Virus record (IMG/VR): IMGVR_UViG_2531839585_000009
Source: a virus
Lineage: Duplodnaviria > Heunggongvirae > Uroviricota > Caudoviricetes
Strand: one strand, 5' to 3'
DNA length: 15,444 nt
In this document: positions 1-15,444 of the stretch, one piece after another
Layout of the letters: each line of letters opens with the position of its first letter
Position numbering within the stretch: the stretch's first letter is position 1
Program-made: the position numbers and the translations under genes
Notes under the pieces: generated by a model
The model's database searches: none
What the model saw: the letters and a program-made list of their open reading frames with translations, nothing else
What the model was told of the DNA's origin: nothing

Positions 1-1804
1 CACCGTGCCGCTCTGGTCGCCGTCAAAGTGCGCCCCGTTATCCACGATGGCCTCTTTTTCCGGTACATGCTGCACGGCGGTGATGGCATACGTGCCGTCG
101 TCGTTCTCACGGATACTCACGCAGCGGAACAGGCGCTGGCGCACGTCGGCAGCTTCAGCCCCCAACGCTGTATTCAGCAACGCCGTCAGGAACACGGCTC
201 ACTTTCACCTTCACGCCGTCGGTGACGGACTGAACCTCCACGCTGACCGGATCCCTCCGTCAACCAGGCTTATCAGCGTGGTCCGGAGATGGCAGCGTGA
301 TTTCACGGTCGAGCGTCAGCGTCCGGGTCTGGCTGTTCACCGCCAGCACGCGCCCCGGTGCTGATACCGGCATAGTCATCATCGCAGATTTCAATGACAT
401 CGCCCGGTACATGGCGAAGCCCTTCGCACCCACGCTGAATCCACGGTCTGCGTTCCAGCAGTTCGTTTTAATCAGCCACAGCCCGGCGCGGTGTGCCTGC
501 CCCCGGCTGGTACAGCCAAAAGCATCCATCTTCGTGACGTTACGACCGTAACGGGCAATGGCCTGCGTGTCCTCCACAAGCTCTGTCGCCGTCTCCCAGC
601 CGTTATTCGGGTCAATCCAGTTCACCTCAACGGCATTATGGCGGTCCTTCAGGGCGCTGAAGCTGTAGCGGAACGGCGCACCATCATCCGGCATCACCAC
701 ATTACTGCGGTTATAGGTCCACACCTTATCCGACGGTCGGTCCTGCACGAACGTCAGCGTCTGCCCGTTCCATACCGGCATACAGCGCATCGCGAGCAGA
801 AATCACTGAGCACATCCCACGCCTTACGCTGGTGGTCAGAGGCATTACAGGTGATGCGCGGCTCCGTGCCGCCAAACCGTCCGGCACGACTGGTCGCAGT
901 ACTGGCCGATAATACAGCGCCCATTTATCCACATCCCGCACCAAGACGTTTCCCCATGCCGTAGCGCGGATGGGTCAGCATATCCCACAGACACCAGGCC
1001 ATGTTGTTGCTGTATGCGGCTTAAACGTTCCGTCCCAGATACCGCTGTATTGCCGCGTCTGCGGGTTATAGTTCGACGGCACCTGCAGAATACGCCCGCG
1101 CAGATGATAATTACGGCTCACCTGCTGGCTGCCGAACTGCTCCGATCCACCTGACGCCGACCAGTGCCGTGTTCGGGTAGCACTGTTTCACATCGATATT
1201 TCGGTGTATGACGACCAGAGCGTTTTGTTCTGCAGCTGGTCTGTGGTGCTGTCCGGCGTCATTCTGCGCATCCGGATATTAAACGGGCGCGGCGGCAGGT
1301 TATCCACCACCACCGAGGCCAGATACTGGAGTGGTTTTGCCCTTAATGGTGATGTCTTTTTCCGTCACCCAGCCACCTTACGTGTATCTGAACCAGCAGG
1401 CGACTTCCGACGGATTCCGTCCCCCTTTGAGGTGGTTTCCACCAGTGCCTGCACACCGAAGGTAAAGCGCAGACGGTCGATGTTTGCCGACGTGATGGTC
1501 CGGGTAATCGGCGTGTCGTATTTCACTTCCGTACCCAGTACCGTCTCGGAACCTGATGATTCAAATCCCTCCGGCGGTGTCTGTTCCTGCTCACCTGCCC
1601 GGAACACCACCGTGACACCAGAGATGTTAGTATTCCCCTCACTGTCCAGCACCGGTGTACTGTTCAGCAGCACGCTTTTTAATCCATCCACCGGACCTTC
1701 AACCGGCCCTTCGCTGATGGCATCGATCACACTCAGCAACTGCGTGGACTTCAGGTTGTCCTTGCTTCGCGCGGGGTATGCCCCTTACTGCTGCCTTTAC
1801 CCAT
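1..1804 (-). pseudogene. J: Tail tip central fibre / host-specificity protein J (lambda gpJ family); 5' ~1.8 kb only, the gene continues past the window start; frame broken many times
   Basis: ATG at 1804 (GGAG about 12 nt upstream) opens MGKGSSKGHTPREA, the lambda gpJ N-terminus; frame is lost about 15 codons in (GCAAGGAC where GCA-AAG-GAC is expected). ORF 1365..1739 (SVIDAISEGPVEGPVDGLKSVLLNSTPVLD...RLRFTFGVQALVETTSKGD) and ORF 260..790 (NGQTLTFVQDRPSDK...VNWIDPNNGWETATELVEDTQAIARYGRNVTKMDAFG...RVLAVNSQTRTLTLDREITLPS) match gpJ almost residue for residue. No minus-strand ORF of 60 aa or more between 790 and 1365. Confidence 0.85.
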
Positions 1805-1820
1805 TCGTCATGCTCCATAA

Positions 1821-1847
1821 ACGATAAAACCGCCCGGAGGCGGTTTC
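1821..1847 (-). terminator. GC-rich hairpin followed by U-rich tract in the I-J intergenic region (terminator-like attenuator or mRNA processing/stability element)
   Basis: Minus-strand reading AAACCGCC-TCCG-GGCGGTTTT-ATCGTTT: 7-8 bp stem, 4-nt loop, then a U-rich run; lies in the 60-nt gap between the I stop (1865) and the J start (1804). Confidence 0.5.
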
Positions 1848-1864
1848 ACATAAAACATTTTGCA

Positions 1865-2504
1865 TCAGCGACCAATCACCACAACCTGACCACCATCCCC
1901 TTCGTCTGCCGTGCTGATCTCCTGAGAAACCACGCGTGACCCCACGCGCATTTCACCGTACAGAACGGCAGAACATTGCCCTGGGCAACCATGTTATCCA
2001 GTGAGGAGAAATAGGTGTTCTGTTTGCCGTTATCTGTACTGCTGCCGTGGCGTCCTGGCTTTCGGTGCCAGCATCTGCGCCACCCGCCCAGGATCATACT
2101 GGCCCCTGCCGCATACATGCCCGATACAGCCGCGGCACCCAGCCAGCCCACAGGGTTCCACCATGCCACCGCAATCACGCCGCCCCCAGCACCACCTGAA
2201 ACACACCGCCACTTTTAGCTCCCGCCAGACGCGGCACGATTGGATCACGGCACCATTTGCCAGCGGCTCATTAAGACGGGCAGACAATTCGGTTTCACCT
2301 GCATCACGCCCGGCAATGCGTACCTGTACCAGCCGTCGCTCAGTTTCTGACGAAACGCCGGGATCTGCATGGCCAGCGCCCGGATGGCTTCGGCCCCCGT
2401 TTTCACACGAAGGTCGATGCGGCGGCCAAATCGTTGCAAATCCCCGTAAAGGCAGATGCGTGCCATCCCGGTGACGCCAGAGGGAGTGTGTGCGTCGCTG
2501 CCAT
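1865..2504 (-). pseudogene. I: Tail tip assembly protein I (lambda gpI family); frame broken about 5-6 times
   Basis: ATG at 2504 gives MAATHT-PS..; the next frame gives GMARICLYGDLQRFGRRIDLRVKTGAEAIRALA..FRQKLSDGWY (ORF 2245..2466); further pieces QVRIAGRD...GAVI and VAQMLAPKARTPR (in ORF 2030..2872), TDNGKQNTYFSSLDNMVAQGNVLP (ORF 1876..2178) and ISTADEGDGGQVVVIGR-stop sit in different frames. All match lambda gpI. Confidence 0.8.
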
Positions 2505-3144
2505 TTGTCGGTATACCTCTCTCGTTTACTCAGTTGTTCAGGAATATGGTGCAGCAGCTCACCGTCGCCGCAGTAAATGGCGGCATGATTCGGCACCGAT
2601 GAACCAAAACAGCACAGCAGCACATCGCCCGGTTGTGCTGATGACAACGCCACCTGATACAGCCCTGTGGCCTCCAGATTATCCAGATAGAGATTCTGAC
2701 CGTGACGCCACCAGTCATCCCCGCGATGAAAATCCGGCATCTCAATCCCCGCCAGATGATAAGCATCCCGGAACAGCGTGTAACAGTCCGTCACCCCGTG
2801 CTCAAAGCGCCGCCCGGTGAGATGCGGCACACAGCGGAACTTATGAATCTCCCCCGGCAGACCAGCCACCACGGCAAATCACTCTGCACCTGCAGCCGCC
2901 GGTCAGCCTCACTCAGCCAGGGCAGACCACCGGGGTGGCTGTGGACCAGCGCCACAATCTCACCCTGCATCTCTGCCTGCAGCCAGTCCTCCGGCGACAT
3001 CCGGAAATACGCCTCCGGCTCACCGGAGATATTCACGCAGGGAAAATATCTTTCCCCCTCCGGCGTTCTCACCACGAAGCCGCACGATTCCGCTGGCGCA
3101 CATCGCCGGGCGTGCGCCAGAATCGCTGATTCTGTCTGTGTCAT
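2403..3144 (-). pseudogene. K: Tail tip assembly protein K (lambda gpK family; N-terminal JAMM/MPN domain, C-terminal NlpC/P60-like domain); at least 2 frameshifts
   Basis: ATG at 3144: MTQTESAILAHARRCAPAESCGFVVRTPEGERYFPCVNISGEPEAYFRMSPEDWLQAEMQGEIVALVHSHPGGLPWLSEADRRLQVQSDLPWWLVCRG (JAMM motif HSHPGG...SEAD present). Frame is lost at about 2850 (CGGGGGAGATTCAT, one base short); the continuation EIHKFRCVPHLTGRRFEHGVTDCYTLFRDAY...DKWQRRTHSLWRHR is in ORF 2030..2872; a second break at about 2530 (GGG where GGGG is needed) precedes the C-terminus ...ASAFTGI.NDL.AASTFV-stop at 2403. The 3' ~100 nt overlaps the start of I in another frame. Confidence 0.85.
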
Positions 3145-3148
3145 GGGA

Positions 3149-3819
3149 TTACTGCGAAAGTTTGTTAATGGAAAGGAAGCCGCCAAAGTTGCCGACGTTA
3201 TTGCGAAACTTACAGCCCTCAGGCATTTGCTGCATTTATCCTTCGTGATATCGGACGTGGCTGGTCATATTCATCGCGACAGCCGGACCGATAACCGCAC
3301 TCTCACCGCGATAGGTCCAGGTGCAGGTGTTGGCCAGCATGATCGCCCGGAAAAACAGCCCTCCGTTTCCGTCGGGTGGAAGACAAAGAGGCACTACCGC
3401 CTCAGTTCGCTCACTGCTCATGCGCCAGCGGCTGATCACCTCCTGCTCCGGATCGGCTCTGTTTCCGTTGACGAAGTTCACCGCATCCAGAAAACGGGCG
3501 TAAACCTTACGCCGACCACCGTTCCGCCGACCAGACTCTGCATCTTCCGCCATCCCGGTGACCATCCGTCAGGTTAGAACCGTCAGTGTCGGACGGGCAG
3601 CACTGCCCTTCCGTTCAGTTCAAATCCCGTCCCCTGAATGGGGTATGCCTGATACTGCCGCCCCTGCCAGGTGACCGGCTCACCTTTTTCGTTCTGCTCA
3701 TTACAGAAAAAATAACGTTCACCACCGACCTCTGTCAGATCGATTTCCCAGAGCACCACCTGGGCTGACTGAGTAAGGCGTGTCGTCTCATGATGTGTTT
3801 CCTGTGGAATATCCTGCAT
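3149..3819 (-). pseudogene. L: Tail tip protein L (lambda gpL family, Fe-S cluster-binding cysteine motif); at least 3 frameshifts
   Basis: ATG at 3819: MQDIPQETHHETTRLTQSAQVVLWEIDLTEVGGERYFFCNEQNEKGEPVTWQGRQYQAYPIQGTGFELNG (ORF 3583..3819); then MVTGMAEDA...RKVYARFLDAVNFVNGN..ADPEQEVISRW...IMLANTCTWTYRG (ORF 3236..3565, itself drifting in and out of frame); the C-terminus DKCSKCL / EGCKFRNNVGNFGGFLSINKLSQ-stop (TAA 3149..3151) is split across two frames. Confidence 0.85.
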
Positions 3820-3828
3820 CAGGGCCTC

Positions 3829-4156
3829 CTATGCCACGACCTGTTCAAAATCTGCCGTTATGGTTACCCACAGCGCCCCCACGCTTGCCGACCATTTACG
3901 ACAAACCACCCTGATCGGCTTCCAGTCATAAGGTGGCGTCCACTGAAATGCCGGACGCCACCGTGCCGTTCCAGAAAGGCTTTCAAAGATGGGTGTCACA
4001 TTTACGAACACGTATCGTCACGCTGTAAGTCGACAACTGGTTATTCAGTCCCGCCGCACGACGCTGTTCATAACCATCGCCCAGCTTCACTGTCACCACT
4101 TTCGGCTCTGATACCACATTCATATCCGGGCGCACTTTCCAGTGAAACGTCTCCAT
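3829..4156 (-). pseudogene. M: Tail tip protein M (lambda gpM family); 2-3 frameshifts
   Basis: ATG at 4156 overlaps the H stop (TAATG). Frame 1 METFHWKVRPDMNVVSEPKVVTVKLGDGYEQRRAAGLNNQLSTYSVTIRV then stop; a second frame gives LKAFLERHGGV; a third gives AFQWTPPYDWKPIRVVCRKWSASVGALWVTITADFEQVVA-stop (ORF 3829..4011). All match lambda gpM; the span is 328 nt, not a multiple of 3. Confidence 0.8.
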
Positions 4157-7100
4157 TACCGATATGCTCCACTTAACCGACCACCATCACGGGCCTGCTG
4201 TTGCATAAAGTCCGCTGCCGCTTTTTTCCCAAGGTCATAAACCACCTTCAGGGCAGCCGGACCTATCTGCCCGTTCGTGCCATCGTTATTGATCTCGATG
4301 TTGTACTGCGGGGAAACATCGCCATACCTGACCCCAATATCCGCCACAACCCCCAGCTTACCGTCAGCACCACGACGCAGTGGCAGAATGGCTTCAGGTC
4401 CAGCTTCCCCCATCACACCCGCGCCTTTTGCAAAAGCAAAAAACGTCGGACGGTTAACCACCGTGCCACTGTAGCGACTCAAATCAGCCGACTGATAAAC
4501 ACCGCCATCAGCATTGGCTACAAAATCAAAAGGCAGCGCGGAAGCAATACCTTTTACCGCTTTCATTAAAGCTATCTGAGCCATGATTCTGGACATATCT
4601 GACAGCACAGAAGAGGTGAAGGATTTGAAATTGAGTTTGCCTGTAGTACAGAATGTCGCCAGCCAGTCACTCATGCTACTGAACGCAGACGTGAACAACT
4701 GTTCCACTGTCCCGGCTGTGTTATCCGCTTTCTCAGTGACATTCTGGAGTGCACGCAGGACTCCGTTTTTCCAGTTACCCTGCACAACTTCAAGCTGTTG
4801 CCAATAACGGCGATTCTCATTCAGTTGTCGGTTCAGGCTCTCCGTCAGCGCCTGCTCGGCCTTTCTGTAGTCATCCGTGTTATATGTCCCTTTCTGCTCA
4901 CTATCCCGCCTCAACTGCTCCAGCTGTTGCTGGTATTTCTGGCGAAGACTCAGTTGTACCTGATATCGCTGTCGCTGCTGATCACCCATACCCACCGTGG
5001 CGATATCCAGGTCATGTTGCTGACGCTGAGCGCGCTCTTCTTCAGCCAGTTGACTGGTCAGCTGAATTGTTTTTTTCTTCAGATCGTTGAGTGCCGTCTG
5101 TTTCTGAAGCTCCTGCTGTTTTACATCCAGCAGCGTCAGTGCCTGAATCAGTTCATCTTTACGGGCCAGCACACTCTTTTCATCTGCCGTCAGTTTTTTC
5201 CCGTCCAGATCGCTGATGCGCTGCTGCAGAGCCAGAAGCTGTTTATGCGCTTCTGTCATCCTTCGTGGCAATGCCTGCTGACTGTCTGCAGCAGCAATCT
5301 GTCCTTCCACCTGTGCCTGTTGCTGACTGTACTGCAGCAATAACCGGGTGGCCTCATCATTACGGGTTTCGCGTGTTTTTTTCTTACCGGATGCCAGGGC
5401 TTTCTCGTAACGTTCATTTTCACGTTGTATCGCCGCATCCCTGACAGCCTGATCGGCGTACTGCATGGCATTAATACGCGCAATTTCACGCTGATGTCGT
5501 GCTGCTTCCGTTTCATTCATCCGGTTCAGTGCAGCATTTTCAGCATTACGGCGTTTCTGTTGCTCCTGATAATTCCGCTCTGCCTGCTCTTTTGCATCCT
5601 GCAAATCCTTCTGGCGTTTTTTCTCCTGAAGCTCGTTAAGACGCTGCTGATCGTACTCAACCTGAGAAGATGATGCCGTCCAGGGGAGTCTTTTCGCCCG
5701 CGACACTTTCTCCTGTAAAGCGGCAATCTGTTCATCCAGCGAGTCTTCACGACCAATATTCATGGCCGCATCCCAGAAACGACTCCACAAATCAGACAGA
5801 TACTTCAGCGTACTGCCAAGCGCATTGAGGTTATTATCAATATCCGCAGTACGCCGACCGGTTTCCTCTGCCAGTGCAGACATGGCTATCCGTGCAGCAT
5901 CACTGGACCGCCCCTGCTCCCCAAGGACGCGTATCTGCTCAAGCTGAGTGGCAGTAAGAAAATGCAGCTCATTGTCCAGAGCCTTCGCGGCATTTACAGG
6001 ATCATCCTTCAGCCGCTTAAACTGATTTATGGTATCGCTGACCGACTGGCCAACCGATCGCTCCATCTGTGCGGCAACTCTCGCCACCATACCGATATCG
6101 TTTCCACGAAATGCACCACTCCCCACCACCTGAGCCAGCGCACCGGCTGCAGCATGTTGCGTGATACCATTCCCGGAAATAGCACGACTGAGCGTCCACA
6201 GCTGCCCGGCAGTGACTCCGGCATAATGCCCCGTCAGCGACAGCTGGCGGTTAAATTCTTCCCCCTCCTTCTGACCGTCATACCAGGCTTTACCCAGACC
6301 ATAGACAGCCGCGGCAATACCGCCAATAACCCCGCCAAGCATCATGCCTTTCGGTGACATCAATGTGTCTATCCACCCGGCACGGTTAGCCAGCGTTATT
6401 CCGGATCCCCTCAGCGCACCTAAATTGCCGCGGGCCAGTTCACCTATCAGAACGCCTATCTCCTGACGGGCCGCTGCACTTTTCAGACCCAGCGAATGCG
6501 TTGCTTTTCCTGCCTGCTCCATTTTGCGGATATACACTTCTGCAGCACTGCTTACCCCCAGCTGGGCAGCCTTAGCACGAAGCAACTCAGAAGAAGAAAG
6601 ATTCTGGCGGGTTGCCTGCTCTTTAAGCTGACGGATAAACGCCACTTTCTGTCGGGTAGCCTCTTCCTCAGCCTGTGTAAGAACACGGGTTTTCGCCGTA
6701 ACCTCAGAAATCAGCGCCAGATAATCCTGCTGACCAATCCCGCCACTGTTTCTGGCCTGTCGGATCTGCTGCTGAATACGCTGTAATTCCTGCAGCCCCG
6801 CACTGGCCTGTTTCACACTGTCAATCTGACGATAAAACGCAGCAGCCGCTTTATCCTGAGCCTCTGCCAGAGCCATGGCCTGCGCCTGTTCATCGCGCAT
6901 TTTCTGGCTCAGCGCCTCCATGCGCTGGCGGGTTTTCTCCACCTCGCGGGCCATGCGTTCATGAGCCTGTGCGTTCTTCTCCACCGTCTGCGCATGGACG
7001 GATGCGGCTGTTGCAGCCGAAGAAGCTGCCTGCGTTGTCTGCCGGGCGGCCTGAGTCTGACGCTCCATAAAACGCTGCATACGGGCAGAAGACCGTTCTG

Positions 7101-7206
7101 CATCGCTGGCTGCACCATTCAGAAGGTTTTTGATACGGGGAATTTCATTTTTAAACTCTGCCGCATCAATCCCCAAATCAATGACCAGGTTGGCTATCTG
7201 GTCCAT
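4156..7206 (-). CDS. H: Tail tape measure protein (lambda gpH family), intact, about 1016 aa
   Basis: Uninterrupted ORF. Likely start is ATG 7206 (MDQIANLVIDLGIDAAEF, compare lambda H MAEPVGDLVVDLSLDAARF) with GGAGGTG 6 nt upstream; the ORF track's upstream TTG at 7236 is less likely. Central Q/A/R/E-rich coiled-coil region; C-terminus INNDGTNGQIGPAALKVVYDLGKKAAADFMQQQARDGGRLSGAYR matches the lambda H C-terminus closely. Confidence 0.9.
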   Translation of the reverse strand: MDQIANLVIDLGIDAAEFKNEIPRIKNLLNGAASDAERSSARMQRFMERQTQAARQTTQAASSAATAASVHAQTVEKNAQAHERMAREVEKTRQRMEALSQKMRDEQAQAMALAEAQDKAAAAFYRQIDSVKQASAGLQELQRIQQQIRQARNSGGIGQQDYLALISEVTAKTRVLTQAEEEATRQKVAFIRQLKEQATRQNLSSSELLRAKAAQLGVSSAAEVYIRKMEQAGKATHSLGLKSAAARQEIGVLIGELARGNLGALRGSGITLANRAGWIDTLMSPKGMMLGGVIGGIAAAVYGLGKAWYDGQKEGEEFNRQLSLTGHYAGVTAGQLWTLSRAISGNGITQHAAAGALAQVVGSGAFRGNDIGMVARVAAQMERSVGQSVSDTINQFKRLKDDPVNAAKALDNELHFLTATQLEQIRVLGEQGRSSDAARIAMSALAEETGRRTADIDNNLNALGSTLKYLSDLWSRFWDAAMNIGREDSLDEQIAALQEKVSRAKRLPWTASSSQVEYDQQRLNELQEKKRQKDLQDAKEQAERNYQEQQKRRNAENAALNRMNETEAARHQREIARINAMQYADQAVRDAAIQRENERYEKALASGKKKTRETRNDEATRLLLQYSQQQAQVEGQIAAADSQQALPRRMTEAHKQLLALQQRISDLDGKKLTADEKSVLARKDELIQALTLLDVKQQELQKQTALNDLKKKTIQLTSQLAEEERAQRQQHDLDIATVGMGDQQRQRYQVQLSLRQKYQQQLEQLRRDSEQKGTYNTDDYRKAEQALTESLNRQLNENRRYWQQLEVVQGNWKNGVLRALQNVTEKADNTAGTVEQLFTSAFSSMSDWLATFCTTGKLNFKSFTSSVLSDMSRIMAQIALMKAVKGIASALPFDFVANADGGVYQSADLSRYSGTVVNRPTFFAFAKGAGVMGEAGPEAILPLRRGADGKLGVVADIGVRYGDVSPQYNIEINNDGTNGQIGPAALKVVYDLGKKAAADFMQQQARDGGRLSGAYR

Positions 7207-7905
7207 AACGCACACCTCCGGAAATACCTTCTCCAAGATGCATCAGTTCTTCGTCCGTTCGCTCCGGTATCCCGTTCTCTTCCGGTAAAAGGCTGAAATC
7301 AGCCACCGCAGCATCACTGCTGCCGGACACCATTCTCACGATCAATGCCTTCAGCGAGGCAAACTGCGCATCCATCCACACATCACTGAAGCTCTGCATC
7401 CGGAAATAATCGCCCCACTCACCAAGCTCAGTGGCCGACATTTCCGACAGCATCCGCCGCCAGTCTGCCCGCCGGAACTCCCGGGCAAGCCGCATGACAA
7501 ACTGCATTTCCCGCGTCAGGACTTTTCCGGCGTCAGCACCTCATGCTCCAAATCCCCGGCATTCTCAATGGCTCCCATACCGCTCAGCGACAGAACCATC
7601 TCCGCCCCCGCTCCCAGGGCATCATACGACCATGTTGTAATAACGGATGCGCAAAGCGTCTCAACATCCTGAGACTGTTCCGCATTCCACAGTGAGCGGG
7701 AAACCAGCCAGGCATTGATATCCATCCCCATCCGCAGAAAAGCAATCTGTCGTTCAGCCTCCGGCAGTTCTCCCTCTTCGGCATCAAACTTTGCCGTTCG
7801 CTGCTGAACAAACGCCAGATATTCAATTCTCTGCAGCCCGGACAGCTCACTGAGCACCACGGACTGTTTTTCATAATTAAACGTGCCCTGTTTCAGAAAC
7901 ATCAT
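7178..7905 (-). CDS. GT: Tail assembly chaperone G-T fusion, predicted to be made by programmed -1 ribosomal frameshifting near the 3' end of G
   Basis: The -1 frame relative to G opens at a TGA only about 10 codons before the G stop and continues for about 115 codons (..AGKVLTREMQFVMRLAREF...GPDSQPGH-stop at 7178); the candidate shift site GGAAAAG (7521..7527) sits 2 codons before the G stop, the same arrangement as lambda G/T. No independent strong RBS for T. Confidence 0.6.
7516..7905 (-). CDS. G: Tail assembly chaperone G (lambda gpG family)
   Basis: ATG-ATG at 7905/7902 preceded by GGTGGAG; MMFLKQGTFNYEKQSVVLSELSGLQRIEYLA resembles lambda gpG (MFLK...LSELSALQRIEHLA); ends ...LTPEKS-stop (TGA 7516..7518); position between V and H. 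Confidence 0.85.
   Translation of the reverse strand: MMFLKQGTFNYEKQSVVLSELSGLQRIEYLAFVQQRTAKFDAEEGELPEAERQIAFLRMGMDINAWLVSRSLWNAEQSQDVETLCASVITTWSYDALGAGAEMVLSLSGMGAIENAGDLEHEVLTPEKS
7521..7527 (-). other. Candidate -1 frameshift slippery heptamer GGAAAAG (one-base variant of the lambda G GGA AAG site)
   Basis: Zero-frame codons CCG GAA AAG TCC TGA; -1 frame GCC GGA AAA GTC...; A-site slip AAG to AAA is canonical, P-site re-pairing GAA to GGA is imperfect. Confidence 0.45.
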
Positions 7906-7918
7906 GTTCTCCACCTGC

Positions 7919-7942
7919 AAAAAAGCCCCGGATAACCGGGGC
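7919..7942 (-). terminator. Intrinsic (rho-independent) terminator immediately downstream of major tail protein gene V
   Basis: Minus-strand reading GCCCCGG-TTAT-CCGGGGC followed by TTTTTT: perfect 7-bp GC-rich stem, 4-nt loop, 6-U tract; lies in the 57-nt gap between the V stop (7963) and the G start (7905). Confidence 0.75.
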
Positions 7943-7962
7943 AAATGATGAGTATCGTCCTG

Positions 7963-8702
7963 TTAACCTGCGGCGCTGACAGCCACCGCAGCCACGGCCA
8001 CAAAATCGCCGTCAGAAGTCATGCCCACAATGCTGACACTGCCCTGCTTCACGCCTTTCACCGTGGCCACAAGCCCGTTCAGGGTCACCGTGGCAGTCTG
8101 TGGATCTGTCGAATGCACACTGATCGCTTTGTCACTGGCTCCGTCAGGTTTTACTGTAAAGGTCAGCGTGGTGGTTGCTCCCACTTTTACACTGGCAGAT
8201 GCCGGTGCCACCGTCAGCCCGGTAACGCCCACGGTTTCAGTGCCTTCCTCTGCCAGATACGGACGCCCCACACCGCTGATTTTCACGGTGCGGGTCATCA
8301 CGTCTTTTGAGGCAATGGTTTTACCCAGTGAACTCAGCCAGCCACGGAAAACATCAACAGTACCGTTGGGATATTTGATACGAAACGCGCAGACTTCACC
8401 GGAGTCGAACAACTGAACCAGTTTTTTCTGCCCGCTGTCACCCGGACGCCAGGCCAGCGTCGCCGAAGTATCACCGACGGATTTCTGCCCCTGGGTTGTC
8501 GTTTTCCAGTCTGCATCTTCATCATCGAGATAAGTGTCATCTTCTGCATCAGCGGTCATTTCGCCAGGTTGCAGATCCTTCACCATCGCAAGACGCACCA
8601 GTCAGTGTCCGAAAAGGGTTCGCAAACGCATCGCCTTGCCGGTTACATCCAGAACGTCGTTCCCGCACCTTTCGTTTTTGCCAGTGGATTTGGTGTGGTC
8701 AT
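7963..8702 (-). pseudogene. V: Major tail tube protein V (lambda gpV family) with C-terminal Ig-like (Big_2-type) domain; the first ~100 nt carry about 4 single-base deletions, the remaining 211 codons are intact
   Basis: ATG 8702 with AAGGAGGTG 5 nt upstream: MTTPNPLAKTKGAGTTFWM then in-frame TAA; the pieces TGK, DAFANPF, PFSDTDW and RLAMVKDLQPGEMTADAEDDTYLDDEDADW lie in alternating frames and together reconstruct the lambda gpV N-terminus. ORF 7963..8598 continues ...YPNGTVDVFRGWLSSLGK...RTVKISGVGRP... and ends with an Ig-like segment (LTVAPASASVKVGATTTLTFTVKPDGASDKAISVHSTDPQTATVT...). Confidence 0.85.
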
Positions 8703-8712
8703 TACCACCTCC

Positions 8713-9126
8713 TTAATTCGTGTACGTGATCTGGTACGTGATTTCCGCCATCGCCCAGGTGGCCATCTCATTATCACGTTGATAGTTAAAACCGAGTGGG
8801 ATCAGGGTGTCGATGAGTCCGGAAAGTGCCGGTATATCATTCAGGGCCGGGAAAATGGTGCTCTCCATCCACATATCCAGCTCTGAATCCGGTGCCTGTG
8901 CCCGGATGAAGACAGCAATATGCAGAACAGCCTGCCAGTCATCTTCATCCGTCATTTTTCCGGTGTACTGAGCATCACTCAGCCACACTGCCACGGCAGG
9001 CAGTTCCTGCGCATCAACAAATGCCGGAAGCCCGTCAAAAAACGTGGCGCTGTCTCCACACTGTTCCCGAAGGCGTGCTAGTACGGCCTGGCGGATTTGT
9101 GTATGTCGGTTCATCGGGTCAGCCAT
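8713..9126 (-). CDS. U: Tail terminator protein U (lambda gpU family)
   Basis: Intact ORF; ...ATFFDGLPAFVDAQELPAVAVWLSDAQYTGK...WQAVLHIAVFIRAQAPDSELDMWMESTIFPALNDIPALSGLIDTL...YQITYTN aligns with lambda gpU (ATFFDGRPAVFDEADFPAVAVYLTGAEYTGE...PDSELDAWMESRIYPVMSDIPALSDLITSM...YVITYEM). Start could be ATG 9126 or ATG 9114. Confidence 0.85.
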   Translation of the reverse strand: MADPMNRHTQIRQAVLARLREQCGDSATFFDGLPAFVDAQELPAVAVWLSDAQYTGKMTDEDDWQAVLHIAVFIRAQAPDSELDMWMESTIFPALNDIPALSGLIDTLIPLGFNYQRDNEMATWAMAEITYQITYTN

Positions 9127-9689
9127 AACCTCAGTTGTTGTTTCAGTGCATACCCCAGCTGTTTCGGCATTTCCGCAGCAATAATGCGGTCGCGGGCATC
9201 TTCAAATGCTTGTGTCAGCGGTCCGGACAGCGGGACTTTCACCACATCAATGGGGTAACGATTTTTGCCATCAATACGCCGCATCACATGCCAGCGACCA
9301 TTCGCCAGTTGCTGAATAAACGCATCCCGGAAAAGATATTTACCCACCTTCAGCACACTGCCACGGTACTGCAGTTTTCCACCACGCCGGGCCAGTCTGA
9401 CCCGGGCTGTCCCCAGCTTAATAGCGGGCAGATTGCCCCGGTTAACGCGGATCCTGGCCGTCATTTTTCCTGACGGACTGGCTTTAAACACCCGGACACG
9501 CTGACGTACCAGTTTCAGGGGGATCCCTTTCACCTGGTTATCTCCCGCAACGGTATTCCCGGCAACCTGCCGGGTGGCGACCGAGACCGCTTTCTGTGCC
9601 ACACGGTTTATCGCCCATGCGCTGGCCTGTGGCACCATACGGGTATCAAGGCTGTTCAGATTACGGATGGCATTCTCAAGCCCCTTCAT
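9111..9689 (-). CDS. Z: Tail completion protein Z (lambda gpZ-like by position and size, 192 aa)
   Basis: Intact 192-aa ORF, ATG 9689 preceded by AGAGGTG; basic, Arg-rich; sits between the FII-like gene and U exactly as lambda Z does and overlaps U by 16 nt. Identity is inferred mainly from synteny and length. Confidence 0.7.
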   Translation of the reverse strand: MKGLENAIRNLNSLDTRMVPQASAWAINRVAQKAVSVATRQVAGNTVAGDNQVKGIPLKLVRQRVRVFKASPSGKMTARIRVNRGNLPAIKLGTARVRLARRGGKLQYRGSVLKVGKYLFRDAFIQQLANGRWHVMRRIDGKNRYPIDVVKVPLSGPLTQAFEDARDRIIAAEMPKQLGYALKQQLRLWLTR

Positions 9690-9700
9690 CCCACACCTCT

Positions 9701-9976
9701 TTACTCAATAAAGATCATTGGCTTACCGTTAAAGCGTTCATGCCGTGTGACCGTCCATTGTTGTCCGTCATAAACAACGCGATCCCCGCGCCGTGGGCGG
9801 TATCCCGAAGAAAACACCACCAGAGATACCGCAGGTCCGGACAGAGCATTCAGCTCTGCCAGTGTTTCTCCCGGGATCACAGTCATATCGGCATCATTAA
9901 TCGAGGCTGTCTTTCCCATCTTTCTGACCGTGATCGCATCCATACGCGCTGCCAGCCGGGAAAAGGGATCAGACAT
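9701..9976 (-). CDS. Head-tail joining protein (lambda gpFII-like)
   Basis: Intact 91-aa ORF; PFSRLAARMDAITVRKMGKTASI...VSLVVFSSGYRPRRGDRVVYDGQQWTVTRHE parallels lambda FII (...AIARADETIRGYMGTSATI...PSLFVRTDEVRQLRRGDTLTIGEENFWVDRV); overlaps the upstream gene by 8 nt. Confidence 0.6.
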   Translation of the reverse strand: MSDPFSRLAARMDAITVRKMGKTASINDADMTVIPGETLAELNALSGPAVSLVVFSSGYRPRRGDRVVYDGQQWTVTRHERFNGKPMIFIE

Positions 9977-10292
9977 TGAGTTTTACCGGCACTTCTTCTG
10001 CACTGGTTCCGGCATCTGCCCAGACAACCCCGACCAGCGGATCAGAGCCGCTGTTAGTCAGCTGAACTTTTCCGGACTTCAGATAAACCTTCTTACCCGT
10101 TTTCATGTCATCCGTTTTCAGCTTAGGCAGCATAAACACACCTTCGGTCATGCCGTCGCCTGTTTCACCCTGTGGAATATCGGTCAGCGCCACCGCAAAA
10201 ACATCACCCACCTGCACCAGATCTCCGCTGCTGATGGCTGCACTGGCAACAATCGCCACCGTTTTTCCTTCTTCTACAAAATTCTTTGCCAT
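9969..10292 (-). CDS. DUF2190-like small phage head protein (possible decoration/cement protein)
   Basis: Start most likely ATG 10292 (MAKNFVEEGKTVAIVASAAISSGDLVQVGDVFAVALTDIPQGETGDGMTEGVFMLPK...KVYLKSGKVQLT..) with GGAGA 6 nt upstream; the ORF-track extension to 10337 would run through the terminator hairpin. Family assignment is from memory of the motif pattern, not a search. Confidence 0.5.
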   Translation of the reverse strand: MAKNFVEEGKTVAIVASAAISSGDLVQVGDVFAVALTDIPQGETGDGMTEGVFMLPKLKTDDMKTGKKVYLKSGKVQLTNSGSDPLVGVVWADAGTSAEEVPVKLNV

Positions 10293-10305
10293 AACTGTCT
10301 CCGCA

Positions 10306-10324
10306 CAGCCCCGTTCAGGGGCTG
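10306..10324 (-). other. Second stem-loop abutting the Shine-Dalgarno sequence of the DUF2190-like gene
   Basis: Plus-strand CAGCCCC-GTTCA-GGGGCTG (7-bp perfect stem); on the minus strand it ends 3 nt before the GGAGA RBS; no U-tract follows. Confidence 0.4.
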
Positions 10325-10335
10325 ATTTCAGGTAC

Positions 10336-10355
10336 AAAAAAAGCCCTTACGGGCC
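10336..10355 (-). terminator. Intrinsic terminator immediately downstream of the protease/capsid gene
   Basis: Minus-strand reading GGCCC-GTAA-GGGC followed by TTTTTTT: GC stem with GNRA-type tetraloop and a 7-U tract, 23 nt after the capsid stop codon (10379..10381). Confidence 0.7.
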
Positions 10356-10378
10356 ATCAGAGTTGTTGTCTGCGACGT

Positions 10379-12334
10379 TTACGCCGTACATTTCACCAGA
10401 CCGCGGTGATCAACTGGCGCGACACCGGCGTCAATACGCACTTTCGTTGTCACGCCATCCACACTGAAGCCCTCCATCTGATCAATATATGGCGTATCCA
10501 CACCGTTGAGATAAGCCACTTCAATCGTATCGGAGCCTTTTGACGCAGCCAGGTAGAAGGTGGTCAGGCTGTTATCATCAAGACGAGGCTCTGCAATAAC
10601 GGTCGCAAAATCTTTCACCGGGTTAATAATACCGGCGTTAATGTCAGCCCCCTTGACACTTGAGGAGCGAATGACCTGGTTAGCAACAGACTCCATCGCC
10701 GTCGGTACCAGTACGAACGCAGGACGAATATTCAGATGACGCTCCCCCTCTTTCTGAACGCGCATCAACTGGCGGGCTTTATCCAGCGATGCCACGTCCA
10801 TTGCAGCGCTCTCCAGTACGTTTGCATGTTTCGCTTTATCGAACAGACTTACATTATCTGTGGAGATTTTCGGGTTAGACGTCAGAATGGCATAAACCAG
10901 ATCGGCAATAGTGGATTTCGCCGCACGGCCCAGCTTCATCGGGACATCGGTCAGCATATTCAGATCATCATTGATAATGGCCTGACGGGTGATACTGAAC
11001 AGCTCGCCATAGGTCGCCAGTGCAATAGTGGCCTGTTTATCTCCGGTGGTGACGTATTTATATTCCGCCCCTTCACGCACCTGACGCAGAGCACTGAAGC
11101 CCCCCATACCCACACGATGGGCAATTTTAAAATCAGACAACTGACCTTTCCGCGTCCACTGTTCATAGGTTTCAGGGGCATCTTCCCAGCCCTGCAGAAT
11201 GGCTTTGTTCGCAACATCCAGCAGAATATTACCGAAGTCAGACGTACTGTGTGTGAACGCCGCACCGACCATCTGCATCGGGTTATAACTGGAAACCCCA
11301 ATACCCCGTTCAGTCAGTGACATACGGGCATATTCACGCAGGGTCATCCCGTTGTAGACATTATCACGTTCGGTTTTTTCAAATCCGGCACGCGCCATCA
11401 GCGCCTGGCGGATCCCGTCCCCCACAAAATTACCGTTACCGGCATAAATATGAGCCGGGGTATTTTTATTGGATGGCGTGGACTCGCGCCCCATCTCGTT
11501 CAACAGCTTTTCGCGGGCCTGCTCCAGCGAACATTCAGGATCGGCAAGACACTGAGCCTGCAGCGTCTGATAACGCCCGCCAAACATGGCAAACAGATCA
11601 TTAATACCGTTTACACGCGCTTTTTGCTCTGCCAGTACCTGCGCACGGATACTGTTTTCATCCACCACGGGTGCTGCTGCCTGCACTGGCGTCCGGGAAG
11701 CTGCAGGTTCATTATCCTGTACGCGTGGAGCACTGTTGCGTGGCGGAGTAATCATGTTTCGAATGGATTCCGGCATCTTTTTAAATTCCTCTGTACGTTT
11801 TGACTGAATACATGCCATTGCCTTAACGGCTGGCGTCACCTGATCAGCAAATCCCTGTGCCAGACATTCGGCACCGGACATCCAGGTCTCATCCGCCAGC
11901 ATGGCAGCAATTTCATCGGTGGTTTTCCCGGTTTTCTGTGCATAAGCGGGTAACAGAACCGCCTCAACTTATCGAGCAGGTCGGCATAGGTGCGCATGTC
12001 CTCCGCATCACCGCCCGTAAAGCCAAATGGTTTATGAATCATCATGAAGGTGTTTTCCGGCATAATGACCGGTTTCCCACCATCGCAATGACCGACGCCA
12101 TTGAGCCGCCACACCGTCGACATAAACGGTAATGGACGCACCATGTGTTTTCAGCGCATTAAAAATGGCGATGCCTTCAAAGACATCGCCACCCGGTGAA
12201 TTGATATGGAGATTAATGTGGGTGATATCGCCCAGTGCATTCAGATCACTGATAAACTGCTTCGCTGTAACCCCCCAGAAACCAATCTCGTCATAAATAT
12301 AAATATCCGCGTCACTCTGGTGACCAGCCTGCAT
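10379..12334 (-). pseudogene. Fused prohead protease (ClpP / S14-like) - linker - major capsid protein (HK97-fold); protease part broken by at least 3 single-base deletions, capsid part (507 codons, 10379..11902) intact
   Basis: Protease pieces: DIYIYDEIGFWGV...INSPGGDVFEGIAIFNALKTHGASITVYVDGVAA (ORF 12032..12439), then SMASVIAM in the third frame (catalytic Ser context), then GKPVIMPENTFMMIHKPFGFTGGDAEDMRTYADLLDKL (ORF 11836..12144; MIHxP His motif), then the capsid frame from EAVLLPAYAQKTGKTTDEIAAMLADETW onward. Putative start ATG 12334 (weak RBS, uncertain). Confidence 0.8.
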
Positions 12335-12380
12335 CCTGAACCAGGAATTATTCTTCGGACTGGTCGTCGGTGTACTGCGG

Positions 12381-13852
12381 CTACTGTCGTTTCGTTGCGG
12401 CACTGCTGCCTCCTTTATCACTGGCCGGATCGGTATCAAATACTAGGTCCAGCTTGCGGTTTTCATCAATTTCGGCCTTGCGCCGACGTTTGACATCATC
12501 CGGATTACGACCACCTGCACGTACCCAGTCTGATTCTGTCGCCGCTCCACCACGAATCTGGATTTTCCAGGCCTCAGCCTCCTTAACAGGATCAATCCAC
12601 GGCATCACCGGTCCGGAATACACCGCGGTATACAGTGAAGAACGGTCAAGATCGCGGGGTAGCCTGATAACACCGGATGCCACAGCCTGTTTCAGCCAGG
12701 CACGATACATCGGGCGGGTGACGGCACCAATAAACCAGTCCTGCAGGATCAGGTAGCCATCAGTGGATTCAACCAGCTCCTGACGCTGGGCGCTGTAAGT
12801 GCCGTTATAGTTGCGCGCTGTACTGGAAAAACTCAGACGACTGCCCGCCGCCACGGCACGCAACTGACCATTACGAAAAGTTTCAAGGTTAGGATTGGGG
12901 CGATCCGACTTCACCATTCCGATTTCTTCGCCGGGTTTCAGATCGTCGTAAATAATGCCTGGCTGAATGGTAAGCTCGCGTTCCTTATCCTTGCTGCCAT
13001 TACCATCCGTTTCATAGCTCTGTCCGTCGCCTTTGCGGATGTACATCCCCAGAGCAGCGGCGACCCTTGCTGCAGTCAGCTCAGAATCTTCATACTCTTT
13101 CAGGGCGCTGAGGCGGATCAGCACACCGGACAATAAAGACGTCCCGCGCATCTGGTGCAGACGGCGAACAAATTTAAGATGCAGCATTCGCTCTGCATCC
13201 ACTTCTTTGGTTTCCATCTGCCGTCCGGATACAGGACGACTTTTATACACCAGATATTTTTCGGGACGCCCCCAGTCATCAACAAACACGCCCTGATTCA
13301 GCCTGTTGCTCTCATCACTGGTCATGGGAATAAAGTCCGGCTCGAGCGCCTCCAGCCAGAAATGAACACCGGCAGAAGGCGTCAGGCTGTTTATGCGCCC
13401 GGAAACCATCTGGGCAAACACCTCACCATCGCGCAGCCAGGTACGCAGCATCAGACGTTCCAGCATCGGACGGGTAAACTGCCCGGTGACTCCGGCTGAC
13501 AGACCATTCACTCCATCGGGTCGATCTCCGCTGCCAGATCACGGGCAATGGCCCCATTGCGTAATACCGGATGTGGCTCGACAATAATCCCGTTTTTCCC
13601 CACCACCCGTTCTTCCAGCTTGTCAAATACACCAATAACCAGATCGTGGTTGTTATCAAGGTAACGGGCCTGCTCACGTAACGACACGGCCCCGTACTGG
13701 CTTAGCTGGTCGGCAGTTCGGTTCTCCCGTCGGGCTTTGTGTGTCCGCGTCGTTTTTACGGCTTCATAAGCCTGGATCACCGCACGGGAACGCAGCCTTG
13801 CCGCTTTCCATCCAGGTGAAAAAACGCCAATCACATCATCAAGAATTGCCAT
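12381..13852 (-). pseudogene. Portal protein (lambda-type portal family); one frameshift near 13510
   Basis: ATG 13852 overlaps the W stop (TGATG), GAGG about 8 nt upstream: MAILDDVIGVFSPGWKAARLRSRAVIQAYEAVKTTRTHKARRENRTADQLSQYGAVSLREQARYLDNNHDLVIGVFDKLEERVVGKNG... runs to a stop at 13508; the remaining 376 codons (ORF 12381..13511) continue in another frame. Total span 1472 nt, not a multiple of 3. Placement between W and the protease/capsid gene and the size (about 490 aa) fit a portal. Confidence 0.8.
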
Positions 13853-14064
13853 CAGAACCTCGCCAGCCGGTACCCGGGATGCCCCCGTCGTCGTGTAATC
13901 AGAGCCGCAAGGCGGCGCTCCCACTCCTGCCGTCCCTGTCGGATCTCAGATAAGTTTTCCATTGTCATCTGCTGACCATTAAAGGTGACGGATTTTCCGT
14001 CCAGCACCGCCATTTCAGCTTCCGTATAACGCTGAATCATGGCTTCGATATCATTCTGGTTCAT
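13852..14064 (-). CDS. W: Head-tail joining protein W-like (lambda gpW family)
   Basis: Small intact ORF between terminase and portal; ...LDGKSVTFNGQQMTMENLSEIRQGRQEWERRLAAL..RRRG resembles lambda gpW (...[50 protein letters not shown]). GGAGG lies 6 nt before the second ATG (14064), so that is the more likely start than 14070. Confidence 0.7.
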   Translation of the reverse strand: MNQNDIEAMIQRYTEAEMAVLDGKSVTFNGQQMTMENLSEIRQGRQEWERRLAALITRRRGHPGYRLARF

Positions 14065-15444
14065 AACCATCCTCCGGAAGTCAGCCAGGGGTTAACATCG
14101 TCAGTTACTGTTTTCTTCCGTTTTTGTTTTTTAACAGGCGTGGATACCGGTTCCGGTGAGGGTGACGGTTCGGTACTGTCCGGGACACACTCCAGCCAGG
14201 TTTCCCGGCTCGCCCACTCCGGTGCATCCGGCCAGCGGATCTTTTCGTATCCATGCAGAATGACCAGAGCCTCGGCATACACCATCAGGTCAAAAGCTTC
14301 GTTGGCACCGCGACCCGGCTTACTCCATTTCCCGTCACTGCTCCGCTCTTCATACGTCAGTTCGTCGTAAAACCAGCTCCCCAGCCAGTCAGGGAAATGC
14401 ACATAGCCGGGACCTGGCGAGTCACGCCATAACGCGTTATTCACCCGTCTTTCAGGGCATCCGTCTGAAGAAGCCAGAGCGGCACATCACCTGCGGCCTG
14501 CGCCCGTCGGCCCGTTCGTCCGGTGTTATCAGGGAATGTACGGGTGATCAGTTTTGCGCGCCGGATGCTGTCGCCCTTAAACAGGTAAATACGTTTACCA
14601 AGGCCATCACGACGGCAACGACGCCAGAATTTATAGGCATTATCAGTGACCCCGTCTTCACCGCCGGAGTCCACCGCCATTGCCATCAGTCGCATTTGTT
14701 GAGAAGGATCGGAGGCCAGCGGCCAGCTTTTATGAAAAACATCCGTCAGCAGGACATCCCAGTCTTCCGGATAGCTGGCCGGATCAATTCGCTGGCTCTC
14801 CCCGTCGCTGTCACCGCGCAATGACTGCGTGATGTTGTAACGATCAATAATCCAGCGTTCGCCACGGCTGCCATAGCCCGTTACCTGAACCACAAAACGG
14901 CGATGACGTCCCGCCTGCACATCCACTGTCGCCACAAGGAAATTAACGCCATCCGGCACACTGCGGGAAGGAACTGGCTCTGCCCGCTGCTCAAGCAATT
15001 CACTTTTTCGTTGCTCCATGCTGGCACGAGGAAGATAAGGCAATCCCCAGTCGGTGTTGATAACCGCCCTGAGTGTTTCTTCGCTTCCTGTCGCTTCATA
15101 CTCCTGTTCTGCAGTCAGTAATTTGTAAACCAGTTGCGCCCAGGTCTGATACGCAGCAGCTGGCCCTTCCATCCAGAAACTGGCGATACGGGAGCGGCGC
15201 GGTTCACCGGAAACGTTGCCGTTACGATCAATGACCTGCCCTTCACGCAACCAGACTCCTGCACTATTGAGCTCACGCTTTTTCTCCGCAGTGATAATGC
15301 CGCTGCAGTGCGGGCAAAGTAGATACGCCGCCTCACTGGCTTTGTAACCGGCTCATTTAAACCGTCTGGTCTGTTTCCTCCGGCTCTACAAAAATAATGT
15401 CCATCATTTTTAATGGACACTATCGTATGAAACACCGGACCTGG
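14061..15444 (-). pseudogene. A: Terminase large subunit (lambda gpA / Terminase_GpA family), C-terminal ~460 codons; 5' end lies beyond the window end; at least 2 frameshifts
   Basis: Three consecutive frames: 15444 to about 15365; about 15365 to 14441 (..LCPHCSGIITAEKK...FLVATVDVQAGRHRRFVVQVTGYGSRGERWIIDRYNI...MAMAVDSGGEDGV..., compare lambda gpA ACPHCGEEQ / YLTAGIDSQLDRYEMRVWGWGPGEESWLIDRQII / ICWDTGGIDP); 14444 to 14061 (..GPGYVHFPDW...ANEAFDLMVYAEALV, compare lambda PGAVHFPNN...RNEALDCFVYALAAL). The 14441 junction reads GACGGGTGAAT where one extra G would restore ..KD.VNNALW. Confidence 0.85.

What the first reader, a model, noticed from the sequence alone, without database searches (positions are those of the whole stretch)
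1..15444. Patchy, deletion-only frameshifts across an otherwise complete structural operon
Gene order and content are complete, yet J, I, K, L, M, the first 100 nt of V, the protease domain, portal and terminase are all broken. H (3051 nt), the capsid domain (1521 nt), G/T, U, Z, FII-like and DUF2190-like have no breaks. Every break I could reconstruct at nucleotide level is a single missing base, several in homopolymers: GCAAGGAC for GCA-AAG-GAC at J codon 15; GGG for GGGG at about 2530; TTTT for TTTTT in V; GGG for GGGG at 14441; G for GG at about 11880. I saw no larger deletions or IS insertions, and the broken genes remain close to lambda at protein level. Natural decay would normally add substitutions and larger lesions, so I lean towards deletion-biased sequencing error. 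The patchiness would fit polishing that failed in segments repeated in sibling lambdoid prophages of the same genome. Genuine pseudogenisation of a cryptic prophage is the alternative.
Basis: partly seen in the sequence, partly recalled or inferred. Interest (0 to 1): 0.7.

Follow-up and report, generated by a model that had tools for sequence, protein, structure and literature searches.

The report
Assembly artefact: dropped SNP columns in prophage
The many "frameshifts" in this lambda-like prophage are almost certainly errors made when the assembler merged reads from two similar prophage copies and dropped the bases where the copies differ, so the finding is an artefact; the one real lesion is an insertion sequence in the terminase gene.

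Summary
The window is a whole draft contig, APZI01000578.1, from E. coli p0305293.13. It carries the structural operon of a cdtI/mEp460-like lambdoid prophage on the minus strand.

Against intact relatives it lacks 92 bases in 85 events (78 of 1 bp, 7 of 2 bp) and has no extra bases. The missing bases are not enriched in homopolymers and are strongly clustered.

The decisive result is that 83 of 85 events fall on sites that are polymorphic among intact relatives (null mean about 20, maximum 36). In the small patches, every SNP between two specific haplotypes is replaced by a gap.

Restoring the 92 bases makes all 17 genes intact at 98-100% amino-acid identity, with pN/pS 0.14 and no nonsense changes. 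The three broken products looked up (H, a terminase fragment, a portal fragment) exist only on this contig. Repaired V, M, portal and protease-capsid proteins exist intact elsewhere.

The deletions are therefore consensus drop-outs from a collapsed pile-up of sibling prophages, probably in an Illumina/Celera assembly.

The homopolymer and sequencing-error rationale does not.

The parts
1..1804 (-). gpJ tail-tip protein, N-terminal part (cut by the contig end). 35 bases are missing, in patches 143-464 and 792-1418 and at 1763.
   Evidence: The repaired translation matches L003 J at 609/612 residues.
1865..2504 (-). gpI tail assembly protein. 8 bases are missing (1966-2466).
   Evidence: The repaired protein matches at 213/216.
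2403..3144 (-). gpK (C40/NlpC-P60 peptidase). 2 bases are missing, at 2466 (in the I/K overlap) and 2851.
   Evidence: The repaired protein matches at 244/248.
3149..3819 (-). gpL minor tail protein. This is the densest patch, with 28 bases missing in 3217-3610 (6.6%).
   Evidence: The best of 4357 genomes is 93.3% identical over 421 versus 449 nt. 22 of 25 events match SNPs against the lambda-type allele L011.
3829..4156 (-). gpM. 2 bases are missing (3951, 3995).
   Evidence: The repaired protein is 110/110 identical and exists in the collection.
4156..7206 (-). gpH tape measure. The ORF is open, but 6 bases are missing in two frame-restoring triplets (4313/4331/4333 and 5262/5264/5286).
   Evidence: All 6 sites are SNPs between L003 and L004/L001. 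The exact 1016-aa protein occurs only on this contig.
7178..7902 (-). gpG and gpT tail assembly chaperones, intact.
   Evidence: no missing bases.
7963..8702 (-). gpV major tail protein. 4 bases are missing (8597, 8612, 8635, 8643). Each is exactly a SNP between the L007/L002 and L003/L006 alleles.
   Evidence: Both repaired versions exist intact on 394 and 256 contigs.
8713..10292 (-). gpU, gpZ, the FII-like (Gifsy-2 family) protein and the DUF2190 head decoration-like protein, all intact.
10379..12403 (-). ClpP-like prohead protease / major capsid fusion gene. 3 bases are missing in the protease part (11968, 12070, 12104). The capsid part (10379-11902) is clean.
   Evidence: The repaired 675-aa protein is found in 2 Logan contigs.
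12381..13852 (-). Portal gene (491-aa allele with its natural stop at codon 492). 4 bases are missing (13491-13523), all at L007-versus-L003 SNPs.
   Evidence: The repaired protein equals ENB02940.1. The broken 361-aa fragment is unique to this contig.
13852..14064 (-). Small head-tail adaptor (W-like, DUF6148), intact.
14061..15343 (-). Terminase large subunit, C-terminal 428 codons only. 1 base is missing at 14446. The N-terminal part is cut off by the IS.
   Evidence: The 243-aa product that ends at 14441 is unique to this contig.
15344..15444 (+). Left end (starting GTAA...) of an IS66-family element (ISCro1-like) inserted in the terminase gene. The contig ends inside this repeat. This is the one genuine lesion.
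   Evidence: One search shows an alignment identical to ETEC-2265. Searches show the annotated tnpA/tnpB/ISCro1 transposase and the truncated terminase.

Best explanation
The frameshifts are not in the bacterium's DNA. The source genome probably carries two or more sibling cdtI-like or lambdoid prophages whose structural genes are 93-100% identical in segments.

The proposed chain of events is as follows.
1. The assembler piled reads from both copies into one contig.
2. At columns where the copies differ, the consensus step emitted a gap instead of either base.
3. One base was therefore lost per inter-copy SNP, and two bases where SNPs were adjacent.

This also accounts for the patchiness. Segments where the copies are identical have no SNPs, so nothing is lost. 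Segments that are too divergent are not co-assembled, so they are also clean. Only segments of intermediate divergence are riddled with deletions.

Shown here:
- The missing bases coincide with SNP sites among intact relatives.
- The change is deletion-only.
- The repaired genes are intact and look selected.
- The three broken products looked up (H, a terminase fragment, a portal fragment) are unique to this contig.

Inferred:
- A sibling copy exists in this particular genome.
- The fault lies in the consensus stage of Celera Assembler working on Illumina reads.

The only real damage is the IS66-family insertion in the terminase gene, which would by itself make this prophage copy unable to package DNA.
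For: 1. 85 events and 92 bases are all missing from the window. There are no window-specific insertions against six references.
2. In an alignment-blind test, 63 of 85 events fall on sites polymorphic among six intact references (null mean 7.7, SD 4.0, maximum 20 of 5000). With a 32-sequence panel, 83 of 85 do so (null mean 19.6, maximum 36).
3. In the patches at 4300-4340, 5250-5295, 8590-8650 and 13485-13530, every SNP between two named haplotypes is a gap and nothing else differs.
4. The codon phase of the missing bases is 19/13/60 for positions 1/2/3. This mirrors natural SNPs (24/17/59%) and not the even thirds expected of random events.
5. Restoring the bases gives 17 intact genes at 98-100% amino-acid identity with no nonsense codons. 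pN/pS is 0.14.
6. In the gpL patch there are 28 missing bases against about 2 substitutions. None of 4357 E. coli genomes shares the deletions.
7. The broken H, terminase and portal products occur only on this contig. Repaired V, portal (ENB02940.1), protease-capsid and M exist intact elsewhere.
8. The proxy strain 204446 carries the same IS-interrupted prophage plus an intact sibling cdtI-like prophage. The two differ at exactly the V-patch sites.
9. The contig is a whole 15.4-kb piece of a draft with at least 578 contigs and it ends inside an IS. The isolate series was sequenced with Illumina at more than 200x and assembled with Celera Assembler.
Against: - No reads were available, so no pile-up was inspected.
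- The sibling copy in this very genome was not seen. Only proxies were examined.
- Two events (1763 and 2466) are not at sites polymorphic in my panel.
- The repaired H (four allele combinations) and the repaired K were not found as exact proteins anywhere. This fits a chimeric consensus but does not prove it.
- Not every inter-haplotype SNP in the larger patches is dropped. For example, in 130-480 there are 11 gaps, 5 sites with one allele and 5 with the other.
- I cannot name the exact step in the assembler that turns a biallelic column into a gap.
- The link between this isolate and the published methods is inferred, because the paper's Table S1 is not held.
Confidence: 0.93

Rival explanations
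1. Genuine pseudogenisation. The prophage is cryptic and has accumulated real single-base deletions in J, I, K, L, M, V, protease, portal and terminase.
For: The prophage copy is truly defective, because an IS66-family element interrupts the terminase gene, so selection on the structural genes could be relaxed. Bacterial indel mutation is deletion-biased (general knowledge). Two events, at 1763 and 2466, are not explained by panel polymorphism.
Against: - There are no insertions, no events longer than 2 bp and no nonsense substitutions. pN/pS is 0.14.
- The gpL patch has 28 missing bases against about 2 substitutions.
- There is no homopolymer bias.
- 83 of 85 events sit on SNP sites of other prophage alleles, which a mutational process cannot know about.
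- Relatives that share the same IS insertion (L002, L007) have none of the deletions.
- The three broken products looked up are unique to this contig.
Confidence: 0.03
2. Deletion-biased raw sequencing error (long-read or flow-chemistry homopolymer under-calling) left uncorrected by polishing.
For: The change is deletion-only and patchy. Another assembly in the panel (L004, OHT76-1) has a 'frameshifted' capsid gene with 8 missing bases that are not at polymorphic sites, which shows that this error type exists in the family.
Against: - There is no homopolymer enrichment: 67% of events are in runs of 1, against a 56% background.
- The events fall on SNP sites with the codon-phase spectrum of SNPs. 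Read-level noise would be blind to both.
- The project used Illumina at more than 200x, where random read errors cannot reach the consensus.
Confidence: 0.03
3. The same consensus artefact, but the second haplotype comes from a mixed culture or cross-contaminated library (two strains) and not from a sibling prophage in one genome.
For: The SNP drop-out signature only requires two haplotypes in the read set. The assembly is very fragmented, with at least 578 contigs against a study mean of 212.
Against: Related complete ETEC genomes carry two or more cdtI-like or lambdoid prophages with exactly this kind of segmental similarity, so a single genome is enough. The isolates were single colonies.
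Confidence: 0.05

Closest known systems
Phage cdtI (NC_009514) / mEp460-like lambdoid phages, and their prophage relatives in E. coli
   Same: The gene order is the same from J to terminase. Nucleotide identity is 97-98% over 15.3 kb. They share an HK97-style ClpP-protease/major-capsid fusion, a lambda-type tail module and the G/T chaperone pair.
   Different: The window lacks 92 bases relative to every relative. It is cut in J by the contig end and in the terminase gene by an IS. It appears to be a consensus chimera of two alleles.
ISCro1 (IS66-family)-interrupted cdtI-like prophage of ETEC strains ETEC-2265, 204446, 120899, 103605 and 504237
   Same: The IS-terminase junction is identical, at window 15343/15344. 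Identity is 99.3% over 9414-15444. The portal is the same 491-aa allele.
   Different: Those complete genomes have none of the 92 deletions. The left half of the window (1-9242) matches other alleles better in places.
Collapsed-repeat or mixed-haplotype consensus errors in draft assemblies (a known class of assembly artefact; general knowledge)
   Same: The errors are confined to repeated, slightly diverged segments. The contig ends in repeats. The errors sit at the sites where the copies differ.
   Different: The usual outcome is a majority base or an ambiguity code. Here the outcome is systematic loss of the column (deletion-only), which mimics frameshift decay. The responsible software step was not identified.

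Membership tests
cdtI/mEp460-like lambdoid prophage structural module | Collinear gene order from J to terminase, with high nucleotide identity to type members | tested here: met
   A single HSP of 15.3 kb at 97.7% to NC_009514 and 98.2% to L003. Pfam families of the called genes are consistent.
cdtI/mEp460-like lambdoid prophage structural module | Fused ClpP-like prohead protease / major capsid gene | tested here: met
   After repair, a 675-aa ORF matches L003 at 670/676, and the exact protein is present in the collection.
Genuinely decayed (pseudogenised) cryptic prophage | Lesions reproducible in independent assemblies or shared by close relatives | tested here: not met
   For the deletions this is not met. 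None appears in 4357 genomes for the gpL patch, and the three broken products looked up are unique to this contig. It is met only for the IS66 insertion.
Genuinely decayed (pseudogenised) cryptic prophage | Relaxed selection: nonsense changes, pN/pS near 1, and a mixed indel spectrum (insertions, multi-base deletions, slippage in repeats) | tested here: not met
   There are no nonsense changes and pN/pS is 0.14. There are no insertions and no events longer than 2 bp, and there is no homopolymer bias.
Homopolymer or long-read deletion-biased sequencing error | Errors enriched in homopolymer runs | tested here: not met
   52 of 78 single-base events are in runs of length 1 and only 2 are in runs of 4 or more, which is at or below background.
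Homopolymer or long-read deletion-biased sequencing error | Error-prone platform or low coverage | tested here: not met
   The published methods for the isolate series are Illumina HiSeq2000 at more than 200x with Celera Assembler. The link to this particular isolate is inferred.
Collapsed-repeat consensus artefact (SNP-column drop-out) | Error positions coincide with differences between repeat copies | tested here: met
   63 of 85 events with six references (null maximum 20) and 83 of 85 with 32 sequences (null maximum 36). There are haplotype-exact matches in four patches. The codon phase matches that of SNPs.
Collapsed-repeat consensus artefact (SNP-column drop-out) | A second, similar copy exists in the same genome | not testable with these tools
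   Other contigs of GCA_000356865.2 could not be retrieved. The proxy strain 204446, which has the same IS junction, has two sibling cdtI-like prophages. E. coli genomes have a median of 3 places that match the window.
Collapsed-repeat consensus artefact (SNP-column drop-out) | Reads show two alleles and no deletion at the sites | not testable with these tools
   No read data are accessible. Indirect support comes from the intact repaired portal and protease-capsid proteins, which exist in another assembly from the same submission batch and in Logan read-level assemblies.

The most novel reading that the evidence does not exclude
Some or all of the single-base losses are real and arise biologically at mismatched positions. 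For example, repair of heteroduplex DNA during gene conversion between sibling prophages could be error-prone and delete the mismatched base, which would leave a trail of -1 lesions exactly at inter-copy SNPs. A weaker version is that only the two events not explained by panel polymorphism (1763 in J codon 15 and 2466 in the I/K overlap) are genuine frameshifts in a prophage already crippled by the IS.
Probability: 0.02. Interest if true: 0.6.

Novelty: not a real feature. Interest (0 to 1): 0.08.

Why it matters
The biological interest is small. This is a known type of prophage, with a known IS insertion that it shares with related ETEC genomes.

The practical interest is in data quality.
- A draft contig can imitate extensive pseudogene decay.
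- The artefactual proteins have entered reference databases. The scrambled 1016-aa tape-measure protein carries RefSeq and UniRef identifiers.
- The signature found here gives a read-free way to flag such contigs before they inflate pseudogene counts or estimates of 'cryptic prophage' decay. That signature is deletion-only change, no homopolymer bias, missing bases on sites polymorphic among relatives, and an SNP-like codon phase.

Tried and rejected
1. Homopolymer or slippage context: no enrichment.
2. Bin-level comparison of deletion density with the differences between the two sibling prophages of strain 204446 (L006 versus L007): no simple correlation. This initially argued against the pile-up idea. 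The site-level tests then showed that the true sibling alleles are a different mosaic.
3. Looking for the source or an identical copy among 5426 complete E. coli genomes and 50,697 phage records: none was found, and the best match was 98.4%.
4. Finding sister isolates through intact 'rare' window proteins (FII-like and W-like): both are far too common, at about 11,500 and 72,800 blocks.
P0004 is in any case a different allele at 96% identity.
6. Exact look-up of the repaired H (four allele combinations) and K: not in the collection.
7. Literature searches for the WGS or assembly accession found nothing, and the paper's Table S1 is not held.
8. The portal 'internal stop' after repair is the natural end of the 491-aa allele, as in L002 and L004.
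9. DGR-like or polymerase-driven hypermutation was considered and dropped. The changes are deletions at SNP sites, not adenine-targeted substitutions or run-associated -1 events.
Full report
WHAT THE WINDOW IS

The 15,444-nt window is an entire WGS contig, APZI01000578.1, of draft assembly GCA_000356865.2. The source names the organism as Escherichia coli p0305293.13. It carries, on the minus strand, the structural operon of a cdtI/mEp460-like lambdoid prophage. The genes and their window coordinates are:

- J, N-terminal part: 1-1804
- I: 1865-2504
- K: 2403-3144
- L: 3149-3819
- M: 3829-4156
- H: 4156-7206
- T and G: 7178-7902
- V: 7963-8702
- U, Z, FII-like and DUF2190: 8713-10292
- ClpP-protease/major-capsid fusion: 10379-12403
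- Portal: 12381-13852
- Small W-like protein: 13852-14064
- Terminase large subunit, C-terminal 428 codons: 14061-15343

The best full-length relatives are phage cdtI at 97.7% and E. coli prophages at 98.2-98.4%. No record is identical.

Positions 15344-15444 are not terminase sequence. They match, base for base, the left end (starting GTAA...) of the IS66-family element ISCro1 that interrupts the terminase gene in ETEC-2265, 204446 and related ETEC genomes, at the same junction. The contig therefore ends inside an IS at one end and inside J at the other. Both are typical repeat-induced contig breaks.

CHECKING THE OBSERVATION

- Count and direction. Pairwise alignment to L003 gives 85 indel events. 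All are bases missing from the window (78 of 1 bp and 7 of 2 bp) and none is an insertion. In a six-reference alignment there are 92 columns where only the window has a gap, and none where only the window has a base.
- Per gene. The missing bases number J 35, I 8, K 2, L 28, M 2, H 6, V 4, protease 3, portal 4 and terminase 1. T, G, U, Z, FII-like, DUF2190, the W-like protein and the capsid part have none.
- H is not untouched. It keeps its frame only because its six missing bases fall in two tight triplets. The result is a 1016-aa protein with two scrambled stretches.
- Clustering. The events are strongly clustered. The variance-to-mean ratio in 100-nt bins is 3.75, against at most 1.53 in 5000 simulations. 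Local density reaches 6.6% in gpL.
- Homopolymers. 67% of single-base events hit runs of length 1, against a 56% background.

WHAT THE DELETIONS ARE

The alignments showed that the missing bases lie exactly where the reference alleles differ from one another.

- In V, the four gaps are the four L007-versus-L003 SNPs.
- In the portal patch, the four gaps are the four SNPs.
- In H, all six gaps are SNPs between L003 and L004 or L001.

I tested this formally in two ways.

- Alignment-blind test. I took gap positions from a pairwise alignment that cannot see polymorphism, normalised each gap over its equivalent placements, and took polymorphism from a references-only alignment. 63 of 85 events contain a polymorphic site. 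The local-shift null has mean 7.7, SD 4.0 and a maximum of 20 in 5000.
- Wider panel. With a 32-sequence allele panel, 83 of 85 events do so, against a null mean of 19.6 and a maximum of 36. Only 1763 and 2466 are unexplained.

In four small patches every SNP between two named haplotypes is a gap and nothing else differs. In the gpL patch a lambda-type allele explains 22 of 25 events. The codon phase of the missing bases is 19/13/60 for positions 1/2/3, which matches natural SNPs (24/17/59%) and not an even split. From the counts my arithmetic gives a chi-square of about 43 on 2 df. A mutational process or read noise has no way of knowing which sites vary in other prophage copies. A consensus built from a pile-up of two copies does.

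THE GENES UNDERNEATH ARE HEALTHY

- Restoring the 92 bases makes all 17 genes read through at 98-100% amino-acid identity to L003.
- The one apparent stop, at portal codon 492, is the natural end of the 491-aa allele annotated in L002 and L004.
- Substitutions against L003 give pN/pS of about 0.14.
- In the gpL patch there are about 28 missing bases for about 2 substitutions, and none of 4357 E. coli genomes with a match shares the deletions.
- Relatives that share the IS insertion (L002, L007) have none of them.

INDEPENDENT OCCURRENCE

The broken products specific to the deletions occur only on this contig among 153 billion gene positions. These are the H protein of 1016 aa, the terminase fragment that ends at 14441 and the portal fragment of 361 aa.

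Conversely, several proteins rebuilt by filling the dropped columns exist intact elsewhere:

- Both V alleles, on 394 and 256 contigs.
- The 491-aa portal, as ENB02940.1 on one 6-kb contig from the same submission batch.
- The 675-aa protease-capsid fusion, in two Logan read-level assemblies.
- M.

The rebuilt H (four combinations) and K were not found. This would fit a chimeric consensus. In the larger patches the SNP sites that were not dropped carry a mix of both alleles, and the best-matching reference switches along the window.

WHY IT HAPPENED (INFERRED)

- A model for the source genome. Strain 204446 has the same IS junction and carries two sibling cdtI-like prophages, one IS-interrupted and one intact. 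They are identical in some segments, differ by a few per cent in others, and are very different near the terminase end. E. coli genomes have a median of 3 places that match the window.
- The sequencing project. The P0305293 series belongs to the GSCID ETEC project. The study of multiple colonies per patient reports Illumina HiSeq2000 paired-end reads at more than 200x and Celera Assembler, with 36-687 contigs per genome. The link to this isolate is inferred, because Table S1 is not held.
- The likely mechanism. An overlap-layout-consensus assembler that tolerates a few per cent mismatch would merge reads from both copies wherever they are similar enough. The consensus step evidently emitted a gap at biallelic columns. 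Identical segments then stay clean, very divergent segments (for example 15001-15343) stay clean, and segments of intermediate divergence lose one base per SNP. That is the observed patchiness. I could not identify the exact software step.

RIVAL EXPLANATIONS

- Genuine decay is contradicted by the SNP-site coincidence, the absence of insertions, longer deletions and nonsense changes, the low pN/pS, and the lack of any second occurrence.
- Raw deletion-biased read error is contradicted by the lack of homopolymer bias, by the SNP-site and codon-phase signature, and by the platform and coverage.
- A mixed culture in place of a sibling prophage would give the same artefact and cannot be excluded without reads, but it is unnecessary.
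- A biological process that deletes mismatched bases during inter-prophage gene conversion is conceivable, but nothing here supports it.

VERDICT

Its preferred conclusion, an artefact tied to sibling prophages, is right. Its mechanism of homopolymer sequencing error and failed polishing is not. There is no new biology here. The prophage is a known type with a known IS66-family insertion. The value of the finding is as a data-quality warning and as a read-free diagnostic for collapsed-repeat consensus errors.

Noticed in passing
window 15344-15444: These positions are the left end of an IS66-family element (ISCro1-like) inserted in the terminase large-subunit gene. The junction is identical to that in the ETEC genomes ETEC-2265, 204446, 120899, 103605 and 504237. 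The contig stops inside the IS.
   Followed up: yes
window 4156-7206 (- strand): The artefactual 1016-aa tape-measure protein, with two scrambled stretches near residues 641-648 and 959-966, has been propagated into reference resources as END28247.1, WP_001503592.1 and UniRef100_UPI0002CC013E.
   Followed up: partly
window 12381-12383 (portal codon 492): The portal gene carries a TAG at codon 492 where L003 has GAG. This is the natural 491-aa allele that is also annotated in L002 and L004 (against 502 aa in cdtI and L003), so it is not a lesion.
   Followed up: yes
window 9251-9500, 12751-13250 and 15001-15343: The best-matching reference switches along the contig. At 9251-9500 the counts are 35 mismatches to L007 and 0 to L003. 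At 15001-15343 they are 0 to L007 and 92 to L006. This is either natural mosaicism or a chimeric consensus of two prophage copies, and I did not resolve which.
   Followed up: partly
whole window, + strand: The missing bases show a purine excess on the + strand: 54 of 92 against a 45% background (binomial p of about 0.012), with G the commonest. I have no explanation for this.
   Followed up: no
L004 (NZ_CP135244.1, strain OHT76-1), locus 11464-13500: The protease/capsid gene is annotated 'frameshifted'. It lacks 8 bases relative to L003 and none of them is at a polymorphic site. This is a different error type from the window's, and more like classic read or polishing error.
   Followed up: partly
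L020 (GCA_045620485.1) and L021 (GCA_045611185.1), locus about 16200-20276: These single-contig genome assemblies also show fragmented L, K, I and J gene calls. About half of their missing bases relative to L003 (12 of 26 and 9 of 19) lie on polymorphic sites. The tail-tip module may therefore be a recurrent trouble spot for consensus and polishing where sibling prophages exist.
   Followed up: partly
L006 and L007 (NZ_CP025910.1, strain 204446): One ETEC chromosome carries two cdtI-like prophages with near-identical structural modules. One is intact and lies next to prfC/osmY, and the other has ISCro1 in the terminase gene. This is a ready model for the repeat structure I infer in the source genome.
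   Followed up: yes

Follow-up and report, generated by a model that had tools for sequence, protein, structure and literature searches.

The window, a 15,444-nucleotide stretch of DNA from a virus of the Caudoviricetes (IMG/VR record IMGVR_UViG_2531839585_000009), carries in the part considered here a block of tail genes, all of which lie on the minus strand. Read in that direction, the first is a V-like major tail protein gene, the C-terminal 211 amino acids of which stand in one frame (7963..8598; Pfam Phage_TTP_12 and Big_2), while its 5' part is frameshifted in the window and tblastn splits V over two frames. At the other end lies the tape measure gene H (4156..7206, 1016 amino acids; Pfam TMP_2, Tape_meas_lam_C, and TMP_4; start taken from the mapped PGAP annotation). 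These two genes flank the G and T pair, in a gene order collinear with that of phage cdtI, and the start of H overlaps the end of T. V and G are separated by a terminator-like hairpin evident in the sequence (GCCCCGG-TTAT-CCGGGGC followed by a T run, 7919..7942), and a rho-independent terminator is annotated at the equivalent place in mEp460, Ayreon, and N15. Gene G, encoding a tail assembly chaperone, occupies 7516..7905, with 129 amino acids from the ATG at 7905 (the PGAP start is the ATG at 7902) to a TGA at 7518..7516. Its identity is plain: the product matches Pfam PF06894 Phage_TAC_2 with E = 1.8e-39 and the equivalog NCBIfam TIGR01674 phage_lambda_G with 190.7 bits against a cut-off of 74.45, and RefSeq genomes of E. 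coli label it gpG. That of T is equally so; its segment (7178..7525), which begins with the AAA of the shift heptamer described below and runs in the -1 frame to a TGA at 7180..7178, encodes a peptide that matches the equivalog NCBIfam TIGR01715 phage_lam_T with 136.8 bits against a cut-off of 77.35, as well as Pfam PF06223 Phage_tail_T.

The arrangement of the frames is restrictive. T is in the -1 frame relative to G, the 3' end of which reads, in frame, GAG GTG CTG ACG CCG GAA AAG TCC TGA. Because the -1 frame has a stop (TGA, 7543..7541) and is open only from 7540, the computed overlap of G and T spans a mere 25 nt (7516..7540), and this is the sole stretch in which a -1 shift can join the two. 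It holds 8 sense codons in the -1 frame and offers 7 zero-frame codons as possible shift points; an earlier note on this DNA was thus right about a short overlap, if somewhat generous in putting it at about 10 codons. No X_XXY_YYZ heptamer occurs within these 25 nt. The only codon in the overlap with cognate -1 re-pairing is AAG, which becomes AAA, and it lies within the heptamer G_GAA_AAG at 7522..7528, where GAA (Glu) would stand in the P site and AAG (Lys) in the A site before the shift, and GGA and AAA after it; the final four bases form an A_AAG tetramer in the G frame (7525..7522). The earlier note had singled out this same GGAAAAG as the only heptamer present before the G stop, with A-site slippage from AAG to AAA, and the frame layout bears it out in both respects, although the coordinates given there (7521..7527) were one base off. 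It had also called P-site re-pairing from GAA to GGA imperfect, correctly so, given the central G.U against the tRNA-Glu anticodon. With its anticodon 3'-CUS-5', E. coli tRNA-Glu on GGA gives G:C, central G.U, and A:S. The bare GGAAAAG string is not in itself remarkable, as the window holds 5 copies where 2.1 would be expected, a count equalled or exceeded in 8 of 200 shuffles, which is not significant. The minus-strand copies at 6504..6510 and 10067..10073 read GGA_AAA_G in their gene frames, out of slip register. The significance of the heptamer rests on its frame, its position, and its conservation; the string count is uninformative.

The site is most simply read as the programmed -1 frameshift site of a lambda-type tail chaperone pair, a reading to which a probability of about 0.85 may be assigned. 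From the layout and the comparisons below we infer that the shift occurs at this site, that its frequency is low, and that G and GT have lambda-like roles. The predicted GT fusion, join(7905..7522, 7522..7178) on the minus strand, would comprise 128 + 114 = 242 amino acids with the junction ...LTPEK|VLTREMQFVMRLAREF....

The closest textbook counterpart is the G/G-T programmed -1 frameshift of lambda at G_GGA_AAG (Levin, Hendrix & Casjens 1993), which the summary in PMC5009743 gives with a G:GT ratio of about 30:1. Like the window, lambda has homologous G (TIGR01674) and T (TIGR01715) genes in the order V-G-T-H, a shift site placed identically with respect to the T domain, and an A-site move from AAG to AAA by tRNA-Lys. 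By this analogy the fusion would be expected at a low level here as well; no conserved RNA structure was found for the site in the window. There are also differences. Position 3 of the heptamer is G in lambda and A here; consequently the P-site change in lambda, from GGA (Gly) to GGG, is one of the wobble position, whereas that in the window, from GAA (Glu) to GGA, creates a second-position G.U. The lambda overlap measures 64 nt against 25 nt, and the T of the window is shorter and does not have lambda's C-terminal duplication. The homologous position holds GGGAAAG in lambda, phage 21, and the Stx phages, AAAAAAG in VT1-Sakai, and CCCAAAA in Vibrio HY01.

GGAAAAG itself is already known as a -1 slippery sequence. 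In the N15 record (NC_001901) the misc_feature at 10027..10033, described as "slippery sequence for -1 translational frameshift", reads GGAAAAG, as do the bases under the same slippery-sequence annotation at 10194..10200 of the phi80 record (FN582354), and the record of phage LLS names a "minus-one programmed translational frameshift site GGAAAAG"; all three give joined G-T coding sequences. Genes 14/15 of N15, 14/G-T of phi80, and 11/12 of LLS thus carry the heptamer of the window at the same position within the same protein families. They differ in that their T proteins are only 41-45% identical to that of the window, in that the G stop stands 5 codons past the heptamer and not 1, and in that no Shine-Dalgarno (SD)-like element is found 6-17 nt upstream. 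Given that N15, phi80, and LLS, all accepted members of the group, also lack a canonical X_XXY_YYZ, such a heptamer is typical of lambda-type G/G-T sites and not required. No published measurement of a fusion protein or of a frameshift frequency was found for G-T sites of the GGAAAAG type. Pattern-based prediction has met this type of sequence as well: the "twofour" motif of PRFect, one of eight backward motifs, was drawn from annotated tail-assembly-chaperone frameshifts that lack XXXYYY (McNair et al. 2024, PMC10885494), and GGAAAA fits what its name implies, two identical bases and then four, although as the motif is presented there the class is defined by pattern on actinobacteriophage annotations and not by experimental testing.

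Alignment of the T domains of ten diverse phages (alignment A1) was used to fetch 78 loci from species-representative genomes, and a script laid out the frames and candidate sites in each of them. There are 62 distinct contexts, from 20 or more enterobacterial genera, that have GGAAAAG at the homologous position; among them all seven of its columns are 100% conserved, against 32 to 96% for the 30 columns to either side. The T proteins of these genera are only 41-66% identical to that of the window, and in all loci the -1-frame AAA (Lys) of the heptamer is the first aligned residue of T. The phages and named prophages with GGAAAAG at this position include Salmonella Gifsy-2, phi80, N15, LLS, mEp043, Klebsiella Kp4865-4, Enterobacter Ravinvirus, and Providencia PSTCR8lys; further prophages that carry it come from Citrobacter, Kosakonia, Symbiopectobacterium, Leclercia, Serratia, Proteus, Kluyvera, Atlantibacter, and Klebsiella, and from Entomohabitans, Trabulsiella, Yokenella, Pseudocitrobacter, Superficieibacter, Phytobacter, Sodalis, and Pluralibacter. 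Other forms are fewer: GGGAAAG in 9 distinct contexts (lambda, phage 21, Stx phages, E. albertii, and Edwardsiella), GGTAAAG in 4 (Pantoea), GGCAAAA in 2 (Kluyvera and Ewingella), AGAAAAG in 2 (Morganella), and one context each of GGGAAAA (Providencia rustigianii), AAAAAAG (VT1-Sakai), CCCAAAA (Vibrio HY01), and AAAAAAC (a Saccharibacteria metagenome-assembled genome). Where GGGAAAG turns up in unexpected hosts, the locus is in many cases lambda itself, on a short contig that is sometimes labelled low coverage. The family-wide invariant part is A_AAR only, mostly after GG.

The comparison of related G-T junctions that the earlier note had proposed thus places the heptamer at the homologous position throughout the GGAAAAG contexts, and it favors that note's suggestion of a natural variant: the sequence is fully conserved in 62 contexts and annotated as slippery in N15, phi80, and LLS. 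That the variant slips less efficiently and so sets the G:GT ratio, as the note also suggested, is a hypothesis. Calling GGGAAAG "canonical", as was done there, holds for lambda only, since GGAAAAG is the commonest form, and lambda's GGGAAAG a minority form, in this query-biased sample. In a midpoint-rooted neighbor-joining tree of T, which has no support values and shares the bias of the sample, the lambda GGGAAAG clade is nested within GGAAAAG lineages. Because of these two limits, GGAAAAG as the ancestral or majority form is a lead only, and the broader proposition that it, and not GGGAAAG, is both the ancestral and the commonest lambda-type G-T shift site in Enterobacterales is at present rather doubtful on these comparisons.

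A frameshift would be superfluous in this lineage if T were made alone from its own start. An ATG at 7505..7507 does lie 8 nt past the G stop with a 109-codon open reading frame behind it, and PGAP and the mEp460 and cdtI records begin "T" (109 amino acids) there. However, the codon aligned with this ATG (alignment A2) is CTG, CTT, CGC, or CGT, that is Leu or Arg, in every relative outside the lineage, and these relatives have no other start before the conserved ELxF..LAREF motif; an independent T start shared by relatives, which the earlier note would have counted against recoding, is thus not what the alignment holds. Further, T-frame conservation and the TIGR01715 match both set in before the ATG is reached: K1, E6, and F9 of the T peptide are invariant in alignment A1, conservation of the frame begins at the heptamer Lys, and the profile match begins at residue 6 of the T segment, one residue before the Met. 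The G frame past the heptamer, by comparison, reaches a stop after 0, 1, or 5 codons and its sequence is not conserved. The only upstream SD sequence is a weak GGGA 2 nt from the ATG, and an independent start would in addition leave the invariant heptamer unexplained. Independent synthesis of T is accordingly very improbable; there is no conserved independent start for T, and the ATG at 7507 is lineage-specific and probably not a real one.

Likewise, the possibility that GGAAAAG is a base-call error or a recent mutation of GGGAAAG, with a true G at position 3 of the heptamer, can be set against abundant population data. The idea of "another base-call error" arose in the earlier note because the window has many small deletions outside G-T, and the lesions are indeed numerous. 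Relative to cdtI there are 78 gap openings, 77 of which are deletions of 1-2 nt in the window, and the coding sequences of portal, V, M, L, K, and I are each broken across two or three frames. In a test stretch of gene L, the best match among 5,426 complete genomes has 579 nt where the window has 551 (95.2%), with almost no substitutions and 28 bases absent from the window. Yet these lesions are all deletions and not substitutions, and none falls within 7150..7960. A 46-nt probe across junction and heptamer matches 1819 complete E. coli records, in 1815 of them with 100% identity, and the same junction is carried by 80 of 80 IMG/VR loci returned for the T domain, all of them near-identical to the window and thus a measure of population depth and not of diversity. 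Of 5426 complete E. coli genomes, 1848 contain the 811-nt G-T region, and its alignment with one E. coli chromosome sets 811 bases against 811 at 99.9%. Among phages, 17 records match the region with an identity of 97.8-99.5%, mEp460, cdtI, Ayreon, phi458, and Tritos among them; viable, plaque-forming phages carry the heptamer. Distant genera, as well as N15 and phi80, retain it. Since some 1,800 independent complete E. coli genomes, and viable phages as well, share the junction, and the heptamer is kept across genera, the chance of an erroneous or freshly mutated base is negligible: the heptamer is not a base-call error.

The same lesions bear on whether the site is a relic in this particular copy, such that the prophage is defective and G-T recoding currently functionless here. 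The splitting of portal, V, M, L, K, and I relative to cdtI speaks for this, and because these genes are frameshifted in the window the copy may not be expressed. Against it, G, T, and H are intact, and the lesions consist almost purely of 1-2 nt deletions with near-zero substitutions, which in the tested stretch are shared by no complete genome. The pattern looks more like assembly error than decay, and a relic is a fairly unlikely reading.

If the site is a programmed one, the question of what stimulates it follows. Single-sequence folds of the 62 and 109 nt downstream were no better than shuffles (z -0.92 and -0.22), and RNAalifold across 27 diverse GGAAAAG loci gave a consensus of -1.42 kcal/mol with 4 pairs and neither covariation nor compensatory changes; on these fold scores and this consensus a conserved downstream stimulatory hairpin was rejected. 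An Rfam scan of 7150..8000 returned no family, only a single chance lncRNA match (E = 0.84). Upstream, an SD-like GAGGTG at 7537..7542 is a candidate stimulator; GAGG lies at a gap of 11 nt from the site and AGGTG at a gap of 9 nt. Both fall within the 6-17 nt that Sharma et al. (2014) used on experimental grounds as the operational range of SD-like elements (PMC4066793). The anti-SD duplex energy is -9.2 kcal/mol for GAGGTG and -5.8 kcal/mol for the GAGGCG allele that is common among near-identical prophages. An SD-like element, at least GAGG, is present in 9 of 9 contexts of the window's lineage; outside it the figure is 14 of 43 GGAAAAG contexts against 17% at random in-frame positions within these G genes, in samples that are phylogenetically non-independent. 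The Pantoea GGTAAAG sites all have a strong GGGGAGGA or GGGAGGA (4 of 4), and an SD-like element is also found in Sodalis. In the 6-17 nt range of the phi80 and N15 groups it is absent. Consequently, an upstream SD as a universal stimulator was rejected and the element stays a lineage-specific candidate, its distribution being suggestive of lineage-specific tuning of the shift site.

In the proposed mechanism, most ribosomes would translate G to its stop, whereas a small fraction, once GAA and AAG have been decoded, would slip by -1 at G_GAA_AAG and read on through T to yield the 242-amino-acid fusion, ...TPEK-VLTRE.... The driver would be tRNA-Lys (anticodon mnm5s2UUU), which passes from AAG to the fully cognate AAA, while tRNA-Glu on GGA would keep two Watson-Crick pairs and a central G.U, or else good re-pairing in the P site would be unnecessary. 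The next codon after the shift would be GUC, giving ...TPEK-VLTREMQ.... By analogy with lambda, the tape measure protein H would be coated by G and GT, with the T part recruiting the major tail protein. The heptamer itself would be a long-standing form of the site, kept by selection, rather than a damaged copy of GGGAAAG.

How well such a heptamer slips has been addressed in other settings. Against the frameshift reading, as does the want of a conserved downstream structure, speaks a minimal in vitro system in which G_GAA_AAG gave mainly the zero-frame product and served as an "unfavourable", "less slippery" control (PMC6924986). In its favor, among dnaX variants a P-site change from A.U to G.U costs about 5 kJ/mol, partly offset by the favorable A-site change from G.S to A.S, and variants with first-position mismatches still shifted at 8-9% (PMC6787027). 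The dnaX site of E. coli (SD-like element, A_AAA_AAG, and hairpin) resembles that of the window in that tRNA-Lys slips, or here would slip, on AAG and an SD-like sequence, here GAGGTG, stands upstream; the window differs from it in the P-site codon, in having no downstream hairpin, and in an SD-like element that is not conserved in the family. Given that lambda needs only about 1 GT per 30 G, a weak site may be enough, or its context may help.

Whether both tRNAs take part is a separate matter. The same product could arise if only tRNA-Lys slipped, in the A site of a Z_ZZN tetramer or in the P site while the next zero-frame codon waits, in which case the preceding GG would matter little for re-pairing. 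A_AAG is the most shift-prone tetramer in E. coli, and some insertion elements of the IS1 and IS3 families make use of Z_ZZN tetramers of this A_AAG class (Sharma et al. 2014, PMC4066793), a precedent for slippage by tRNA-Lys alone. These sites and that of the window are alike in that A_AAG to AAA is the only fully cognate re-pairing. Further in favor of this route, A_AAR is the only invariant part of the family sites, the preceding codon being GAA, GGA, GUA, GCA, AAA, or CCA; the A_GAA_AAG of Morganella has two P-site mismatches; and the G stop follows directly on the heptamer in 7 of 62 GGAAAAG contexts as well as in the GGCAAAA, AGAAAAG, and GGGAAAA forms. The zero-frame codon after the heptamer is UCC in the window and a stop codon in several relatives. 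On the other side, tetramers alone are near background in the absence of a stimulator, A_AAG in vivo giving 0.147% against a background of 0.112% and rising to 5.6% with a pseudoknot (PMC4066793); the characterised tetramer sites rely on a downstream stimulator, whereas the window has none that is conserved and its P-site codon keeps two of three pairs. Moreover, nearly all members have GG at positions 1-2, which keeps first-position pairing (G with C36) for P-site codons that start with G, and this near-universal GG therefore fits a contribution by the P-site tRNA. Slippage by tRNA-Lys alone is a possibility to be entertained, if tentatively. The tandem route, with both tRNAs, and the single route yield an identical protein, and the assignment of the heptamer as the frameshift site is common to both.

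Slippage of RNA polymerase on the A run, which would make an mRNA that fuses G to T, is the last alternative. Productive slippage of this kind needs 7-9 or more A. The heptamer offers four consecutive A and nothing more, far below that length; besides, an mRNA joining G to the -1 frame would need one extra nucleotide, and what is conserved, A_AAG, is tied to the reading frame. The likelihood of this origin is slight in the extreme, and translational frameshifting at G_GAA_AAG stands as the preferred account.

In light of the N15, phi80, and LLS records, the site is the annotated form of a textbook recoding site, and the only gap is one of annotation in the mEp460/cdtI lineage, of which the window is a member. 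The mEp460 and cdtI records, as well as PGAP in E. coli genomes, treat G and T as separate genes with T beginning at the ATG at 7507, and about 1,800 complete E. coli genomes with this type of prophage carry no ribosomal-slippage join for G/T. Pipelines that seek just XXXYYYZ will go on missing the site. What retains interest is that, on the sequences compared, a heptamer regarded as poorly slippery is selected across a large phage family and no conserved stimulator is evident. Were GGAAAAG indeed the ancestral and commonest form, the essential frameshift of the G-T family would normally use a heptamer with a second-position P-site mismatch, one regarded as "unfavourable" in minimal in vitro systems. 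Either slippage of a single tRNA-Lys would then suffice for the G:GT ratio, with help in certain lineages from an SD-like element upstream or from a stop codon next to the site, or an unrecognised stimulator, such as the nascent G peptide, would be at work. More broadly, the sequence that mechanistic studies have taken as a "non-slippery" control is a natural, selected site in this family, and it offers a ready natural system for asking how much P-site re-pairing low-level -1 frameshifting in bacteria needs.

G_GAA_AAG, the shift site at 7522..7528 (-) near the end of G, is one of several non-canonical G-T shift sites of lambda-type tail assembly chaperone genes; others occupy the homologous position in further G-T loci collected for comparison. 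In Pantoea (L062, L064, L065 and L082) the site reads G_GTA_AAG, and a strong GGGGAGGA or GGGAGGA invariably stands roughly 9 nt before it; in Morganella (L029, L030) it reads A_GAA_AAG, with two P-site mismatches. Kluyvera and Ewingella (L025, L027) carry G_GCA_AAA and Providencia rustigianii (L063) carries G_GGA_AAA, in each case with the G stop codon directly after. The window also holds a canonical-looking GGGAAAT at 7506..7512 (-), just 3' of the G stop, but by frame arithmetic its X_XXY_YYZ register lies in the third frame only, that of neither G nor T; being in the wrong frame and past the G stop, it is unable to serve the G-T shift.

Annotation of this prophage type, whether by PGAP or in the records of the related phages mEp460 and cdtI, contains no ribosomal-slippage join and treats 'tail assembly protein T' as a separate 109-amino-acid gene in its own right. 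The annotated start is the ATG at 7505..7507 (-) and, across some 1,800 E. coli genomes in RefSeq, its counterpart; this ATG is a lineage-specific Leu-to-Met change.

Among the collected loci, lambda-like G-T sequence was also observed on short contigs (genome_contigs; L068-L074, L076-L080 and L088-L092), some with a low-coverage label, from assemblies labeled Neobacillus, Oceanobacillus, Kitasatospora, Pseudomonas, Shewanella, Leeuwenhoekiella, Enterococcus, Paenibacillus, Tardiphaga, Pseudoxanthomonas and others. Most are identical to phage lambda in both T-alignment score and junction context, and they almost certainly represent contamination of the assemblies with phage lambda DNA.

Alignment of the window with cdtI opens 78 gaps, 77 of them deletions of 1-2 nt on the window side, spanning 143..14446 and clustered at 13490-13523, 11967-12104, 8597-8643, 3951-3996, 3217-3620, 1966-2851 and 143-1763. 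The coding sequences of portal, V, M, L, K and I each fall across two or three frames. In gene L, a 551-nt piece of the window pairs with 579 nt in the best of the complete E. coli genomes, with almost no substitutions. The pattern looks more like an unpolished, deletion-prone assembly than natural decay. In the tape measure gene H, however paired, two sets of gaps (5288 with 5263, and 4331 with 4316) total 3 nt each and keep the frame, and therefore may be real variation.

Among near-identical prophages (L001, L002, L017-L023 and L095-L174), the SD-like element that precedes the shift site, at 7537..7542 (-), exists as two alleles: GAGGTG, which encodes Val in G and has an anti-SD duplex energy of -9.2 kcal/mol, versus GAGGCG, which encodes Ala, at -5.8 kcal/mol. 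This dimorphism could tune shift frequency. Further upstream, between the major tail protein gene V and G, lies a strong terminator-like hairpin (GCCCCGG TTAT CCGGGGC, then TTTTTT; 7919..7942, (-)), and the mEp460, Ayreon and N15 records annotate a rho-independent terminator at the equivalent place. Such a hairpin would reduce transcription of G, T and H relative to V.

Follow-up and report, generated by a model that had tools for sequence, protein, structure and literature searches.

A predicted Rho-independent terminator between the tail tube gene V and the chaperone gene G in the late operon of mEp460-type lambdoid phages

Introduction

The late genes of lambdoid phages form one transcription unit that is read by a Q-modified RNA polymerase, and this modified polymerase is generally resistant to intrinsic terminators. 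In 1988, Sampson et al. reportedly concluded that late-gene ratios in lambda are set mainly by translation initiation. Terminators inside such operons are said to be discussed by Juhala et al. (2000) for the phages HK97 and HK022.

For intra-operon terminators of lambdoid late operons, partial termination and the halting of non-antiterminated transcription have been proposed as speculative roles (PMC8022706). In Pseudomonas phages leaky terminators are widespread and shape expression, and a passage of the same paper cites inefficient T7 terminators that balance expression as a precedent (PMC9163698). The closest described site is found in the lambdoid phage mEp460, where the region between the tail tube gene V and the chaperone gene G carries the label “rho-independent terminator” (GenBank JQ182728.1, 8751–8774). 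Two further terminators are annotated in the same record: one follows the capsid-protease gene, and the other, which is weak, lies within T. In a literature search we found no measured 3′ ends or readthrough values for a lambdoid V–G terminator.

Here we describe the homologous site in a stretch of 15,444 nt of viral DNA (IMG/VR record IMGVR_UViG_2531839585_000009, Caudoviricetes). This whole stretch is called the window, and coordinates refer to it unless an accession or another locus is named. An earlier note, made from the letters of this DNA, had proposed a strong intrinsic terminator between V and G that would enrich V transcript under partial antitermination and block readthrough from upstream in a lysogen.

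Results

Origin and sequence quality of the window

With 98–99% identity, the window matches the structural modules of phi458, Ayreon, cdtI and mEp460, which are lambdoid coliphages, and its long reading frames are all located on the minus strand. Judged from this similarity, it is the late structural module of a lambdoid phage of the mEp460/cdtI/phi458 type. A 501-nt segment comprising the end of V, the terminator and the start of G was found in 1843 of the 5426 complete E. coli genomes, nearly always as a single copy (median of one place per genome).

Alignment of the window with mEp460 yielded 94 gap openings, of which ∼88 are private deletions of 1–2 nt, and almost no insertions. These deletions are not confined to homopolymers and break V, the portal gene, the protease-capsid gene, L, J and other genes; clusters were found at ∼143–1418, 1763–2466, 3150–3610, 3951–4666, 5263–5288, 8597–8643, 11970–12104, 13491–13523 and 14447. 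In a sampled segment, none of the complete RefSeq E. coli genomes shared them, and the best identity was 94.4%. The deletions look like assembly or sequencing errors (from low-quality or long-read data) or like the traces of a decayed prophage copy. As none of them falls within 5289–8596, they spare the region from the 3′ end of V through the terminator, G and T to the start of H.

Position and sequence of the element

The features around the junction are listed below in the order in which they are read.

7963–8702, minus strand: major tail tube gene V (phrog_41, 2.8e-102; PF16461 Phage_TTP_12 plus Big_2), stop codon TAA at 7965–7963
7943–7962, minus strand: 20-nt spacer from the V stop codon to the hairpin, read from the sequence
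7925–7942, minus strand: predicted terminator hairpin GCCCCGG-UUAU-CCGGGGC, seven G-C pairs, −15.0 kcal/mol
7919–7924, minus strand: U6 tract abutting the stem, predicted region of the transcript 3′ end (scan and sequence)
7909–7915, minus strand: Shine-Dalgarno sequence GGUGGAG of G, 3 nt past the U-tract (from the sequence; GGAG conserved in the alignment)
7516–7905, minus strand: tail assembly chaperone gene G, 129 aa (PF06894 Phage_TAC_2, 1.8e-39; phrog_42; matches mEp460_011)
7178–7507, minus strand: T reading frame (PF06223 Phage_tail_T; phrog_39)
4156–7206, minus strand: tape measure gene H (phrog_24, E-value 0; mEp460_013), start predicted from mEp460

The product of V belongs to the lambda tail-tube family. 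Its reading frame is intact only at 7963–8598, being broken by four 1-nt deletions at ∼8597–8643, and comparison with mEp460 places the probable start at ∼8702. T lies in the −1 frame relative to G (offset 398 nt, by frame arithmetic), which fits, as expected, the conserved G/G-T product of programmed frameshifting. The 3′ end of G reads ...CCG GAA AAG UCC UGA. H would open a stretch of ∼10 kb with low-copy tail genes, which polymerase would have to reach through the terminator.

The intergenic gap between V and G spans exactly 7906–7962 and contains the whole element on the minus strand, which is the coding strand. The arms GCCCCGG (7942–7936) and CCGGGGC (7931–7925) enclose the loop UUAU (7935–7932), and after U6 the minus strand continues with GCA, GGUGGAG, AAC and AUGAUG, the start of G at 7905; the U-tract ends 13 nt upstream of this start. 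The earlier note had described a perfect GC stem of 7 bp, a loop of 4 nt and a run of six U, which is exact, and had left the strand unstated. Its placement of the element after the major tail tube gene and before the chaperone and tape measure genes is borne out by the limits of the gap and by the gene identities. With a spacer of 20 nt, a ribosome at the V stop codon should leave the stem uncovered.

Terminator identity and chance

The hairpin is the only perfect 7-nt inverted repeat nearby and alone makes up the centroid structure predicted for the 60-nt gap. On a d'Aubenton-Carafa-type score the V–G site reached +40.9 and the post-capsid site described below +23.2; all other sites in the window were negative. 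Terminator prediction had been suggested by the earlier note as a check of its proposal, and the consensus scan indeed ranks the V–G site as the top terminator-like match. A search for a bidirectional terminator gave a negative result at this site: the 5′ flank of the hairpin is CAUCAUUU, so that the tail on the plus strand reads CAAATGAT. On the plus strand no U-tract follows the hairpin, and the element is therefore unidirectional.

Apart from its loop the DNA is perfectly palindromic, and a chance palindrome or a protein-binding site at the DNA level could look like this. Several results speak against such an origin. When the whole window was shuffled 300 times with dinucleotides preserved and both strands searched (≥7 bp, ≥6 GC pairs, ≥6 T), an equal site was obtained in 0/300 cases. 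The U-tract is specific to one strand, and G-U wobbles are tolerated on the coding strand. The hairpin sequence has no second copy in the window at ≤3 mismatches, hence no REP-like repetition within it, and a search of the whole window with Rfam at gathering threshold returned zero matches. We therefore regard a chance palindrome or a DNA-level site as extremely improbable.

The element combines a GC-rich stem and a loop of terminator size with a 3′ U-tract, lies downstream of a stop codon, exceeds chance expectation and is conserved. The intrinsic terminator proposed by the earlier note is canonical by every sequence criterion and in sense orientation, and the homologous site is annotated in mEp460. 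On these grounds of sequence we take it to be a genuine Rho-independent terminator in sense orientation, situated directly after V inside what is probably a single long late operon.

Two further candidates were rejected. One was a regulatory structure in which the spacer pairs with the Shine-Dalgarno region of G, as seen in the minimum-free-energy fold; this pairing adds only ∼2 kcal/mol and is missing from the centroid. The second candidate was the small RNA sRNA-17, 193 nt in length, from an mEp460-like prophage of E. coli K1 (PMC7719688), considered as a V 3′ end; its sequences as given in the supplement are absent from the window and from 168 fetched loci.

Companion and other hairpins in the window

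Besides the V–G site, a single terminator of the window has a positive score; it lies in the head module.

10335–10355, minus strand: companion terminator GGCCC-GUAA-GGGCU followed by U7, after the protease-capsid fusion gene (found by the scan; d'Aubenton-Carafa-type score +23.2; annotated in mEp460)

A direct look past the capsid stop codon revealed a hairpin and U-run in most of the head modules examined, including that of lambda. The short hairpin with U7 of this head type is conserved within the Enterobacterales, in loci from Escherichia, Klebsiella, Proteus, Providencia, Xenorhabdus and Morganella, and lambda-type capsid genes carry GGCCC-UUCG-GGGCC and a U-rich tail at the same place. 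Past the companion terminator and before the next gene, a further 7-bp hairpin (CAGCCCC...GGGGCUG) was seen at 10324–10306 of the minus strand.

Two other hairpins were noted on the minus strand. The first, at 1846–1827, occupies the gap that separates J, the host-specificity gene, from the counterpart of the tail assembly gene mEp460_017. It has a stem of 8 bp (AAACCGCC-UCCG-GGCGGUUU) with the U-rich tail UAUCGUUU behind it, and may be a third, weaker intra-operon hairpin. At 7304–7291, inside T, GGCUGAUUUCAGCC is followed by UUUU. This site is the counterpart of the annotated mEp460 terminator at 9389–9406 and is weak (score −13.7, −6.8 kcal/mol), lying within coding sequence. In phi80 an inverted repeat is annotated in the equivalent part of T.

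Three states of the V–G junction

For a census of V–G junctions, 160 loci with V homologues from GTDB genomes and IMG/VR were combined with Gifsy-1, phi80, HK225, lambda, a Vibrio phage and a Klebsiella phage. The V stop and the G start were located in each locus, and 163 usable loci gave 65 distinct junction sequences (haplotypes) that fall into three states. One junction (L086) was reassigned by eye to the state with hairpin and U-tract.

A hairpin with a U-tract was found in 27 of the 65 haplotypes, among them the whole mEp460 clade, with gaps mostly of 54–77 nt. The hairpin is conserved in 97 loci representing 26 haplotypes. At least five unrelated stems with a U-tract occur at the junction across lineages:

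GCCCCGG: mEp460 clade and relatives down to 73% V identity
GGCUCC: Kluyvera, Klebsiella
AGCCCC: Ewingella
GCCACA: Providencia
GCAGCG: Serratia, Symbiopectobacterium; the hairpin overlaps the V stop codon

Apart from the GCAGCG type, these stems begin 17–23 nt past the V stop. In the second state (15/65 haplotypes) a GC hairpin is present without a U-tract; most of these gaps measure ∼35 nt, and most of the hairpins begin 4–5 nt past the V stop. Members are HK225 and loci from Kluyvera, Buttiauxella, Atlantibacter and Kosakonia, with the tetraloops UUCG, GUGA and GAAA. Gifsy-1 and a Citrobacter prophage, in which the mEp460-type stem is kept and the U-tract has decayed, were counted here as well. 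The remaining 23 haplotypes, with gaps of 3–23 nt, carry no element; lambda, phi80, the Vibrio phage K242 and many Enterobacter and Proteus prophages belong to this state. Because lambda, phi80 and many others have a V–G gap of 3–17 nt without a hairpin, the element is dispensable for the tail module.

In the hairpin-only type with stable tetraloops, a conserved hairpin different from that of the window sits immediately before the ribosome-binding site of G (L005, which is HK225, and L029, L032, L033, L036, L037, L050–L052, L054, L055 and L077). Instead of ending transcripts, this type of element may stabilise mRNA or act in translation. In the window, too, the GC hairpin might serve mainly as a 3′ stabiliser or processing barrier that shields V mRNA from 3′-to-5′ decay once the transcript has been cleaved or has occasionally terminated, the U-tract being an add-on. 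Stable tetraloops on GC hairpins without U-tract in 15 haplotypes, and the mEp460-type hairpins that outlived their U-tracts in Gifsy-1 and the Citrobacter prophage, would be in line with such a role; the annotators of HK225 wrote 'stem_loop', not terminator, and terminators have been reported to enhance the stability of upstream mRNA (in a passage of PMC11696848). However, a pure exonuclease barrier would need no U-tract, and yet 5–7 U past the stem are kept throughout the mEp460 clade and the five unrelated hairpins at this junction all have one. A mainly stabilising function is the chief alternative for the element of the window but, in our view, an unlikely one.

Two groups of junctions were unusual in other respects. 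In two Providencia prophages (L080, 3508–4863, and L081) an insert of 1.3 kb separates the post-V terminator from G. It carries a gene for a 277-aa protein with KilA-N/P63C domains and a 154-aa ORF without a Pfam match, and resembles moron-like cargo. The exact lambda V–G junction is shared by 14 loci, and those numbered L038–L049 include contigs from assemblies of unrelated organisms such as Kitasatospora, Oceanobacillus, Neobacillus, Shewanella, Leeuwenhoekiella and Chromatium. Many of these contigs are short, with a coverage of ∼1, and the lambda junctions most likely represent contamination with lambda control DNA.

Terminator-like sites follow the capsid and tail tube genes

Across 65 non-redundant loci, which together comprise 424 kb on the coding strand, a strict terminator scan gave 49 matches. 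Of these, 21 start 0–60 nt past the V stop, compared with 0.46 expected for uniform positions, an enrichment of ∼45-fold, and most of the remaining matches are as far from V as the end of the capsid gene. Only two genes of these modules, those for the capsid and the tail tube, are thus followed by clusters of terminator-like sites. The recurrence at the V–G junction points to repeated selection for an element that is nonetheless dispensable.

This distribution bears on the possibility that the element is an insulator only. It would then have no effect on Q-modified polymerase and would stop stray, non-antiterminated transcription in the lysogen or during early infection, arising from a leak past the late-promoter terminator or from spurious internal promoters, so that the tail genes stay silent. 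Such insulation is one of the two roles proposed in PMC8022706, analogous fail-safe terminators of conjugative elements are described in passages of PMC8955417 and PMC11658703, and the predicted strength of the site fits efficient arrest of an unmodified polymerase. The position is odd for this purpose, though: the site would lie ∼8 kb into the operon, and on the standard map of lambdoid prophages a stray late transcript would reach it only after passing through the lysis and head genes. Moreover, the terminators follow the two most abundant structural genes and not module boundaries or operon starts, which dosage tuning would explain better. We consider a pure insulator improbable. For the reason given by the map, the earlier note's proposal of insulation in a lysogen also appears weaker to us than its proposal of V enrichment.

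Conservation within the GCCCCGG family

Within the GCCCCGG family, the core CCCCG/CGGGG is invariant in 20 haplotypes down to 73% V protein identity, while the flanking spacer diverges completely. Across these 20 haplotypes 96.4% of the cells are paired, and one compensatory change from G-C to A-U and several G-U wobbles were observed. The U-tract is retained as 5–7 consecutive T/U directly past the stem in all haplotypes of the mEp460 clade.

Covariation within the family is weak: the score was reached by 18 of 500 shuffles, and the counts of pairs and of pair types changed on both sides did not exceed those of the shuffles. We rejected covariation as proof of RNA structure, as there is too little divergence and only one compensatory pair. 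The argument for the element consequently rests on unrelated terminators recurring at the same junction.

A neutral relic, for instance the boundary of an old moron insertion at a permissive junction, is another conceivable origin. That the junction accepts insertions is evident from the two Providencia prophages with their KilA-N/P63C cargo, and in lambda and phi80 it is empty. Neutral drift is hard to reconcile, however, with a core stem that stays invariant next to a spacer that does not, with independent terminators that recur far above uniform expectation, and with the retention of the element in the 1843 E. coli genomes. The chances of a mere relic are accordingly very small.

Discussion

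Taking the sequence and its relatives together, we favour as the probable function a leaky terminator after V that would raise the level of V mRNA, protect its 3′ end and stop unmodified polymerase. During lytic growth, Q-modified RNA polymerase would mostly read through the site, so that G, T, H and the tail-tip genes are expressed, while some polymerases would stop at ∼7919. Transcripts ending there would carry a stable 3′ hairpin that resists 3′ exonucleases. Partial stopping and 3′ protection together would leave V mRNA in excess over the mRNA of the genes further downstream (∼10 kb); of their products the phage would need far fewer copies than of the tube protein. Without the Q modification, polymerase would be stopped efficiently at the same site. 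The Q gene and the late promoter themselves are located beyond the limits of the window. The companion terminator after the capsid gene could have the same effect for the other abundant virion protein. In a consensus scan, which weak or non-canonical promoters can escape, the minus strand had zero sigma-70-like sites between the terminator (7919) and the tail genes including H; with no promoter-like site in between, these genes would depend on readthrough. Termination in vivo, its leakiness and its effect on protein ratios are what we infer from this arrangement.

Several points weigh against a leaky terminator that raises V mRNA. As Q-modified polymerase resists intrinsic terminators, the terminated fraction under Q could be negligible. 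The tail module does not require the element, given lambda, phi80 and 21 other junction types without a hairpin. The 15 junctions that have a hairpin without a U-tract argue that selection may act on the hairpin itself. The relatives in Gifsy-1 and Citrobacter, with the same hairpin and a degenerate U-tract, and the weak covariation within the family also count against this reading.

A broader and quite speculative proposal concerns the evolution of the junction. Its three states (no element, hairpin, hairpin with U-tract) may have evolved repeatedly, and in lineages with the mEp460 state, control of the stoichiometry of the tube to the chaperone and tape measure might have passed to transcript attenuation combined with 3′-end stabilisation, in place of the translation initiation used in lambda. 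Further, the terminated 3′ fragment of V mRNA with its hairpin and U6 resembles an Hfq-binding module and might act as a small RNA derived from the 3′ UTR. We regard this proposal as doubtful.

The element is real, ordinary, very widespread and previously recorded, and sister phages can do without it. Little about it is new, as it is annotated in mEp460 and its class is already in print. The two functional ideas of the earlier note coincide with the two already published (PMC8022706); they are plausible, but not original. The census adds modest value by showing a three-state, recurrently evolved junction. The site also offers a clean test case, being strong, present in a single copy and found in about one third of complete E. 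coli genomes. Natural relatives without the U-tract (Gifsy-1) or without the whole element (lambda, phi80) make it a convenient system for studying the role of intra-operon terminators.

Comparison with known systems

Among described systems, leaky terminators after abundant structural genes of lytic phages, such as the inefficient ones of T7, are alike in principle, in that partial readthrough balances abundant upstream products against downstream ones. Those systems, however, involve phage polymerases or measured readthrough, whereas for the window host polymerase and Q antitermination are assumed.

Phage L (PMC8022706) offers a further comparison. In both cases a predicted intrinsic terminator follows a structural block in a late operon, which in the window, too, would have a single promoter and antitermination of the Q type. 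Phage L is a podovirus with its site behind the procapsid module, whereas the window is from a siphovirus with the site behind the tail tube gene; both sites are predicted.

HK225 (NC_019717.1, 9532–9547; 2743–2758 in L005) shares the junction and a homologous tail module with the window and has a GC-rich hairpin of 6 bp with a tetraloop at this place. It differs in that the hairpin starts 4 nt past the stop codon, has the unrelated stem orientation CGGGGC...GCCCCG and lacks a U-tract; this stem-loop is probably not a terminator.

The V–G terminator annotated in mEp460, whose genome is 97–98% identical, is homologous to that of the window, with the same flanking genes, spacing and U6. The two differ at the loop-closing position, where mEp460 has a U that forms a G-U wobble (−12.6 kcal/mol) and the window has the commoner, all-G-C form of the stem (−15.0 kcal/mol).

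Follow-up and report, generated by a model that had tools for sequence, protein, structure and literature searches.

The four single-base deletions that interrupt the tail tube gene V near its 5' end are very probably, as judged from sequence comparison, a draft-assembly consensus artefact of mixed, near-identical prophage haplotypes rather than a biological feature. The window, meaning the whole 15,444-nucleotide stretch that was analysed, is the entire contig APZI01000578.1 (15,444 bp) of the draft assembly GCA_000356865.2 of E. coli p0305293.13. The GenBank contig was identical to the window at every base and contained only A, C, G and T, with no ambiguity codes, so the deletions belong to the public record and were not made during preparation of the window. 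Stripping of ambiguity codes during that preparation was ruled out, because the GenBank contig had the same length and sequence. The END282xx protein accessions carry the organism name Escherichia coli p0305293.13, and the contig number (578) indicates a fragmented draft of at least 578 contigs. In PMC4309559, P0305293.1 is entered as a cholera-like ETEC isolate from Bangladesh (2011), with IGS/GSCID as its sequencing centre. A study from that centre in which several ETEC colonies were taken from each patient used the Illumina HiSeq 2000 at >200x and Celera Assembler, giving 36-687 contigs per genome (PMC4462620). The naming and the sequencing centre provide strong but circumstantial evidence that isolate.13 is among those genomes; no literature match was found for the accessions APZI or GCA_000356865.

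Gene V and its repaired product

To locate V, we combined three-frame translation with inspection of the raw sequence. The gene starts with the ATG at 8702 and ends with the stop at 7963, on the minus strand like the window's other genes. The first V-like ORF (ATG 8702-8700) comprises 19 codons and ends at a TAA at 8645-8643. Read across the frames of the minus strand, the N-terminus runs MTTPNPLAKTKGAGTTFWM up to this stop, followed by TGK, DAFANPF, SDTDW and RLAMVKDL, where the long V frame picks up again and stays open to 7963. The translation thus bears out the preliminary description, which held that the N-terminus could be rebuilt only through frame switches.

Alignment with three intact relatives revealed four 1-nt deletions, as that description had proposed, at plus-strand junctions 8644/8643, 8636/8635, 8613/8612 and 8598/8597, all within 47 nt of the window (Table 1). 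Loss of the base at the first junction creates the in-frame TAA. At the third, loss of a G or A joined TTT to T and produced an apparent TTTT run; since the relatives read TTTGT or TTTAT, the suggestion that a run of five T had lost one base was wrong, and no homopolymer was shortened. The damage to V consists of the four missing bases only, and the alignment to relatives showed no further indel in the rest of V, nor downstream as far as 5287. Three of the four polymorphisms underlying the deletions are synonymous (Tyr20, Leu31 and Leu37) and one is Asn/Lys23.

Restoring one base per junction gave a V ORF of 744 nt encoding 247 aa. The repaired protein shared 246 of 247 residues with the tail protein annotated in E. 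coli strain 120899 and contained Pfam PF16461 (Phage_TTP_12) and a C-terminal Big_2 domain. It aligned from end to end with known structures of the lambda tail tube protein (PDB 6p3e, E 7e-87; domains 2k4q and 2l04). The length, identity, Pfam domains and structure matches of the repaired ORF indicate that V is correctly named. The domain content of the repaired ORF and the gene order of its neighbourhood (Z-U-V-G-T-H) were those of a gpV-type gene, and only the uninterrupted frame was absent from the sequence as deposited. The tail tube gene of the prophage itself is almost certainly intact.

Several features were noted beside V. Directly after the V stop, at 7917-7942 on the minus strand, there is a GC-rich hairpin and then a run of T (CCCCGGTTATCCGGGGCTTTTTT); the equivalent site in phage mEp460 is annotated as a rho-independent terminator. 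The ORFs of the tail-assembly chaperones G and T (7178-7944, minus strand) are in the lambda G/GT arrangement, with G ending in CCGGAAAAGTCCTGA; the canonical lambda slippery heptamer GGGAAAG was not found in 7100-7960.

Table 1. Features of the window, with positions, strand and comparison with relatives
Feature	Position	Strand	Details
Gene V, lambda gpV-type major tail tube protein	7963..8702	-	740 nt vs 744 nt in intact relatives
Deletion junction 1	8643..8644	-	Relatives TA(T/C)ACC; Tyr20, synonymous; panel C 82, T 43
Deletion junction 2	8635..8636	-	Relatives AA(C/G)GG; Asn/Lys23; panel G 90, C 35
Deletion junction 3	8612..8613	-	Relatives TTT(G/A)TCG; Leu31, synonymous; panel A 86, G 39
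Deletion junction 4	8597..8598	-	Relatives TGG(T/C)TG; Leu37, synonymous; panel C 122, T 3
Remnant ORF, 207 aa, annotated END28250.1 'bacterial Ig-like domain family protein'	7963..8586	-	Gene callers' annotation
C/T polymorphic site 2 nt upstream of V ATG	8704 (reference position 6948)	-	Window T; deleted in AQBZ01000033.1
About 36 deletion events in L, K, I, J tail genes	140..2860	-	Partly shared, partly discordant with p0305293.5
Densest cluster, about 25 deletion events in M/L tail genes	3210..3625	-	Sibling AQBZ01000033.1 has ordinary bases at seven shared-span events
2-nt and 1-nt deletion, tape-measure gene	4313..4334	-	Total 3 nt
Three 1-nt deletions, tape-measure gene	5262..5287	-	Total 3 nt; exactly one natural haplotype pair's differences (cost 0)
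Seven deletion events, terminase, portal, protease/capsid genes	11967..14446	-	Comparison with panel

Missing bases and natural variation

All four gaps in V fell on alignment columns where the intact relatives vary (T/C, C/G, G/A and T/C). We scanned viral contigs with the four positions set as degenerate and obtained at least 120 loci; with relatives retrieved earlier added, the set with identical flanks came to 124. Among the matches listed for these loci, the haplotypes were CGAC (77), TCGC (31), TGAC (8), CGGC (4), TCGT (3) and two singletons. Two of the natural types (L006-type, n = 49; L001-type, n = 3) differed from each other, within the first 201 nt of V, at precisely the four deleted positions, and each agreed with the window at the remaining 197. 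The L001 type includes the closest relative, ETEC strain 120899. For a given haplotype pair, the chance of such a coincidence for four random positions is about 1 in 6.6 × 10^7. Both repaired V proteins, with the contig's own C-terminus, were found as exact matches in public data (394 and 256 contigs). The errors thus sit where haplotypes differ, as in a collapsed repeat, with an exact two-haplotype match for V and for 5262-5287. That the deleted bases lie on haplotype differences supports the preliminary description in preferring a technical problem or a 'repeated segment' to neutral decay.

The sequence as written was then sought elsewhere. No copy of the deleted V string occurred in 5,426 complete E. 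coli genomes (best match 99.2%), and full-length V matches, present in >1,800 complete E. coli genomes, were each four bases longer. The exact string had no match in GTDB species representatives and none in metagenome contigs. A sequence missing from finished genomes and from the other collections is again what a collapsed repeat would leave.

To assess the whole contig, the window and about 125 relatives were projected onto the intact reference L004, and expected values were obtained from 2000 randomisations. The window carried 77 deletion events removing 92 nt, 65 of them single-base and 12 removing 2-4 nt including invariant neighbours. No insertions were present relative to L004 and the approximately 125 relatives, and only 9 bases were private to the window in this comparison, several of these being alignment noise adjoining deletions. 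Such one-directional errors, with few of the substitutions that accompany divergence, match a collapsed repeat. The deleted sites were polymorphic far more often than random ones: of the 77 events, 74 lay on panel-polymorphic sites (19.4 expected; maximum 32 in 2000 randomisations), and 68 lay on sites with MAF >= 0.05 (11.2 expected). The enrichment was already visible with five relatives only (49 of 69 events vs 3.7 expected). Among the single-base deletions, 56 affected the third position of a codon, 8 the first and 1 the second.

The events fell into the segments 140-2860, 3210-3625, 4313-4334, 5262-5287, 8597-8644 and 11967-14446, and the V cluster contained the only events in 5288-11966. 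The density of deletions that had been called exceptional is therefore exceptional within V; within the window it is not, given 77 events and denser clusters at 3210-3625 and 140-1420. The V cluster is a minor part of a pattern that extends over the contig and is not peculiar to this locus. No haplotype pair in the panel reproduced the pattern of the dense clusters at 3210-3625, 793-1017 and 1329-1418 exactly, so more than two copies, or haplotypes outside the panel, must be assumed for these.

Ordinary random sequencing error or low coverage, such as homopolymer miscalls in a poor-quality patch, would agree with the clustering of the lesions and with the one junction that resembles a short T run, but it is highly improbable. 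Single-base deletions occurred at a run length of 1 in 44 of 65 cases, of 2 in 15 and of >=3 in 6; at none of the four V sites do both alleles lie in a run, and the intact relatives do not have TTTTT at the third junction. Illumina indel errors are rare, and the stated platform was Illumina at >200x. Random errors would neither choose polymorphic sites nor recur in sibling assemblies. The local read-quality or coverage problem that had been suspected around the V 5' end is contradicted by these same observations and by the contig-wide extent of the events.

The deletions also affected the reading of other genes. In the tape-measure gene, each group of deletions sums to 3 nt, so the ORF is still open; that both groups do so is probably chance, at about 1 in 9. 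At 1016 aa, vs 1018 aa in relatives, the resulting ORF passes as intact in annotation despite its incorrect sequence. A 244-aa gene was called on the plus strand at 2843-3577 (L008 11868-12602), within the broken L/K tail-gene region. It had no Pfam match and is almost certainly a spurious call enabled by the broken real genes.

Sibling and related draft assemblies

The same 207-aa V remnant was present in at least four sibling p0305293 assemblies (at least four protein accessions). The deposited sequence is in this sense repeated outside the window, but the siblings are not independent confirmation of it, because they have the same genome content and pipeline and disagree with the window at neighbouring polymorphic sites. 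Half of the ten frameshift-generated protein fragments were found only in isolate.13 and the others in 2-4 contigs; the ClpP fragment was 97 aa in isolate.7 vs 100 aa. The assembly AQBZ01000033.1 carried the same four V deletions plus a fifth at the next polymorphic site (window 8704), and had ordinary bases at 14 events present only in the window. In the M/L genes, its bases formed a single unmixed haplotype (T,C,T,T,T,T,C) where other relatives had C,T,C,C,C,C,A; precisely these seven differences were deleted in the window.

The contig AQCA01000097.1 of p0305293.5 overlapped the window over 2581 nt, with 35 events in the window, 39 in the sibling and 23 shared; the 12 and 16 private events amount to 28 differences in 2.6 kb. 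In total, this sibling contig had 47 deletion events and 0 insertions, with 44 events on polymorphic sites. Assemblies of the same clone therefore disagree at affected sites, as expected of collapsed repeats, while the four V deletions themselves are shared.

These data bear on the possibility of a genuine pseudogene, in which a defective prophage lost V by four real deletions through neutral decay in the p0305293 lineage. E. coli often carries defective lambdoid prophages, and both the annotation of the remnant in at least four siblings and the same four deletions in AQBZ01000033.1 would agree with such a history. Decay should, however, bring substitutions and insertions, and the window shows 92 deleted nt, 0 inserted nt and about 9 private substitutions. 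Real deletions would have no reason to pick sites that are polymorphic in other phages (74 of 77) or third codon positions (56 of 65). Decay would also have to account for the 28 frameshift differences between isolates of the same patient, and no other collection that was searched contained the V string. The lesions were neither random, nor accompanied by substitutions and insertions, nor the same in clonal isolates, and a decaying pseudogene was rejected as very improbable.

The same signature was observed in other drafts. A contig of E. coli 2747800 from the same centre (AQEA01000103.1) had 25 events and 0 insertions, with 20 events at common polymorphic sites; together with p0305293.5, it makes the problem look project-wide rather than confined to one isolate. 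The IMG draft record IMGVR_UViG_2531839126_000015 (reference 12896-15727) showed 28 small deletion events, 26 of them on polymorphic sites, and this deletion-only signature places the artefact inside the IMG/VR viral catalogue as well.

Three further sequences were considered as instances of the same artefact and rejected. In L132, a 2024 assembly, only 3 of 12 deletion events were at or adjoining common polymorphic sites and 14 nt were inserted; in L005 and L121, the small indels did not track polymorphic sites and insertions were also present. These indels look like a different kind of error. In L005 (NZ_CP135244.1, 'complete genome'), the ClpP-protease/capsid fusion gene at locus 3984-4953 is annotated as frameshifted, with six small deletions off the common polymorphic sites and insertions relative to the reference, plausibly long-read indel noise.

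Probable origin and comparison with known systems

The reads of p0305293.13 would have come from two or more lambdoid prophage haplotypes of almost the same sequence, most likely separate prophage copies of one genome that were collapsed into a single 15.4-kb contig. At the positions where these differ, neither allele may have reached a majority in the multi-alignment, so that the consensus would emit nothing and a SNP would become a 1-nt deletion; possibly the two alleles were put in separate gapped columns, each of which was then called as a gap. At the V 5' end, the mixture would be of two natural types with exactly four differing sites, TCGT (that of ETEC strain 120899) and CGAC. The reads are predicted to show mixed T/C, C/G, G/A and T/C, phased as TCGT and CGAC, at about twice the single-copy depth or more and without gapped reads. 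The base-dropping step presumably took place inside Celera Assembler.

Some observations speak against an artefact. Not all differences between candidate haplotypes were deleted (4 of 11 were kept in reference 11690-12187), the densest clusters match no single pair of panel haplotypes, and the recurrence of the V deletions in at least four sibling assemblies is what a real lineage mutation would also give. Real deletions caused by a mismatch-targeting mutation, for example if mismatches in heteroduplex DNA from gene conversion between two prophage copies were excised and left unreplaced, with 1 nt lost per SNP, nevertheless appear most improbable; if such excision were true, the disagreement among siblings would represent ongoing events within the patient.

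As the source of the mixture, paralogous prophage copies are more likely than a mixed culture, because several colonies were affected in the same prophage and multiple copies of the module are usual. The number of places per E. coli genome where the tail module occurs had a median of 3 and reached 12 in strain 120899. The same artefact could instead have come from mixed strains or induced phage variants, or from ambiguity codes stripped before submission. Written as ambiguity codes, the four lost positions would be exactly Y, S, R and Y, and the high fragmentation (contig number 578) fits a mixed sample too. Against this, several independently picked sibling colonies were affected in the same prophage, which genome content explains more easily than repeated contamination; the twelve 2-4-nt events including invariant neighbours point to an alignment-level consensus effect, not to the stripping of single characters; and several module copies per genome are the norm. 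We consider these other sources improbable. In the closest closed relative, ETEC strain 120899 (NZ_CP025916.1; L001 1-1440), the terminase is truncated by an IS66-family element and the tail genes are intact; with its terminase truncated, that prophage copy is defective for packaging.

A consensus artefact of this kind carries no biological weight, and its worth lies in a quality-control signature and in database hygiene. Deletion-only consensus errors at positions where prophage copies differ appear to run through a whole family of ETEC drafts from 2013, and truncated 'proteins' are now in public databases (e.g., END28250.1, ENG52091.1, ENG65672.1 and ENG68215.1). Through such errors, pseudogenes and defective prophages would be overcounted, and both the gene families of a pangenome and the variation within a patient would appear larger than they are. 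The combination of deletions only, sites polymorphic in relatives and mostly third codon positions offers a cheap test for the artefact that needs no reads.

Among known systems, the phage cdtI/mEp460-type lambdoid prophages share 97-99% nucleotide identity with the window over V and its neighbours; their V is uninterrupted at 744 nt, whereas that of the window has 740 nt. The repaired ORF resembles lambda gpV over its full length, with the same domain order and the same Z-U-V-G-T-H gene order. Unlike lambda gpV, the window's V as deposited has four interruptions within the first 105 nt, and the protein is otherwise ordinary.

Programmed ribosomal frameshifting, as in lambda G/GT, is similar in that the frame changes within the tail gene cluster. 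Recoding sites of this type are conserved in relatives, whereas the window's relatives are all in frame; four shifts within 47 nt are without precedent, and there is no shared slippery motif. Programmed frameshifting or recoding at V was therefore rejected, since all relatives examined have a continuous 744-nt ORF.

Consensus at variant sites has been treated before: in Levy et al. (2007), Celera Assembler was changed from a column-by-column consensus to one that groups reads by allele (PMC1964779). Our literature search returned only general background and no paper on a SNP-to-deletion outcome for Illumina data with Celera Assembler. The closest known counterpart is the collapsed-repeat consensus error, in which near-copies are merged, errors appear where the copies differ and the consensus corresponds to no real molecule. 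The window fits this description, and differs from the usual case in that a base is lost at the SNP, rather than an arbitrary allele or an ambiguity code being written.

Follow-up and report, generated by a model that had tools for sequence, protein, structure and literature searches.

Two hairpins lie in the 86-nt spacer between the capsid gene and the next head gene of a 15,444-nt stretch of tailed-phage DNA (hereafter the window, meaning the whole stretch that was analysed), and they raise the question of whether this junction acts on transcription, RNA decay or translation. The original prediction, made from the letters alone, placed there a canonical terminator and, 3 nt ahead of the downstream ribosome-binding site (RBS), a perfect 7-bp stem-loop that could occlude the RBS, time translation initiation or protect a processed 5' end. 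We analysed the spacer in the window, which is ~98% identical to phage mEp460, and in its relatives, which were aligned by two rounds of covariance-model alignment together with per-sequence folding.

Layout of the capsid-decoration spacer

The predicted positions of the terminator and of the perfect 7-bp hairpin, the gap to the RBS and the length of 86 nt all proved exact on the minus strand, along which the features, in the order in which they are read, are as follows.

10379..12337, minus strand: tripartite ClpP-protease / scaffold / major-capsid gene, homologue of mEp460_005 (652 aa), ending in the stop codon TAA at 10381..10379
10356..10378, minus strand: non-conserved spacer from stop codon to terminator, 23 nt here and 20-31 nt in 62 relatives
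10342..10355, minus strand: predicted terminator hairpin T, G-GCCC-GUAA-GGGC-U, with four G-C pairs and an optional G.U pair
10336..10342, minus strand: U7 tract of the terminator (A7 on the plus strand), located from the sequence
10325..10335, minus strand: single-stranded AU-rich linker GUACCUGAAAU (family consensus AUACCUGAAAUC), conserved in sequence
10306..10324, minus strand: hairpin H2, CAGCCCC-UGAAC-GGGGCUG, a perfect 7-bp stem with a 5-nt loop, predicted from folding and covariation
10290..10305, minus strand: translation initiation region of the decoration gene, with UGC at 10305..10303, GGAG at 10302..10299, ACAGUU at 10298..10293 and AUG at 10292..10290
9969..10292, minus strand: head decoration / cement protein gene, 107 aa, with matches to Pfam Phage_cement_2 (E = 9e-21) and PHROG 122 'head decoration' (E = 2e-47)

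The two flanking genes had also been identified rightly; the one refinement, from Pfam and PHROG, is that the upstream ORF corresponds to the C-terminal portion of a gene fusing protease, scaffold and capsid. The N-terminal piece of the fusion matches Pfam CLP_protease, Phage_capsid_4 (Pfam, E = 1e-54) covers residues 209-504 of the 507-aa upstream ORF, that ORF has the PHROG annotation 'major head and protease protein', and the PHROG matches of the gene are 133 and 4523. In the window, three 1-nt deletions and an in-frame stop (12034..12032) disrupt this gene. The decoration gene overlaps the start of the next gene (9976..9701), and a search of PDB sequences with its product found no relative.

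The predicted fold of the 116-nt region contains both hairpins, at -36 kcal/mol (z = -2.06). Rfam 15 gave no match at gathering thresholds over the whole window, and none at E <= 10 in 10150..10550. Since the distance from stop codon to terminator is always at least 20 nt, a terminating ribosome would leave the terminator hairpin uncovered.

Fels-1, Gifsy-2, mEp213, a Providencia phage and relatives of Stx phages share this layout in full, as do prophages from 14 enterobacterial genera, with decoration proteins of only 41-66% identity. Of the 42 spacers between capsid and decoration genes in more distant phages, 30 have a folding energy of -8 kcal/mol or better; counted by eye, about a dozen distant spacers have a hairpin and U tract with unrelated stems (e.g. 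L039, L041, L243, L251, L253, L254, L259, L272 and L306), and ~18 have a GC-rich hairpin without a U tract in the same spacer. In Morganella prophages, a moron encoding a MazF-type toxin is inserted exactly at the capsid-decoration junction and the linker is kept.

A predicted minimal terminator with invariant stem and U tract

Hairpin T is a G+C-rich stem-loop (G-C pairs of 10354..10351 with 10346..10343) with a U tract directly 3', positioned past the stop codon of the coding strand, as expected of an intrinsic terminator; the opposite strand has no U tract. It is detected by a consensus terminator scan, and the exact pattern GCCC-N4-GGGC-U6 has a single occurrence in the window and none in 200 shuffles. 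In the records of mEp460, Ayreon and mEp213 the site already carries the annotation of a rho-independent terminator. The 4-bp stem and U7 are invariant in the 61 distinct relatives and the loop varies, with 15 different tetraloops and an identity of 0.52 in the near-neutral loop versus 0.99 in the stem; the U tract consists of exactly seven U in 63 of the 64 relatives and of eight in one (L036). As the stem never varies within the enterobacterial family, it shows no covariation there. The calculated stability is -6.7 kcal/mol for the four G-C pairs and -8.3 kcal/mol when the G.U pair is counted, which makes the hairpin short and weak by the standards of known terminators; a hairpin of this strength could terminate poorly. 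A second, stronger terminator sits after the major tail gene, and both abundant virion proteins thus have terminators behind them.

Thus, hairpin T with U7 probably functions as a terminator, a prediction consistent with the existing annotation, the invariant stem and U7, the distant analogues and the Gifsy-2 RNA-seq data described below. The adjective 'canonical' does not hold for its strength, the stem having only 4-5 bp. Because of this short stem, and because the site belongs to the late operon of a Q-encoding phage (mEp460 encodes a Q-type late regulator), a leaky or conditional terminator is more likely than a firm stop.

A hairpin conserved in structure and a linker conserved in sequence

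H2 was previously unannotated, and in the window by itself it is within chance, which yields 5.6 +/- 2.6 perfect 7-bp hairpins in shuffles versus the nine present (three versus 0.7 for those with at least six G/C). A single sequence being insufficient, the case for H2 was therefore built on comparative evidence. Among the relatives, five of the seven pairs have changes on both sides (compensatory) and 86% of the alignment cells are paired; covariation is 0.244 versus 0.118 +/- 0.009 in shuffles, of which 0/500 reach it, and 62 of the 64 sequences beat 95% of shuffles, figures that overstate independence in that the sequences are phylogenetically related. The stem takes 25 different cores, and the 64 sequences comprise 57 distinct hairpin strings. 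Since the letters of H2 change freely and its pairing is kept, selection appears to act on RNA structure and not on DNA identity, and this comparison of sequences makes H2 very probably a functional RNA structure. Some E. coli variants have H2 with its top inverted, an event at the DNA level.

The linker, in turn, is conserved in sequence: its mean pairwise identity is 0.80, compared with 0.43 at the third codon positions of the genes on either side. R-N-W-U-Y, a motif resembling RNase E sites, is present in 47/64 linkers versus 27 +/- 3.7 after shuffling; only 11/64 have the strict RNase E consensus, RNWUU, and mEp213-type linkers (GAAACC) lack the key U. The motif U7-AURCCURAA also occurs behind unrelated terminators in other phage contexts, in a scan whose pattern bias allows no claim of enrichment.

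Predicted accessibility of the decoration-gene ribosome-binding site

The Shine-Dalgarno (SD) sequence of the decoration gene is GGAG in 60 of the 64 relatives and GAGG in four, mostly 5-7 nt from the start codon. In 59/64 relatives the 3' end of H2 lies 0-3 nt upstream of the SD, and neither SD nor AUG is ever inside H2. The proposed occlusion, in which H2, or a longer helix closing over it, would hide the RBS until opened, finds some support in the window, where, in the minimum-energy fold, additional CUG/CGG and UUGU/ACAG pairs surround H2 and reach the first two G of GGAG, and where the SD-linker pairing probability is 0.47. Over the 64 relatives, in contrast, this probability averages 0.13, and a search for a conserved SD partner found none, the favoured partner differing between relatives. 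Moreover, disrupting or deleting H2 in silico changed SD accessibility little and in no consistent direction (predicted values of 0.41 for the native sequence, 0.52 with the H2 5' arm mutated and 0.38 with H2 deleted). Repression would also be unexpected for a decoration protein that, as we infer from the Gifsy-2 particle (PMC8538268), is required in capsid-equal amounts. With the SD outside H2, without a consistent partner and barely altered in accessibility, occlusion of the RBS by H2 was not borne out, and we regard translational occlusion or timing as very improbable.

Transcription across the spacer

A promoter scan of the gene strand from the spacer to the tail genes found no sigma-70-like promoter, so that tail expression requires read-through of the terminator. 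Polymerase modified by a lambdoid Q protein is expected to ignore such terminators, and the terminator may therefore be of little effect during lytic growth.

Published RNA-seq data of Gifsy-2 lysogens bear on the uninduced state. Rockhopper placed a 'Transcription Stop' where the capsid gene ends (PMC5013294 Table S1). The capsid gene had normalised expression values of 23/16 and 22/21; those of the decoration gene were 5/6 and 5/6, and the four genes that follow lay at 8-17 (PMC5013294 Table S1). From capsid to decoration gene this is a ~4-fold drop across the Gifsy-2 terminator (~22 to ~5), at low counts in uninduced lysogens. RNA-seq also sets Gifsy-2 STM1034-1038 apart from the capsid gene as a unit (PMC5013294). 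In S. Typhimurium 14028s, STM14_1174-1178 (Gifsy-2 decoration to major tail gene) were reported to respond strongly to HilA overexpression, separately from the capsid gene, and their expression profiles correlate with those of SPI-1 genes; HilA ChIP failed in that study, and HilA binding was not demonstrated there (PMC5013294).

Lambda gpD is the established precedent for a ~1:1 decoration:capsid stoichiometry. Given this precedent and the trimeric decoration protein at every 3-fold axis of Gifsy-2 (PMC8538268), a ~1:1 need for decoration and capsid protein is expected here.

Comparison with known systems

In phage T7, T-phi is an intra-operon terminator located after gene 10. The late operon of the P22-like phage L has a predicted terminator at the end of its procapsid module, and its authors, who describe late-operon terminators as common and their roles as unknown, propose partial termination or the stopping of transcripts from polymerase unmodified by an antiterminator (PMC8022706). 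The present site is like these and like those of mEp460, Ayreon and mEp213 in having a stem-loop and U tract after the most abundant head gene, with read-through needed for downstream essential genes; it differs in its unusually short stem, in the invariance of GCCC/GGGC across genera and in the fixed distance to a second hairpin and conserved linker.

The E. coli rplKAJL-rpoBC operon has an attenuator and a processing site, and the papBA transcript is processed by RNase E. The likeness to these operons would be that a partial terminator and/or an endonuclease site sets cistron levels and that an abundant structural subunit is carried on the more abundant or stable RNA; however, ends are mapped and efficiencies measured there, whereas the spacer here is known from its sequence, and in pap it is the downstream segment that is stable. 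Stable hairpins a few nt 5' of a single-stranded SD, with an AU-rich single strand before the hairpin, liken H2 to the 5' stem-loop stabilisers of the ompA type and to RiboJ-type parts, in which an insulating hairpin precedes the RBS. The ompA hairpin protects only at the very 5' end of an RNA, a position that is hypothetical for H2, and in contrast to RiboJ-type insulators H2 has no clear insulating effect in the accessibility calculation. Intercistronic hairpins act as decay barriers in the Rhodobacter puf operon and, as a REP element, in malE-malF; these are GC-rich hairpins without a U tract after a highly expressed cistron and match the spacers of the distant GC-rich relatives, whereas the enterobacterial version adds a perfect U7 and has a much weaker first hairpin. 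Finally, the boxB hairpin of the lambda nut site, GCCCUGAAAAAGGGC, shares the GCCC/GGGC stem letters, a GNRA-type loop is present in 32/64 relatives, and the linker's CCUGAAA is a substring of boxB. We take this resemblance as superficial, as the terminator has 15 tetraloops instead of a conserved pentaloop, lacks a boxA, lies in a late operon and has U7 behind it.

Several other identities were considered and rejected. A lambda-type nut site is contradicted by the variable loops (15 tetraloops), the non-conserved upstream 20-31 nt and the location in a virion operon. A -1 frameshift signal (U7, spacer and hairpin) does not fit an untranslated U7 that lies 20-31 nt past the stop at no fixed multiple of three; in Gifsy-2, the zero frame meets further stops before U7. 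As to small RNAs, sRNA-17 of the mEp460 prophage (193 nt, PMC7719688), the only sRNA reported from an mEp460-type prophage, was discarded on finding both published end primers absent from the window at <=3 mismatches; the EHEC prophage sRNAs AgvB, AsxR and HnrS, by their descriptions, lie outside the spacer, in the stretch from late promoter to lysis genes or in other places; and a 3'UTR-derived Hfq sRNA would have no seed, the 20-31 nt before the terminator being non-conserved. Alternative pairing between the two hairpins is conceivable in the window, where both contain GCCC/GGGC, but it is not conserved, Gifsy-2-type H2 stems (CCGGCAC) being incapable of it. A sigma-54-like GG-N10-GC over the terminator has a first G that is not conserved, a mini-ORF (MARKGFFCT) or stop read-through to an in-frame UGA in the linker exists in the window's lineage only, and for an antisense terminator or promoter on the plus strand there is no U tract and the -35 region is variable.

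Discussion

On balance, and with slightly better than even confidence, we explain the spacer as conserved two-part operon punctuation that lambdoid phages of the Gifsy-2/mEp460 type carry in their late (virion) operon. GCCC-N4-GGGC followed by U7, at least 20 nt past the capsid stop, would be a minimal intrinsic terminator, its structure and conservation being observed and its activity deduced from them. Probably leaky or conditional, it would stop a share of the transcripts, chiefly those from polymerase unmodified by Q, as in a lysogen, and such partial termination would in turn leave more capsid message than message for the downstream genes. Read-through RNA would bear the AU-rich linker and H2, which, with its 3' foot 0-3 nt from the SD, would not be expected to block the ribosome. 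Two roles, which do not exclude each other and to which, singly or together, we assign about an even chance, can be envisaged for H2. It might fix the local fold, holding GGAG and the start codon just 3' of a closed helix and beside an AU-rich single-stranded landing stretch, with the outcome of efficient, context-independent decoration translation at ~1:1 with capsid protein despite a scarcer mRNA; alternatively or in addition, RNase E might cut in the linker and make H2 a protective 5'-terminal stem-loop, in keeping with the processed 5' end of the original prediction. It is awkward for this explanation that the terminator stands before, not after, a gene needed in capsid-equal amounts. Against the first role, H2 gives no gain in SD accessibility as predicted, and neither role accounts for the strong sequence conservation of the linker.

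Cleavage might instead be the main event. In this possible though less probable reading, which overlaps with the second role of H2, RNase E would cut the linker, the terminator hairpin would guard the capsid 3' end, and H2, 0-4 nt from the new 5' end, would guard the downstream message, the two parts differing in half-life. The arrangement of hairpin, AU-rich single strand and hairpin, the excess of R-N-W-U-Y in the linkers, the ~18 distant relatives whose GC-rich hairpins without U tract are no classical terminators and could be decay barriers, and the separate STM1034-1038 unit of Gifsy-2 (PMC5013294) would suit it. However, an invariant U7 is superfluous for a decay barrier, and the scarcity of strict RNWUU and the mEp213-type linkers without the key U also speak against cleavage. 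A 4-bp stem is, moreover, a poor barrier to 3' exonucleases. We consider it unlikely that a promoter in the spacer starts a transcript at or near H2, running through decoration to the major tail gene, with the terminator insulating this unit from upstream transcription, even though the HilA-responsive, SPI-1-correlated Gifsy-2 unit lies apart from the capsid gene (PMC5013294), its ends coincide with the two terminators, and linker conservation at the sequence level would suit a DNA signal. Neither the window nor Gifsy-2 has a sigma-70-like -10/-35 in the spacer, no linker hexamer combines A at position 2 with T at position 6 (the window has G for the key A), Rockhopper called no transcription start there (PMC5013294 Table S1), and, besides the failed HilA ChIP, the psp genes listed alongside suggest indirect effects (PMC5013294).

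Quite unlikely, too, is a merely generic terminator, next to which H2 and linker would be kept as a shared 'boundary sequence' for head-module recombination or by recent common descent. Lambdoid head modules are mosaic, and both the moron at the Morganella junction, with its retained linker, and the inverted H2 top of E. coli variants agree with such a boundary. Nevertheless, flanking coding DNA falls to 54-61% identity (43% at third positions) versus 99% in the terminator stem and 80% in the linker, and H2 varies freely in sequence with its pairing maintained, the signature of selection on RNA structure. A doubtful but more far-reaching possibility is that mini-terminator, CCUGAAA linker and H2 form one family-specific RNA/DNA signal that launches a separate RNA species. 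This RNA would start at H2, by initiation or cleavage, extend from the decoration gene through the major tail gene as far as the second terminator and, in Salmonella, be wired to HilA; lysogens would then express the head-decoration and tail genes of the prophage without the remaining late operon having to be active.

To return to the favoured explanation, the spacer is tidy, fairly ordinary operon punctuation, of which the terminator was already annotated and H2 was not. In practice little would be gained beyond improved annotation of several hundred prophages and a natural part that combines terminator and RBS compactly. The purpose of terminators in phage late operons has nonetheless been openly called unknown (PMC8022706), and this family offers a clean test case, with a minimal terminator kept letter for letter across 14 genera, an adjoining hairpin conserved in structure and a downstream product matched to the capsid in amount, in which to ask whether such sites set protein ratios by ending transcripts, by RNA decay or through translation. 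If confirmed, the host-regulated unit between the two terminators at which the Gifsy-2 RNA-seq data hint would give the spacer greater importance.

Anatomy and gene setting of the spacer

The spacer studied here, 86 nt long, lies on the minus strand, which is the coding strand for every gene in the window. The upstream gene is a single 652-aa protease-scaffold-capsid gene, as usual in Gifsy-2-like head modules (Pfam CLP_protease and Phage_capsid_4; PHROG 'major head and protease protein'), and the downstream gene encodes a 107-aa head decoration/cement protein (Pfam Phage_cement_2; PHROG 122). In the Gifsy-2 capsid a trimeric decoration protein occupies every 3-fold axis (PMC8538268), so that decoration and capsid protein are required in roughly equal numbers. 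A scan of the window found no promoter-like site on the gene strand from the spacer to the tail genes, so that head-completion and tail genes depend on transcription crossing the spacer. The window shares ~98% identity with the lambdoid phage mEp460, which encodes a Q-type late regulator, and the spacer region is 99-100% identical to cdtI, Ayreon, and many prophages.

Features of the window (spacer and terminators read on the minus strand; gaps from comparison with mEp460)
13524, 13522, 13496, 13492: gaps in the portal gene (examples)
12105, 12073, 11971: gaps in the protease domain of the capsid gene, with an in-frame stop at 12034..12032
10381..10379, minus: capsid-gene stop codon TAA
Between TAA and 10355, minus: stop-to-terminator spacer, 23 nt
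10355..10342, minus: terminator stem-loop G-GCCC-GUAA-GGGC-U
10342..10336, minus: U7 tract
10335..10325, minus: linker GUACCUGAAAU
10324..10306, minus: second hairpin CAGCCCC-UGAAC-GGGGCUG
Between second hairpin and GGAG, minus: UGC
10302..10299, minus: Shine-Dalgarno (SD) sequence GGAG
Between GGAG and AUG, minus: ACAGUU
10292..10290, minus: decoration-gene start codon AUG
8644-8598: gaps in the major tail gene
7942..7925 (U tract to 7919), minus: second terminator, GCCCCGG-UUAU-CCGGGGC plus U6, 7 G-C pairs, from a consensus scan
5289-4314: gaps in the tape measure gene

The ~35 gap positions relative to mEp460, almost all of them 1-base deletions, are clustered within window 3950-15150 and break the reading frames of the portal, capsid, major tail, and tape measure genes, reflecting either draft-quality sequence or a decaying prophage; 10290..10381 is free of them.

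The positions in the original prediction all proved correct when checked on the minus strand, and RNAfold gave both hairpins (-36 kcal/mol over 116 nt, z = -2.06). The predicted terminator, picked up by a consensus scan of the window, was borne out as a prediction, the same capsid-decoration site being already marked as a rho-independent terminator in the GenBank records of mEp460 (6334..6353), Ayreon (6325..6359), and mEp213 (6294..6312). Its pattern, GCCC-N4-GGGC-U6, occurs once in the window and in none of 200 shuffles. Perfect 7-bp hairpins number 9 in the window versus 5.6 ± 2.6 in shuffles (3 versus 0.7 for G+C-rich ones); since such a hairpin alone is not rare, the second hairpin must be argued from relatives.

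Conservation of the two hairpins among enterobacterial relatives

Using the decoration protein as bait, we took spacers from phage records, from one genome per species, and from viral contigs, covering Escherichia, Salmonella, Citrobacter, Pseudocitrobacter, Enterobacter, Klebsiella, Kluyvera, Pluralibacter, Yersinia, Pantoea, Edwardsiella, Sodalis, Rahnella, Proteus, Morganella, and Providencia. The same layout was found in 64 distinct sequences: an invariant GCCC/GGGC stem with 15 kinds of tetraloop, 20-31 nt from the stop codon; a U tract of exactly U7 in 63 of 64; a linker (consensus AUACCUGAAAUC) whose positions 2, 5, 6, 8, and 9 are identical in at least 62 of 64; a 6-10 bp hairpin 3' of the linker, 0-3 nt from GGAG in 59 of 64; and a start codon 5-7 nt beyond GGAG. 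The terminator stem had a mean pairwise identity of 0.99, its loop 0.52, and the linker 0.80, compared with 0.54 and 0.61 in the adjoining 60 nt of coding sequence and 0.43 at the third codon positions there. Because the stem never varies within the enterobacterial family, the terminator offers no covariation to count.

Plain MAFFT alignment left the second hairpin out of register, and two rounds of covariance-model alignment were used. In the result, the 7-bp helix had 86% of its cells paired, with changes on both sides in five of the seven pairs (41 cells). The covariation score was 0.244 versus 0.118 ± 0.009 in 500 shuffles, none of them as high, and at most 0.123 in controls with partners shifted by 1-3 columns. 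Since this alignment is fitted to structure, each sequence was also folded separately, giving 57 distinct hairpin strings with 25 stem cores (including CAGCCCC, CCGGCAC, CCGGCUU, CUGGCUC, CCGGUGC, GGCCUCUC, CAGGCUUC, and CGCCCC) and a mean energy of -13.3 kcal/mol. A-U, C-G, G-C, and U-A were all seen at individual stem positions, and 62 of the 64 hairpin regions were more stable than 95% of their own dinucleotide shuffles (median z = -3.65). By this comparison, the second hairpin is under selection as an RNA structure. The hairpin and linker had no Rfam match and are not annotated in the phage records compared, mEp460 and Ayreon included.

Individual relatives depart from the layout. Two Morganella psychrotolerans sequences (L035 and L038, ~770-1500) carry a PemK/MazF-type toxin gene (Pfam E = 2e-19), immediately preceded by an 81-aa ORF, between the capsid and decoration genes; the toxin gene's own longer terminator replaces GCCC/GGGC, the linker (AUGCCUGAAAAU) is retained, and the second hairpin is gone. 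The toxin gene looks like a moron inserted precisely at the junction. In two E. coli-type viral contigs (L155, 3625-3693; L242, 167-235) the hairpin top is inverted relative to the window (CCCCUGAACGGGG to CCCCGUUCAGGGGG), with stem retained and loop flipped, which looks like DNA inversion across the palindrome. In a pattern-selected scan, GGGC-U7-AU(A/G)CCU(A/G)AA also occurred 3' of unrelated terminators in other phage settings (contigs L130, L133, L146, L174, L185, L203, and others), for example before tape-measure genes, often with an RBS directly 3' of it; given the selection, this may be no more than chance.

The ribosome-binding site and distant relatives

The original prediction also held that the second hairpin could occlude the RBS. 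Neither SD nor start codon ever lies inside it in the 64 relatives. The window's lowest-energy fold adds a few pairs, of linker CUG with CGG overlapping GGAG; across the relatives, mean SD-linker pairing probability was 0.13, and the preferred SD partner varied among linker, capsid gene 3' end, and downstream sequence. Predicted SD accessibility changed little, from 0.41 in the native sequence to 0.52 after mutation of the 5' arm and 0.38 after deletion of the hairpin; these modelled values do not point clearly to occlusion or to insulation. Occlusion was thus not upheld.

Environmental viral contigs supplied 42 distinct capsid-decoration spacers of more distant decoration-gene relatives. Of these, 30 reach a folding energy of -8 kcal/mol or below, so that across the wide family a structured element 3' of the capsid gene is the rule. 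By eye, ~12 have a hairpin and U tract with unrelated stems (e.g., CCGCCGG/CCGGCGG, GGCCGCC/GGCGGCC, GCCCCGG/CCGGGGC) and ~18, mainly from G+C-rich genomes, a hairpin without U tract. In the enterobacterial branch the element takes the two-hairpin form. In the 45 nt before the decoration start of distant relatives (L243-L322), CUGA occurred in 12 of 43 versus 4.9 ± 2.0 in shuffles and CUGAA in 6 of 43 versus 1.1 ± 1.0, the sequences not being independent. The motif often stands just 5' of the SD (e.g., CCUGAAAGGA, UCUGAAAGGAG) in these phages, which have no second hairpin; folding of the enterobacterial second hairpin would place CCUGAAA beside the SD.

Expression of the Gifsy-2 late genes

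RNA-seq of the Gifsy-2 lysogen S. Typhimurium 14028s (Rockhopper tables, two experiments; PMC5013294 Table S1) calls a 'Transcription Stop' at the end of the capsid gene STM14_1173. In these low counts from uninduced cells, expression is 23/16 and 22/21 for STM14_1173, 5/6 and 5/6 for the decoration gene STM14_1174, and 8-17 for the next four genes (PMC5013294). The position of the step coincides with the terminator, an in vivo hint of its activity. On HilA overexpression, STM14_1174-1178 (decoration to major tail gene) is reported to be strongly regulated as a block, separately from the capsid gene, and to co-vary with SPI-1 genes; ChIP of HilA was unsuccessful, and direct regulation is claimed there solely by exclusion (PMC5013294).

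Both ends of this block match the two terminators, after the capsid and the major tail gene. The latter, annotated in mEp460 (8751..8774) and in Ayreon, is the stronger, with GGUGGAG and then the tail-chaperone start codon AUG directly 3'; it has no second hairpin. The mEp460 record has a third rho-independent terminator (9389..9406) within the tail assembly protein T gene (~ window 7290-7310).

Proposed mechanism

Since the capsid-gene terminator hairpin is weak (-6.7 to -8.3 kcal/mol) and the operon Q-dependent, it is most likely a minimal intrinsic terminator whose action is leaky or conditional. Transcripts would be trimmed 3' of the capsid gene, chiefly those made without Q; the phage L genome authors propose the same for the equivalent P22-like terminator and add that no role is known for sites of this kind (PMC8022706).

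The second hairpin is selected for its RNA structure and keeps a fixed distance to the RBS, and we infer two compatible roles for it. As a closed helix directly 5' of GGAG, beside AU-rich single strand (linker and U tract are 83% A+U), it may frame the initiation region, which would allow efficient decoration-protein synthesis from less abundant mRNA. The hairpin may also cap a 5' end produced by RNase E cutting in the linker; R-N-W-U-Y motifs occur in 47 of 64 linkers versus 27 ± 3.7 in shuffles, and strict RNWUU in only 11 of 64.

The terminator was already known from annotation, and intra-operon terminators after the major capsid gene are a familiar class; new here are the conserved second hairpin and linker, an intercistronic element of known kind. 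The spacer is neat rather than surprising to a specialist. Its value is as a test case for the long-noted, unexplained terminators of phage late operons, together with the hint, from Gifsy-2, of a separately regulated block.
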